The notes beneath the pieces were generated by a model that did not search any database, was not told the origin of the DNA, and saw only the letters and a list, made by a program, of their open reading frames with translations. From NCBI RefSeq assembly GCF_003711565.1, contig NC_079534.1, positions 9,653,991 through 9,717,990 on the forward strand: a stretch of 64,000 nucleotides of DNA, given 5' to 3'. This document shows positions 1-64,000 of the stretch, one piece after another. The number at the start of each line of letters is the position of its first letter. Positions within the stretch are counted from its first letter, which is position 1. A program made the position numbers and the translations under genes. The DNA is from Takifugu flavidus (lineage: Eukaryota).

Positions 1-1075
1 GTGCAAGGAGGAACAGGATGAGCACTGCCAGAGCCCTACAAAATGACCTCCAGCAGGCCACTGGTGTGAATGCTTCTGACCAAACAATCAGAAACGGGCT
101 CCATGAGGGGCTCCCGACGTCCTGTAGTGGGCCCTGTGCTCACAGCCCGGCACCGTAGAGCTCGATTGGCATTTGCCATAGACCACCAGAATTGGCAACT
201 ACGCCACTGGCACCCTGTGCTCTTCACCGATGAGAGCAGGTTCAACCTCAGCACATTCAGCAGATGTGAAAGGGTCTGGAGATGCCGTGGAGAACGTTAT
301 GCTGCCTGCAACATCATTCAGCATGACCGGTTTGGTGGTGGGTCAAGATGGTCTGGGGAGACATATCCCTGGAAGGACACACAGACCTCTACAGGTTAGA
401 TAATGGCACCCTGACTGCTATTAGGTATCGGGATGAAATCCTTGGACCCATTGTCAGAACCTACGCTGGTGCAGTGGGACCTGGGTTCCTCCTGGTCCAC
501 GACACTGCTCGACCTCATGTGGCTAGAGTATGCAGGCAGTTCCTGGAGGATGAAGGAATTGATACCATTGACTGGCGCCCACGTTCACCTGACCTAAACC
601 CAATGGAACAACTCTGGGACATTATGTTTAGGTCCATCCCGTGCCGCCAGGTTGATCCTCAGATTGTCCAGGAGCTCAGTGATGCCCTGATCCAGATCTG
701 GGAGAAGATCCCCCAGGACACCATTCGTCGTCTCATTAGGAGCATGCCCCGACGTTGTCAGGGATGCGTACAAGCACGTGGGGGCCACACAAACTACTGA
801 GAATCATTTTGAGTTGCTACAATGACATTTTGGCAAAATGGACCAGTCTGCTGCATCATTTTTTCACTTTCATTTTTGGGGTGTCTTTGATTTACCCCCT
901 CTATAGGGTGATCATTTTCATTTCTATCAAATTATGTGGCATAATTTTGTTACTAATACATCACCTACTTTTTATCAGGAAAGACATTCAAGATCATTTT
1001 TCCCCCCGTTTAGATCTGATGTGTTTTCGAAGTGTTCCTCTAATTTCTTTGAGCAGTGTTCATATGAAATTAGAA
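1..1075 (+). mobile_element. Tc1/mariner-type DNA transposon copy 1; 5' end cut by window start, right TIR ...gttcctctaatttctttgagcagtg near 1045-1070
   Basis: Transposase ORFs 70-399 and 348-800 (DDE region: HVARVCRQFLEDEGIDTIDWRPRSPDLNPMEQLWD). About 90% identical to the copies at 28441-29451 and 57957-59453, including shared TIR sequence. Confidence 0.85.
70..800 (+). pseudogene. Tc1-like transposase pseudo-ORF, frameshifted near 350-400
   Basis: Two overlapping ORFs in different frames; catalytic-domain motifs of Tc1 transposases; no intact full-length reading frame. Confidence 0.8.
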
Positions 1076-2399
1076 TGGGACCTTCAGATTTTAGGAGTTA
1101 GGGCATCTCAGTTGTCCTTCAATGAGGTTTGATCGATGTTATTCTCTCTCTTGTTCTCAGAGCGGATGTGAACGTTCCCATGGGTCCTGGAATAAAGACG
1201 GGGGTGGGTAAACACAAAACTTACTCGCTCCTTTACAACGAGTTTGTCGTTTACAATCCTGCCCAAATTCGAATGAGGTACCTGCTGCGGATCAACTTCA
1301 ACTACTCCTCGTTGTGGTGAGGCCAGGAAAACCGGTAGCTGTAAAATCTAGAGCTTTTTTGGAAAGGTTGACTTTTAATTTTCAATCTACTCAACTTATG
1401 TACTTGAATTATCAACATAACTAATTTCAGGAGGTACAAAAATAAAGGATCTGTAGGGTTAGTATTTTTTCCAACAATAAGTCAAACAGACCGTTTGACT
1501 TTTATTTTGTGTTGTAAAATTCACAGCCTCCAGTTTTGCTTCGTTATGTGCAGCAAAACCTATGAACACTGTATCCACTGTTTCATTAATAACCTAAAAT
1601 GCTATACAAAAGTAAAAATTCAGAAACCTAATGTCTATGTTTGATAAAGTTATGTAGCTAAAAAGGCAAAGGAAAATAAACGTGTTACAAAAGATAAGCT
1701 TAATGGGGAATGTGTTTATTTTTATAGTGTGTACATATACATACCATAGAGCTGATTGGTATGGTATTGTTTGGAGACTGTAAATGTGTTTGTGTACATA
1801 GTTTTGGATCTGCATAATTCTAAATATTTTTAAAAATTTGATTTATTTCGGAAAATATTTTAATGTTTATGGCTTCCAGCTGATGAAAACCTTTAAATCA
1901 GTGTCGCAGGTATTAGAAAAAAATTTGATTTTTAAGACAGAAATTTTGGGCTGCATCTTGCAAATGAAATGCAACATTTACTTTCATCTGAAAAGGGGAC
2001 TTTGGACAAATGAGCAAACACTCTAGACCTTTTTGTCCTCAGCCAGCTCTGTGATCATTATAGTCCTGATTCATCTGTGTGATGCCTCTTGACGCTCTGA
2101 CTCCAGCTCCAGTCCACTCCCTGTGAATCTCCTCCATGTTCTTGAATGGGCTTTGTCTCACAATCCTCTCAAAGTTGCAGATATCCCTGTTGCTTTTTCA
2201 CCTTTTGCCTCATTTTTTCCTTCCATTTAACTTTTTATTGATTGTTCTTGGATGCAGAACTCAGGGCAGCCAGCTCAATGTCTTTTTGTGTCTTCCCCTC
2301 TTTGTGCAGTATGTCAGCGATCATCTCCTGGACAACTGTCCAGGCAGCAGTCTCGCCTATGATTGTGTTGTCGGCTTCAGAAAATTGAATTTAAAAAAA

Positions 2400-5300
2400 A
2401 AAAATCCAAATAGAATCATTTTCTTCTTCTTTCTTTATTTATATAGCATCTTTTACAATCAAAATTGTTTCTAGGTGCTTTACAGAATCTCAGGGCCTGA
2501 CTCCAAACAAGCAATAGTGGCAAGGAAAAACTTCCCTTTAACAGGAAGAAACCTTGAGCAGGACCAGGCTCATGTAGGGGGACCCTCTTGCTGATGGCCG
2601 GCTGGGTAGAGAGAGAGGAGAAGGGGGAGGAGAGGGAGAGGAGAGAATAGGCATAGATCATAGAAAATACATACAGAAATACTTTATATTAAGTAAAGTA
2701 AGCTGCCGGTAGTCAAGTTGAGTTGGGTCAGCAGGGTCGGAGGTCAGTATGCAGCTCTGAAGGCGGCGATACCTGTAGATGAATACAGAAGGGGGTGGGG
2801 GCAGAAAAGCGACACAAGAAATAACATCACTAGTCTACTTGGTGAGAAGGAGAGGAGAGGAGACCATTTCTCAGTGGAGTGACAGAGGCCTGTCAGGTGA
2901 TCATGTTTCTGGACCCCAGCAGCCTTGGCCTATAGCAGCATAACTAAGATGTTAACCTAATGATTAGACGACCCCCTAAGTATGCTAATTTGTCTGTCTA
3001 TGATAGTAGCTGGGACTACAGAATTATTGACAATAAGCTTTTTCAAAGAGGTAGGTTTTAAGCCTAATCTTAAAAGTAGAGATAGAGTCAGCTGGACAGG
3101 GAGCTGGTTCCACAGCAGGGGGGCCTGGTAGCTAAATGCTCGGCCCCCCATTCTACCTCTAGAGACTCTGGGGACCACAAGTAGACCAGAATTCTGAGAG
3201 CGGAGCTATCTATTGGGCTGGTAAGGTGTCACTAGCTCCTCCATGTATGATGGAGCTAGGTCTCTGAGGACCTTGTAGGTCAGAAGAAGAATTGAAAAAA
3301 TATTCTAAATTTAACAGGCAGCCAATGAAGAGATGCCAGTACAGGAGTAATGTGATCTCTTTTGTCAATACCTGTCAGAACTCTAGCTGCAGCATTTTGG
3401 ATCACCTGGAGGCTTCTTAAAGAGCTGTTTGGACACCCTGATAATAAAGAATTACAATAGTCCAGCCTGGAAGTAACAAATGCATGGACTAACTTTTCAG
3501 CATCATACTGGATATGTAGTTTCCTGATCTTTGTGATGTTCCTCAGGTGAAAATAGGCAATTCTAGAGACTATTTTGATGTGTGAGTTAAAGGACAAATT
3601 TTGATCAAATGTTAATCCAAGATTCTTCACAGAGAGACTAGATGCTAGGGAGATATCATCTAGAGCAGGGGTGGGGAACCTTTTTCATATCGAGGGCCAT
3701 TTCAATTTTTATAAAGTCCTCCGAGGGCCATACTATTACGAACACATACCTAGGGATGCAAAAAAAAGACAAAAAAAAGTCTATAACCACTGTGTTACTA
3801 AGTCTCATGATTGCTGCATTTGAGTTTGAATTATTTATTTAGCACACATGCATATAAAATCACCAAAAAAATAGAATAAAATGACAAACAAGTAAAATAT
3901 GTTTTCATGATCATACAAAACAATAAAAAAAAGAGGTGCAGAGTTGAGGCAAGAGACCCGTACGGGCCTGTTCGAGGCCTCTATTCACAAAAACTGCAAT
4001 ACAACAAGATAATCAAGAAAATAAATTAAAAGAAAGAAAGATAAAGACAATAATAATAACAACTAGAAAGCACTCGGAGAGCGCAGACCTCCGCCAAGCG
4101 CAACAATTCCTGGCATATTGTGATTTCCACCATAAATATTAGTCCCACATATACTTTGACTACATATTTAGATTCCTTGACCATAAAAACATACCGTTAG
4201 CCACTGGAATCATAACAATATATGTCTTAGTTAAGTAGTTATTCACGAAAAAAAATTCACACTTTGAAACAATTTTACGTTGTCCGGCGCGAGCGCCTCA
4301 GCGGCGGCTACGAGGCACGTTCACGTGAGGTTTCAGCTTCGTGGCTATTAATTCACTCATCACAAAACTTGCACGCGTAATATTCTCTCTGTCGGTACAT
4401 GGTCGTGTGAAAGCTGCTTGTTGAACCTCCAAACTCCGACGAAGAGCGTTAATTTTATCCAAACTCATCTGTCCTTTCAACTCGTCGAGTTTAGCGTGTT
4501 TCGCTAAGCATTTTTCGTCCGTGTCAATCAGTTCAGCCCACTACGTACATCACATGCTGTGTTCACTGACCCTGACCTTGACTCGGACATAACATAACCG
4601 TCTGTTTTATCTCAGAAAACGGGAAAATATTTCCTCTTGTTACGAAAGAAATTTGAGGATACGAAAGGCAAAAATACGCTACCGCTGCTACTCGCAGCTC
4701 GCGGAGTTTAGCGAACGGTCCCACTGTATAAGTGCACATATAAAATATAAAAATCTTATTGCGTTGCGGGCCGGTAGAAATGGTCTCGTAGGCCGTATAC
4801 GGCCCGGAGGCCGGGGGTTCCCCACCCCTGATCTAGAGTGATAATGTGATCCTGAGAGGTTCAGGACCAGACACCATGACCTCAGTTTTTCCTGAATTAA
4901 GGAGAAGGAAATTTGAAGACATCCAAGACTTAATGTCTTTAAGACAGGTCTGAAGCTTCACTAACTGCTCTGTCTCCTCTGGTTTCATGGATAAATATAG
5001 CTGAGTGTGTGAGAAGAATTATTGTTGTTATCGTTTAAATGCTATAGTGAGTAGATTTAGAGTGTTTAAGGAATGTTTAAGAAAAGGAATGTATGAGTGT
5101 TTGAATCAAGTATTGAAGCTGTTGTGTACCCAGCACCTGGAGGTACCGTGTTCAAGGACACGAGGAAGTTGTAAAGATAGGAAGAGAAGGAATCGTGAGG
5201 TCAGGTTGACATGATCTTGTGTGCACCAAATAAAAGAGGTGAGCAAGCAGCAGACGAACGGAGTTGAGAGAGGAAGCTTGAACTGCTGCTCAGCTCTCCC

Positions 5301-5650
5301 TTGCAAGGAACTCCTGTTGTTTGCGTGGTTGATCTGAGTCTGGTGAACGAACAGCGCGGGTGACCAAAACATCACCCTCACAAGTGTCATCAACATAACA
5401 ATGAAAATTTATCCCATGCTGCCGAATAATGTTTCCTAAGGGAAGCATGTACAAGGTGAAAAGGATTGGTCCAAGTACAGAACCTTGTGGAACTCCATGG
5501 CTAACCCTACTGTATGGAGAGGAAAAGCCATGGACGTGAGTAAACTGGTATCTATCTGATAAATATGATCTAAACCAGTCTAGTGCTGTCCCTTTAATGC
5601 CAACCACATGTTCCAGTCTCTGTAAAAGGATGCTGTGATCACACATTAAA
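2400..5650 (-). mobile_element. LINE-A, a non-LTR retrotransposon (RT family with C-terminal ...AEKLVHAFVTSRLDYCNSLL...SLHWLPV tail and long 3' UTR). Truncated/rearranged, interrupted by a nested hAT element and a 390-bp insert
   Basis: Minus-strand ORFs 3280-3630 and 2957-3178 (RT C-terminal tail) and 5290-5646 (RT core [10 protein letters not shown]...FHCYVDDT) match the + copy at 46810-49020. Tail at 4839-5000 translates to ...MKPEETEQLVKLQTCLKDIKSW..., like the intact copy. Confidence 0.8.
3666..4830. mobile_element. Non-autonomous hAT-like DNA transposon (MITE-like, 1165 bp). 15-bp TIRs CAGGGGTGGGGAACC / GGTTCCCCACCCCTG, flanked by a perfect 8-bp TSD ATCTAGAG (3658-3665 and 4831-4838)
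   Basis: TIRs and TSD read directly. The empty site is visible in the related LINE copy at 48822-48835 (gatcaCTCTAGATggtatc), confirming insertion into LINE-A. 8-bp TSD and CAG... TIR termini are typical of hAT. No transposase ORF inside. Confidence 0.85.
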
Positions 5651-8600
5651 ACAGTCTCTAGAAGTGCGTTTTTTCACTTGAGAAACATCAGAATCAGAAT
5701 CAGATTTATTGCCATTGTTCATGTAATACACAGTATTACACAAACTTTGTCTTTTGAATTTGTCTTGGTGAGACGCTGCGACATTCAACATAAAGAAGAC
5801 CACACTAGAATAAGATAAATAAAATAAAAATAAGACATATATACAGTATATACATAAATAGTAAGTGGTAAGAGGTAAGTGGTAAGAAATAGTGCAGGTC
5901 AATGCAGGATGTGATGTATTGTTCGTGAGTCCGACTGGCTGCTGTACATGGTGCTTAAGTGATAAGTCACTTGGTGTTCAGCAGCCTGATGGCAGAGGGG
6001 AAGAAGCTGTTCATGTAGCGGGAGGTTTTGGTCCGAATGGACCGTAGTCTCCTGCCTGAGGGGAGGGGGGAAAACAGTCCGTGACCAGGGTGGGAAGGGT
6101 CGGCCGTGATCCGACCTGCACACCTCCGGGTCCTGGAGATATACAGGTCCTGGATGGATGGAAGCCTGCAGCCGATCACCTTCTCGGCAGCGCGCACGAC
6201 GCGCTGCAGCCTCAGTCTGTCCCTGACAGTGGCACCAGCAAACCACACGGTGATGGAGGAGGTGAGGATGGATTCGATGATGGCCGTATAAAACTGCGCC
6301 AACATCCTGGGAGGCAGTTTGAGCTTCCTCAGCTGCCGTAGAAAGAACATCCTTTGCTGGGCCTTCTTGATGAGGGAGCTGATGGTTGGCTCCCACTTAA
6401 GGTCCCGGGTGATGGTGGTGCCCAGGAAGCGGAAGGAGTCCGCGATGGTGATGGGGGCGTCCATGAGGGCAAGGGGGGGCAAAGGGGCTGTGACTTTCCT
6501 GAAGTCCACAGTCATCTCCACTGTCTTCTGAGCGTTCAGCTGCAGGTTGTTGTGTCCGCACCAGGACACCAGTCGAGCCACCTCCCTCCTGTAGGCGGTC
6601 TCATCGCCATTGGAGATGAGCCCGATGAGGGTGGTGTCATCCACAAACCTGATCAGCTTGACAGACTGGTGGCTTGAGGTGCAGCAGTTAGTGTGCAGGG
6701 AGAAGAGGAGGGGGGAAAGTACACAGCCCTGGGGTGATCCGGTGCTGATGGTGACGGAGTCCGAGACAGTCTTCCCCAGCCGCACATACTGCCTCCGATC
6801 CGTCAGGAAGTGAGTGATCCACCTGCAGAGGGAGTCAGGCACACTAAGCTGGGACAGCTTGTCCTGTAGCAGAGCGGGGCGGATGGTGTTGAATGCAGAG
6901 CTGAAGTCCACGAACAGGATCCTCGCGTAGGTTCCCGGGGAGTCCAGATGCTGCAGGATGGAGTGAAGGGCCAGGTTGACCGCGTCGTCCACAGATCTGT
7001 TGGCTCTGTAGGCGAACTGCAGTGGATCCAGGAGGGGGGTGGTGATGGACTTGAGGTGTGGCAGGATCAGGCGCTCTAAGGACTTCATGACTACAGAGGT
7101 GAGTGCCACAGGTCTGTAGTCGTTAAGCCCGGTGATCCGTGGCTTCTTGGGGACAGGGACGATGGTTGAGGTTTTGAGGCAGGCTGGCACCTGGCACGAC
7201 TCCAGGGAGGAGTTGAAGATGTCTGTGAAGACAGGAGTCAGCTCCTCTGCGCAGTGCCTCAGGGTGGAGGGAGACACGCCGTCCGGGCCAGGGGCCTTGC
7301 GCGGGTTCAACCTGGCGAACTGCCTGCGCACATCCTGTTCACTGATGGTGAATGAAGGGGGGGAGGAGGGGGGAACTGGTGGTAAGTGATGGGGGGGGGG
7401 GGACTGATGGTGAGTGGAGGGGGGGGGGGGAGGAGGGGACTGCCTTTGATGGAGTGAGGTCCATGGGGGCAGTGGCACTGGGGGGAGGGGAGGTGTTGGG
7501 CATGGCTGACGAGGTGTCAAAGCGGGCATAGTGGAGGGACAGACTCTGACAAAGGGCTTTGTCGTCCTGACCCTTTGAAGCCTGAGGCCTGTAGTCGGTG
7601 ATCTGCCTCAGGCCTCTCCACACAGAAGCAGAGTCGTTAGCAGTAAACTGCTGCTGAAGTTTCTCCGAATACACAGATTTAGCTCTCCTCAGTTCCTTGC
7701 TAAACCGGTATTTGGCCTCTCTGTAGCAGTCTCTGTCTCCACTTTTCAGCGCTGCTTCCTTTTCTTTCCTGATCTGTCTGAGTCTCGGTGTGAACCAGGG
7801 CTTGTCATTGGAATAACTCACCCTAGTGCGCGTTGGTAGAATGCGCTCCTCACAAAAGTGGATATATGAGGTCACAGTGTCCGTGTACTCATCCAGATCA
7901 TGTGTGGCCCCTTTAAACATGTCCCAGTCAGTTGTATCCAGGCACGTGCGCAGCTCCTCCACAGCCTCACTGGTCCATCTCTTCGTGGTGCTCACGGATG
8001 GTTTTGTTAGTTTAAGTTTCTGTCTGTATGTGGGGATCAGGTGGACCATCACGTGATCAGACAGTCCTAGCGCAGCACGGGGGATGGCCCGATACGCGTC
8101 CTTCACTGTGGTGTAGCAGTGATCCAGCGTGTTCTCTGCTCTGGTGGGGCATTTGATGAACTGTTTGTACCTGGGGAGCTCGTAACTCAGGTTGCTCTGA
8201 TTAAAGTCACCAAGCACGATAACCAGAGCGTCGGGATGGGTCCGCTCCACTTGTTGAATACAGTCCGCGAGCGTGCGCTGAGCCTCGCGCACGTCCGCGT
8301 CTGGCGAGATGTAAACAGAGGCCAGAATGAATGAAGCGAACTCACGCGGAGAATAGAAGGGTCTGCAGTTGATGAAGAGGTATTCCAAAGCAGGAGAACA
8401 GTGCTGAGAGATCACAGTCACATCAGTGCACCAGTCGCTGTTGATGTAGAAGCAGACTCCACCGCCTGCTCTCTTGCCAGAGAGCGCCAGGTCGCGGTCG
8501 GCACGGAACAGCTGGAATCCCTCGAGGAGGAGCGCGCTGTCCGGTGTCTCTTTCCTGAACCAGGTTTCAGTGAAGCAGAGAACACACGAGGTGGAGAAGT

Positions 8601-8990
8601 CTTTAATCCGCATCAGCAACTTCAGCTCGTCCATTTTGTTGCAAAGTGAGTTGGCGTTGGACAGAAAGATCCCAGGCAGCGCCGTGCGCGAGCCTCTCCT
8701 GCGTAGTCTCGCCAGGGCACCGGCCCGTCTTCCTCTCCTCCGCCGTCTCACCTTTTGGGCCAAAAAGTAAACCAGGTCGGCTGCAGGAGCCAGAAAAACT
8801 GGAAGTAAGTCCGTGGGGGTGAGAGTCCTGATGTTTAGTAGCTCTTCACGGGTGTAAGAGCAGGCAGACACACAGTTAACAAACAAAAATAGACAAACAA
8901 GAACGCAGCAAGACACCAAGGCGACCGCTCTGGGCGCCATTTGACAAACATCACAAAGATCAGGAAGCTCCTGATGCGGCATGATGCTGA
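5650..8990 (-). mobile_element. LINE-B, a CR1/L2-clade-like non-LTR retrotransposon with AP endonuclease + RT ORF2, frameshifted
   Basis: Minus ORF 7339-8982 (APE endonuclease: ...LCFTETW...GGGVCFYIN...) and 5967-7529 (RT: YRPVALTSVVMKSLERL...FVDDTTLIGLI..., tail ...SFFPSAIRLLN). 3' UTR 5650-5966 with short tandem repeats. Confidence 0.8.
5967..8982 (-). pseudogene. LINE-B ORF2 (endonuclease + reverse transcriptase), split into two overlapping frames by homopolymer G runs near 7380-7445
   Basis: ORF track: 547-aa EN part and 520-aa RT part overlap in different frames around poly-G tracts. Confidence 0.75.
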
Positions 8991-10070
8991 AAAGTTAGTC
9001 CATGCATTTGTTACTTCCAGGCTGGACTATTGTAATTCTTTATTATCAGGGTGTCCAAACAACTCTTTAAGAAGCCTCCAGCTGATCCAAAATGCTGCAG
9101 CCAGAGTTCTGACAGGTATTGACAAAAGAGATCCCATTACTCCTGTACTGGCGTCTCTTCATTGGCTGCCCGTTAAATTTAGAATAATTTTTAAAACCCT
9201 TCTTTTGACCTACAAGGTCCTCAGAGGCTTAGCTCCATCCTACCTGGAGGAGCTAGTGATACCTTACCAGCCCAATAGACCGCTCCGCTCTCAGAATGCT
9301 GGTCTACTTGTGGTTCCCAGAGTTTAGGAGTAGAATGGGGGTCCGAGCATTTAGCTACCAGGCCCCCCTGCTATGGAACCAGCTCCCTGTCCAGGTACGG
9401 GAGGCTGACTCCATTGCTACTTTTAATATTAGGCTTAAAACCTACCTCTTTGAAAAAGCTTATTGTTACTGATTCTGTAGTTCCAGTTACTATTATAGAC
9501 AGACAAATTAGCATACTTAGGGGGTTGTCTAATCATTAGGCTAACATCTTAGCTGTGCTGTTATAGGCCAAGGCTGCCGGGGTCCGGAAACATGATCACC
9601 TGACAGGCCTCTGTCACCCCACTGGGTCATGGTTTCCTCTCCTCTCCTTTCCTCCTCCTCATCAAGCAGACTAGTTATGCTGATTCTTGTGTAGTTTTTC
9701 TGCTTATCTCCCCCACATCCCTTCTGTATCCATTTACAGGTATCGCCGCCTTCGGAGCTGCATGATGACCTCCGGCCCCACTTTCCCGCTGTATAAATAG
9801 TGTATTTTTGTATGTGTTTCGGTGCTCTGTGCCCGTCCTCTCTCCTTTCCTCTCCGCTCCCTCTCCCTCTCCCTCTCCTCTCTCTCTACCAGCAGGAGGG
9901 TCCCCCTACATGAGCCTGGTCCTGCAAAAGGTTTCTTCCTGTTAAAGGGGAGTTTTTCCTTGCCACTGTTGCTTGTCTGGGGTTCGGCCCGGGGATTCTG
10001 GAAAGCGCCTTGAAACAATTTTGATTGTAAAAGACGCTATATAAATAAAGATTGAGATTGATTGATTAAC
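8941..10070 (+). mobile_element. LINE-A' 3' fragment (+ orientation): RT C-terminal tail + 3' UTR, inverted relative to the copy at 2400-3657
   Basis: ORF 8941-9327 (TNITKIRKL...AEKLVHAFVTSRLDYCNSLLSGCPN...SLHWLPVKFRI...) is near-identical to minus ORF 3280-3630. 9300-9640 matches the reverse complement of 2950-3280. Confidence 0.85.
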
Positions 10071-10079
10071 AAAACAGAC

Positions 10080-11200
10080 GAGCATGTAAAATTCACCCGG
10101 GAAGATGTAAAAGGAAACAGTCTGGCCTTTCTGGACTGTGCAGTCAAGATCACTGAGGACAGAAACCTCACCTCACCAAAAGTCTACAGAAAACTTACAC
10201 ATACCGACCAGTACCTCTAGTTTGACTCTCACCACCCACTGGAACACAAGTTGGGAGTGATCAAAATCCTCCAACACTGTGCCAAAGAAATACCCACCAC
10301 ATCCTAAGGATGGAAGAAGGAGCAGGACCACATTAAGACAGCTCTCATAACATGTGGTTACCCAGACTGGGCCTTCACCAAGACCTCAAAAAAATGAGAC
10401 CCCAGCAAAGAAGAGGAGGAGAGAAACAAATGCTACAGTGTTTCGAGACCCTATCTGTCCGGGGTCTCTGAGAAGTTAAGGAGGATCCTTCAGAAACATG
10501 ACATACCGGTTCAGTTTAAACCAAGCAACACTCTCAGACAGAGGCTGGTATACCTGAAGGACAATGTTGTTTATGCTGTACAGTGCCAGGAGGGATGCAA
10601 GGAACTGTACATTGGTGAAACCAAACAACCTCTTCACAGAAGAATGGCACAACACAGATGTGCCACCTTTTCAGGTCAGGACTCAGCAGTCCACTTACAC
10701 TTAAAGGAGAGTGGGCATTCCTTTGAGGACAGCCAAGTACGGGTACTGGCCAGAGAAGACCGCTGGTTTGAGAGGAATGTCAAGGAAGCCAGCCAGGCCA
10801 AATTGGAAAAACCATCCTTAAACAGAGGTGGTGGGCTAAGGCACTTCCTATCACCCACATACAATGCAGTTCTCCGCTCCTTCCAACAACAAACCAAACA
10901 TTCACACCATTTCAGGAAACCTGGTGACGCACCACCATGTGAGCCAGCAGACAAAGGGGAGACACCTCAACAGAAACTAGGTGAACGACCCTACCAACGA
11001 CTCTCAGGTTACCACCCAGATCATTAGCATGCCAATGGTCCACAAGGGCAATATTTTCAAGCTCTGTCCCCAGCGAGTTCAGAACTCGATAGAAGGTGAA
11101 ATGTCTTCAAAGAGAAGAAATACAGTCCAGTTGACAAAGAAAACTACCTTGGATATTAGCCATGCTTATGTCTATAAATGCCTTTCTGTCAAAACATTGT
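10080..11200 (+). mobile_element. Penelope-like element (PLE) 3' fragment: degenerate RT C-terminus plus GIY-YIG endonuclease domain and 3' tail
   Basis: 10540-10640 encodes ...VVYAVQCQEGCKELYIGETKQPLHRRMAQH (GIY-YIG motif pair). ORF 10644-11027. In-frame stops upstream. Tail 10981-11170 recurs at 38437-38650. Confidence 0.6.
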
Positions 11201-13139
11201 TGATGTCAGCTGCTTTGATCCTCAAACTAGCATGTAGCTAGCTAGTTCAGAAATAGACAGTTTCTTGTTTTTAAAGAAAAATCTGAAGAAATAGGCTAGC
11301 AATGCTGCTGTCGGGCAGTGCTGGTTGAAAACCCTTGGTGTAGACAACTGAACCAGATTGACCAACCAGTTAAAGGCTCAAGAAACTTTCGCTGATGTAA
11401 AGTAAATTTAAGTACTATCACAATTCACAACTGCAACAATTCTAATAGCTAAACAATGCGGTGTAAAGAGATCATTCTTTCTATAATAAATGCTTTATTA
11501 ACTGAAAGTAGTAATTCATAAACCATAATTAGTAAGTAATTCATAAAAAAATCAGTTTAACTTCCATTATAATATTAATGTATTTTTCATATGTATGTTT
11601 CGTTGCATTGATTAAATTACCATAAATAATAAACAATAAAGAACATAGGTCAGGACTCAGCAGTCCACTTACCCCAAAGGAGAGCGGGTATGCGGCTCTA
11701 GAGCCGCGGTTTGCCGACCCCTGACTTGGTTATAGGTAAAAGAAAATCACAAAAGACATCTCTCACACACATTTATTGTAAAAAATACATATAAAAACAA
11801 TGTCTGAGACATACAAAAGATTGTAGCTTAGAAACAGTATAGTGAACAGACATGGGACAAGCCATTGTTTTCTTGAAATGCATTACATATTTACAATTTA
11901 ATAAATAAAATTCAATTTATTAATACCAGACAATACAGATTGTCCATATCCTGGGGATGCAGCTCAGTATGGCAACTCTTTGAAAAACATTCGGTACCCC
12001 GGCCTAAATAGGGTATGCGCATAAGATCAGCGCCCTGTGCCATTTAGTAAACACCATCATTGGGTGTAGATTATTCAGTTAACATTGTTTAAAACTGAGT
12101 TATTGCACCACATATTTTACATGGAATATGAAACCAAATAAATGTAATGTGCAGATTTCACTGCCTTAAATCAACAACCAACCACCATCTTGAATCCCAC
12201 CCTGCTCAAACACAAACATTAATATCTCCTCCCTCTGTGTTCAGGTAAACAACATCAGGATTTATCAACGCAACTAATGTAACGCAATGATGAATGCAGC
12301 CCACTATTTTTGCTTTGAGAAATTTGGCATCATTTTTAAAATTACCAGTGCACAACCATGACACATGCACTTATTCCCCTCTTATAGCAAAGTAAGTCAT
12401 AACACTGCCAACTGCTGTAGAGCAGGGTAAACTCAGAAGGAGATGTTTGAACACATGGAATAAACTTGACTTTCAAACAGAGAGCAATAGAAAGCTGCTT
12501 TTACTCTTACCCCCAAACCCAAGTACTATCTGCATTAGGCCACATTTGTTGAGCAGCCTTGAGAGACAAGACAAAAAAAAACAAAAAACTACTCGCACAA
12601 GAACCCCTTTACCAGGAAAAGCCTTTTTAAAACACACACAAAAGTTCATTTTAACACATTTATCAAAAAATCACCATCATTTCATGGTATATTTGAAATC
12701 AGAACAAAAAGCAAACCAGGTGTGGTAATAGTTCAGTTATAGTCAGGTGGCAGGTGTCAATAGCCTCCAGTCTTGGAAAGAGAGGCAGAAAAACCTCATG
12801 GTGGACCTGGCTTTTCCTTTTCCCTTCAATCAGGTGTTTGGCCAAACTGTTTTTCTGGTTTGTCCCCTAAATCATGACTATAGCCCATTATTTGCAAACA
12901 GGCAACAATAAGGGAATGATAGGACAAAATCAAAACCAATTTCAGACGTACATTAGGATCACATGGACGACCATGTTATGAACCACTGCCACAGTACAGG
13001 ATGGTCTCCAGAGCTCAAATCCAACATTACATTTTAAAAAGAGCAGTATGCTTGTCTATGCAGACTTCTGAGTGAATAACACAGACAGCCACATACTTTC
13101 AGTTCTGAGTAGGACATTTCCTGTCCATGGTCATCATAA

Positions 13140-13165
13140 TAACACACACACACACACAAACACAA
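13140..13165. repeat. (CA)n microsatellite
   Basis: cacacacacacacacaaacacaaaa. Confidence 0.9.
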
Positions 13166-16100
13166 AAGTGCTCAATTTGGTGCTAACACTTGCGTCATCG
13201 TGGCCCTGCGAAATACCTAAAACCTTTCTAAAATGTAGCGCCACATTAAGCTCAAAACTGAATGAAAACCGAGGAAACTATAAAAACAAAGAATCCCCTA
13301 AATTGCCCTGGAATGTTTCCAGGTTAAGAAGAAAAAACAAAACAAAAGGCATGACCCTAGTCAGCAAAAACAGCCCCAAACCTCCAGCAGGTGGGAACTA
13401 AAGGCTTGCTCAGTTGGGGTTAGCCGAGGAAAAAAAAAAACATCCACCCCAAATACTTAGATACATTTGGAGAGAGATAAAATACACAGGAGAAGATTCA
13501 TTGTCACAGTTTAACAGTTTTTTTTTTTTTTAATACTCCCAAAATTCAGAATCCTTGTGAACAAAATTCAGGGATATTTGGGGATCATGGACTTCTATTT
13601 TTTTAATGTTCTGCACATTCAGGTGCTTAACCTAATCCACTTGACAAGGACCTCTTCCAGATGTGTAAGCAGCTGTTTACTGGCTAGAAGGGACCAACAT
13701 TGGACATGTCTGAATGAAGAGCACTAAGTGGTCCTTAACTGAAGCATCTCCCAAAAATCTTTTGTTCTTGCCTAAAATATTGGTCCACTAATTAAAATAG
13801 ACAGTGCAACCTTGTTTTTTGTGTATATACATTTTTAACTGGGATTCAGTGTAGTCTCCTGTAAAAAAAATAAAAACACAAGAGTGGACTTAAGACATTT
13901 AAAAAAAAACAAAAAAACTGATTCCCATTAAATACATTCTCTAAATAACCCCATGCAATATGGTTGAAACCTATAAATGCATTGCTTTTAAGTGTCATCA
14001 ACACCTGAAATATTCTAAACTGAAGTTAGTTTAGAGCCTTAACGCAACTCTTTAGAAACAGACCTAAAAGAAACCAGCAAAGGCCAAATATTGGGACAAA
14101 TATATCAAGCCAGACTGGTTAGCTTTTTTCCCCAATACCGATTTGAATATACTGTACATACATATACAGTGCATAGTTTTCCCTTTTAGTATTATTGCGT
14201 AATTTGTTTATGTAGATGTGGCGACTATAAATTTCCATGTTCAGTGACTTATCACATCGATGTGAGTAGATTATGCTGTACTGCTGATGAAATTTGAATA
14301 CTTGTTCATAATGTCGCATCGGCTGATTTATTTCCGAGCCATCAGCAGGTAAATTGGCGGACCACATGCTGGAAACAACTAAAGGTTTTAAAGTCAAATG
14401 AACACATACCTGAGTCATATTGATCATTATGAAGAACTAATGTGGCCCGTGAATCAATCAAAGGGATGTTCAGGGCAGCAGGGTTTTACCTTGGACCAGG
14501 AATCAATGCAGCTGCAGGAAGAAAGGAAAAAATAAAAAAGATGGAGGGAAAAGGGAAACAAGAAATAGTGTTTTTGCACCAATATACTTCAGCTAAGAAG
14601 CAAATGAGATTGTGGAGGGTCAGGTGAAGGGTCATTAGGGCAGAAGATAAAGTTTCAGTTTGCTGCTCAGACATTGTATACAGCAATGTTTAAAGATTGC
14701 CTAAACTCTCTCACACGCTCTCTTTTGGTCAGCAAATCTACCATATCTTAAGGCCAGTCCTGGCAGATAAAGAGATGTTTTGCAATATTAATTTGATATT
14801 TCACCAACATATGCTCTTGCAGACTGGTGGATAAAACCCTTCCAAATATACATTTAGGTGGTGATTTATTGAAACATTTAGTCTACATGCATTTCTATCA
14901 GCATGTCTCATGTGTGGCTAAACTCTTTTATAAATTATATAAAAATTATATGTTTTTTCCTTGTTTGATGTGTTTTACTGCTGTTGCCATCATTTTGATG
15001 ATTTGCTGTTGGTAAATAGTGGTGTTCAATGAAAGTCTATGGCATTTTACAATATAAGATAAGATTTTTCTCTCTCAAAATGAAGTAGTTCTCATGTTTT
15101 GGGTCAAAGATCTCAAAATTCAGTCGCAACTAAGTTCATACCTATTAGTATTCTAAACGTTTTTAAGACTGAGGTGCTACTGTGTCATTCACAGCTTGTT
15201 TAAACAATATATACAAATGCATTTTCATGACCGCTAATATTTATTAATGCAGTGATTAAACAAAAATATTGAAAGTTCCCAAAGCCTTTGTAAAAGCCTT
15301 TAGTTTCAGTACAACAAAATGAAATGGTAAGGTTAAAGCAGGCTGATTTGATTAGTAAGCTCTAGTTTGCATTTTTAATATAAATTTTGATAAGCTTATA
15401 CTACCTATCGTAACATTTTGACTGGATGTCTAGAATGACTTGTAAATTGTTCATGTTATAGCAGCACCATATTCACCAGTACCGTCTTGTAATAATAAAC
15501 TGGTATGATGCAGAAAGCCTTCCTTAAGAGCGGAAAGTAGATATTTTTTCTTTTCACAATTTACTTCTTAGTGGAAAGAAACACAAACTGGTGTTTTGAC
15601 AACACATGTGAAGAGATTTTCCTTCCTTAACAAACTCCATATGTGTTAAGTTACTGGTATGTAATGCCAGGTTTCAGCTTCTTGAATAATGTCAGTCTGC
15701 ATTTTGCTGTAATACAAATGCACCCACTGAATTTTATTACCTCTTATGGTAGACACAGAGACAAGCCAGCCTGGCAATGGTTTCTCCCTGTAAAAGATCC
15801 TCCAAACAAATGGAACACTCTCCGCTGTCTTTACTGAGCACGTCGGCTGCAGACAAACACACACCCAGCAACCATAAGTTTTTCCAGCCTTTTAAAAATA
15901 CATGCCATCTGGCTTAGTTCAATGACAGGACACTTACTATTGTAAGGTAGGGGTGGAGATGTGAGGCAGCTCAACAAGTGATCCTCAATCCGACCCCCTG
16001 GGAAGGGCTTTGAACAGAAAGGGCAGCGGATATCTGCTCAGAGAAAAGGCACGAGAGAGATTTAAAGGTTTACATCTCAGAGAGAAATTATTTATAATTG

Positions 16101-16829
16101 TTCACATGAGACTGACAACAGGGGAAGTGTTTGGACTACTAGAACACAGAATGGCTTGGTGAAGTGAAAGCTGGACTTAACCACTGGCTTTTCTGCATTT
16201 TACTGTAAAATTGCTCTCTTTAAAAGTGGGGATGTTCTTATCAATAAAAGTTTAGTTAGACACCCAGTAGTGCCGATGGCATGCTATGACCATGTGTGGA
16301 TGGAACACATTGGTTATAATGGTACCAGACTGTCTATGTTGCCATCCTCCATGAATAGGCAGTTAAACTGTGACACGCATCACTACATATGCTAGATGAC
16401 TGTCCCTGCTGTTAGGAAACATTTCACTTCCTCCTCAAAACTGCCTTCATGTATTGCAGCATCTTGCACAACCATATAGGTAAATTTAATGTTAAAGTAG
16501 CAAGCAGCAGGATTAGGCCACAGATTCTGTACAATATCTCCACTTTCACACCAGGTTTAATTCATACAAATGGTTCCATCGTTATTCTAGTCAGCAAGCA
16601 AGCGCCAGAGAAGAGAATATCTTTTTTTTTTTAAATTTGCCTTTCTAAATAATACACTGAAATGTCAGCTTGGAGGGGACACCTTTGAGAGCTGCACCAG
16701 GGTTTTGACTATTAAATTCAATGGATGATACATAGCTAAAATGAATTCCTCTCTCTCTTTCTGGACCTTAATCAATAAATGAAGTTTACCACCCTGTTCA
16801 GGCATAGTATGAAATCAGGTTGTGTAAAT

Positions 16830-17450
16830 CAGAACGTACTGCCATGCCGATTGTTGACGCGATACAGGCCAATCCAGGCTTCTGACACCGGCCTCTGGTG
16901 GATGCCTCGTACCCTGGAGGATCTTGCGCCGGTGCTGCGAGAGGATGAATGTCGATTCCCAGGCAATCGCTCAGAAAAAGTGCGCTGGGGTGTACGATCT
17001 GTTTCTTCTCTCGGTTGATGTTCTGATGCGACCGGAGGGTCGGGGCTTATGGTTCCGCCTTCCTCGGGTCTCCCCTCGCTGTTGTCACTAGCGGGTGACG
17101 TTTGATCGGGGGCAGATGGGATGCTGCGGTGGTCAGCGGGGCTGCCATCCATACTCGCCACACGATGTCCGTGGTCCAAGTCGCTGCCTTCTTCCGATCG
17201 GCTTCCGTTTGTCTCGGTGTCCTCGAAGCTGCCAGAGAAGTCGACCATGAGGCTGGTGGGTCTGTCACATTGCGGCCGGCGATAGGAATCTCGCTTTGAG
17301 CCATCTTTTTCGAAAGCAGGGGAAAGTGATTCTTCCTGTATGCGACTGGCTCTCGTCCCCATCTCTGGTGTGCTACCAGGCTAAATTAGATATCTAGCCG
17401 CACTGCTTCCTCAAAACGAACTACAACTAAACAAGGGGCTCTTGAGAGTC
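16830..17450. promoter_or_regulatory. CpG-rich island; candidate bidirectional promoter between a minus-strand ORF and the TEP1 5' end
   Basis: Locally high G+C and CpG density (cgatcgg, gcggccggcg, cgcgata) in an otherwise AT-rich region. Lies about 1.1 kb upstream of the TEP1 start exon. Confidence 0.45.
16911..17362 (-). CDS. Putative first coding exon of an unidentified minus-strand gene. Begins MGTRASR (N-myristoylation-like MGxxxS/T); S/E/P/D-rich and predicted disordered. Possible donor GTACGA at about 16905-16910
   Basis: ORF track 16829-17362 (177 aa) inside the CpG island. ATG context agagATGG. Caution: GC-rich DNA also yields long spurious ORFs, and two antisense ORFs overlap. Confidence 0.3.
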
Positions 17451-18484
17451 AAAAACCGTACCTTAAGGTTTCGTCTTCTGGCTGGCTACTCCAATTACGA
17501 TTAACAACCAAATTTAGTGGAAACACTAGATGTATGTAATTCTTCTTCTTCTGTTTTCATTTTTTTGAATTCCCCACATTTTCTTTTCTTTTTAACGGCC
17601 TGTCTCCCCACTGCAGCGGAAATGGGGTATACACACTTCCTCTCTCGTTACGGTAATATGACTGCGCCGACCAGGGAGTTGAATATTCAGGCACTTAATA
17701 AAGAATGTATCACGGTTTTGTGTCTTCATGTGAGTCGTTTTTAATTTAACCCTCTACGGATTGCTGTCTTTATTTCCTTTTGATATTTGTGAGGAGTAAG
17801 TAGTTATATAGAGAGTATTACGGTAAAAGTGTACGATAATAATACTGGCCAATCACCGCTCTCAACCGAGTTTCGCAAGCGAGTCGGCGTATCAGGAAAT
17901 GCTCCAGTCAGTCCAAACCATTACCTACTTTTGCTGAACTAAGTTGCTGTTTGTGCTGTATTCACGAAGACGTACCTTCTTAAACCAGCGTTTATCGTTG
18001 TTCCTACAAGTGAAATCTGTCTGCGTGGTAGGTTTCATACTCATTATAAATGTTGTAAAGAGTTAAACGCCGCAACTACAGACTCTTGAGCATGACTCAC
18101 TATAAAGGTCCATTCCTAAATTGAATCTAAACTAAAACCCTAGTGTTTTTTTCGTTTTCACTTTTAATATATATCAAATTTCAGTCTCAACCAAACCCAA
18201 CTGCTAAGTTTATTTTAATTTGTTAATTAATCCATGTTAATTAAGAGTTGCTTATTGTCCTAGCTTATTTCTTCATGAGCTCACTGACTCCAAAACGATG
18301 TAGTTTATTATCTTGTGAAGACTTTGGACCAGAGCAACACCCATAACTGCAGTGCTAGAGAGATTTCTCAAACAGTCATTCAACAATGTTGCTGAACTAC
18401 ATGTCCTAATGTTATCAAGTAGTGTAATTCAGACTAGAGGAGAACCTCAGTCTTTGACCTCCTTATTGATGTTTCTCTACACAG

Positions 18485-18952
18485 ATGAAGGCAGTTAATT
18501 TGCAGCAGAAAAACGTGACCAAGAGGGAGCAACAGCCCTCAGCATGTGGGGGAAGTTTGTCTTCTAACTATGAACCTCTGAATTTGGAGAACAAATTCTT
18601 AGCTCAGACATCCACAGTGATTCCACAAGCCTGCTCTCTTTTGTTAAACCATGCAGCACAGCCTTCATCTTCTCCTGCTCTCAAGCCCTCCAGCCTGTCT
18701 TCCACATCCTCTTCCCTCCTTTGCACCTCTTCATGTTCATCCTCACTTACATCGCCTCTCCTTAGCACAGAAAACATGCTTCTGTCCAGCCACTCTGTTC
18801 TCACAACTTCTTCCTGCCTTACATCTGTGGCTAATGAATATTTAGTCTCCACCTCCCTCTCCAACACTTCATTCCTTAATCAGTTTGTGCCTGCTGAAGA
18901 TGGAGAAGAAAGCAGTGAAGTAAAGCCATTGTGTTTGGAAGAAACAGGTTTG
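18485..18952 (+). CDS. tep1: tep1 coding exon 1 (ATG 18485; donor TTG|GTAAAT at 18952, alternative CAG|GTTTGG at 18947). N-terminal region with one TEP1-type repeat (EPLNLENKFLAQTS)
   Basis: True ATG immediately after an acceptor-like cacag, which implies an upstream non-coding exon. ORF 18485-19012. Ser-rich low-complexity stretch. Confidence 0.65.
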
Positions 18953-20039
18953 GTAAATAAAACATTCTTTATGGTCATCTTTTACTATTATATTGTTAAT
19001 AATGGTGTTTGATTCAGTTTAATAAATACACTTATACTATTTATGTTATTTAATACTAAAAACTAGAACAAGTCAACATAAGCCTACACAATCTATGTTA
19101 TACACTCCTGAACAAAATTTTAAGAATTCATACTTTGCACTGTTGGATCTTAAGAAGGTTCTAAGGATTGTATAAAAATGCAAAAACAAGAAATGGGAGT
19201 AAACAATTTATTGCAAACAACCATTAAACTGAAATAGACTGTTCATCAGATGATCAAAAGTTTAAGATTACTGTTATGACCTCCTGATGGCAATGGCACA
19301 AAAGCTTTTTCTCTGAACGCAGATGGATTGTTGAGTTACATCATAAAGGCCTGAGAAAATCTCACAGGTGGGATCTCCTTGTCATGCCAGTAACGTTAGA
19401 AGCCATCAGGACTGCCAAGGTTAATTTTTTTCCTCATTGGAGAATAAAACTTTCTTCCACCTTTCAGTGTCCCATGTTTGGTCCTCTTGTGCAAACTCCA
19501 AATGGACAATTTTGTGCCATTGAAGGAGGGAGACAACATCTTTGAGCTTAATTTGGACCAATGTATTGTCCCATGTATTGACAGACAGCCAATTGGATCG
19601 TCAGGCTTAGGGCAGGTGAATTTGTTTTGGCTCTACCACTTGCCTTTTTCCCCTATGACCGTTAATATCTTTTAAAAATTTTAAAACGACTGTTTTACTG
19701 CATCCAACCTAAGCAGGAATAGCGCTCTGCGAGAGGCCTTGCTGATGCAGCTCAACAATTGAACTGCGTTCAAAGAAAGAAAGCTTTACTGCCTTTGCCA
19801 TCAGGAGGTCGTGACAATGTGGGTACCTGACAGAAAAGGACACTGAATCCACATTTTTCATTTCCTGCATAAGAGAAGTCATCTATCCATCTGGCAGCTA
19901 CGTGGATAACTTCTTTTTTAAATGACTATGGGCAAACGGCCTGTAGGGAGTAAATGTTCAGTTTTTCACCATCTCAAGAAAAGTTCTCAAATTTGAAGCT
20001 TTCCTAATACATGTTTGTTTTTTTTAACCTTAAATACAG

Positions 20040-20237
20040 CAACAAATAATTTCAGAAGAAGCTGAACTTTTGGATGAAGGAGATCATGAGGAAAGAGAAG
20101 CTTCAGTGATCTCCATGGAATTAGGTGTCCCAGAAACAGAGGGCAGCCAGCGAGAGTCTGTGGTCATCAGGCACAAAGATTTTGTGGAAATTGATAGAAG
20201 AGAAGATATGACTGAAATGGAGCTTAAAGATAAAAAA
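20040..20237 (+). CDS. tep1: tep1 exon 2 (alternative acceptor at 20056); ...EEAELLDEGDHEEREASVISMELGVPETEGSQRESVVIRHKDFVEIDRREDMTEMELKDKK
   Basis: Acceptor atacag|caa; donor AAA|GTAACA; phase 0/0. Confidence 0.6.
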
Positions 20238-20353
20238 GTAACAAATCTTTTAATTGTATATTTTTTAAATTATGTTTTTGTTATCTAGTAATTTTTTTAT
20301 GTTTTATGTTTTTCTGATAGTTTATCAATGTTGTCTTTCCATCTCTTCTTCAG

Positions 20354-20503
20354 TGTCTCTTGCTGAATGCAGTTTGTTGTTCCTTGGTCAATAAGAGCAT
20401 ACCTCCAGGTCAGAAGGACTGGGACACTGAAAAAAGTGTTTGGACCGTGATTAAAAACATTGCCAGAGACATTTCTGTATCTGACCCACAATTTCTTCTT
20501 AAG
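20354..20503 (+). CDS. tep1: tep1 exon 3; start of TROVE region (CLLLNAVCCSLVNKS...DISVSDPQFLLK)
   Basis: Acceptor ttcttcag|tgt; donor AAG|GTTAGT; like human ...LLEPEFILK. Confidence 0.8.
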
Positions 20504-20707
20504 GTTAGTCTGTGCATGTGTCTGAAGGTGTCTTTATTTTGATCATTTACCTCTTCCTTTAATCTAAACTAATAAATTAAGATTAGCAAATAAGAGAAAT
20601 CTATTTTTATATTGGTCCAAAGCAACCACTGATGATGAACAGTATAGAAGAGGTATAGAACCTTTCATGTAATTGTGTGCTTGTTTTTTTTTCCATCCAC
20701 CATTTAG

Positions 20708-20872
20708 GTGGCTGTTTACACCCGCCAGCAGCTAAACATTCGCATCACTGCTAACTTCTTATTGGCATTGGCAGCCAGTCAGCCCTCCACCAAGCCCCAT
20801 GTTCGCAGATACTTCAGTGCTGCTGTGCAGTTGCCATCAGACTGGCTGGAAGTTGTCAGGATCTATAGTACA
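20708..20872 (+). CDS. tep1: tep1 exon 4; TROVE (VAVYTRQQLNIRITANFLLALAAS...LPSDWLEVVRIYST)
   Basis: Like human ARQQLNVRNVANNILAIAAF...QLPSDWIQVAELY; acceptor catttag|gtg; donor ACA|GTAAAT. Confidence 0.85.
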
Positions 20873-20947
20873 GTAAATACCTGTTGGTTCTTAGTTTTAT
20901 CAGCTTTGTTACATTCTTTTGGTTTTAACTAGTATGTTTGTCTCCAG

Positions 20948-21085
20948 TGTTTCAGTAGCTCTCTGCCAATGTGCTTGAAAAAAGCATTGGTGGACAAATT
21001 CAAGGAGTTCAGTGAATATCAGTTAGCCAAATACAACACACGTAAACATCGTTGTAAACACAACCACAACAAGGGAAAATCCAAG
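20948..21085 (+). CDS. tep1: tep1 exon 5; TROVE (CFSSSLPMCLKKALVDKFKEFSEYQLAKYNTRKHRCKHNHNKGKSK)
   Basis: Like human DKFAQFDEYQLAKYNPRKHRAKRH; donor AAG|GTACGG. Confidence 0.85.
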
Positions 21086-21773
21086 GTACGGAAGCATTGC
21101 TATAGTTGAGCAATATATTACTGTCTGTCATGGCTTACCTTTTTTTAAAATTCACCGTGGTTAAGAAAAGTCATATTGTTATCTTAATAGCTTAATCCAA
21201 TGCCCAAATCCAGTCCTCGAGGGTTACAGGCTGGCCAGGTCTTCTGTCCTACCGGGAAGAAACATGTTCCAGCGTTCTGAAATCACACACTTGTTTTGTA
21301 TTCATTACTCACTAAATAGGGACTTAGCTTCAGTGAACTCCTTAATGCACTCACCGATAAGCTTAAATTCCATTTTCGGACACTCAGTCATGGTGCTTCA
21401 AATGGATCGAATAATAAACACATATCAAATTGATGTTATCGCCAGTGAAATAATTAAATTTGTCTCCTGATTAATTAACAGAAAACACTCACTGGTCATT
21501 TGTATTGTTGCTTTATTATTATGCCAGTATTATTTTATTCTGACGCACCAAAAAATATGCACACTCCCGAGTGCACTATATAGGGTATAGGGGCTTCTAA
21601 TACGGCATGGGTAAAAATTGTTGTTTATCTGCTAGTACAGAAGGCAGAACTACAGCCTTTGAGGACTGGTTTTAGGCACCCATGCCTTAGAGGGAACAGA
21701 CAGTGAAGATGTAAAATAGTTTCCATATAAAATAAAACATTTGTTTGTTGTGTGTGTTATCTTTGATTTTCAG

Positions 21774-21845
21774 AAACCGAGTCATCAGCAGCTGAAGCAG
21801 TGGGCGAACTTGGTCAGATCAGATTCATCTATTCTGTCCAAGTTT
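21774..21845 (+). CDS. tep1: tep1 exon 6 (KPSHQQLKQWANLVRSDSSILSKF)
   Basis: Acceptor gattttcag|aaa; donor TTT|GTAAGT. Confidence 0.75.
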
Positions 21846-22025
21846 GTAAGTTAAAGTTCACTGCTTATTTGATTACAAACTTAGTTTTTATGTTTTATTT
21901 TACATTTGTATTGATCCCAGCAATGTGTCTGGGTTAGCAGTTGTGTAGATTTTATTACATGTTCATGCTTAATTTCAAGACCACCTTTTTGCTTTTTTCT
22001 GTAAAACTCATTTATCTCCCAACAG

Positions 22026-22150
22026 CTGCAGATAACGGAAAGCAAAACAGTTGTTGATAAAAAGCAGAGTGAGTTCAGCTTAAAAAAGATGATCAAAAGG
22101 CTTCATATTAAAGAACCAGCTGAACATGTTATGGCCATCCTTGGAAAAAA
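22026..22150 (+). CDS. tep1: tep1 exon 7 (LQITESKTVVDKKQSEFSLKKMIKRLHIKEPAEHVMAILGK.)
   Basis: Like human FTLKKLVQRLHIHKPAQHVQALLG; donor AAAAA|GTAAGA; ends in phase 2. Confidence 0.8.
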
Positions 22151-22247
22151 GTAAGAAACTCTGAACATTAAATTACATTCTTGAGTTCGACATCATATTT
22201 ATTTCTTCTTATCAAAACACACATGTAAAACTATGTGTTTCTCCTAG

Positions 22248-22405
22248 GTATCCAGCTGACATAAAGGTGTTCACCCATAGTGGAATGAAGGGTGTGTGGG
22301 AGAGAGAAAAAGCAGGGCAGAGAATGAAGCTTAGACAGCCAGAGACATGGGAGCGGCTGCTCAGTCTGAAAGGCAACAATTCCTCCACCTGGGAGAAGCT
22401 TATAG
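22248..22405 (+). CDS. tep1: tep1 exon 8 (YPADIKVFTHSGMKGVWEREKAGQRMKLRQPETWERLLSLKGNNSSTWEKLI)
   Basis: Like human YPSNLQLF...AGKRMKLSRPETWERELSLRGNKASVWEELI; acceptor tctcctag|g; donor ATAG|GTTCAC. Confidence 0.85.
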
Positions 22406-22752
22406 GTTCACATGCAGTTTCTTTTCATTAATTGAAAAAACAAAGAAAAATCAGGTTTAACTGACAAGCTTTTTTAAAAGTGTGAGTGCCTATGATTGAT
22501 ATAAGTTACCTATGAGACTTTTCATTTTTATATCAGTATTTTAGTTTTAGAAATCTATATTAATATATTGTATATATCCTTATTCAGGGATGTATAAATC
22601 TTTGCCCATATGCAGCTGGGATAGGCTCCAGCACCTCGTGAGCCCAAAAGGGATAAAGCAGTCAAGAAAAAAAAATCTGTATAAGGCAGCTATTGATTTT
22701 AAAATCCACACACTGAATGGTAAAAACATTACATTGTCCTCTTTCTGTGTAG

Positions 22753-22862
22753 ACAATAAGTCTCTTCCATTCATGGCAATGCTGAGGAACCTGAGGAACA
22801 TGATTACTAAGGGAATCAGTGAGGCCCATCATAAAAAGATTCTTAGCAGATTGACCAATAAG
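22753..22862 (+). CDS. tep1: tep1 exon 9 ([37 protein letters not shown])
   Basis: Like human [37 protein letters not shown]; donor AAG|GTGACA. Confidence 0.9.
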
Positions 22863-22940
22863 GTGACATGAATTTGCTTGATTGCCATGAGATGGCTTGT
22901 CAGTCGCTTTCTCTGAACTTTGTTTCTGCCACGTTTATAG

Positions 22941-23019
22941 AAAGCTGTTATACAGAGTCGACAGTTCCCCTTCAGATTTCTGGCTGCCTACAAAATCATC
23001 TTGGAGCTTCGCAATTTAG
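22941..23019 (+). CDS. tep1: tep1 exon 10 ([26 protein letters not shown])
   Basis: Like human [23 protein letters not shown]. Confidence 0.9.
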
Positions 23020-23387
23020 GTGAACAAGCACTGATATTTGTAAAATGAAAGAACATTATGATCATAGCAACAGTAAAGATGACATTACGTAAATGATAAT
23101 AACAGTAACAATGGCAATTACTACAATGGTAATCCTGATTATTTTATTCATTTAGGTTTTCCTGGAAATTATATGTATTATTTATATATTCGTTAAATAA
23201 AACCTTCCATTGGTGATATGGTGATATGGTGATATGGGGATGTCTTTGAATTACTGAAATGGTCTGATTAAAGCACTTTCGACGAAATCTGCAACCATCA
23301 CACATTTTAAATTGTGTCAGCAGTGTTGCATGTCTGACATATTCAGCTCATTCTTATTCTTTGCCTTTCTTGTACATTTAACTGCAG

Positions 23388-23574
23388 CATCAAAGCAAAC
23401 TATAACTCCCAGTCAAGACATCCTAAAGGGGATCCTGAAGAAGATCCCTAAGAGTAGACATTTCAGATCTAAGGACTGGGACACAACTTCAAGGAGCAGG
23501 ATCAAGGTCACACTTGGAGTGCCATTTGTGTATCGACAATACCAGCAAAAGAGAGCAGGATTTCAAAAGGCAGT
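23388..23574 (+). CDS. tep1: tep1 exon 11 (ASKQTITPSQDILKGILKKIPKSRHFRSKDWDTTSRSRIKVTLGVPFVYRQYQQKRAGFQKA.). Donor AGT|GTAAGA chosen; alternative GCA|GTGTAA at 23572
   Basis: ORF 23312-23578; phase-consistent with exon 12 acceptor ccag|tcag. Confidence 0.7.
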
Positions 23575-23734
23575 GTAAGAGATTTTGTAATAGCAGTTTG
23601 TTGTGTTTATTGCACATTTGACCCTCCTGTAGAAGGGGAAACCACCTGACGGTCAGCATTTATGGTCAAAATAAAAAATAATTTCTACATGTATTATCAT
23701 ATGTCCTAAGATTTCTGCATTTCTGTTGATCCAG

Positions 23735-24002
23735 TCAGAAGCATTTCAGTGTTGCGCTGTTGGACCGTTACCTTATTGCTCTGGAAACAGCAGTTCAGAT
23801 CTCCTGTCATTACAACGTGCCCCCCCTCCCTGGAAGGACCATTATTCTGCTCTCTGACTGCATAAACAACAACAACAGCCGCCTGAAACAGGACTTCTGC
23901 CTTCCACCAGACCCAGAGCAGAAAGATGACAAAGAGGAGGAGGGACAGCATTCGAGAAGAAGAGAGAGAATCAGACAGGAAGATGACAAGTTGAATCCTT
24001 CT
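23735..24002 (+). CDS. tep1: tep1 exon 12; vWA-like part of TROVE module (VQKHFSVALLDRYLIALETAVQISCHYNVPPLPGRTIILLSDC...)
   Basis: Like human NRYRQALETAVNLSVKHSLPLLPGRTVLVYLTD; donor TCT|GTAAGA. Confidence 0.8.
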
Positions 24003-24078
24003 GTAAGATGCCAGTCTTTGCTTTGTGTGTTGTTGATTAGTTTCACTTGTGTTCCTCATCTCTACCTTCCTGTCTCAG

Positions 24079-24231
24079 GTCTTGGAAGTGGCAGTACTGC
24101 TCTCCCTCATGATTGGGAGCAGTGCTGAAGACTTTAAGCTCTACCTAAGTTTTTGGAGAGGCTTAAAGGAAATCAAGATCGAATCTGATGTTCTGTTGGA
24201 TAATGTCAAAGGTGTAATAAAACAACTTAAG
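24079..24231 (+). CDS. tep1: tep1 exon 13 (VLEVAVLLSLMIGSSAEDFKLYLSFWRGLKEIKIESDVLLDNVKGVIKQLK)
   Basis: Acceptor tgtctcag|gtc; donor AAG|GTCAGT; like human ALLLIGMMITRAEQ. Confidence 0.85.
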
Positions 24232-24373
24232 GTCAGTATTTCTGCTTCTTTTTTTTATTTTTCAAAGATTTTTTTTCTATAGCATTTACACAATGTGATT
24301 TAATAGAAGTAAAGTAAACAAGAAAGCAATAGTACTTTGTTTTTTTTAAATATTGTATGCCTGTCTTTTGTAG

Positions 24374-24433
24374 AATTCTGCCGAGTCTAATGAAGAGGGT
24401 GATTCTCTCTTTACTTTGCTAAAAGGCCAAAAG
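24374..24433 (+). CDS. tep1: tep1 exon 14 (NSAESNEEGDSLFTLLKGQK)
   Basis: Acceptor ttttgtag|aat; donor AAG|GTTTGT. Confidence 0.75.
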
Positions 24434-24879
24434 GTTTGTATTAAACATTGTGTTTTCTTGTTATAATCAGAGTTAAATTGCTTGAACAGAAGTACAAATT
24501 ACACTTAACATCATGGTGGATTTACCTGTAGCCTAATTACCGGTACTTTCATTGATTGACTTATTTTAGAAAAGCTGTATGCTTTGGTGTTTATTAAAGT
24601 TGGTGAGTTAAAAAGGTTTTTATGGAGGAGATGCTCCCATTAAAGACAAGGAAAAGGGTACGCAAAGACAAAAAAATCCTTGTATACTAAAATGGGACAA
24701 ATAAGTACCGGTGTATGTATAGTAACCGCAGGAACAGTTGCCCCATTTCAAGTAAGCTTTTCTTCTTCAAAATCTGCAGATAAGGCTTATTACATGTTAC
24801 CACTCTATTATTTCTTTGTGGTGCCTTCTTTATCTGTCTATGGGACATATCTGACCTCATAATACTCTTTTACTGTCAG

Positions 24880-25004
24880 GTGGACAACATCATTATTTTG
24901 ACAGAATTCTGGCTCAGTGATTATATTGATTGGAGTATCAGCAACTACAGGAAGGATGTAAATGATAAGGCCCTTGTGGTAAAAATATTCATGTCATCAG
25001 AAAG
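24880..25004 (+). CDS. tep1: tep1 exon 15 (VDNIIILTEFWLSDYIDWSISNYRKDVNDKALVVKIFMSSE.)
   Basis: Acceptor ctgtcag|gtg; donor AAAG|GTAATG. Confidence 0.8.
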
Positions 25005-25169
25005 GTAATGTTTGAGTCTGCTACTATGTCTGCTTTCATACAGTTATTTTGTCATCATTGGTTAAACTGCACCTTCAAATGAGCTACGGATTTTTAATTC
25101 AAACTCTCATCATGAGCAAGTACGGTAGTCAAGTCTGACCAGTCGCTTTTCCTTCTATTTTTTTTTTAG

Positions 25170-25232
25170 TGCAGAGTACAATTCTGACAAGAACTGTGTG
25201 AACTTGACAGGGTTCAGTGACCAAATCCTCAG
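25170..25232 (+). CDS. tep1: tep1 exon 16 (SAEYNSDKNCVNLTGFSDQIL.)
   Basis: Like human SGCTDAILKF; donor TCAG|GTAAAA. Confidence 0.75.
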
Positions 25233-25519
25233 GTAAAATTTCTGCTTTGATTTTTTTTTTTAAAGACAAGTTTACATTATATACAAGAAGTATTCACCTA
25301 GCAATCAAAAAATTATGAGCACAGCATGTTTAGTAAGTACTTCTGGGTTTGTAGGGATTAGGTACATTTTACCTTAAGATCAGGAGATTTATAATTTGCC
25401 CAAGTACAGAACATAATATCTCTCTTTGACTTTGTTTTATGTTAACAGTTCAAATCAATGTTTGTTCCATCTGATTTTAACCAAGAAAACATTTCATCCT
25501 GGTGTTAATATGTAACTAG

Positions 25520-25663
25520 GTTTGTGGCAGAGCGAGGATCATCCAGACTACTTGATCATGTGGAGCATATAGACAGGTTATACAATATCCCACCGCCAGG
25601 TGGAGCCAAGGTCCCTGAGACCATAAATACAGTTGTACAAATACCAGTAACGCCACAGTTAAG
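25520..25663 (+). CDS. tep1: tep1 exon 17 (RFVAERGSSRLLDHVEHIDRLYNIPPPGGAKVPETINTVVQIPVTPQL.)
   Basis: Like human IAEHGASHLLEHVGQMDKIFKIPPPPGK. Confidence 0.9.
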
Positions 25664-25740
25664 GTAAAAATATATTTATTTCATGCATCTCCCTTCCTTT
25701 TTCAAAACCTTTTACCACAATCTCAACCCTCTGATTTCAG

Positions 25741-26032
25741 GTGGCGAAGTGTACGTGTGTTTATTTCCTCCACATTCAGAGACATGCATGCTGAGCGTGA
25801 CATCTTAGTACAAAGTGTGTTCCCAGAGCTGCGTCGTCGTGCTGCAGCACATTGTCTCCACATGCAGGAGGTTGAGCTGCGCTGGGGTGTTACAGAGGAA
25901 GAGTCACTTCGAGCCACTGAGCTGTGTCTTTCGGAGGTTTCCCGTAGTCAGATGATGGTGGGAATCCTGGGAGAGAGATATGGATTGGTTCCCCCTAAAC
26001 CAGTTCTTCCTGACCTGCCACAATACAGCTGG
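25741..26032 (+). CDS. tep1: tep1 exon 18; DUF4062-like block preceding NACHT ([31 protein letters not shown]...LPDLPQYSW)
   Basis: ORF 25757-26083; strongest single match to human TEP1; donor TGG|GTAAGA. Confidence 0.95.
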
Positions 26033-27613
26033 GTAAGAGATCACATTCTTAACAACTTTTTATTTATTTTCCCGAGGCAATAAGTTTTACATCTGATGTT
26101 ATGAAGGCACGATACGTACCAATCCTAAAAACACAGTCCTAAAAAGACAGTAATACACATAGCTCATGTAAATATATGGATGCCATATATAGTACTGGTG
26201 ACTGGCATGGGTTGAGTCTGTTAAATAGTCTGATGGCTGTGGGCAGTAAAGACCTGCGGTACTGTTCATTCACAAATCACTGAAGGAGCTGTTCACTGCT
26301 GTAAGAGTGTCCTGTAAGAGGTTGGACATGATCAGCAGGGACATCCTTGTCATCATTCTCCTGTCTCCCATCATCTACTGAGTCCAGACGGCAACCAAGA
26401 ACAGAGCTATTTTGCTGCTGGCTCAGAAAACTATTCCCTGTGGCCAAAAACTGCTGAGTCATCAGAACATCTGAAGACTGCAGGTTGAAGTGGACAAAGT
26501 CAACATTGTAGTGGATGAGGTTGGTGGTGAATCACCCCTGTTATCTACAGCTTGCCCCCAACAGGGTGTTGAGAAATGACAAGATGACAAAAACATGATC
26601 CTGGTGGTACTTATGCTTGGTTGATAAGTGAACTGCTGCAGGTCTTTAAATGAACTCACCAGCAGGCGTAGACCAGGACCAGCTTCACCCATCTTGCTCC
26701 TGAAATAGCTTTTCCATGTTCTGATCCTCCTCCTTTAGTGGCCTCTGTGTGGCTTAGAGCTGGTCCTGCTTAAAAAAAAAACCCACAGTCTTCTCTGTGG
26801 TGCTGGAGGTTGCAATCATTTCGGTCCAATTGTGCTACTTGAGTGTTGCCATTCAAAAATTTGTAAAAGTCTGATCAAATATTGTGATTTTTTTTTCTTT
26901 TTCTGGCATCTTTTAAAGCTAGTCATTAATTTTTTTGTGCCAAACCTTTTTTGATTTGAATGAAAAAAATAATCCTGCTTTTACTATGTTACGTTTTCTT
27001 CTATAGTAGCATGCAAACCTTACTTTTGTTGTATGTGGCAGTTTGTTAAAGGTCCCATATTTTGCAGAGAAAGAAGTATTTCTATGATGCCCCCTGAACA
27101 TGTAATTTTAGTTTGTGCTAGAAATTAGGATCAGATTAGGTGTACAGCATGTCCATCATCTGCTGTTTCAGCTGTATTCAGGACGGGCTGTTTTAGTGTC
27201 TGTAGTTTCACAAATCAGCTGCTGCTTTCTGTGCAACTCCTCATGGCCAAATTTCCCTGTACCAATCCCAACCAATCTGAGGCCAACGAAAGAGTTCAAT
27301 GTGGCTGACAGCAGTAGCTTTTGTGATGGCTTATTTTTACCTGTAAAGGTAGGAAGCGTCATCCACTGATAATTAACTTGCATACAGTTCAAGGAAAAAT
27401 GCTTTATGCATGATATGGGAACTTTATTACCTCTGCAAAACAAACCAAAAACAAAATGTTCAAGTGCAATAACAGGAAAAGTCAAAAATCTACTGTAAAT
27501 TAATTTCAACATGTTGAGAATTTTTAATTTAATAGGCAACCTGTTTCAATGTGTAATATTGTGAGGCAATTCTTCAGGTTATTTATAAGTATAATTTTCT
27601 TGTTCATTTGCAG

Positions 27614-27735
27614 CTGGCATCTGCCCCTGCAGGCCTATCAATCACAGAAATGGAAATCCGTCATTTTGAAGCTTTTTGCCCTAAAACAGCATCACAGCGG
27701 ATGTTCTGCTACTTCAGAGATCCAAATATCATTAA
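27614..27735 (+). CDS. tep1: tep1 exon 19 (LASAPAGLSITEMEIRHFEAFCPKTASQRMFCYFRDPNII.)
   Basis: Like human GRSVTEMEVMQFLNRNQ...ALIYFRDSSF. Confidence 0.85.
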
Positions 27736-27903
27736 GTATGTTAAATATGCTCATATTTGAAAATCACAGTTTGCTTTTTCGTGAACGCTTTTATTTAAAT
27801 GACTCATTTTGAAAGATTTGCAATTATTTCTAATGCAGGACATTTTACTACTGCAAGACTGTTTGATTTTTCACTAAAGTGTTTTCTTTAACTTATTTTT
27901 TAG

Positions 27904-28017
27904 ATCAATTCCTGTAGCTTGGAGAGCTGACTTTGTTGCAGAATCAAAGGAAGCAGAGTCTAAAGTGGCATCTCTGAAGAAAATGCTACTGCTCAGTGAT
28001 ATAAAAGTCACTGAAAA
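27904..28017 (+). CDS. tep1: tep1 exon 20 (KSIPVAWRADFVAESKEAESKVASLKKMLLLSDIKVTE.)
   Basis: Like human [27 protein letters not shown]. Confidence 0.85.
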
Positions 28018-28212
28018 GTGAGTCATTGTAGTTATCTCTTTATTTCACTAAATTTTTACTTTTAACATTGTTTGCCACAAAGAGAGCACTAGTTTACTTA
28101 CGCAAGTTTATACTTGTATTATTATTACTTTCAGTGTCATCTTCGCATATAACAACAACCAAAAATATAAGAAAAGTTATAAGTGTATTTTCTTTGCTTA
28201 TTTTTGTAACAG

Positions 28213-28330
28213 TTACCCATGTGAATGGGGAGGTGTTGTAAGTGGAAAACCATATCTGAAAAACTTGGATCAGTTTGGCAAAACTGTGCTTGAAGACCTG
28301 TGGAAGGCTGTAGAGGAGCAGTTTGTGGAA
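28213..28330 (+). CDS. tep1: tep1 exon 21 ([40 protein letters not shown])
   Basis: Like human [38 protein letters not shown]. Confidence 0.9.
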
Positions 28331-28440
28331 GTTAGTTTGTTTGTACATCCAGTGAATGTTAAAATGTTAAAGTTAAAGGTTTTGGTTTAATTTATGACTT
28401 TAAACAACCCATTCTGTTTCTTTTAAGTTAGAATGATACA

Positions 28441-29451
28441 TACACTGCTCAAAAAAATTAAAGGAATACTTTTTAATCAGAGTATAGCAACCTATCAGTC
28501 AAACTTCTGGCTCCGTGAGGAGAAGGCCCGGCATTCTGTAGTGGGCCCTGTGCTCACTGCCTGGCACCATAGAGCTCGATTGGCATTTGCCATAGACCAC
28601 CAGAATTGGCAACTACGCCACTGGCGCCCTGTGCTCTTCACCGATGAGAGCAGGTTCAACCTCAGCACATGCAACAGACGTGAAAGGGTTTGGAGATGCC
28701 GTGGAGAACGTTATGCTGCCTGCAACATCATTCAGCATGACCGGTTTGGTGGTGGGTCAGTGATGGTCTGGGTAGGCATATCCCTGGAAGGACGCACAGA
28801 CCTCTACAGGTTAGATAATGGCACCCTGACTGCTATTAGGTATCGGGATGAAATCCTTGGACCCACTGACAGAACCTACTCTGGTGCAGTGGGACCTGGG
28901 TTCCTCCTGGTCCACGACAATGCCCGACCTCATGTGGCTAGAGTATGCAGGCAGTTCCAGGAGGATGAGGGAATTGATACCATTGACTGGCACCCACGTT
29001 CACCTGACCTAAACCCAATAGAACAACTCTGGGACATTATGTTTAGGTCCATCCGCTCAGGAGCTCAGTGATGCCCTGGTCCAGATCTGGGAGGAGATCC
29101 TCCAGGACACCATTCGTCGTCTCATTAGGAGCATGCCCTGACGTTGTCAGGCATGCGTACAAGCACGTGGGGGCCACACAAACTACTGAGAATCATTTTG
29201 AGTTGCTACAATGACATTTTGGCAAAATGGACCAGTCTGCTGCATAATTTTTTCACTTTCATTTTTGGGGTGTCTTTGATTTCCCCCCTCTATAGGGTGA
29301 TCATTTTCCTTTCTATCAAATTATGTGGCATCATTTTGTTACTAATACATCACCTACTTTTTGTCAGGAAAGATATTCAAGATCATTTCCCTACCGTTTA
29401 GATCTGATGTGTGTTCGAAGTGTTCCTCTAATTTTTTTGAGCAGTGTATTT
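28441..29451 (+). mobile_element. Tc1/mariner-type transposon copy 2 (internally deleted, about 1.0 kb) in tep1 intron 21, same orientation as the gene. TIRs TACACTGCTCAAAAAAATTAAAGGAA... / ...TTCCTCTAATTTTTTTGAGCAGTGTA
   Basis: Transposase ORF 28433-29071 (212 aa) then frameshift/deletion. Both TIRs present. Confidence 0.85.
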
Positions 29452-29658
29452 TATATTGTGTGTACTTTTATATTGTGTGTATATTTTAATATTTTATAAT
29501 GTGTATTGTAAAATTATTCAGTACTGAACTGTAATTTAAAAAATAATCGTACCTCATATTATGTCGATCTATATACAAAAATTAAATTTCAAACCTACTT
29601 ACCGTATATAATAATACATGTCAGTAGATTAAGAACCTCATGATTTTTCATTTGACAG

Positions 29659-29847
29659 GTCCAGGACAAATTTGAGGCCACATCTGATGATGCTGAGCAG
29701 GAGATGCACCAGGGAGCGCTGCAGAGACAGTTCTTTGGTAGAGCAAAGCTGCTAATTAAGGCTGTTGAGATGGTGGAAAAGGTCTGGAACAAAGGAGGGA
29801 TGATGTTCGTGGAGGGAGGACCGGGAGAGGGCAAAACTGTCTTCATG
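29659..29847 (+). CDS. tep1: tep1 exon 22; NACHT P-loop (…MMFVEGGPGEGKTVFM)
   Basis: Walker A GxxGxGKT; like human LSLVTGQSGQGKTAFL. Confidence 0.9.
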
Positions 29848-30505
29848 GTAAAGTTGATTTACTAATTTTGTGTTTAGGTTTTTAAAAAATATATATTTTA
29901 TAGTTTCAACCCTGTAGTATAAATGTAAGCAAAATACAGTATGTCTCAAATACATTTTTTCTGACTCATAATTTGGTATGTCTGATGATTTAATCACGAA
30001 TATCCTGATTAGTATGTAACAAATATTGATCAATCAGTGAATAACTCCTGTTTTATAAATTCTTTTTGCAAAACATTGACCCTGAATAACTGTTGTCGGG
30101 AAGACATGATGTGATTTAGGGAAGTTTCTATATAAGTAAATATGACAAGCAGGTGTAACATTTTTTTTGGTTGGCCAAATAATAATAATAAAACTGCTGC
30201 CTGGTTGTGTGAATGAAAAGCACTGCCCAAATCAGCATTGAATGCTGAGGTTAATGTTAATGTTAAAAGTTAGGATCATATATAATGGAATCAGTCATGT
30301 TTGAAAATAAAAATAGCATAAATATCACTATCCCCCGATTGCACAGGTTGAACAGCTGAAATGACATTTGAATTTATTTTACCGCATCATCAAAGTTATC
30401 ATACTGAAAGAATAGGACTTTTAATTAGGACTAGCCATAATACCAATCTCCATGGTTTCATGGTAAACTTAAAGTAATAGGATTTATGTATCCTTCTCCA
30501 CACAG

Positions 30506-30693
30506 GCTGCTCTAGCAGCTGCCCTCAGGACTGGAGAAAAGGCAAAGGAACAGCTCATCTGTGATGTCATCTCCTACTCCACCACTGCAAGCCAAGCGGC
30601 ACGCTCTGTGGAGAACCTGCTTCGATACCTTATTCGGTGGTTCAGAAAGATGGACTGTACTGAAAAAGACTCACCTATTCCTAACTCTTACAA
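30506..30693 (+). CDS. tep1: tep1 exon 23; NACHT (AALAAALRTGEKAKEQLICDVISYSTTASQAARSVENLLRYLIRWFRKMDCTEKDSPIPNSY.)
   Basis: Acceptor cacag|gct; donor CAA|GTAACT; phase-consistent. Confidence 0.8.
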
Positions 30694-30781
30694 GTAACTG
30701 ATCTTTGAATAGTTTTTGAATGGGATTTTATTTTATATATACATTTAGCTGTTGATTGTCCGTCTCTAAATTTGTCTGCAG

Positions 30782-30920
30782 AAAGTTGCTGTTAGAATTT
30801 CAATCTACTTTGAGCAACAAAAGGAAGAGACCTGTTGCATTTCTAGTTGATGGAGTAGACCTTGTTCAAGATGGCACAGGTCAGGCAAATTCCGAATGGA
30901 TACCACAGCAGCTTCCACAG
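30782..30920 (+). CDS. tep1: tep1 exon 24; NACHT Walker B region (…RPVAFLVDGVDLVQDGTGQANSEWIPQQLPQ)
   Basis: Like human VLIIDGADRLVDQNGQLISDWIPKKLPR. Confidence 0.9.
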
Positions 30921-31109
30921 GTTAGTATATTATCAGAGACGTGCACATAAACCTACAGAAACAAGAATTCTGTCTTGACTGTTTCAGCTTGGTACATTAA
31001 AAAATTTGAGGAATTCTGTTTTTGCATGTGTTTCTAAAGATGCACAAAGGAGATCATTTTATAATATTTCTTTAAAGCGATTAGATTCTGATTATCTTTT
31101 CATTGTCAG

Positions 31110-31289
31110 GGTATTTGTTTGGTCATGAGCGTCACATCCAACGCAGTGCTGTTGCAGACACTGGCCAAGAAAAGAAATGCTGTTCAGTTTGTCCTGGGGC
31201 AGCTCACATTGTCAGACCGTAAGGAGATAGTTATGGAAGAATTGGACACCTTTGGAAAGAAACTCAGTGACTCAGCTTTCAACAACCAG
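31110..31289 (+). CDS. tep1: tep1 exon 25 (GICLVMSVTSNAVLLQTL...EELDTFGKKLSDSAFNNQ)
   Basis: Like human CVHLVLSVSSDAGL...EELALYGKRLEESPFNNQ. Confidence 0.9.
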
Positions 31290-31481
31290 GTTATTTTTTA
31301 ATGTTTGTAAAATGAAACCACATATTATTTCTTAAATTCATACCTGTGATTTCCTGGGTAGTCTGGGTGGTTGCTAAGTATCCAGTCTGCAGGTAATGGT
31401 AACTATGATAAACACCTTTTCTGAACACTTGCAATAGTCTAAGATTCAACGTCTAACACAATGATTTTTCTGCTTGTCCAG

Positions 31482-31574
31482 CTCCAGATTCTGACAATGA
31501 AAAAGGGGGCAGTGAGTCCTTTCTATCTACATCTGGCCTGTGAAACCCTGAGGAACTTTGCTTCTTTTGACAAG
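31482..31574 (+). CDS. tep1: tep1 exon 26 (LQILTMKKGAVSPFYLHLACETLRNFASFDK)
   Basis: Like human MRLLLVKRESGRPLYLRLVTDHLRLFTLYEQ. Confidence 0.85.
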
Positions 31575-31793
31575 GTTAAATATCACTTTTACAGACACGT
31601 CAGATTTCTCTGGGTATACCATATCATGCCACTGTATTAGTGAAACCTTACAGTAAAGATAAAAGACACTATTGGGGGGAAAAAATCTGATTTTAATTGA
31701 TCCTAATCAATGCGATTATGCTGTCCTGGAAATACACATTAACTTATGACATATGAACAGGCATAAACTTATCCATGATTACTTTCGTAAAAG

Positions 31794-31929
31794 TTGAAAG
31801 AGAATGTCCAGGCTTTGCCACAGTCCCTGGAGCATTTGGTGGCGTATGGCCTGGATAGACTGTGCTCACAGTACAGACACTTGATTGGACTCCGCTGGGC
31901 CTTGGCAGCACTTACTGTCAGTGCAACTG
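31794..31929 (+). CDS. tep1: tep1 exon 27 (LKENVQALPQSLEHLVAYGLDRLCSQYRHLIGLRWALAALTVSAT.). Acceptor uncertain: aaaag|ttg chosen, alternative gaaagag|aat at 31803
   Basis: Donor CTG|GTAAGA; phase-consistent. Confidence 0.65.
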
Positions 31930-32031
31930 GTAAGAATTTCTAAACGGATAGTTCAGAAATGCCAGTTTGTAAAAGTTTCAGTTTGTGGGCTTGTCTAGTG
32001 TGTTTGCACATTGTCTCTTCCTGTTTGACAG

Positions 32032-32191
32032 GCATGAGAGCGAGAGAGTTGTACTCTACACTAAATACTTGCAATGAACTGTCGTCACGGGATGGACCAA
32101 TGACATGGCAGGAATTACTGCAACTGTCCAGGAATGCCAAAGGGCACATACCCATGACAACCTTCACCTATATAGTCCTGAGTTTACAAAG
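32032..32191 (+). CDS. tep1: tep1 exon 28 (GMRARELYSTLNTCNELSSRDGPMTWQELLQLSRNAKGHIPMTTFTYIVLSLQ.)
   Basis: Acceptor tttgacag|gc; donor AAAG|GTATAA. Confidence 0.75.
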
Positions 32192-32775
32192 GTATAAATT
32201 CCATATAAGCCTGTTTGTGGATATCTGTGTATAGCAAGATTACTTTGTAATAAAAAGGAAGACTTACTCAAATGAACAGCAACAGGGTTTAGTTTGGTCT
32301 TTCCTCTCCCATAATAAATACACACTGTATCCAGTGTATCTCCCACCCATTGTATTTGGGGTTTAAAAATGATGCAGGAGCCATGAAAGTACATTTATGT
32401 TTTAGATTAGGTTTGGGGTTATTTGAGATATTGTTATGTAATTAACATACTCATATTAATGATTATATAATAATGATTATATGAGTTGGGAGATTGCACA
32501 AAAGATGATGATGGGCTGATTTTTTTTACTTATGCTCACCTGTTTAGTGAGAAAAATAATGAGAAAGGGTCAACTTTTTGTGACCCCGATCTTGGTGATT
32601 ACTTTGATGATAATTTCCTGATTGCCCCGTTGTAAAACAAGCTAAGCTATTGGTGACTTTGTCATTGATTGTTGACCTTCAAACAAACCTAAGATGTTTT
32701 CATTTTCTGCTTCAGTTAAGTATTGTTTTTGCACAGTTGTGCCTGTGTCTAATCAAAGATGTTCCTTGTTTGTAG

Positions 32776-32909
32776 TTTGATCGGCATGTCGCATTGCCAC
32801 AACACCAACGACCTGCTCATTTTAACTAATCCTGAAGTGAGAATAGCTTTTGAGAACATTCTCCTCCCATCAGAAAGTGACAGAACCAGAGCTCACCTTG
32901 TTCTGGCAG
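32776..32909 (+). CDS. tep1: tep1 exon 29 (SLIGMSHCHNTNDLLILTNPEVRIAFENILLPSESDRTRAHLVLA.)
   Basis: Acceptor tttgtag|ttt; donor GCAG|GTAATG. Confidence 0.7.
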
Positions 32910-33009
32910 GTAATGTAAATAAAGTTTAAGTTACTGCAATGTGTATAACTACAGGCAATGGTGGATTTAACCTATGTTATGTGTTATTACATACTGTATA
33001 ATTACACAG

Positions 33010-33098
33010 CTCATCTATGGGCATCAGCTGACCAGCAGGGCACAGATACCTTTCATAACTGTGAAGCCAATTACATCCAGCATTTGCCTTCCTCACTG
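33010..33098 (+). CDS. tep1: tep1 exon 30 (AHLWASADQQGTDTFHNCEANYIQHLPSSL)
   Basis: Acceptor attacacag|ct; donor CTG|GTTTGT; phase-consistent. Confidence 0.65.
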
Positions 33099-33475
33099 GT
33101 TTGTCACCTCAAATTCTCACTCATAAAATTTAATGTAATTGACTTGAGTACACATTCTTGGTTGCTTGATGTGACAATTGTCTGTAAAATTAGAAAATCT
33201 ATTCCCTATCTATATGTATTTTTAGTAAACTCACTAGTCAAGAAAAGGTGGTTCAGCTCATCAAAATGAAATATCACTTTATCCTAATAACATCTACTCT
33301 TTTTAATTGTTTCTCTTAATGGAAATATTTTAAGTACACCCCTGCATACCTCAAACTTTATTTTGCATTCCTTTGACAGAATCTGAAACTGAACATGATA
33401 TGTGAAATAAGATATTAACAAAAAAATAAACAAATAAAATGACTCTAATCACTGTAAATTTAACACATGGCTCAG

Positions 33476-33590
33476 ATTCAAAGTGGCCAACCAGAGGCAC
33501 TTCATCAACTGCTCTCCAGTTACTACTTTCTGTATGCTAATGTTCATCACGGCCTCTTACACCATCTTCTGGACACCTACATTTCATATG
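33476..33590 (+). CDS. tep1: tep1 exon 31 (IQSGQPEALHQLLSSYYFLYANVHHGLLHHLLDTYISY.)
   Basis: Like human LPYHLLQSGNRGLLSKFLTNLHVVAAHLELGLVSRLLEAHALY; donor TATG|GTGAGT. Confidence 0.75.
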
Positions 33591-34326
33591 GTGAGTATAC
33601 ATAGTGCTTATTCTAGAATTTCAGGTAAAACACTGTGAGATATTTTGGCTTATTTGAAGATTTATGGGGGTGGAAGACTTGTGAAGCTTTTGACCATTCT
33701 TTCCAGTTCATAAAAAGAGATTTTAAGCTTCAAAGACAAACTAAGAATGACATCTGGAGGTCAGTGGCAATTGTAGGAGCCATAGGCTTCCAAATGAATT
33801 CCATATCTTTGATTCCAATTCCAAAACAAAAGCCAGTCAAGCAACTGTGTTGTCATTCTCAGAATCAATGACTGAACACGAACTTTTAGATGGAAATGAC
33901 AGGTTTCTGCTGTGAGGTCTCCTCAGACCTAATTAGGTATCATCAAAGGTTCATTGTTACATTTTAAGCCTCAAACATCTTTAATCACATGATCATGGAG
34001 AATTGATAAGGGAATTGGGAGTGTTTCAGACCAGTTGGTTTCAGTGAACAAGGCTCCCAAGCTTCAGTGTCAAATATACCATTTATTTTAAGATGCTTTG
34101 TTTCCCCATTGTCTTGGCATTTTCATCACATGATCAACACCAATGCAATCTTTCTAGTGTCAAGGTACATGATTTTCCCCCCCTTTTTTTGGCAGATAAG
34201 ATGAATAATTCTGAAGCATCATGTAAGCACCTAAAAATACAGAACCCTCTCAAATTTCTGCTATTATTGTGAAAGTTTTTCATGCAAGTTTCTCTCTGAT
34301 CTTAGTTTGTTCTAGTGCTTGTCTAG

Positions 34327-34516
34327 AAGACTGTAGGAATTTCTTGCACCATCATAGCCTTCTGCTTTCCTCTTGGCCAAGTCTTTTCATTCAGCAGGCC
34401 CTCAATGAACCTCCTAATACCTCTGCTCACACCTGGGCACAAGGCCTTGTGAAAAAAGGAGGGCTTCATGTCATGAGGTGGCTAAACAACAGCCAACAGG
34501 ATTTTAAACATCCCAG
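34327..34516 (+). CDS. tep1: tep1 exon 32 (EDCRNFLHHHSLLLSSWPSLFIQQALNEPPNTSAHTWAQGLVKKGGLHVMRWLNNSQQDFKHP.)
   Basis: Like human ...LLSRRWHLQHTLRWLNKPRTMKNQQSS; donor CCAG|GTAAGC. Confidence 0.75.
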
Positions 34517-34744
34517 GTAAGCAAAAATGTGTTGTTTTTAGGGCTGTAAAAATACGTTAATCCAGATTAATTATTTACACAAATACAATCGTAAAGTAGA
34601 CAGCAAATAACTGCACTGATTATCATCAAAGACACTGGTCTTACAAATGTTTCCAACTTTGGTGCATATCCTAATTTTTGAACAGTTTTGCTTTCTGTGT
34701 GTATGTCTTTTTAACTGCTTTTTACGCTCATTTACTTAATGTAG

Positions 34745-34865
34745 TAAGCTGGTGTCAACTTTTTCCACCAAGCCAACTTGCATGGTTTTGAGCTCAGATG
34801 GACAGATGATGGTGGTTGGCACTGGACATGGAATGCTGCATTTCATCGACACACAGAGCGGACTG
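34745..34865 (+). CDS. tep1: tep1 exon 33; first WD40 blade (…MVLSSDGQMMVVGTGHGMLHFIDTQSGL)
   Basis: Like human AVAFSTNGQRAAVGTANGTVYLLDLRTWQ. Confidence 0.85.
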
Positions 34866-35651
34866 GTATAGAAAATATATATTTTTCTCATTCAATAGCC
34901 ATGACTGGCATAGAATAACATTCAGTATTTATATTCTTGGTTTCTGATTTGAAGATGAAGACACATTAGTTGGTCCCAACATACTGACTGTTGAAATGAA
35001 TAATAATCATCATTTAATAAACTTGTGGGTGTGGCCTTCAGTTAGGTCAATTTGAAATCCAGAAAGCATTTTTTTCAGTCCAACTGCACTGAATATGATG
35101 GTCCTCCAACAAGAAGAATGCCTTACCACATTAGAGAGAGGCCAGATAGATTTGACATAATTGCTGTTATTGCTGACTGTGTTAATATATTACGTCAACC
35201 CACAGAGATCTCAATATACTGTATATCCACGAGTCAAAATTCACCCCAGTTTGTTTGTGGCATGGCAGCACTTACTGCCCTGCTGAGAGGACTGGTATCA
35301 TGGAGATAGAATTTTGTTATATTATACTACTTGGGATGTGTTTATTATAGAAAGGTTTGTCAGTAGACTAACTGTAGCTAGATAATAATGTTACTCACTT
35401 CAGCTGCCTGTATGATGTCATAACTAATTAGTGTGTACTTCCCATAATCAAATGTATTCAGATTTTTATCTACAGTAAATTTGCATAACTAAATGTTAAT
35501 GTATGTCCCCATTTTCTTTTTATAATGATTTACTGGTCGCTTATTTCAATTGGTCTGCATTTTAACCCTATACCCAGTGATAATGTTTTTATCGGGATTG
35601 TTGTCTATTCATATTTAATAAATATCCTACTTTCAAATATCTACAAAACAG

Positions 35652-35776
35652 GAAGTGAAATCACTGGTAAGCAGCTGTGATGGAATCTCAAGCTGTGTCT
35701 TTCTTAAAGATGGGCATCTTGCTACTACCTCCTTCAATGGAAAACTGGAAATGTGGGACATTGGGAGTGGCTGCAG
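35652..35776 (+). CDS. tep1: tep1 exon 34; WD40 ([41 protein letters not shown].)
   Basis: Like human EKSVVSGCDGISACLFLSDDTLFLTAFDGLLELWDLQHGC. Confidence 0.9.
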
Positions 35777-35869
35777 GTGAGAGGATGATTTTATGGACCA
35801 TTTTTCTTAAATCTTATTTTATTGGTCATCGATTTGATGTTTGAATGAATTTCCATGTGTCCCATTCAG

Positions 35870-35969
35870 GACTGCTTTCATTGAAGCCCATACGAATGCA
35901 ATTACAGCAAGTGATGTCACTGTAGATATGAAGCACGTGGCTACAGTGTCTTTGGACTCGATGCTGAAG
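35870..35969 (+). CDS. tep1: tep1 exon 35; WD40 (RTAFIEAHTNAITASDVTVDMKHVATVSLDSMLK)
   Basis: Donor AAG|GTTGGT. Confidence 0.8.
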
Positions 35970-36029
35970 GTTGGTCTATATATTTTTCTGTTAGTGATTT
36001 TGAGTAATTTCATTTGTTTTTGTGGCCAG

Positions 36030-36185
36030 GTGTGGTCTTCTACTAAAGCATATGAGGTAGCAGCCTGGCTCAGCCCTGGCCCATTGAACTGTGTGTCATT
36101 TCACCCTGAGGAGCACCTACTAGCTGCAGGCTGCTGGAATGGCAATGTGATTATGTGGAACTGGCTGCAGAATAAAAGTGATGTG
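36030..36185 (+). CDS. tep1: tep1 exon 36; WD40 (VWSSTKAYEVAAWLSPGPLNCVSFHPEEHLLAAGCWNGNVIMWNWLQNKSDV)
   Basis: Like human LKLWDTVRG...SLNCVAFHPEGQVIATGSWAGSISFF. Confidence 0.9.
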
Positions 36186-36459
36186 GTAAGTTCTCATTGG
36201 CAGACTTCAAAAGCACTTAGTTAGAACATAACCATTAAGAAATCCCCCAATCTTCCCTAAAAAAAAACAGTTGTGTCGTGAAATTTTTTTAAATCATAAT
36301 TGTCCAATGATTCACATTTATCCGACTTTCACATTTATCCGACTCTTCTTTTTAGAAAAAAGAGTAGAAATATTTTCTTGAATAAATTAAGTGATGCTTT
36401 GTACACAAAAAGATGAATTGCCAGAATATATTGTAAAACTGAATGAATGCTGTTTTCAG

Positions 36460-36669
36460 TCCTTCTGTGGTCACAAGTCATCAGTGCGAAGTCTCTCCTT
36501 CTCATCCTCATCCACAATGTGCTCTGGCTCTGTGTCTGGAGAGATCAGGGTCTGGTCGGTACCCAATTTCACCTGCGTGGGATGTTTCCAGGCCCACTCT
36601 GGAGCCACCGAGGTCCTCACCTTTCTGGATGAAGGCCGCATGCTTCTTAGTGCTAGTTCTGATCACACG
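36460..36669 (+). CDS. tep1: tep1 exon 37; WD40 (SFCGHKSSVRSLSF...GEIRVWSVPNFTCVGCFQAHSGATEVLTFLDEGRMLLSASSDHT)
   Basis: ORF 36391-36771; donor ACG|GTAAGG. Confidence 0.85.
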
Positions 36670-37232
36670 GTAAGGTACCGGTACCAGTCTGTCCATTCAA
36701 AACCAGGAACAGGGATTCTGAGATCAGCAAATGTATTTTTTTGCACATATTTGGTTCTTTACATCCAGTGACATTTCTTTGATTCAAAGTAATAGAATAG
36801 AAAAAGTTTTGGTGCTTGAAGCACCATTATATTTGAGTAGCATAGTAGTATTTTTTTTTCCAAAACATTGTCATTTTTATCATTCATTTAAATATAGATT
36901 GTGACAAAACCATTTTTTTTCCCTCTTACATTTTTTGACAAAGAGGGAAAATATTTCCTTGAATAAATGAAATTATTTATGGGAAAAGGAGGATGACAGT
37001 GGGTATGTGAGTGACCATCGTCCGTTGCCTCTGCAACGGCTGTTGGTCTCACTGATGTGCATTCGTCACAGCACTGGATAGCATAAACCAAGCTGCTATG
37101 TCTGTTTTTGAGAATTTTGTTTGTGGGGAGTCTCTGGCCACATGAAACGTTAAAGTTAAAGTTAAATTTGCCATCCACTTTGAATAGAAAGTTGATTTTC
37201 CTTCTTTGTGTTGTTTTTATTCTGTCAAACAG

Positions 37233-37286
37233 CTCAAGCTCTGGTCAGGAGGACTTGGACGTTCAGTGGCTGCATTAAAGAGTGAG
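37233..37286 (+). CDS. tep1: tep1 exon 38 (LKLWSGGLGRSVAALKSE)
   Basis: Like human VQVWSGSLGRPRGHLGSL. Confidence 0.85.
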
Positions 37287-37411
37287 GTAATCACTTCACT
37301 TGTGAATGAAAGTTAGGATAATTTTTGCCATTCTGTCAGAATAGATGGGTTATCCATTGTTTAATATACAGGGTGATATCTGTCATTAAATGTTTTTATT
37401 TTATCTTTCAG

Positions 37412-37547
37412 TGTGAAGGAGAACCATGTCTGAAGAAGCAGAAGCTTGTATCACATGACCCTGCTGCTCTGTGTGTGGCTGTGAATGGAGATTGTGTTGC
37501 TGTGGGTTACCATGGAGCTGGTATCAAGCTCTTCAGTCTTGATACAG
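37412..37547 (+). CDS. tep1: tep1 exon 39; WD40 (CEGEPCLKKQKLVSHDPAALCVAVNGDCVAVGYHGAGIKLFSLDT.)
   Basis: Like human LSVALSPDGDRVAVGYRADGIRIYKISSG. Confidence 0.85.
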
Positions 37548-37635
37548 GTGTGGCCACCTGCTAGTAATGTACAAAATTAATAGTTTTTTACTTAAGCAGT
37601 TTACTGATGTGAAGGTTTCCCCATTGCACTCACAG

Positions 37636-37887
37636 GTGAAATGACTAAGACCCCAGAGGTTCTTGATGTCTCTATTTTGTGCATGATGTGGGTCAATATG
37701 GACCATGATGAGGGTGAACCAGAGTTGTTGGTAGCTGGAAGAAGTGACAAATGTGTGGGAGTTTTGAAAAGAAATAAAAGAGAAAATGGAACGCTGGGCA
37801 CCCTGAAGGTGATTGGATTGTGTGGTACTCAACATGGCGACATTTTGGCATTGGCGCAAAATGCCACATACTTGGCCACCGCCTCAG
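37636..37887 (+). CDS. tep1: tep1 exon 40; WD40 (GEMTKTPEVLDVSILCMMWVNMDHDEGEPELLVAGRSDKCVGVLKRNKRENGTLGTLKVIGLCGTQHGDILALAQNATYLATAS.)
   Basis: ORF 37641-37898; acceptor cacag|gtg; donor TCAG|GTCAGT. Confidence 0.8.
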
Positions 37888-37968
37888 GTCAGTGGTAAAG
37901 TGAAAACACACAACATCAGAAGTAGCAGATTTTCTTGTTTATACTTTTCATAATTTCTGTTGATTTAG

Positions 37969-38120
37969 ATGACTGCACTATTGCTCTGTGGTTGCTGAGT
38001 CATCTTTGTGATATGGCCACTCAAGAGCCTCAATCACTGCTGAGCAGCCATAGTGGAGGTGTCACCTGTCTGGCTTTTAGCCCTGATGGTGGTCAACTGC
38101 TGTCTGGTGGAAAAGATCTG
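37969..38120 (+). CDS. tep1: tep1 exon 41; WD40 (DDCTIALWLL...SSHSGGVTCLAFSPDGGQLLSGGKDL)
   Basis: Like human ELRGHEGPVSCCSFSTDGGSLATGGRDRSL. Confidence 0.9.
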
Positions 38121-38436
38121 GTATGTTAATGAATAACCCTTATATGAAATTTTTGGTACATGTGTTATTACAGAATTGCAGATACATCTCGTGGAAAGAT
38201 GCATTTGTCATCCAAAGCATTGGTAGTATTTTACACAAGTGAAATTCATTTGGTGTTTGAACTCACAATACAGGATATGATGTTGCAAGGTTGTGGTCAG
38301 TAATACAGTAATCAGAATGCAAATACCTTTCCTTTACTATAATAGCAGTATTGGAGTTATTTTTTCCTCTGTAATGAATGACAGTTGTGCTTTATTAAAC
38401 TGTCAAGACACAATGAAATTATGACACTCCAACTGA

Positions 38437-38650
38437 AACTAGGGGAACAACCCTACCAACGACCCTGCCAACGACTCTCAGGTGACCACCCAGATCATTT
38501 GCATGCTAATGGTCCACAAGGGTTATATTTTCAAGTTCTGTCCCCAGCGAGTTCAGAACTGAAGAAGCCTTCTGGATAGAAGGCAAAATGTCTTCAAAAA
38601 AGAAAAAAAACAGTCCAGTTGACACAGAAAACTACCTTGGATAACTATGA
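38437..38650 (+). mobile_element. Penelope-like element 3'-tail fragment (second copy of the 10981-11170 tail) in a tep1 intron
   Basis: About 85% identity by eye to 10981-11170 (…GERPYQRLSG.HPDH…GPQG.YFQ.LSPASSE…). Confidence 0.6.
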
Positions 38651-38964
38651 CCTGGATGATTGAGAATCTACACAGACATTATGACACTATTATATCAAAC
38701 ATTTAAATACAGATCCTGCTCTGTAGTGTAAAGAGTTCTAGAAGGATATTATTATTCTTTTGCACAATGCTAATTGTGTTGTATGCTTTTTCCTAGCAAA
38801 ACATGTTCTAGTAGACCAGCAGGAAGAAACCCTTTTATACCTAAGCAATCGTTACAATGTGAAAAATAAATGCCTAATTTGCAGTGCAGTAAATATAAGA
38901 TCGTCGGAGCTAGGGTATGTGATCAAAAGAGTGTTGGAGTAGTAACAGGGTCTCTTTTTTTCAG

Positions 38965-39072
38965 GCTCTGATCGTGTGGGACGTAAGTGGATCCCCTGCT
39001 GTTCTGTCCAAGTCACTCAGTCACGCTCATAAAGACTGGATTACCAGCTGTGTTTGGAGTCCGCATTGTGTG
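38965..39072 (+). CDS. tep1: tep1 exon 42; WD40 (ALIVWDVSGSPAVLSKSLSHAHKDWITSCVWSPHCV)
   Basis: Like human LLCWDVRTPKTPVLIHSFPACHRDWVTGCAWTKDNL. Confidence 0.9.
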
Positions 39073-39183
39073 GTAATTATTTAGTGTATGCCATGAGTGA
39101 ATGTAATTAGCTGTCTTCTCAGGAGTTCCATTTTTAGACATTGTTTTTATATATAGTTTAATTGTCTCCCTTTTCTGTTCTAG

Positions 39184-39288
39184 ATAAGTTCTTCAAATGA
39201 TGGGAGACTTTGTTTATGGGATCTGCAATCAGGCCAATGTCTCAAAGAAATCTCCTGGAAAAGTCGTCTAACATCCGTTTGCTGCTTG
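39184..39288 (+). CDS. tep1: tep1 exon 43; WD40 (ISSSNDGRLCLWDLQSGQCLKEISWKSRLTSVCCL)
   Basis: Like human ISCSSDGSVGLWDPESGQRLGQF. Confidence 0.9.
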
Positions 39289-40461
39289 GTGATTTGATTA
39301 TTTATTCACTAGCTAATTAACAAGGTATTTTTTTTTTTTTAGCTTTTAATTAGCGCTGAACCATCTTTCTGTCCTGGCTGACAGCAGGACACTGTCATCA
39401 TCCTGCTTCACTGTTGGTATGATACCATCACTGGGATGTGTTGCGCACATGATAAACAGTGGCTGAAATTTTGCTGTTTTGATTTAACAACAAACCTTTC
39501 AATGTTGGTTCCATCAGCCCAGAAAATATTCTTATTCCTTTAGCTGTGGCAGGGCGGCCCGCTTATATTGGTGGAGTTGCTGCAGTGACTGCTGACTGTC
39601 TGAAACTTATCATCTGAACACAGGATCTCCGGAGCTCAGCCAGTGGGTTCTTCAACCCAGTGGGCTCTTCACCTACTAGTATATTATACGTGAGGGGCAA
39701 GGAGCAGACAAATAACTTTAACCTCACCTTTTGATACTTCTGTGTACAGCTGTATCTCTATCTCTGGAAGATCTTCAGTTGATGTTCATGGAATTATTGG
39801 AAAGGCTCATTTCAAAAGAAGATTTTAACTTTGTATACACTCTTGATATTTTGATAACATCATAGATTTTTTTGTGTCGGTATAATTATTAATGTCTATA
39901 GTTGTTTTTGAGACCAGAAAGACATTGCAGTGTAGGCTGAAGATAATGTGGATCTGTCTATGTAAACAAATTAATTAAAACCCTTCTACCCTAGATTTCT
40001 CGAAGCTGACTGCACCACCAGTCTCAACGAAATCTTGGCTGTTCCAAAGTTCTTTAATTTCTGAATGGCAAAGACCTTTGTGCTCTTTTGGACCTTTAGT
40101 CCAGCAGAATTTGTTTGTAGCTTTTCCCAGATCTATGTCGTGCCTTTGTCATTTTTCCTCCGATATTGTAAGGTAGACCTTCCATAGACAGAAGTGTGTA
40201 CTTCCAAATCATGGCCAAATAAGTGTAAAAATAGTGTGAGATACCAAAGCAGTGGGTAACACATAAAATGCAATTAATGTATGGACCAATTGGAGCATTT
40301 TCAACTGTGTATGAAGATAGTACATAAAAGTATATATTTTAATGACATCATTGCCGACTACGGTTTGATAGTTGTGGATATAACTGTATTGTAAAGTGTG
40401 AGCTATCTGGAGAATTGAAAAGAGTAATCTTTTGACTCAACTATTACATTTCTGCACCCAG

Positions 40462-40591
40462 GGACAGTATGTGATTGCCAGCTGTTCAGAAGGAATGCTT
40501 CACGTTTGGATGTGGGAATCAAGTGTAGAGATCTGCCACATTTCTGCACATAAACAGCTCATCCATCACTGCACACTTTTGCCAAACACGG
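40462..40591 (+). CDS. tep1: tep1 exon 44; WD40 (GQYVIASCSEGMLHVWMWESSVEICHISAHKQLIHHCTLLPNT.)
   Basis: Acceptor cacccag|gga; donor ACGG|GTAAAT. Confidence 0.8.
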
Positions 40592-40682
40592 GTAAATACC
40601 ATGCAACATAGTAAAGAGCTTAACAATGAATATAGGAAAATGCCTTTGTTAGTTGTTATGTGATCTGATGCTATTTAATCAG

Positions 40683-40768
40683 ATGAGACCAAAGATGATG
40701 GCCCTGAGGAAATAACTGTTTTTACGGCTTCTGAGGATGGTACAGTGCAGCTCTGGAAGCCACTGCAG
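40683..40768 (+). CDS. tep1: tep1 exon 45 (DETKDDGPEEITVFTASEDGTVQLWKPLQ)
   Basis: Like human LTASEDGSVRLWQVP. Confidence 0.85.
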
Positions 40769-40840
40769 GTCTGTCCAAGTGTCTAAATATGAGGACAGAG
40801 TAGATTTTCCATGAATGTAACATCCTGATATTTTATACAG

Positions 40841-40967
40841 GTGCAGCACTTCAGCACCTTCCAGGGTCACAATGCTGCTGTATGTGGAGTTGTTGACAAG
40901 AAAGGACTTTCAGAATTCCTCTCTATTTCTCAAGACTGCACTTTGAGATGCTGGACACTAATGAAAG
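40841..40967 (+). CDS. tep1: tep1 exon 46; WD40 (VQHFSTFQGHNAAVCGVVDKKGLSEFLSISQDCTLRCWTLMK.)
   Basis: Acceptor tatacag|gtg; donor AAAG|GTAATA. Confidence 0.85.
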
Positions 40968-42071
40968 GTAATAATTGATGATCTGTCTTGTACTGTGTGT
41001 TGTGCTAAAACAGTACTGTCTGGTCCATTAAGTAGATTTTAATTCTGAAGAGAAAGATACATTTCTTTTTAGCTCAGATTTTCTATGTTCTGTATGTAAG
41101 AGTTAAACAAAAATATAGAATTCAATTACTGGTGGGAATTAAAACAGAATATAAAGGCTATGTAAAATCAACACCTTTGGTATTTTTAGTGGTGATTTTA
41201 TTACCCCTACCAAAGAGGTTATGTGACAGGCTGCATCTGTCTGTCTGTTTGGAAATGTTGATAGCGGTGTGATTGGTTTATGATCAAAGCCAAGGTGATC
41301 ATACCTACTGCATTACATAACCTTATATTATTACTGCCTTTATATAGTATACTATACTCTAGTAATACTCTGTAATTCAAAATATGTGGGGAAATGACCT
41401 GCTTGGCCGAGGTCTGGAATCGGAGTACTTTTTTGCTAGTTTAGCACACCTTATAACTCCATAAATAAAAACCATGACATTTTATAACTTATCAATAGCA
41501 ATGTTTTTGCTTTACGCTAATTGAAGGCCCCCACATTTATATCTTACCTTCATATTTCAAGAAGAAAAGAATACTTTAACCCCAAAGGTGAAATGACACC
41601 ATGCAGTACCACCGCATCTCGCGAAGAGAGAACATCATAAAAAATAGAAAATCTTAAGAAAAGTTTATTTATTTTAGTAACTGAATTTAAAAAGTACAGT
41701 CCATAATTAGCTAAGTAGAGTGTAAGTAACACCACAGACCTTCACCATCGTACGTTTTAATTACCGTAGATTGTAATTTTGCAAGACACTGAAATTTCCA
41801 TGTCTGTGAGTAATATATTGACTTTTGAATTGCTGTTATTCTAAAATATTTTGCCATGCACTGGCAGCAGGATCATACAATGCAATCACTAAGGGAAAGT
41901 TGTGAGTAAGCTGCCCTATACAGGTGCTCTGAGCATCCTGGCATACCTGGCTAAAGAGCACCTGGGGAGTGCTTTGACAATGTCCCAGCACCTCTACTGC
42001 TCCCACCATCCTAGTTTTTGGCCCATAGCTGAGACTTAAACCAGAAGCCCTCCGACTCCCAGCCTTGTACC

Positions 42072-42773
42072 CTACAGCTCCCCCTTATTTTTCACATTTA
42101 TTATATTTTTAATTGTTTGCAAGGCCATGGTTCTCAACCGGAAAAAGGTGGAGTGCCTTCTCCGGGTCAAGGAGGAGATCCTGCCCCAAGTGGAGGAGTT
42201 CAAGTACCTCAAGTTCAAGTAGAGATTGACAGGCGGATCGGTGCGGCATCCGCAGTAATGCGGACTCTGCACCGGTCCGTAGTGGTGAAGAGAGAGCTGA
42301 GCTGAAAGGCGAAGCTCTCGATTTACCGGTCGATCTTCGTTCCTACCCTCACCTATGGTCATGAGCTTTGGGTAATGACCGAAAGAACAAGATCACGGGT
42401 ACAAGCGGCCGAAATGAGCTTCCTTCATAGGGTGGCTGGGCTCTCCCTTAGAGATAGGGTGAGAAGCTCTGCCATCCGGGAGGAGCTCGGAGTAGAGTCG
42501 CTGCTCCTCCGTGTTGAGAGGAGCCAGATGAGGTGGCTTGGGCATCTAGTTAGGATGCCCCCAGGACGCCTCCCTGGTGAGGTGTTCAGGGCATGTCTCT
42601 CCGGTAGGAGACCCCCGGGAAGACCCAGGACACATTGGAGAGACTATGTCTCTCGACTGGTCTGGGAACGCCTGGGGATCCCTCCGGATGAGCTGGAGGA
42701 GGTAGCTGGGGAGAGGGAAGTCTGGGCTTCTCTCCTTAGGCTGCTGCCCCCGCAACCCGACCCCGGATAAGCG
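42072..42773 (+). mobile_element. LINE-C 3' fragment (5'-truncated RT C-terminus: ...RIGAASAVMRTLHRSVVVKRELS...ERSQMRWLGHLVRMPPGRLPGEVFR...) in a tep1 intron
   Basis: ORF 42375-42770 is about 90% identical to the C-terminus of the minus-strand RT at 51656-52362. Followed by a (GGAT)n tail. Confidence 0.85.
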
Positions 42774-42800
42774 GTAGAGGATGGATGGATGGATGGATGT
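42774..42800. repeat. (GGAT)n microsatellite, 3' tail of the LINE-C fragment
   Basis: ggatggatggatggatgg directly after the RT stop. Confidence 0.85.
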
Positions 42801-42837
42801 TTGCAATCCTAGCTCATCTGTGTGTCTTTCTTCTCAG

Positions 42838-42968
42838 AGACTGCTTCCACTCGGGCAGGACCAGTCACAGCCCTTTGCTTGTCTCCAAAAGATAATCTAC
42901 TTCTTGCTGGCTATGAATCGGGTTTAATTGAGATATGGCAACACACCACTGTGGTCGGCTATAAGCAG
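42838..42968 (+). CDS. tep1: tep1 exon 47; WD40 (ETASTRAGPVTALCLSPKDNLLLAGYESGLIEIWQHTTVVGYKQ)
   Basis: Like human AVAWAPDGSMAVSGNQAGELILWQEAKAV. Confidence 0.85.
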
Positions 42969-43057
42969 GTGAAGACATAGACCATAAAGGAGATGAACGC
43001 TGAACAGGTGCATGTTGGTGTAACTATAAGACACATTTATTGGTATTTATTTGACAG

Positions 43058-43179
43058 ACTTTTAAAAGTGGCATCAGTGCAATCTCCGTCATGCCTGATA
43101 ACCAGTTTGCTGTCAGCTACACAAAACCTTCCATTGATATTTGGAAACTGGTATGGAATCAAAAAAGCAACATTACAAG
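43058..43179 (+). CDS. tep1: tep1 exon 48 (TFKSGISAISVMPDNQFAVSYTKPSIDIWKLVWNQKSNIT.)
   Basis: Acceptor tttgacag|act; donor CAAG|GTAAGC. Confidence 0.75.
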
Positions 43180-44636
43180 GTAAGCAACAGCCAGAGATAA
43201 GTAAGCCACCACTCCAGTCAACAGAATTACTTATTAAAATATTTCATTTCAATTTATTGACATAACCGAGGATAACAAGAGAACTTTTTACAGCAATTGT
43301 GCAATATGTGTGAAGAAAATGCAAGCTAAACCTCGAATATTTGTTTGTTTTAAATGTTACAAAAATAAAAATGCATGACAGTTATTTCAAAGTTTTTATT
43401 GACAACTACACATCAAATAAAACTTTTGATATTGCATCAAATTCTCCTATTAGTTGGTACACTTCAGATAGATTAAACTATAACTATGCCCCTTTATTAA
43501 CTTTCTTTTGTGATAACTTTTGTGATATGATCTTAGGTTCAAATGACCTGAAACGTGAGAGAAACAAATGAGGCAAAGACAACAGTTTTGAATTTTACTT
43601 GGAAGGAGAACGGAGAGATGTGCTCAGTTACAGATCTCCAACACGTTCTGACGCACAACTTCTGCCATCCTTCTTTTATTGAAATTAGGAGGTCCCTAGT
43701 TAGACAGAATTCAAATGTGCCTAAAGGGGGGGGGGGGGGACACAAGATAACAGGTCCCATACAAAGAAAAGACTGTAAATCATAATGGTGAGATTATACA
43801 TAGGTCTTCACTGATTTGATTAGCTTAGCTCGCACACAGCACATTCTTCCATTTCAGACAGATTAAAAGAACACCTCCTGTGTCATGCTCTGCAACTCTA
43901 TCTCCAGTCAATGTCACTTCCCCACAGCAACTGCATTTCTGTCATCCTTGACCAGAGGAGTTCGAGTTCACACATCAAGCATCATGAACATTAAGCATTA
44001 ACAAATAATAAGAAACATTAAGTAATGAGAATCAATATAACAAGAATAAAGAATATAACAAGGTAAAAGTAAATAAGAGATAACTTTAATATAATGGTTC
44101 TAACATATGTATTCAGTATTATTCTATCAGTGTTGGAAAATCAATTCTGATAACTTTGGCAAAAGTCCAAGTTGCAAAACTACAGTTTCATACATTGATT
44201 GTATTGTGCACACTAACCTTTCACTCTGTCCAGTGTCCCAGCTGTCAGCCTGCTGAAGGTGAACACATACAAACTAAAAGAAGCAGCTGTGCGCCTCAGC
44301 TACTGCACGGTCCTCATTGGAGTATCAGAGTCTGGAAGGATATTTCATGTCTCGTCTGAAGAGGAAAATTGGATGCACATAGTCAGCGAGTAAATCTATT
44401 TAGCTTATTCCCTGTCCAGAATGTTAGTGTGGTTATATGTTTGATATTAATTTAAATCTTTGATCTGAACATTTCAGAAACCATAATTTACCAGGCAATA
44501 AAAGCCTTGTGTGCTCTCTGCATTTAAGGATTTGTTTACAACAGGACATGTTTATTGTTGCCTATGGTTTATGTATGCAATGATTGGATTGATTGATTGA
44601 TTAATTCATTCAAATTTGAATTGATTCTCATTTCAG

Positions 44637-44736
44637 TTGGGAGCAGAGAACCAGAATTTTGGGGTTGATTCCAAATGATGAGAAAAGCATGTGGTTGGTT
44701 GGCGAGGAAGCAGGAGAAATTCTAATTGGATTCATT
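44637..44736 (+). CDS. tep1: tep1 exon 49 (SWEQRTRILGLIPNDEKSMWLVGEEAGEILIGFI). One or more small exons between 43180 and 44636 cannot be excluded
   Basis: Acceptor tcatttcag|t; donor ATT|GTGAGC; phase-consistent. Confidence 0.65.
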
Positions 44737-44964
44737 GTGAGCTTCTTATATATACATCATTGTGCTTTTCCAATGAATTATTTCATGGAAGTGTGAGATA
44801 AGATCAATATATTTTCATACAATAAAATCATATGTTTATGTATTAAAATAATTCAAAGTTAGATTTCTGTCAATTTCTTTATAGTACAGAAACAGCCATT
44901 TATACTTTTACAAGTGTTAGTGTACTAAATATTTTTATGTAGTAACTGATGTCCTTGTCCTCAG

Positions 44965-45073
44965 TTTGCCATGGGCCCCCATTATTCATTCCGTTCAGCT
45001 TTTAGCTCAATGAAACTGGAGTCCGGAGATGAGGGAAAGAGTAGCTTGATATCAGCAGTAACTGTAAACAAAG
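44965..45073 (+). CDS. tep1: tep1 exon 50 (FAMGPHYSFRSAFSSMKLESGDEGKSSLISAVTVNK.)
   Basis: Acceptor tcctcag|ttt; donor AAAG|GTATGA. Confidence 0.7.
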
Positions 45074-45192
45074 GTATGACATCATGTCTACTACTAATAA
45101 TGAAAATATGATATCAACTGCCTGAACACCAAAGATTGATTGATCTATCTCTTTCTCTGATTGTGTGATTTTTTTTTGATTTTTTTTTTCAG

Positions 45193-45275
45193 ATTTTGTT
45201 GTGTGTGGAGACGTTCGGGGCAACATGTGGTTCATTCAACCTACAGAGCCTTTCTCATTAAGTAACAGAAAACTT
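45193..45275 (+). CDS. tep1: tep1 exon 51 (DFVVCGDVRGNMWFIQPTEPFSLSNRKL)
   Basis: Acceptor (t)ncag|at; donor CTT|GTAAGT. Confidence 0.8.
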
Positions 45276-45459
45276 GTAAGTTGTGCCAAGAGACGTGCAA
45301 AATGAGTCAAAATGCTTTTAATTAAATTTGAGAAAAATCTCATGTTCAGTAATTTTCTAGATCATTGATGGTTATTGATACAACAAATGTAAAGTCACAA
45401 CACCTCAGTTACAGTATAATCTTGTAGAACATTTTGTAATGTTGTTTTTATTCCCCCAG

Positions 45460-45564
45460 GTTCATAATGACAGGATCAGCGTGCTGAGAGTAACCGAGCA
45501 AACCATCATCTCAGCCTCTTACGACAGGACAGTGAAGCTGTGGGACAGAGACACCAAAAAGCAG
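45460..45564 (+). CDS. tep1: tep1 exon 52; WD40 (VHNDRISVLRVTEQTIISASYDRTVKLWDRDTKKQ)
   Basis: Like human IHSGSVTALHVLPELLVTATKDRDVKLWERPSMQ. Confidence 0.9.
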
Positions 45565-45958
45565 GTTCGGCACATCATAGAACAAATACTGCACACACCC
45601 AGGGACACGGAGACATTTATGTTTTTGTGCATTAAATTTTGCAGGCTGATGGGTGAAATATAAATATTAGATCTGATTAGTATTTGACTGGTGTTACAAT
45701 AATTAAATAATGAAAAAAAATCTAAGTAAATTAGTGTAATTTTTATTGTTTTTTAAATCAAAGAACATTCTGAAATTCTATGGATTATAAAACCTAGTAG
45801 TTCATTTATTGTAAATAAACTTTAGCAATTGTAGTAATTCACTTCTCTCTATAGTCCCCTTGTCAAGCTTATTCAATATATAAACCAAGCGCATTTCTTG
45901 CACAGCTTCATTATACCTATAGATAAGTTTTTACATCTCTTTTTGTCTCTTCTCCCAG

Positions 45959-46078
45959 GTGGGAATGTTCATGTGCGAAGGGCCTGTTGTACATTTGGAG
46001 GTGAACCCCGCAAATCCAACAGAACTGGTTTGCGGTGATGGACAGGGCAATCTTTACTTCCTCACCTGGACACAATAA
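45959..46078 (+). CDS. tep1: tep1 terminal exon 53 (VGMFMCEGPVVHLEVNPANPTELVCGDGQGNLYFLTWTQ*), stop TAA 46076-46078
   Basis: Like the human C-terminus LGLFRCEGSVSCLEP...AVGDVQGNVYFLNWE*. Confidence 0.92.
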   Translation: MGMFMCEGPVVHLEVNPANPTELVCGDGQGNLYFLTWTQ

Positions 46079-46282
46079 TCTTGATAATTTTACACACTAA
46101 ACTTTAGGGGATTTAGGGGAAAGGATTACATTTAAAGAAAAATCGCTACTTAATTGTTTGGTTTTCTTCTGACATGAGGTCAATGCAGCAAATAATAAAA
46201 ATGGCCAAAGAAATTGAAAATGAAATATTCAAACCTCCTAATATAAAAGTATCGCTTCTGTTTGGAGAGGATGCTGACTTCA

Positions 46283-46288
46283 AATAAA
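46283..46288 (+). terminator. tep1: Putative tep1 poly(A) signal AATAAA (another AATAAA near 46192)
   Basis: Canonical hexamer about 205 nt after the stop codon. Confidence 0.4.
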
Positions 46289-46335
46289 CTTGAGTATATG
46301 ATGAAGTGTGCCCTGCTGCTTTTTATACTAGGCAG

Positions 46336-46489
<154 letters not shown>

Positions 46490-46492
46490 CCT

Positions 46493-46810
46493 CTACCTGA
46501 GGCCTGGGAGTCTGAGGGTTCTGCGCAGGATTTTAACTGTTCCTAGGACTGCGCTCTTCTGGGTAGAGATCTCTGATGTGGTTCCTGGTATTTGTTGGAG
46601 CCATCGACACAGCTTGGGGGTTACTGCCCTTAGCGTAACAATCACTACTGGGACCACTGTTGCCTTCATGTCCCACATTCTCGCCATCTCCTCCTTCAGC
46701 CCTTGGTACCTCTCCAGCTTCTCGTGTTCCTTCTTCCTGATGTTGCGATCACTTGGGATTGCTACATCTATCACCACCACTGTCTTCTGGTGTTTATCCA
46801 TCATCCATCT
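46493..46810 (-). mobile_element. LINE-D 3'-terminal fragment (minus strand)
   Basis: Minus ORF 46493-46804 (...VVVIDVAIPSDRNIRKKEHEKLERYQGLKEEMARMW...VVPVVIVTLRAVTPKL...IPGTTSEISTQKSAVLGTVKILRRTL), a motif block seen at the C-terminus of teleost LINE ORF2s. Confidence 0.6.
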
Positions 46811-48879
46811 ATCACTCCCAAGTTATTAATTAATCCTAGACCAAAACATGGCTCCAGTTCATTTGAAAGCCTGACTCTTGGCATCACCCATCTGAACTGG
46901 AAGACAGAAAAGCCACTTTTGTTTGTAGTTGTATATCGGCCCCCTGCTGGGTCACATTCAGAGTTCCTTTCTGAGTTCTCTGATTTCTTATCTGACTTGG
47001 TCCTTAGAACAAACAAAGTCATTATTATTGGACACTTTAATATCCTTCTAGACGTAAATGACAGCTTTAGACATGGCTTCATTTCATTACTTGAGTCAGT
47101 TGGTTTCCTCCAGCAGATAAACCAACCAACTCATAGCTTCAACCACACCTTAGATCTAGTTGTGACTTATGGTGTTGAGGTAGAACATGTGTCAGTGTTC
47201 CCTCGGAACCCACTCCTGTCAGATCATTCATTGATAACTTTTATATTTATGATTAAGGATTCTTCTATCCTCAGAACACAGTCTTACTATAGCAGATGTC
47301 TTTCAGATAATGCTGTAGCTAAGTTTAAGGAAGCAATCCCTGCGTTGATCCCAGGATCACTGTGTTTCCCCAGGGATCAATCATTATAATCTTAGCCCTG
47401 CTGAGGTTGACTCTATTGCTGAAGGTGCAGCAACCTCACTGAGAATCACGCTTGATTCTGTTCCCCCCCTGAAAAAGAAAATAGTAAATCAGAGGAGGTG
47501 TGCCCCCTGGTATAATTCACATATCAGGACCCTCAAGCAGAAAGCGCGCAGACTAGAAAGGAAGTGGCATTCTTGTAAAATAGACAGCTATCATGTAGCC
47601 TGGAAAGACTGTCTATTAGTTTACAAAAAGGCCCTCCGTAAGGCTAGAACAGCTTGTTTTTCTTCTTTAATTGAGGAAAATAAGAACAACCCCAGGTTTC
47701 TTTTCAGCACTGTGGCCAAATTAAGTCACAGTGTTTTAGATCCACGTATCCCTTCTTCCCTTAGTGGTGAAGACTTCATGGGCTTCTTCACTGATAAAGT
47801 TCTAGCTATCAGAGAAAAAGCTAACCAGGCCATCCCAACTGGACCATCACCAGATGTGCTGACTGTGGGAACATACAGGTTCTCCAACGGGCCCTTAAAC
47901 TCCTTCACTCCTATATATTTTTCTGAGGCGTCCTTGCTAATTCAGAAATCCAAGTCCACCACGTGTCTCTTAGATCCCATCCCAACACACCTGTTGAAGG
48001 ATGTTTTACCATTGATAGGCAGATCTATCCTGGACCAGATCAATTGTTCTTTAGTGACAGGTTATGTACCCCGGTCCTACAAGGTGGCAGTGATTAAGCC
48101 GTTGCTTAAAAAAACATCACTGGATCCTGATGTCTTAGCAAATTACAGGCCGATATCCAACCTTCCTTTTATCTCTAAAATTCTTGAGAAGGTGGTGGTC
48201 ACTCAGTTACTGGAGCACCTGCAGAGAAACAGCCTGTTTGAGATGTTTCAGTCAGGCTTTAGAGCTCATCACAGTACAGAAACAGCACTTCTTAAAGTTA
48301 CTAATGATCTTCTTATCGCTTCAGATCATGGACTGGTCTCTATGCTGGTTCTGCTGAACCTCAGTGCTGCTTTTGATACAGTTGATCACAGCATCCTGTT
48401 ACACAGACTGGAACATGTGATTGGGATTAAAGGGACAGCACTAGACTGGTTTAGATCATATTTATCTGATAGATACCAGTTTGCTCATGTCCATGGTGTT
48501 CCCTCCTCATACAGTAGGGTTAGCCATGGAGTTCCACAAGGTTCTGTAGTTGGACCAATCCTCTTCACCTTGTACGTGCTTCCCTTAGGGAACATTATTC
48601 GGCAGCATGGGATACATTTTCATTGTTATGCTGATCACATCCAGCTTTATTTATTCATGAAACCAGAGAAGACAGAGAAGTTAGTGAAGCTTCAGACCTG
48701 TCTTAAAGACATAAAGTCCTGGATGTTTTCAAATTTCCTCCTCCTTAACTCAGGAAAAACTGAGGTCATGGTGTTTGGTCCTGAACCTCTCAGGGATAGA
48801 TTAGATCACATGATCACTCTAGATGGTATCTCATTAACATATAGTCTCTCTGTGAGGAATATAGGAGTAACTTTTGACC

Positions 48880-48969
<90 letters not shown>

Positions 48970-49020
48970 CTATATATATATATATATATCTATATATATC
49001 TATATATATATATATATAAC
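46810..49020 (+). mobile_element. LINE-A copy C (+), 5'-truncated: endonuclease remnant + RT; 3' tail replaced by a microsatellite
   Basis: ORF 46703-47389 (APE-like ...LLFVVVYRPPAGSHSEFLSEFSDFL...IIIGHFNILLD) and ORF 47712-49019 (RT: ...YRPISNLPFISKILEKVV...FHCYADHIQLYLFMKPEKTEKLVKLQTCLKDIKSW...NIGVTFDQNLS), then (CT)n. Confidence 0.85.
48880..49020. repeat. (CT)n then (TA)n compound dinucleotide microsatellite replacing the LINE-A copy C tail
   Basis: Direct read (ctctctct... tatatata...). Confidence 0.95.
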
Positions 49021-49059
49021 TTCTCTCCAATTGTTAATTTACACCATGTTTTATATTTT

Positions 49060-49470
49060 CTTCAAATTCATATTGTGTATGTGCGCGTGCGCCCTGGTGT
49101 GATGCGAATCTCGAGCGCTCAGGTGTGCGACAGCCACTCCCTCTCTTCAGGTACAAACAGGTAAGACTAGTATCTGACGAAGGAAGATCTGCGTCAGGTC
49201 TCAGGGACATCTGATTTTCTACTTACCAAGAACCCTTTCAGGAAAACGGCGTTGAATCGCCGAGAAACAGTTTGAATCTCTCTGAGTACTCTGAGAACTG
49301 ACACAGAGCAGCAAATGGTGAGTTTGCGGCGTTAACGGACTAACATTGATTGAAAACATGAAATTGGGCGGACAGGAGACGTGTTTAATGACGTAACTGT
49401 TGGGCAGGATCGATACGATAGCCTGGATTTGGATCTGGAGTGTGAAGAAACAGCTGAAGCTGTGAGTATA
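49060..49470. promoter_or_regulatory. CpG-rich segment; candidate promoter / 5' exons of the downstream modular gene
   Basis: Local CpG clustering (gcgcgtgcgccc, tcgagcgctc, gcggcgttaacgg). Donor-like ...ttcag|gtacaaacag|gtaaga near 49150-49165. Confidence 0.4.
49242..49317 (+). CDS. Modular gene: putative 5' UTR exon ending in the start codon (…cagagcagcaaATG|gtgagt); only the last 3 nt are coding
   Basis: Acceptor ccctttcag|g at 49239-41; ATG 49315-17 immediately followed by GTGAGT. Joins in frame with the next phase-0 exon to give MDKRGVFKGLFKK... Confidence 0.35.
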
Positions 49471-50183
49471 TCCAAATGGAACTTTAGCTGGCGGACGGAA
49501 GTTTTCTTGTGTTGACAGTCTGTTAGCTGCTCCCTAAAACCGCTAAAACAACATTTTATATTAGTCGGGGAGACAAACGGCTAAAATGGTTTCAATTTAA
49601 GCCTGCTGAGAGAAGCAGAAGTTGTCAGAAGTCAACGCTTCTCAGAGCTAAATTTAGACATGGTTTTTGGTTTTCCCGTTCCTTTCTTTTCTCCCTTACT
49701 TGTTGTATCTAATCTGTTACAATCAGTATTTCCTCTGTTTGCCTTACAGAAACAGGTGCCACAAAAATATGAAGAAATATTCATACATAACATGCGTTCC
49801 ATGCAGATATTTTTAGTCATTGGTACATACAGTAGATGTTTTGGTGTATGTATTATAAGAATTTGAGGAAAATAAATATACACATTATTGTTAGATCCAA
49901 CTTTATTGTCATTGCACATGTCCCAGGTACAAAGCAGTGAAAGGAAGATTGTCATGTGAGACTTGGATAGTTCATGGACCGCCATCTAATATAAATAATT
50001 ACATTAAGAACACAAATACACCATGGACCAAAATATAGACAATCTGACTGAATATAGCAAAAAGGTGTTCATCAAAGTTTTACATCTATTTTGTTTTCTT
50101 ATTTTGACTGTCTGCTCAATCACGTTTTAGGGGCGGGACAAATGTCACTATGTTTGAATATCAGTATTTTCCACACATTTCAG

Positions 50184-50249
50184 GACAAAAGGGGTGTTTT
50201 TAAAGGGCTTTTTAAGAAAACAACCAAAGCTGTTCAAGACCAACCGCAG
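50184..50249 (+). CDS. Modular gene exon (DKRGVFKGLFKKTTKAVQDQPQ); basic amphipathic GxFxGxFKK module
   Basis: Acceptor cacatttcag|gac; donor CAG|GTTTGT; phase 0/0. Confidence 0.6.
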
Positions 50250-50830
50250 GTTTGTAACAGTTTTCTTTAACCTTATGGACTTTTTAATAATGTCATTTAC
50301 TTCAGATATATAATAAAATATAATTTTATTAACTTTAAGTACACTCATGTAGTAATCAGTGATCTTCAGTTATTGTACATTAGGTAGGCTATTCAAGTGT
50401 CCCATCCTGTTCATACTGTAGGTACCTGATCCGTCATCTGTCATTGGACAATGAAACAGAAACACAGCCACTGATTTATCTTATATGTGTGTAGACTTGA
50501 AACTAGAGAATATGTGTCCATCTGATGCAAAAGATCAGATGTGGACTCTTAACTAGAATGGCCCCTCTGCTTGTCGCTGGAATTTGCCAGATTCGGTGCA
50601 TCAAAGATAACATACGGAGTAATATAACTTGAAAATCTAATAAAATGATTTGTTTATATCTTTGTCATAGTAGAACATGGACTTAGAAGATCCTGAACTG
50701 TCTGCCAGTTCCATCAGCTTAATTAGCAATAAATCAACAACAGTGAGTTTTTTCTGCTGCAGAGAAACTTTTCCTTAGAAATGGAACCATTCTGATTTTT
50801 GAAACCTGAACTGCCCTTTTGTGTCTGCAG

Positions 50831-50908
50831 GAAAAATCAAGTACAAGTGTTCTTGGTGGGATTTTAAGAAGGTCACCTAAACCAGGAAATGTCCGACGGC
50901 TTTCACGG
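50831..50908 (+). CDS. Modular gene exon (EKSSTSVLGGILRRSPKPGNVRRLSR)
   Basis: Acceptor gtgtctgcag|gaa; donor CGG|GTGAGA; phase 0/0; contains basophilic kinase consensus RRLS. Confidence 0.6.
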
Positions 50909-50990
50909 GTGAGACAAAATCTCCTTTTATGTGAGTTTAAAAAAAAAAAAAAAAGTCATCTGCAGAATACAGTCAGTAATTATGTTTCAG

Positions 50991-51053
50991 GATCTGTTGG
51001 AAAGTGAGATGACAGCAAGCAATGACAGTCTGTCTGAAACCAGCAGTGCAAAA
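50991..51053 (+). CDS. Modular gene exon, duplication copy 1 (DLLESEMTASNDSLSETSSAK)
   Basis: Acceptor tatgtttcag|gat; donor AAA|GTGAGC; paralogue at 54447-54509. Confidence 0.65.
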
Positions 51054-51159
51054 GTGAGCTTCATCACTCAATTCTTTCATTAGAATATGGAAACTGCAAT
51101 GACATAATAATGTTTTTGCTCCTAAATATATGTGTGAATATGACTTTTTTTTTTTAAAG

Positions 51160-51231
51160 GAATCAATGGGAAGGTTTAAAGGAATGTTTAAAAAAAACAC
51201 AAAGCTTCTTGAGGCAAAGACACAATCAGAG
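51160..51231 (+). CDS. Modular gene exon, copy 1 (ESMGRFKGMFKKNTKLLEAKTQSE)
   Basis: Acceptor (t)n taaag|gaa; donor GAG|GTAATA; paralogue at 55145-55216. Confidence 0.65.
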
Positions 51232-51321
51232 GTAATAACCATCTTTTACTGTGGGTTATGTCATTAAGATAATCAATTTAATGAAATCCTGACATTAATT
51301 GCTTTTATTTTTCACCTTCAG

Positions 51322-51372
51322 GATGACTTGTTAGCACTCTGCAGTGCTGACAGTCTTTCAGTGAATAAAAAG
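51322..51372 (+). CDS. Modular gene exon, copy 1 (DDLLALCSADSLSVNKK)
   Basis: Acceptor caccttcag|gat; donor AAG|GTGAGA; paralogue at 55304-55354. Confidence 0.65.
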
Positions 51373-51432
51373 GTGAGATTTGGAGAAGCTTTCCTTCACT
51401 ATGAGCATATTTCAATAACTCATGTGTTACAG

Positions 51433-51510
51433 GAGGCTGAAGGGATGTTCACAGGGTTGTTTTAAAAAAAAAAAAAAAAAAACACTCATGGAGCGGGGAC
51501 ACAAGCCCAG
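51433..51510 (+). pseudogene. Modular gene exon, copy 1 of the EA.GMFTGLFKK... module. Reads EAEGMFTGLF* because an expanded homopolymer (T4A19 vs TTTAAAAAGAAAAAG in copy 2) introduces a stop
   Basis: Direct comparison with the intact paralogous exon 55417-55485. Splice sites retained (ttacag|gag ... cccag|gttgct). Confidence 0.55.
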
Positions 51511-51601
51511 GTTGCTGCTGCATTCTTGTTTGTTCAATAAACCTCTAGTTATTCAGAAAAGATAACTGTATTAATGAGAAGATATCTTTTGTCTGCCACA
51601 G

Positions 51602-51648
51602 CCAGCGAGCTCTCTGGCAGCAATAATCTCACCAAAAACAACAACGAG
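51602..51648 (+). CDS. Modular gene exon, copy 1 (…SELSGSNNLTKNNNE), shortened relative to paralogue 55572-55640. A LINE starts 8 nt after its donor
   Basis: Acceptor gccacag|cc; donor GAG|GTGAAC. Confidence 0.45.
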
Positions 51649-51655
51649 GTGAACT

Positions 51656-54360
51656 CGATGAGGTGTTTCTGAGTATGTCCTGAACACCTCACCAGGGAGG
51701 CGTCCAGGGGGCATCCTGACTAGATGCCCAAGCCACCTCATCTGGCTCCTCTCAATGCGGAGGAGCAGTGGCTCTACTCCGAGCTCCTCCCGGACAGCAG
51801 AGCTTCTCACCCTATCTCTAAGGGAGAGCCCAGCCACCCTTTGGAGGAAGCTCATTTCAGCCGCATGTACCCGTGATCTTGTTCTTTCGGTCATTACCCA
51901 AAGCTCATGACCATAGGTGAGGGTAGGAACGAAGATCGAGTGGTAAATCGAGAGCTTCGCCTTTTGGCTCAGCTCTCTCTTCACCACTACGGACTGGTGC
52001 AGAGTCCGCATTACTGCGGATGCCGCACCGATCCGCCTGTCAATCTCCTGCTCCATTCTTCCCTCACTCCTGAACAAGACCCCGAGGTACTTGAACTCCT
52101 CCACTTGGGGCAGGATCTCTTCCTTGACCTGGAGAAGGCACTCCACCTTTTTCCGGTTGAGAACCATGGCATCGGATTTGGAGGTGCTGATTTTCATCCC
52201 AGGCACTTCACACTCGGTGGCGAACCGATCCAGTGATCGTTGGAGGTCACGGGCCGATGACGCCAACAGGACCACATCATCTGCAAAGAGCAGAGACCCG
52301 ATCCTGAGGTCACCAAGCCGGACCCCCTCAACACCATGACTGCACCTAGAAATTCTATCCATAAGTTATGAACAGAATTGGTGACAAAGGGCAGTCCTGG
52401 CGGAGACCAACCCTCACTGGAAACGAGTTTGACTTACTGCCAGTAATGCGGACCAAACTCTGATACCGATTGTACAGGGAGCGGACGGCCCGTATCGGGG
52501 CCCGGCACCCCATACTCTCGGATGACCCCCCACAGGACCCCCCGAGGGACACAGTCGAATGCCTTCTCCAAATCCACAAAACACATGCGGACTGGTTGGG
52601 CAAACTCCCATGCACCCTAAAAGACCCTGCTGAGGGTGTAGAGCTGGTCCACCGTTCCACACCCAGGACGAAAACCACATTGCTCCTCCTGAATCCGAGG
52701 TTCGACTATCCGGCGGACCCTCTTCTCCTGAATAGACCTTACCAGGGAGGCTGAGGAGTGTGATCCCCCTATAGTTGGAACACACCCTCCGGCTTCCCTT
52801 CTTAAAAAGAGGGACTACCACCCCGGTCTGCCAATCCGGCAGCACCTTCCCCGATGTCCACGCCATGTTGCAGAGTCGAGTCAACCACGACAGCCCTACA
52901 ACATCCAGAGCCTTAAGGAACTCTGGGCGGATCTCATCCACCCCCGGGGCCTTGCCACCGAGGAGTTTTTTGACTACCTCGGCAACGTCAGCCCCGGAGA
53001 TACGAGAGCCTGTTTCCAGGTCCCCAGGCCCTGCTTCCTCACTGGGAGGCACATTGGTGGGATTAAGGAGGTCTTCGAAATATTCATTCCACCGATCCAC
53101 AATATCCGGAGTTGAGGTCAGCATCACACCATCGCCACTATACACAGGGTTTACAGTGCACTGCTTCCCCTTCCTCAGACGCCGGATGGTGGTCCAGAAC
53201 CTTTTTGAAGCCGTCCGGAAGTCATTCTCCATGGCCTCACTGAACTCTTCCCATGCCTGGGTCTTTGCCTCAGCAACCGCTGTAGCTGCACTTCGCTTGG
53301 TCTGCCGGTACCTATCAGCTGCCTCAAGAGTCCCACTGGCCAGTAAGGCCCGATATGACTCCTTCTTCAGCCTAATGGCATCCCTCACCGCTGGTGAGAC
53401 AAGCACAGAGGTCCAATAACAAAACACCATTCGGGTTCAGATCAGGGGGGCCGTTCTTCCCAATCACACCTCTCCAGGTCAAACTGTCTTTGCCACCGTG
53501 AGCATTGAAGTCACCCAGGATGACGAGGGAGCCCCCAGAAGGAGCACTCTCCAGCACTCCCTCTAAGGACTCCAAAAAGGGTGGATACACTGAACTGCTG
53601 TTTGGGTCATAGGCACAAACAACAGTCAGGATCTGTCCCCCCACACGAAGGCGAAGGGAGGCTACCCTCTCATCCACCGGGGTAAACTCCAACATACAGG
53701 CACTGAGACTCCAGAGGGGTAGAGAGTCCAACCCCTCTCGAGAAGACCGGTTCCAGAGCCCTTGCTGTGCGTTGAGGTGAGGCCAACTGTGTCTAGTCGG
53801 AACTTCTCAACCTTGCGCACCAGCTCAGGCTCCTTTTCCACCAGAGAGGTGACATTCCATGTCCCTAGAGCAAGTTTATGCCGGATCAGACCGCCAAGGT
53901 CCGTGCCTTCGGCCGCTACCCAACACACAATGCACCCGATCCCCTTGGCCCCTTCTGCAGGTGGTGAGCCCACGTGAAAGGGGTCCCATGTTGCCTCTTT
54001 GGGCTGTGCCCGGCCGGACTCCATGGGCAGATGGTCCGGCCATCAGGCGCTCGCCAACGTGCCCCACCCCCAGGCCTGGCTCTTGGAGGGGGCCCCGGTG
54101 ACCCACATCCGGGCAAGGGAAACTTGGAACCAATATTGTTTCTCGTCATTTGGGGGTGATGGGCTACGCTTTGTCTGATCCCTCACCTAGGACCTGTTTG
54201 CCATGGGTGGCCCTACCAGGGGCATAAAGGCCCAGACAACAGAACTCCTAGGATCACTGGGACACGCAAACCCCTCCACCACCCCTCCTGGGCTACCACC
54301 TTATCGTGGTGGAGGGGATTGCGTGTCCCAATGACACCCCCACCTTCCTGGGCTACAAAA
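51656..54360 (-). mobile_element. LINE-C (minus strand, about 2.7 kb): AP-endonuclease + RT, 5'-truncated. Sits exactly between the two copies of the duplicated exon block
   Basis: Minus ORFs 53662-54024 and 53372-53731 (APE: ...[10 protein letters not shown]...), 52414-53430 and 51571-52362 (RT: ...FADDVVLLASSARDLQRSLDRFATECEVPGMKISTSKS...). 3' portion matches the 42072-42773 fragment. Confidence 0.85.
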
Positions 54361-54446
54361 ATCTCCTTTTACTTGAAAAAAGAAGTCATATAAAGAATAC
54401 AATTAGTAATCCAGTGCAATGAATATTAATTGAAATTATGTTTCAG

Positions 54447-54509
54447 GATCTGTTGGAAAATGAGTTGACAGCAAGCAATTACAGTTTGTCTGAAACCAGC
54501 AGTGCTAAA
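54447..54509 (+). CDS. Modular gene exon, duplication copy 2 (DLLENELTASNYSLSETSSAK)
   Basis: Acceptor tatgtttcag|gat; donor AAA|GTGAGT. Confidence 0.65.
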
Positions 54510-55144
54510 GTGAGTCTCATTACTCAAGTCTTCCATTAGAGTATTTAACAATAACACCTGATTGTTTGGCTTCTTTACTCTTTAAAACACATGAAACAGC
54601 AGAATCACACTTGTTCAGCACAGCCCGAGGATTAAAAGTTACAATAGTCCATAAACGTATATATGTCGTTCAAATTAATTTTTACAGCACTTTTCAGACT
54701 TCAGCAACTTAAAGGATTTTACAGTGATAAAGCACAGCATAATGAAAAAATGCACACAGTTAAAAGTAAAGAACAATCCTTCCTTCCTCGCATTCTCCAC
54801 AATTGAAATAACAGGCACAAACACGTACATATACCCGGGCACATGCTTGCACATAATAAGCTGATATGGTAACAAAAATGTAAAAATGCCTTTAAAAAAC
54901 TTAAAAAAAATTCATACCGCTCTCCTCAGATAATAACTTGTCACCTATAATTGGTCACAATGTGTTGAGAAGGGTGTGTATTTTAAAGGTGTGTTGATGC
55001 TATTGTGGCTGTTTGGAAGCATTGGCAGAACCTGCAGACATCAACAGTTCAGTAGGAATGTTGGTCATTGTTTGAGTTTATATCGGTCTGTTTCACAAAG
55101 TACACAATCTTTTGTTTTATGCCATGACATTTTTTTTTTTTAAG

Positions 55145-55216
55145 GAATCAACAGGTGTGTTTCTGGGAATTTTTAAAAAAAACTCAAAACTTCTCGAGGC
55201 AAAGACACAATCAGAG
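55145..55216 (+). CDS. Modular gene exon, copy 2 (ESTGVFLGIFKKNSKLLEAKTQSE)
   Basis: Acceptor (t)n taag|gaa; donor GAG|GTAAGA. Confidence 0.65.
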
Positions 55217-55303
55217 GTAAGAGTCATCTTTTACATGTGTTATATCATCAAGATAAAAAGGAAATACAGTGCTGACAATTTGACCTTTATTTTTCACCTT
55301 CAG

Positions 55304-55354
55304 AATGACTTGTTAGTACTCGGCAGTGCTGACAGCCTTGCGGTGAATAACAAG
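55304..55354 (+). CDS. Modular gene exon, copy 2 (NDLLVLGSADSLAVNNK)
   Basis: Acceptor caccttcag|aat; donor AAG|GTGAGC. Confidence 0.65.
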
Positions 55355-55416
55355 GTGAGCTTTGGAGAAGCTTTCCTTCACTATTAGCACATTTCAACAA
55401 CTTTCATATGTTACAG

Positions 55417-55485
55417 GAGGCTGGAGGGATGTTCACAGGGTTGTTTAAAAAGAAAAAGTCTCATGGAGCAGGGACACGAGCCCAG
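55417..55485 (+). CDS. Modular gene exon, copy 2 (EAGGMFTGLFKKKKSHGAGTRAQ)
   Basis: Acceptor gttacag|gag; donor CAG|GTTGCT. Confidence 0.65.
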
Positions 55486-55571
55486 GTTGCTACTGCCTTT
55501 TTGTTTGTTCAACAAACCTCCAGTTATTTTGAAAGGATGACTGTATTAATGAGAAGATATCTTTCTTTCAG

Positions 55572-55640
55572 AACGATTCATCCGCAGCCAGCGAGCTCTC
55601 TGGCAGCAGTGATAATCTCAGCAAGAACAACAATGATGAG
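55572..55640 (+). CDS. Modular gene exon, copy 2 (NDSSAASELSGSSDNLSKNNNDE)
   Basis: Acceptor ctttctttcag|aac; donor GAG|GTGAAC. Confidence 0.65.
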
Positions 55641-56702
55641 GTGAACTCTTGTTTCTGTAATCATGTTTAACTACCAGCAAAATAAACCTTAAGTGATGTT
55701 GATTTTAACATTGACATATTTATTTTGATGAGAAAGGAGGAAATTTAGAGGTGTGTTTATGAAGAAAATAGTCAAATCTCAGTCCGTCTCTTTTATGAGA
55801 AGCTCTTGTGTGACATTGAATCAGGGCGGAATATGTTTTATTAATTTTTCAGAAAAAAATAAAGTGACTTAAAGCATTTGCACAACAAATTTGTGGTCCA
55901 GTTTAACTTATAGCATTTAATTTAACAGCAATTTCACAATTTAACTGATATGTGCATTGTTGAGTTCTGTTCATTTGCCATTAGATATCAGATTACAGTC
56001 CTGGACTTGTAGCTTTTTCAGATAAGGTGGTGGAGCCAGCAGCCAAAGAGGAGCTGCACCCTAATAAATGCATGCAGCTGTTCTTCATTAACTGAACACC
56101 AACAATGCTCCTGCCGACACCCTCGTCTGTGGCTCTCCTTTAAGTTTCTTATTTTTACCAAAGAGGGCTTCATTAAGTTCTTCCTGACCTATTTTGAGGG
56201 GGTCTAAGGTCAGAGTCGCAACTGTGTCCTATAGCTGATGATTAAAGCCCTCTGAGACAAACAATGTTTTGGCTCAAACTAAATTTTAGCTGATTTAATA
56301 GTGATGTGTAAAACTTTTTCCAGTTTGGGGTTCTGTGTTTGCTCCTATATAGTAGAGCTACGGAGCTGAAACATGGAGGAAAGTGAATCTACCACAGTAC
56401 AGACAGGATAATAGGGGTACAGAGACATTTGCAGTGCGGTCCTTGTTTTTGGATTTTGTAAAAAAAAGATTATGCCGTCTTTATTTATTTCTAAATTTAC
56501 CTCTGGTCAGTTTGCAGAAAGCCATATAGATCACATATAGATCCAGCACTGGACTGTGTGTGGACCACTGTCTGACTTAATGAGTTGTAATTTTATTGGT
56601 ACATGGAGGCACAAGTGGTCATTTTAATTACATTCCCAATAGATGCTTAAATGCTTACCATTATCTACTTTGCTCAGATTTTTTTTTTTTACATATTTAC
56701 AG

Positions 56703-56768
56703 AAGAACTCAGGCTCTGACAGTGAGGAGGCTTTGGACAATGGAGAAATGCAGCCTGTCCAAAAACCG
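56703..56768 (+). CDS. Modular gene exon (KNSGSDSEEALDNGEMQPVQKP)
   Basis: Acceptor atatttacag|aag; donor CCG|GTATTC. Confidence 0.6.
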
Positions 56769-56856
56769 GTATTCTCGTTATTGCCTGTTTTTAACCAACA
56801 TTTCAGTTTGTCCTTGGCATTATTTCTCATGTCCTCACCTTTTCTTTACTTTTCAG

Positions 56857-56910
56857 TGGAAATTTACTGAAGGAATAGCAAAGATGAATCCTTTTCGAGG
56901 TGCCAACAGA
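56857..56910 (+). CDS. Modular gene exon (WKFTEGIAKMNPFRGANR)
   Basis: Acceptor cttttcag|tgg; donor AGA|GTAAGA. Confidence 0.6.
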
Positions 56911-57189
56911 GTAAGAGATTTGTTTTTGTCTGCTTATTTAATTATTTTTAATGCAACACAATGTCTATAAAAGTGTAAAAAAAAAAGTCTTATTTTTGAA
57001 ACACCTTATCTTGATTAAGCAGTTAGTGTCAGGTTATGAGGATCTACCAATGAGTTTAGGCAATAAACATGTGTTTTGATTTGTTTCTACCCCACTCGTA
57101 CCTTTTTCATAGGACAAGTACCTAAACTTACAATTCCACTACATTCACACGATAAAGTTTACTTACTAATATGAATGCTTTTCCTTCAG

Positions 57190-57246
57190 AAAGACACCAA
57201 ACACGCACACAAGAATGAGAGTCAACCGAAAGAAAACTGCAGAGCG
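57190..57246 (+). CDS. Modular gene exon (KDTKHAHKNESQPKENCRA)
   Basis: Acceptor ttccttcag|aaa; donor GCG|GTAAGT. Confidence 0.6.
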
Positions 57247-57956
57247 GTAAGTTTGTTGTCATCTGTGGGCACAAATGCCGCCAATCAACTAATAACTCCT
57301 TCTCTTCTTCTTTTTCTTATCTTCTTCTGTTTAACGTATCCTGATCTACACTTTTTTTTTAAAAACATGAAATTCTGCCCTGCTAACTTCAAAATCTATA
57401 TACTTTCCAACTTGTGTTTCACACTGAAATTGTGTGTATCCTTGTTAGGTCAAAAGTAACTTATTTGAGCTGGAGACAAACGAAAGCAGTAAAATACCAC
57501 CAGTCCCACCCAGACCATCTGATGAGGTGTGAAAACATTGAAATAACTACCTCTCATGTGTGGCACTGCTTTGACTCCAACGCTGGCAAGCAGTTTACAT
57601 TTTTGCTGTTATCATATATGCATAGGAGATGAAAGGGGTGATGGCATACAGGAAAGCAAACTAGTGATATGTTATTGTCTTCATTTCTTTATATGAACAG
57701 TACAGAAAAATGTGGATTTTATTATATATGTAAACACCAAGGATAACCGGTCTATGTGATACTTTACTTGTTGGATGTCAAGTATTGGTGATTATCCTTT
57801 TAAAAATAGAGAAAATATTTGATGTGAATGAGAATAGTAGCTAAGAGCTACTTGGGAGAAAAAAAAGGAAATCTCATTTATATGCGTATACATACATTTT
57901 GTGTGTGTGGAGATGGGCACACATACAGATATACCCAAAGAGGTCACTCTTAAATA

Positions 57957-64000: not shown

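Follow-up and report, generated by a model that had tools for sequence, protein, structure and literature searches.

Does the plus strand of the 64,000 nt stretch of Takifugu flavidus DNA analysed here (the window) carry a complete and intact gene for telomerase protein component 1 (TEP1), the vault-associated TROVE-NACHT-WD40 protein? As judged from the sequence, positions 18485-46078 (+) are almost certainly an intact, complete, single-copy-looking pufferfish TEP1 gene, and the identification as TEP1 is equally secure. The locus is an ordinary orthologue of a well-known vertebrate gene and in this sense already known.

Spliced alignment of TEP1 references

Nine TEP1-like references were aligned to the window with a purpose-written spliced protein-to-genome aligner. 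They gave one co-linear spliced chain on the plus strand, with 52-57 segments depending on the reference and scores of 5,589-5,681, and the chain of reference P0122 covered residues 1-2616 of 2618. NCBI gives the name 'telomerase protein component 1' to four references that are co-linear with the locus along their whole length: Polyodon (paddlefish, XP_041095472.1), Protopterus (lungfish, XP_043914013.1), Elgaria (lizard, XP_062994042.1) and Trichomycterus (catfish, XP_062873352.1). An earlier build of the gene model (v2, 5 aa shorter) showed 51% identity to P0122 across 2,421 aa and 43% identity to Polyodon TEP1 across 2,625 aa. The databases returned no exact Takifugu TEP1 protein for a residue-by-residue check of the model. 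These end-to-end references, together with Pfam families above their gathering thresholds, support the initial annotation, which had identified the locus as a complete TEP1 orthologue.

Gene model

The coding span is 27.6 kb, with about 55 coding exons. Our best model (v3) has 55 coding exons and 7,743 nt, encoding 2,580 aa plus stop, with AG/GT at every junction, GT...AG ends in all 54 introns, and neither internal stops nor frameshifts. The plus strand and the ends given by the initial annotation are confirmed, as ATG 18485 and TAA 46076-46078 can be read directly, and so is its single phase-consistent frame through canonical sites. Its count of 53 exons and 2517 codons was not reproduced, and the C-terminus, given there as ...GNLYFLTW before the stop, reads ...GNLYFLTWTQ. 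About 46 of the 55 exons are firm and 54-56 is a plausible exon number; on sequence evidence, the model is provisional at the exon 1/2 junction, at a 27-nt micro-exon and at exons 50-51. Two AATAAA polyadenylation signals, found in a pattern scan at 46194 and 46283 (+, elements spanning 46194..46288), suggest a short putative 3′ UTR.

N-terminus, TROVE and DUF5920

Exons 1-17 encode the N-terminus, the TROVE domain and the vWA-like DUF5920 that follows it. In the lines below, "exact" means exact in the given fraction of references.

20447..23834, +, TROVE span, aa 254-650, exons 3-12; Pfam PF05731, E 9e-113, 378 bits
23997..25610, +, DUF5920 span, aa 705-870; Pfam PF19334, E 2e-20
18485..18952, +, exon 1, 468 nt, aa 1-156
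20040..20237, +, exon 2, acidic, 198 nt, aa 157-222; exact 2/5
20354..20503, +, exon 3, 150 nt, aa 223-272; exact 5/7
20708..20872, +, exon 4, 165 nt, aa 273-327; exact 9/9; TROVE match on raw ORF
20948..21085, +, exon 5, 138 nt, aa 328-373; exact 9/9
21774..21845, +, exon 6, 72 nt, aa 374-397; exact 7/7
22026..22150, +, exon 7, 125 nt, aa 398-439; exact 9/9
22248..22405, +, exon 8, 158 nt, aa 439-492; exact 9/9
22753..22862, +, exon 9, 110 nt, aa 492-528; exact 9/9
22941..23019, +, exon 10, 79 nt, aa 529-555; exact 8/8
23388..23574, +, exon 11, 187 nt, aa 555-617; exact 8/9
23735..24002, +, exon 12, 268 nt, aa 617-706; acceptor in 8/9, donor 24002 in 3
24079..24231, +, exon 13, 153 nt, aa 707-757; donor in 6/6
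24374..24433, +, exon 14, 60 nt, aa 758-777; exact 5/6
24880..25004, +, exon 15, 125 nt, aa 778-819; exact 7/8
25170..25232, +, exon 16, 63 nt, aa 819-840; exact 7/7
25520..25663, +, exon 17, 144 nt, aa 840-888; exact 8/9

ATG 18485 is the first ATG downstream of an in-frame stop, and it matches the N-termini of P0122 and P0123 (MKAV/MRAL). The donor of exon 1 is uncertain (18952 was taken; 18947 and 18882 are alternatives), as is the acceptor of exon 2, for which 20080 or 20125 are also possible. In the related fish loci L001 and L002, exon 1 joins the acidic exon directly, as it does here. Exon 12, which is followed by a 76-nt intron, contains a charged insert shared with Kryptolebias (P0123). 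For exon 13 the acceptor 24079 (score 9.6) leaves the reading frame of the conserved EVAVLLSLM block intact; 24041 was rejected, as it breaks the frame.

The N-terminal 270 aa gave no Pfam match to the TEP1_N repeat, even at E<=10, and hence no such repeat was detected. By eye, L-x-x-EN-x-x-L motifs are limited to one or two degenerate copies (aa 32, aa 94).

DUF4062, a TIR-like domain

Exons 18-21 encode DUF4062, a TIR-like domain also designated TeTIR or NIR.

25742..28324, +, DUF4062/TIR-like NADase span, aa 889-1101; Pfam PF13271, E 5.5e-15
25741..26032, +, exon 18, 292 nt, aa 888-985, domain start; exact 6/9; DUF4062 match
27614..27735, +, exon 19, 122 nt, aa 986-1026; exact 5/7
27904..28017, +, exon 20, 114 nt, aa 1026-1064; exact 6/7
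28213..28330, +, exon 21, 118 nt, aa 1064-1103, domain end; exact 5/8

In human, mouse and zebrafish TEP1, the DUF4062 domain has NADase activity that depends on a glutamate (10.64898/2026.05.01.722283, 10.64898/2026.09.04.749371, 10.64898/2026.09.21.753143), and these 2026 preprints show the TEP1 domain to be a TIR-like NADase that is also found in bacterial defence systems. This agrees with the likeness to immune STAND proteins that the initial annotation had seen in the architecture. The fish region matches the crystal-structure chain of human TEP1 (PDB 11gz_A, 'Telomerase protein component 1') with E 1e-67, the alignment ending at fish aa 1101. The glutamate E999 (exon 19, codon GAA 27653-27655) aligns with the catalytic human E1008. 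In exon 18, F895, S898, R901 and R907 correspond to human F902, S905, R908 and R914, and R935, W936, C950 and R967 to human R942, W943, C959 and R976. Read from the predicted protein, the domain thus keeps the catalytic glutamate and the other residues that the preprints show to be required for TIR-like NADase activity. In contrast, the human BB-loop residue R954 has no conserved counterpart in the fish protein, whose loop is shorter by two residues.

NACHT and helical region

Exons 22-33 encode the NACHT NTPase and an APAF1-type helical domain.

29803..31244, +, NACHT span, aa 1152-1320; Pfam PF05729, 44.8 bits vs cutoff 26.7, E 1.5e-11
33057..34454, +, APAF1-type helical span, aa 1526-1636; Pfam PF17908 (APAF1_C), 32.1 bits vs cutoff 22.8, E 1.3e-7
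29659..29847, +, exon 22, 189 nt, aa 1104-1166; exact 6/6; NACHT match
30506..30693, +, exon 23, 188 nt, aa 1167-1229; exact 7/7
30782..30920, +, exon 24, 139 nt, aa 1229-1275; Walker B-like AFLVDGVD; exact 8/8
31110..31289, +, exon 25, 180 nt, aa 1276-1335; exact 8/8
31482..31574, +, exon 26, 93 nt, aa 1336-1366; exact 7/8
31794..31929, +, exon 27, 136 nt, aa 1367-1412; exact 6/7
32032..32191, +, exon 28, 160 nt, aa 1412-1465; exact 5/6
32776..32909, +, exon 29, 134 nt, aa 1465-1510; exact 5/5
33010..33098, +, exon 30, 89 nt, aa 1510-1539; exact 5/7
33476..33590, +, exon 31, 115 nt, aa 1540-1578; exact 6/6
34196..34222, +, probable micro-exon 32, 27 nt, aa 1578-1587; in 4 references
34306..34516, +, exon 33, 211 nt, aa 1587-1657; exact 6/7

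The Walker A motif GGPGEGKT lies in exon 22, with K1162 encoded by 29833-29835. Catalytic and nucleotide-binding residues are conserved in the predicted protein. Locus L002 also has a 115-nt exon, the length of exon 31, and no clear counterpart of micro-exon 32. The splice sites of this micro-exon are strong (acceptor 17.5, donor 7.7), and the reading frame does not depend on it, since its length is a multiple of 3.

WD40 region

The WD40 beta-propeller array is encoded by exons 34-55.

34752..46075, +, WD40 array span, aa 1660-2580; WD40 PF00400, E 1e-40
aa 1986-2234, +, Beta-prop_TEP1_2nd, E 7e-44; PF25047, 120.8 and 150.3 bits, cutoff 89
aa 2508-2578, +, Beta-prop_TEP1_C, E 8.8e-45; PF25048, 151 bits, cutoff 32
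34745..34865, +, exon 34, 121 nt, aa 1657-1697, start of WD40 region; exact 6/7
35652..35776, +, exon 35, 125 nt, aa 1698-1739; exact 7/7
35870..35969, +, exon 36, 100 nt, aa 1739-1772; acceptor in 7/7
36030..36185, +, exon 37, 156 nt, aa 1773-1824; donor in 7/7; acceptor score 10.0
36460..36669, +, exon 38, 210 nt, aa 1825-1894; exact 6/7
37233..37286, +, exon 39, 54 nt, aa 1895-1912; exact 4/6
37412..37547, +, exon 40, 136 nt, aa 1913-1958; exact 4/6
37636..37887, +, exon 41, 252 nt, aa 1958-2042; exact 6/6
37969..38120, +, exon 42, 152 nt, aa 2042-2092; exact 6/7
38965..39072, +, exon 43, 108 nt, aa 2093-2128; exact 6/6
39184..39288, +, exon 44, 105 nt, aa 2129-2163; exact 5/6
40462..40591, +, exon 45, 130 nt, aa 2164-2207; exact 4/5
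40683..40768, +, exon 46, 86 nt, aa 2207-2235; exact 4/4
40841..40967, +, exon 47, 127 nt, aa 2236-2278; exact 4/4
42838..42968, +, exon 48, 131 nt, aa 2278-2321; exact 4/4
43058..43179, +, exon 49, 122 nt, aa 2322-2362; exact 4/4
44249..44389, +, exon 50, bounds uncertain, 141 nt, aa 2362-2409; 5 references overlap
44637..44736, +, exon 51, bounds uncertain, 100 nt, aa 2409-2442; acceptor score 4.2
44965..45073, +, exon 52, 109 nt, aa 2443-2479; exact 4/4
45193..45275, +, exon 53, 83 nt, aa 2479-2506; exact 3/4
45460..45564, +, exon 54, 105 nt, aa 2507-2541; exact 3/6; Beta-prop_TEP1_C match on raw ORF
45959..46078, +, exon 55, 120 nt including stop, aa 2542-2580; acceptor in 4 references

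With donor 35969 (AAG/GTTGGT, 3.6), exon 36 is followed by an intron of 60 nt and the conserved ...LKVWSS... stretch is restored; the rival donor 35973 scored -11.2. For exon 37 an alternative acceptor at 36049 scored -4.8, versus 10.0 at 36030. Every option for exon 50 (acceptor 44249 or 44234, donor 44389 or 44381) preserves the frame when rightly paired. For exon 51 the donor 44736 (GTGAGC, 2.8) was chosen because homology to P0122 stops there; 44790 is a possible alternative.

Domain order and alternative readings of the locus

Pfam analysis of the model gave the order TROVE, vWA-like DUF5920, DUF4062, NACHT, helical domain and WD40, and seven families exceeded their curated cutoffs (TROVE, DUF5920, DUF4062, NACHT, APAF1_C, Beta-prop_TEP1_2nd and Beta-prop_TEP1_C). 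The block order TROVE, DUF4062, NACHT, WD40 in the initial annotation therefore stands, and its N-terminal repeat does not. DUF4062, NACHT and WD40 also co-occur in NWD1 and NWD2, and generic WD40 families match here as well, as would be expected if the locus were another STAND gene of this type, or a Ro60-like gene mis-joined to its neighbour. We consider this very improbable, since TROVE and DUF5920 are in frame with DUF4062-NACHT through linking exons whose exact bounds recur in the references that span these junctions (6 to 9 of nine), both TEP1-specific propeller families exceed their thresholds, and the references that carry the TEP1 name align from their first residue to their last.

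That the locus is a TEP1 pseudogene, decaying or unexpressed and intact in appearance only, is just as improbable. Small defects could be concealed in the poorly conserved N-terminus and in exons 50-51, but 7.7 kb of coding sequence run without stop or frameshift, 54/54 introns are GT...AG, and neither the Walker A motif nor the catalytic residues have been lost. Two further features are consistent with selection on the gene, namely the contrast in GC content (0.459 in exons versus 0.355 in introns) and the fact that related fish loci conserve the exons. The dinucleotides AG and GT occur often, and AT-rich sequence has many short open segments, but the probability that the exon chain is a chance pick of such segments is negligible and this reading is already refuted, as the real alignment scored >5,500, compared to 123 for the reversed protein, 95 for the shuffled protein and 76 for the minus strand, and single-exon Pfam and tblastn matches were significant individually.

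Predicted function and neighbourhood

For the intact TEP1 gene, homology to mammalian and zebrafish TEP1 suggests that the TROVE and vWA-like module would bind small structured RNAs (vault RNA, telomerase RNA) and would place the protein within vault particles. The DUF4062 domain, N-terminal to NACHT, would act as a TIR-like NADase, and the NACHT P-loop NTPase, the APAF1-like helical domain and the WD40 propellers may form a STAND-type scaffold for oligomerisation and sensing. From the orthologues we infer that the fish protein probably binds RNA, associates with vaults and has NADase activity.

TEP1 and a znrf1/2-like E3 ligase gene lie head-to-head, and the latter shows 99-100% identity to Takifugu rubripes. 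In a goby, a TEP1-like protein and a ZNRF protein have adjacent locus tags.

Identification of the TEP1 Gene

Between 18.4 and 46.1 kb the plus strand contains numerous short open segments, and single open segments gave Pfam matches to TROVE (20708-20932, 22590-22871), DUF4062 (25757-26083) and WD40 families. The TEP1-specific family Beta-prop_TEP1_C was likewise matched by a single open segment, 45439-45663 (E 2e-15). An exact look-up of the window ORF in databases gave no match, and a word-indexed protein search that took the DUF4062 exon as query returned short ORF fragments of fish contigs and no full-length reference. When the clearest exons were concatenated and searched against a representative library of 1.84 billion proteins, full-length relatives of 2,500-2,900 aa were retrieved, which carry the source name "telomerase protein component 1" in Polyodon spathula, Protopterus annectens, Elgaria multicarinata and Trichomycterus rosablanca. 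The closest relatives, at 72-75% identity, are partial predictions named "TROVE domain-containing" from Hippocampus, Kryptolebias and Mugilogobius. DUF4062 proteins from metagenomes or labelled "bacterium" matched the fish exon with 50-60% identity, and JGI calls some of them "telomerase protein component 1"; these may stem from eukaryotic DNA within the metagenomes or represent true prokaryotic NIR/TeTIR domains.

A provisional human TEP1 sequence gave 21 essentially co-linear tblastn matches on the plus strand (residues 292-2626), and its identity to the fish protein is about 34% over 2,229 aa, a value to be read as a lead only. Its numbering is consistent with published residues (e.g., R908, R954, R976, E1008). 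It served as a guide to exon positions, and no conclusion is based on this sequence alone.

Gene Structure

Reference proteins were aligned to the window with a purpose-written spliced protein-to-genome aligner. This is a dynamic programme similar to GeneWise, which scores with BLOSUM62 and simple splice-site weights and allows GT/GC-AG introns in all three phases. All nine references gave a single co-linear chain each on the plus strand, covering residues 1-2616 of 2618 for the reference protein P0122 and 14-2519 of 2521 for Polyodon TEP1. The alignment score of P0122 was 5,589-5,681, while the controls reached 123 with the protein reversed, 95 with it shuffled and 76 with the true protein on the minus strand. 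The annotated TEP1 proteins of Polyodon (XP_041095472.1), Protopterus annectens (XP_043914013.1), Elgaria (XP_062994042.1), Trichomycterus (XP_062873352.1) and a characiform (KAL7832341.1) were co-linear over their full length with 34-51% identity, and divergence from these TEP1 proteins of other species was greatest in the N-terminal 250 aa and at aa 2360-2480.

The gene model was built by weighing reference chains, splice scores and reading frame. The best model comprises 55 coding exons with 7,743 nt and encodes 2,580 aa followed by TAA, with AG/GT at all junctions and zero internal stops. Introns range from 60 to 1,870 nt (median 190), and the GC content is 0.459 in exons versus 0.355 in introns. 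The gene is complete and apparently functional. The initial annotation had placed the gene at 18485-46078 on the plus strand, and this span is exact: the ATG at 18485 is the first to follow an in-frame stop, and the gene's own stop codon occupies 46076-46078. The 53 exons and 2,517 codons that it proposed were obtained with none of the combinations we examined, and the C-terminus reads ...GNLYFLTWTQ, two residues beyond the ...GNLYFLTW quoted there. An earlier build of our model, 5 aa shorter, showed 51% identity to P0122 and 43% to Polyodon TEP1 over essentially the full length.

For about 46 exons both boundaries were agreed on by most of the references reaching them, and the boundaries of about 46 exons were recovered identically from each of the annotated fish and tetrapod TEP1 proteins. 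Exons 12, 13, 36 and 37 were settled by reading frame, site strength and conserved motifs. For exon 13 an acceptor at 24041 breaks the frame (92 stops), and with an acceptor at 24120 the conserved EVAVLLSLM block would be lost. Within exon 12 the "introns" 23918-23974 and 23860-23910 have GC donors and poor scores, and are artefacts that arise when a lineage-specific insert is skipped. At 60 nt, the intron 35970-36029 is the shortest of the gene and near the lower limit of vertebrate intron size; without it the frame of ...LKVWSS..., a conserved WD-repeat motif, would be lost. The junction 35973|36049 was forced by a minimum intron of 68 nt and has very poor site scores of -11.2 and -4.8, and 35969|36030 was used instead.

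The donor of exon 1, the acceptor of exon 2 and the boundaries of exons 50-51 are candidate positions in the best model. The alternatives are 18952|20040 versus 18947|20080 or 20125 for exons 1/2, and 44234 or 44249, 44381 or 44389, and 44736 versus 44790 for exons 50-51. Exon 1 appears to join the acidic exon directly, as supported by two related fish loci (L001 and L002). Two extra exon candidates between exon 1 and the acidic exon, 19751-19818 from P0122 only and 19526-19615 from the reference P0124 only, were rejected: they have weak sites and are missing from the equivalent chains of L001 and L002. The micro-segments 33736-33759 and 24283-24294 came from one reference each and were discarded as gap-filling artefacts of the aligner. 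A candidate 27-nt micro-exon at 34196-34222 is flanked by strong sites and appears in the chains of four references, and is dispensable for the frame. Comparison by blastn to the two related loci detected the well-conserved exons alone, and both loci are too diverged to decide on the weakly conserved exons, as is L002 for the micro-exon.

Directly upstream of the ATG at 18485, a pyrimidine tract followed by CAG (18472-18484, TTTCTCTACACAG|ATG) resembles a splice acceptor. It is therefore probable that a non-coding 5' exon lies upstream of this start, in the 1.1-kb intergenic region ahead of the ATG.

Domain Architecture and Identity of the Predicted Protein

The following domains were recognized in the 2,580 aa protein:

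aa 254-650, TROVE (PF05731), profile positions 47-442 of 442, E 9e-113, above the curated cutoff, in the N-terminal third
aa 705-870, DUF5920 (PF19334), vWA-like, directly after TROVE, E 2e-20, 73.7 bits versus a cutoff of 27
aa 893-1001, DUF4062 (PF13271), E 5.5e-15, above the curated cutoff
aa 1152-1320, NACHT (PF05729), 44.8 bits versus a cutoff of 26.7
aa 1526-1636, APAF1_C helical, 32.1 bits, above the curated cutoff
aa 1986-2234, Beta-prop_TEP1_2nd (PF25047), up to 150.3 bits versus a cutoff of 89
aa 2508-2578, Beta-prop_TEP1_C (PF25048), 151 bits versus a cutoff of 32

The NACHT domain carries a Walker A motif (GGPGEGKT, aa 1156-1163) and a Walker B-like motif (AFLVDGVD, aa 1248-1255). 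These Pfam families, together with the end-to-end co-linearity with annotated TEP1 proteins, bear out the identification as TEP1 made in the initial annotation.

NWD1 and NWD2 share the DUF4062-NACHT-WD40 order and lack TROVE, whereas TROVE and DUF5920 are present here and spliced in frame upstream. More generally, NWD1, NWD2, APAF1, plant TNLs and bacterial Avs/NIR STANDs have in common with TEP1 an effector, a STAND NTPase and a repeat sensor, but none of them has the TROVE module of the fish protein. Ro60 and bacterial Rsr have TROVE followed by a vWA-like domain, as in fish TEP1 (PDB TROVE proteins 9l5y and 9kop, weak matches, E 6e-6), but consist of these two modules only (about 500-540 aa, no NTPase); Ro60 ends after the vWA domain, while the frame in the window runs on via DUF4062, NACHT and WD40 to 2,580 aa. 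The predicted protein is TEP1 and not Ro60, NWD1/2 or APAF1.

Human TEP1 (2,627 aa) agrees with the fish protein in domain order and is of nearly equal length. In contrast to the human protein, the fish protein has no detectable TEP1_N repeats of 30 aa. An N-terminal repeat had been proposed for it, but no Pfam family, TEP1_N included, was found on aa 1-270 even at E<=10, and the degenerate LNLENKFLAQ and LSTENMLLSS were seen by eye only. Since clear N-terminal repeats are likewise absent from the fish references, we infer that the TEP1_N repeats are a mammalian elaboration and not a family-wide requirement. The fish gene also differs by its compact size of 27.6 kb and by a charged insert (…EQKDDKEEEGQHSRRRERIRQEDDKLNPS) in the vWA-like region, at 23900-24002 in exon 12. 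None of the tetrapod, paddlefish and catfish references has this insert, but the Kryptolebias prediction P0123 contains a similar one, so the insert is probably a percomorph-specific feature.

TEP1 has long been known, its teleost orthologues are annotated as a matter of routine, and the Takifugu copy shows no departure from the family. In this well-annotated lineage the locus represents an ordinary orthologue of a known gene. Its modest practical value is that of an exon model, checked by hand, for a very compact TEP1 gene.

The TIR-Like Domain and the Putative Mode of Action

DUF4062 (TeTIR, NIR) is a TIR-like NADase of bacterial anti-phage systems, and the domain of human TEP1 is active inside vaults in dependence on E1008 (10.64898/2026.05.01.722283, 10.64898/2026.09.04.749371, 10.64898/2026.09.21.753143). 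According to these 2026 preprints, the domain acts as an NAD+-depleting effector in the bacterial systems, and the TEP1 domains of zebrafish, mouse, sponge and Dictyostelium are active as well. Mutagenesis showed F902, R914, R942, C959, R976 and E1008 to be essential; S905E abolishes activity, which the authors interpret as a steric effect, and R908 and W943 contribute less. The isolated zebrafish TeTIR produces nicotinamide and ADP-ribose in a glutamate-dependent manner (10.64898/2026.09.21.753143).

A search of solved structures matched aa 889-1101 to PDB 11gz_A, "Telomerase protein component 1" (E 1e-67). In the HMMER alignment F895, S898, R901, R907, R935, W936, C950, R967 and E999 of the fish protein are identical to their counterparts in the PDB chain, which correspond to human F902, S905, R908, R914, R942, W943, C959, R976 and E1008. 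The glutamate that the zebrafish domain depends on is kept as E999. R954 of the BB loop is the sole non-conserved residue among those compared, and the fish loop is two residues shorter than the human one. Hence a percomorph fish keeps all residues recently found necessary for the NADase activity of human TEP1. That these residues are kept while the mammalian repeats are undetectable supports the view that the NADase-STAND core, and not the repeats, is the conserved part. Screening the fish DUF4062-NACHT region with the PADLOC bacterial defence models gave marginal P-loop matches only, none of them meaningful.

The best-supported mechanism is that of TEP1 elsewhere, with features read from the sequence and activities assigned by homology. 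Binding of RNA (vault or telomerase RNA) and targeting to vaults would fall to the TROVE and vWA-like module. NACHT, the helical domain and WD40 would together form a STAND scaffold, and the TIR-like domain would hydrolyse NAD+ once switched on by oligomerisation. We consider it unlikely that pufferfish TEP1 is an NLR-like receptor for immunity or stress that is gated by RNA, where RNA bound by TROVE would license NACHT oligomerisation and this in turn would switch on the TIR-like NADase. If this were true, the protein would correspond in vertebrates to plant TNLs and bacterial Avs-NIR systems, and a compact gene without the mammalian N-terminal repeats would mean that these are dispensable for the core mechanism. 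As the idea of such a receptor is already pursued for human TEP1 in the three preprints, the pufferfish gene adds a comparative data point and no discovery.

Genomic Neighbourhood and Repeats

A complete gene for a znrf1/2-like RING E3 ubiquitin ligase is located upstream of TEP1 in head-to-head orientation, with four exons:

17362-16835, minus strand, znrf exon
16037-15936, minus strand, znrf exon
15844-15743, minus strand, znrf exon
14513-14457, minus strand, znrf exon

It shows 99-100% identity to Takifugu rubripes "E3 ubiquitin-protein ligase znrf2" (P0277), which marks the DNA as that of Takifugu or a very near relative. The two start codons are only 1.1 kb apart in this arrangement, so both genes may share a bidirectional promoter. 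In the goby Mugilogobius, the one species compared, TEP1-like and ZNRF proteins have adjacent locus tags. No gene was found downstream of TEP1 within the window, and scanning the entire window for Rfam families and tRNAs revealed no vault RNA, other known RNA gene or tRNA.

The remaining window holds LINE-like reverse-transcriptase/endonuclease ORFs and Tc1/mariner fragments, two of these elements being inside TEP1 introns:

70-800, plus strand, Tc1/mariner transposase fragment (Pfam DDE_3)
28433-29071, plus strand, Tc1/mariner transposase fragment (DDE_3)
58228-59057, minus strand, Tc1/mariner transposase fragment (DDE_3)
5967-8982, minus strand, LINE-like element
46703-49019, plus strand, LINE-like element
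42033-42767, plus strand, retrotransposon tail fragment
51571-54024, minus strand, LINE-like element

The three Tc1/mariner fragments have near-identical protein sequences, and the one at 28433-29071 lies in TEP1 intron 21 in sense orientation. The tail fragment 42033-42767 is in intron 47, the largest intron, and its protein is nearly identical to the C-terminal region encoded by the reverse-transcriptase ORF 51571-52362 on the opposite strand. By this similarity, 42033-42767 and 51571-54024 are assigned as two copies of one LINE-like family, inverted and about 9 kb apart. The elements at 5967-8982 and 46703-49019 are LINE-like, with a GC content of 51-58%, and their endonuclease and reverse-transcriptase ORFs are 520-547 aa long. 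The window is eukaryotic and fish-like, and AT-rich (about 37-40% G+C) with GC-rich islands, and these peaks of the profile are due to the two retrotransposons.

The element at 46703-49019 begins only about 600 nt past the TEP1 stop codon. A (TCTG)35 microsatellite (46343-46481) is found 265 nt downstream of this stop, just past the second AATAAA, and (TC)45 and (TA)24 runs follow further downstream at 48884-49018.

Follow-up and report, generated by a model that had tools for sequence, protein, structure and literature searches.

All coordinates refer to the window, the whole 64,000-nt stretch of Takifugu flavidus DNA that was analyzed. The gene considered here is composed of short phase-0 exons, which belong to two alternating types (DLxxxxxSxxSLS and ExxGxFxGxFKK). 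As the exons are phase 0-0, any block of them can be duplicated or skipped in frame. One block of five exons is present in two copies (B1 and B2), and a LINE (LINE-C) resides between them. The features of the exon blocks are:

50831-50908, plus strand: exon ahead of B1, not duplicated (EKSSTSVLGGILRRSPKPGNVRRLSR); its donor precedes the left homology limit by 7 nt
50916-51656, plus strand: block copy 1 (B1), five exon-like segments and introns, paralogous to B2; confirmed to 51482 by Logan contig L006
50991-51053, plus strand: B1 exon 1 (DLLESEMTASNDSLSETSSAK), 63 nt, phase 0-0
51160-51231, plus strand: B1 exon 2 (ESMGRFKGMFKKNTKLLEAKTQSE), 72 nt
51322-51372, plus strand: B1 exon 3 (DDLLALCSADSLSVNKK), 51 nt
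51433-51510, plus strand: B1 exon 4, 78 nt, with an in-frame TAA at 51463-51465
51602-51648, plus strand: remnant of B1 exon 5, 47 nt left, out of frame, not a multiple of 3
54358-55648, plus strand: block copy 2 (B2), five exons, all intact, phase 0-0; covered by Logan contig L001
54447-54509, 55145-55216, 55304-55354, 55417-55485 and 55572-55640, plus strand: B2 exons 1-5, phase 0-0
54545-55124, plus strand: B2 intron-1 DNA lacking a B1 counterpart, at least partly ancestral

B1 and B2 are co-linear direct repeats, alike in exons and introns. BLAST aligns 50978-51088 with 54434-54544 (90% identity, E 2e-38) and 51140-51656 with 55124-55648 (82% identity with gaps, E 5e-148). A segment-by-segment alignment yields 86 mismatches at 649 aligned sites (~87% identity), with 88.2% identity in exons and 85.4% in introns. 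This bears out the claim of an earlier note on this DNA that two paralogous, co-linear blocks exist and that their introns match as well. A similarity search of the window revealed no third copy. The limits given earlier (50909-51655 and 54361-55650) have to be shifted, while the shared motif on which they were based is real: AAAATCTCCTTTTA begins at 50916 in B1 and at 54358 in B2, and GAGGTGAACTC terminates at 51656 and 55648, respectively. Position 50909 is the G of the upstream exon's donor and not the block start. Both homology limits fall 7-25 nt past a splice donor.

All five exon pairs were found, with AG/GT boundaries except for the acceptor of B1 exon 5. Apart from the 47-nt remnant of that exon, every exon has a length divisible by three and phase-0 boundaries. 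The description of the blocks as paralogous exon by exon therefore holds for the five pairs as such, but B1 exon 5 cannot be spliced in frame and B1 exon 4 contains a stop. This TAA stands at the start of a 19-A run and occurs only in this assembly; Logan contig L006 has TTGTTT followed by at least 26 A, and no stop. In B1 exon 5, as compared with B2 and the outgroup, a deletion has removed the acceptor and the first codons. B1 is thus partly decayed, and B2 is fully intact. B2 intron 1 exceeds B1 intron 1 by ~580 nt. Part of the extra DNA (54963-55055) matches the outgroup contig L007 at 82% identity, which means that B1 has lost DNA here; an insertion into B2 intron 1 was rejected for this reason.

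The contig L007, from a related species, lacks block exons 2-3. It has segments resembling exons 1, 4 and 5, which are open over 63, 69 and 66 nt and bounded by AG/GT, and its introns over the block region carry large indels. Because open reading frame, splice sites and phase are conserved in L007, we predict that the duplicated segments are real coding exons. No annotated protein matched the spliced block peptides or any ORF of the B1 region; the only matches were read-through ORFs on Logan contigs, and no other members were found in the Logan ORF clusters. The same gene has a second tandem duplication, of an exon pair (61599-61861 and 62276-62570), which is devoid of a LINE.

The features of LINE-C and of a related copy in the window are:

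51657-51674, plus strand: 18-nt filler (GATGAGGTGTTTCTGAGT), non-LINE, between B1 and the LINE
51675-54281, minus strand: body of LINE-C, a putative Rex3-family LINE, starting at canonical position ~27 and stopping 205 nt before the family 3' end
54282-54342, plus strand: inverted LINE 5' extreme, canonical positions 1 to ~59, overlapping the body by ~32 nt
54343-54356, plus strand: 14-nt CCTTCCTGGGCTAC, a second partial copy of canonical positions 2-15, abutting B2
42121-42799, plus strand: same-family reference copy, 5'-truncated, ending in TAA-GCG-GTAGAG-(GATG)n, with a TTTGCAA target-site duplication (TSD)

The ORFs of LINE-C are decayed. RVT_1 was detected above the Pfam cut-off (E 2.6e-7), and Exo_endo_phos and Exo_endo_phos_2 were weak and below it (E 2-3e-3). 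Among 2046 fish homologs of the reverse transcriptase, the best is from Takifugu (90%). Rex3 elements are RTE-related non-LTR retrotransposons that encode an apurinic-type endonuclease and, after it, a reverse transcriptase; their 3' terminus reads stop codon-GCG-(GAA)2-(GATG)n (PMC6274825). With traces of both endonuclease and reverse transcriptase, LINE-C is assigned to the Rex3 family, by match to its published description. Further family copies were taken from ENA contigs L002-L005, and two TSD-flanked ones (L002 and L003) were used to set the canonical 5' end. The 3' ends of these two are similar to the TAA GCG GTAGAG (GATG)n of the window copy, and family copies carry TSDs of 7-13 nt. 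The reference copy at 42121-42799 is 90% identical to LINE-C; it served to show the 3' truncation and was used for dating.

LINE-C is a non-canonical insertion. Its body is frameshifted, and ~460 nt are missing from its interior near 53397. Unlike family copies, it is missing the final 205 nt and the (GATG)n tail. At its other end, plus-strand positions 1 to ~59 lie beside a minus-strand body that starts from ~27, with an overlap of ~32 nt, which is the arrangement of a twin-priming 5' inversion. The inverted piece pairs with 54254-54281 as a hairpin. Snap-back self-priming of the LINE body was considered as the origin of this hairpin and rejected, as the loop is inverted and fits the twin-priming topology. 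A check of the LINE flanks, as proposed earlier, disclosed no short TSD: the longest common flank word has 6 nt, a length reached in 995 of 2000 shuffles. LINE-derived sequence extends over 51675-54356 in all. Thus, the element does lie between the copies, as had been claimed, but it does not fill 51656-54360 precisely, given the 18-nt filler on the left. The filler resembles the end of the B blocks, GATGAGGTG[aactcttg]TTTCTG, and could represent either an insertion copied from a template or B1 continuing in degenerate form. A weak likeness of the B2 3' flank to this filler may reach 55665.

Independent support comes from two Logan contigs, both from run SRR31175812. L001 corresponds to 54288-55807 (98.4%) and crosses the junction between the LINE 5' end and B2; L006 corresponds to 48989-51482 (97.5%) and ends within the poly-A of B1 exon 4. 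These contigs cover B1 (to 51482), B2 and the LINE 5'/B2 junction, with the interior of the LINE and its left junction with B1 lying outside. A 263-aa junction ORF, used as a query for the left junction, retrieved only other LINE copies. The close relative SRR31175812 carries the LINE, while in the distant relative SRR31175887, the block is apparently single. Neither of these two relatives yielded a LINE-free allele or a species with the duplication alone.

For dating of LINE-C, 464 sites common to LINE-C, one same-genome copy and four outgroup copies were used. Private substitutions of LINE-C number 12-15 (2.6-3.2%), of which 7-9 are at non-CpG sites (1.7-2.2% there). A further 25 changes are common to LINE-C and its same-genome relative and are therefore older than the insertion. 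The blocks have diverged by 6.2-6.6% per lineage (86/649 sites). This results in a block/LINE rate ratio of 1.9-3.6 (one-sided P 1e-4 to 0.03), from small samples (464 LINE sites, 400-649 block sites). When only the outgroup-polarised B1 branch is considered, the difference has a P of just ~0.03. The blocks are AT-rich and of low complexity, so alignment noise could inflate their divergence; upon omission of the two worst introns, it is still ~5.8% per lineage (hand arithmetic on the segment table). Being rich in GC and CpG, the LINE would be expected to evolve faster than the blocks, if anything. The amino-acid differences between LINE-C and a Takifugu consensus (15/217, many of them CpG-type R->Q/H) agree with this dating. 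As private divergence is lower in LINE-C, the duplication is most likely the older event, and LINE-C would be about one third to one half its age.

What the data show, namely a duplication, the structure of the LINE ends and an age gap between element and copies, is on balance probably best combined in two events: an ordinary tandem duplication, in a gene prone to duplicating exons, came first, and a non-canonical LINE insertion between the copies followed, with loss of a spacer. A block of at least five exons would have been tandemly duplicated after this lineage and that of the L007 species had separated. Later, at ~1/3 to 1/2 of the age of the duplication, a nearly full-length Rex3-family LINE would have integrated between the copies. 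The plus-strand DNA end on the B1 side may have primed inside the LINE RNA, resulting in 3' truncation and the lack of a tail. The minus-strand end on the B2 side may have copied the extreme 5' end of the RNA, resulting in the inverted 5' piece with its twin-priming topology. No TSD would have formed. The spacer between the two breaks would have been lost, together with the original duplication junction and possibly more duplicated DNA. This could have happened during integration itself or through a subsequent deletion, whose repair left a short templated filler. If the spacer was lost, copy homology stops at the LINE ends by construction and not because the LINE made the duplication. The "exact" fit of the LINE is thus most simply attributed to spacer loss at insertion. 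We infer this loss and the one-step mechanism, the spacer itself not being seen. LINE-C has no TSD and has atypical ends, and L1 insertions that lack a TSD and delete target DNA are an established outcome (PMC7058536; bioRxiv 10.1101/2024.12.14.628481).

This two-event reading leaves to chance that both homology limits sit 7-25 nt after a splice donor. The [copy][LINE][copy] geometry is equally expected of a LINE-bridged duplication, which counts against an older duplication with a later LINE.

Such a bridged event is the first alternative. Opposite-strand breaks ~0.75 kb apart in a single-copy block would both be extended on one Rex3 RNA (twin priming), and fill-in would duplicate the five exons, leaving the LINE as a bridge within a "giant target-site duplication". 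We consider this unlikely, though it accounts for several features. Homology ends 0-20 nt from the LINE on both sides: it starts at 50916/54358, with the LINE ending at 54356, and it ends at 51656 (possibly 51677), with the LINE starting at 51675. Strand polarity fits, as the B1 plus-strand end leads into antisense LINE and the B2 minus-strand end into antisense of the inverted 5' piece. That the LINE has kept its extreme 5' terminus speaks for the B2 junction as an original retrotransposition junction. Tandem duplications of 1-10 kb with an L1 at the junction are known and have been read as large TSDs, and insertions lacking a 3' end are likewise known (10.1101/2024.12.14.628481; PMC7058536). 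Against this stands the age: a LINE that made the duplication should be as old as the copies, but in these small samples, its private divergence is 2-3.6 times below the per-lineage divergence of the blocks. There is neither a tail nor a primary junction of the endonuclease type, but a 205-nt 3' truncation and an 18-nt filler. Moreover, the gene duplicates exons elsewhere without LINEs. The earlier note had read the locus as a concrete example of TE-linked exon-block amplification; this is disfavored by the absence of tail and TSD, the youth of the LINE, the LINE-free duplication and the exon pair missing from L007. What stands of its retroelement-associated duplication is the LINE between the copies and a compatible geometry, while age, 3' junction and the LINE-free duplication speak against it. 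Its second option, in which the breakpoint or its vicinity was used for insertion afterwards, has the better support.

Another, improbable reading is a chance hit. The duplication unit would be ~0.75 kb, with an inter-copy intron of ~100 nt; a canonical Rex3 insertion would have hit a site only a few nucleotides from the junction, and a later small deletion would have removed 3' end, tail and TSD. The dating makes the LINE younger than the duplication, the filler (51657-51674) has the look of a repair product, and a junction intron of ~100 nt is plausible as the gene's other introns have 60-105 nt. However, two independent events and a positional coincidence are required. The latter is estimated at ~10-20% even given an insertion in that intron, and at ~0.1% for any of the LINEs in the window.

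An assembly artefact (a collapsed or mis-joined repeat) is very improbable: the LINE interior and the left junction are outside the independent contigs, which break in the poly-A run and the LINE hairpin, but the copies differ by 13%, unlike an assembler's duplicate, and an independent read set contains both copies and the LINE 5'/B2 junction at ~98% identity. Unequal crossing-over between LINE copies flanking the block (non-allelic homologous recombination) is practically negligible, with nothing in its favor beyond the presence of a LINE; it would leave a LINE upstream of B1 and downstream of B2, but no LINE-C-like sequence adjoins the blocks there, the only other match in the window being 42124-42594.

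The evidence points away from a duplication made by the LINE and toward ordinary biology. The locus is an example of a fish gene, unannotated and evolving fast, whose size changes by gain and loss of whole phase-0 exons. It also calls for caution, since a transposon "exactly" between repeat copies can be the by-product of a deletion-associated insertion; element and copies need to be dated relative to each other before a causal claim is made. If the LINE did make the duplication, this would be a clean natural case of retrotransposition creating coding exons via a very long TSD. To our knowledge, this process is known from cancer genomes and hardly documented in evolution. With a rather small chance, should the dating mislead, the locus would be a fixed, retroelement-bridged duplication in a teleost germline, with Rex3 twin priming across breaks 0.75 kb apart and a "giant TSD" that added five in-frame exons. 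It would then be the evolutionary counterpart of L1-bridged duplications, so far described mainly in human tumors and cell clones.

Several known systems are similar in part. The family of LINE-C resembles Rex3 of teleosts (PMC6274825) in its ORF for endonuclease and reverse transcriptase; as in Rex3, its copies terminate in stop-GCG-(GAA)2-like-(GATG)n and are flanked by TSDs whose length varies, while LINE-C itself has lost the tail. In L1 twin priming, as far as it is described where Ostertag and Kazazian (2001) are cited (10.1101/2024.12.14.628481), the 5' segment likewise has the opposite orientation to the 3' body, and the two overlap briefly where they join. Unlike in that description, the inverted piece of LINE-C has only ~60 nt and starts from the very first nucleotide, with an extra 14-nt copy and neither TSD nor tail. 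Small tandem duplications bridged by L1 ("large TSDs"), seen in human cancer genomes and in clones of L1-expressing cells (10.1101/2024.12.14.628481; PMC7058536) also have a non-LTR element between direct host copies. They may lack the poly(A) end after resection, and inverted pieces of the twin-priming type occur, as at LINE-C. Here, however, the element is a germline Rex3-type LINE of a fish, the copies, with 13% divergence, are old and the LINE is seemingly younger, so the causal link that defines L1-bridged events is unsupported. L1-mediated target-site deletions (PMC7058536 and references therein) share the lack of a TSD, the atypical junctions and the loss of host DNA between the breaks, a loss that we infer here; they usually retain the poly(A) end, whereas LINE-C has lost its 3' end. 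Finally, tandem duplication of symmetric (phase 0-0) exons occurs in repeat-built genes, as it does here, with a second such duplication 6 kb downstream. Compared with such genes, nothing is unusual at this locus except for the LINE in the inter-copy intron.

The unnamed repeat-exon gene contains a five-exon block in two copies, B1 (upstream, 50916-51656) and B2 (downstream, 54358-55648). Self-comparison of the window revealed two co-linear direct repeats, which match at 50978-51088 versus 54434-54544 (90% identity, E 2e-38) and at 51140-51656 versus 55124-55648 (82% with gaps, E 5e-148), and no third block copy in the whole 64 kb. The paralogous blocks described in an earlier note are thus confirmed, with slightly shifted coordinates. 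According to piecewise alignment, homology starts at the motif AAAATCTCCTTTTA (50916 and 54358), 7 nt past the splice donor of the preceding exon, which is not duplicated and ends at 50908, and has a clear right limit after GAGGTGAACTC (51656 and 55648). The copies differ at 86 of 649 aligned sites. Identity is 88.2% in exons and 85.4% in introns, so that an excess of exon conservation is not visible between the copies. Intron 1 of B2 has ca. 580 nt without a B1 counterpart. Part of this DNA (54963-55055) is matched at 82% by L007, a contig from a more distant relative (SRR31175887), which serves as outgroup. The DNA is therefore at least partly ancestral, and a deletion has occurred in intron 1 of B1.

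The window has a eukaryotic, fish-like character; its exons are short, and it contains introns and several retroelements. In the repeat-exon gene, two exon types alternate (DLxxxxxSxxSLS and ExxGxFxGxFKK). The exons in and near the block are as follows:
50184-50249, 50674-50742 and 50831-50908: further upstream exons
B1 exons 1-3: intact
B1 exon 4: 78 nt, with an in-frame TAA where a run of 19 A begins
B1 exon 5: acceptor and first codons lost, 47 nt left, out of frame
B2 exons 1-5: all intact (63, 72, 51, 69 and 69 nt), AG/GT boundaries, phase 0-0

The shortfall of B1 exon 5 is 11 nt versus B2 and 21 alignment columns versus the outgroup. At the exon 4 stop site, a contig from a close relative (L006, run SRR31175812) has TTGTTT and then 26 or more A, and TAA is absent. 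Because it is missing from this closely related read set, the stop may be private to the present assembly or a homopolymer-edge error. The poly-A (Lys-run) tract itself (TTTT and 19 A, which gives TAA, at 51458-51482; TTT and at least 26 A without a stop at L006 1-30) represents either a length/sequence polymorphism or a homopolymer error.

L007 retains segments similar to exons 1, 4 and 5, with splice sites and open frames of 63, 69 and 66 nt, while its introns have large indels. Judged by these retained frames and splice sites, the block segments appear to be real coding exons. Protein searches with spliced block peptides and B1-region ORFs found no annotated protein that matches the block exons. 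In L007 (reverse complement, 1-2515), the block consists of exon 1, a ca. 1.3-kb intron, exon 4 and exon 5, followed by B2-type downstream sequence; the exon 2-3 pair is wholly absent. The start of the contig and the left limit of block homology are no more than ca. 6 nt apart, for which a low-complexity run may be responsible. The same gene has a second local duplication, which covers two exons (61599-61861 and 62276-62570; 75-87% identity, period ca. 680-710 nt) and has no retroelement between the copies. Each copy comprises two exons (..SDDENLRDEDLGQQEEKKSGESKDKTDE / ..SDDEELRNEDAAHQEEKESEEMSKDRTDQ, followed by an DKSEKTQETQSLYASCK-like one). As this duplication and the lack of exons 2-3 in L007 illustrate, exons are gained and lost in this gene with no LINE taking part.

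B1 and B2 are separated by LINE-C, a minus-strand LINE of the Rex3 family. Repeats and other features of the window are listed below:
51675-54281 (-): LINE-C, with frameshifted ORFs, reverse transcriptase matches and weak endonuclease matches
42121-42799: second family copy, directly upstream of plus-strand exons (ca. 42.83-43.2 kb) encoding WD40/beta-propeller-like sequence (weak Pfam hits)
47349-48899 (+), then 48880-49020: LINE of a different family, lacking nucleotide similarity to LINE-C; open frame of 517 aa, matching RVT_1 strongly (E 2.8e-32) and leading into a (CT)n/(TA)n microsatellite shortly before the repeat-exon gene's putative first exons
58228-59057 (-): decayed Tc1/mariner-type transposase (HTH_Tnp_Tc3_2 E 1.4e-14, DDE_3 E 6.7e-8) in the intron downstream of B2
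6001-10000: GC-rich (51-58% versus ca. 38% elsewhere), possibly a further retroelement or CpG island

LINE-C has 2046 fish reverse transcriptase homologues (best: Takifugu copies, 90% amino acid identity), which align to the junction ORF only where it is LINE-derived. The copy at 42121-42799 is a textbook insertion: 5'-truncated, with the tail TAA-GCG-GTAGAG-(GATG)n and a TTTGCAA target-site duplication (TSD). Family copies on two ENA contigs (L002, L003) have the same tail and TSDs. This tail is the published Rex3 signature (PMC6274825). Against this standard, neither end of LINE-C is normal. On its 3' side, it ends inside the ORF, 205 nt before the end of the family, and lacks the tail. It is separated from B1 by an 18-nt filler (51657-51674) that is similar to the nearby block end, GATGAGGTG...TTTCTG. 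At the other end, the LINE-C body starts at canonical position ca. 27 and directly adjoins canonical positions 1 to ca. 59 in inverted orientation (54282-54342), followed by another partial copy of 14 nt (positions 2-15) and then B2. The earlier note had proposed a check of the flanks for TSDs; no short TSD flanks LINE-C, the longest common word having 6 nt, a length reached in half of the shuffles. In the interior, ca. 460 nt are deleted near 53397. The missing sequence is present in L003 (3100-3563), between the endonuclease and reverse transcriptase regions. The match of another copy, L004, to LINE-C starts (L004 5285) at this same point, which could be a recurrent breakpoint or reflect subfamily structure.

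The B1-LINE-B2 layout looks exactly like a TSD of ca. 0.75 kb, and both junctions have a strand polarity compatible with twin priming. For human L1, LINE-bridged small tandem duplications are regarded as large TSDs, and insertions without their 3' end are on record (bioRxiv 10.1101/2024.12.14.628481; PMC7058536). L1-mediated deletions without TSD are equally established (PMC7058536). The same end anatomy is expected when a LINE integrates without TSD between older copies and the DNA between the break points is lost; homology then ends at the LINE ends by construction. What discriminates the two readings is whether LINE and duplication have the same age.

For the LINE, 464 sites were compared between LINE-C, the same-genome copy at 42121-42799 and four outgroup copies (L002-L005). 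Both window copies share 25 differences from the outgroup consensus, which are thus subfamily changes older than the insertion. Substitutions private to LINE-C number 12, with 3 more being ambiguous (2.6-3.2%); only 7-9 of them are non-CpG (1.7-2.2%). In LINE-C, 15 of 217 residues deviate from a consensus built from 20 Takifugu proteins, many of them through R->Q/H changes of CpG type. Divergence between B1 and B2 is 13.3% (12.3% non-CpG), or 6.2-6.6% per lineage. With L007 as outgroup (400 sites), 62 differences fall on the outgroup branch, 16 are private to B1 and 25 to B2, and 9 sites differ in all three. B1 and B2 are sister sequences; therefore, the duplication postdates the split from the L007 lineage, and both branches are long. 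The block versus LINE rate ratio is 1.9-3.6 (conditional binomial tests, one-sided P 1e-4 to 0.03). Substitutions should accumulate in the GC-/CpG-rich LINE no more slowly than in the AT-rich block. A clearly lower age of LINE-C relative to the duplication is therefore most likely; sample sizes are small, however, and the dating is the weakest step of the argument.

On balance, we lean towards an ordinary tandem duplication of the exon block as the older event. A twin-primed, 3'-truncated, non-canonical Rex3 insertion would later have occurred between the copies and would have removed the spacer. A LINE-bridged duplication matches layout and junction polarity but conflicts with the probably younger age of the LINE, and we consider it doubtful. 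It is improbable that a canonical insertion landed at the junction by chance and was followed by a small deletion. An assembly artefact is highly implausible: contigs from the independent run SRR31175812, with ca. 1% substitution divergence from the window, cover B1 up to 51482 (L006, 48989-51482) and B2 with the LINE 5'/B2 junction (L001, 54288-55807), and the 13% difference between the copies argues against an assembler's duplicate. LINE-C-like sequence does not flank the blocks, which rules out unequal crossing-over between LINE copies.

The duplication and the LINE between its copies thus stand, with small coordinate corrections. The interpretation as TE-linked amplification is only partly supported: the geometry fits, but the dating places the LINE after the duplication, and the gene duplicates exons elsewhere without a LINE. 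Both main mechanisms are already known, and this case is a further instance.
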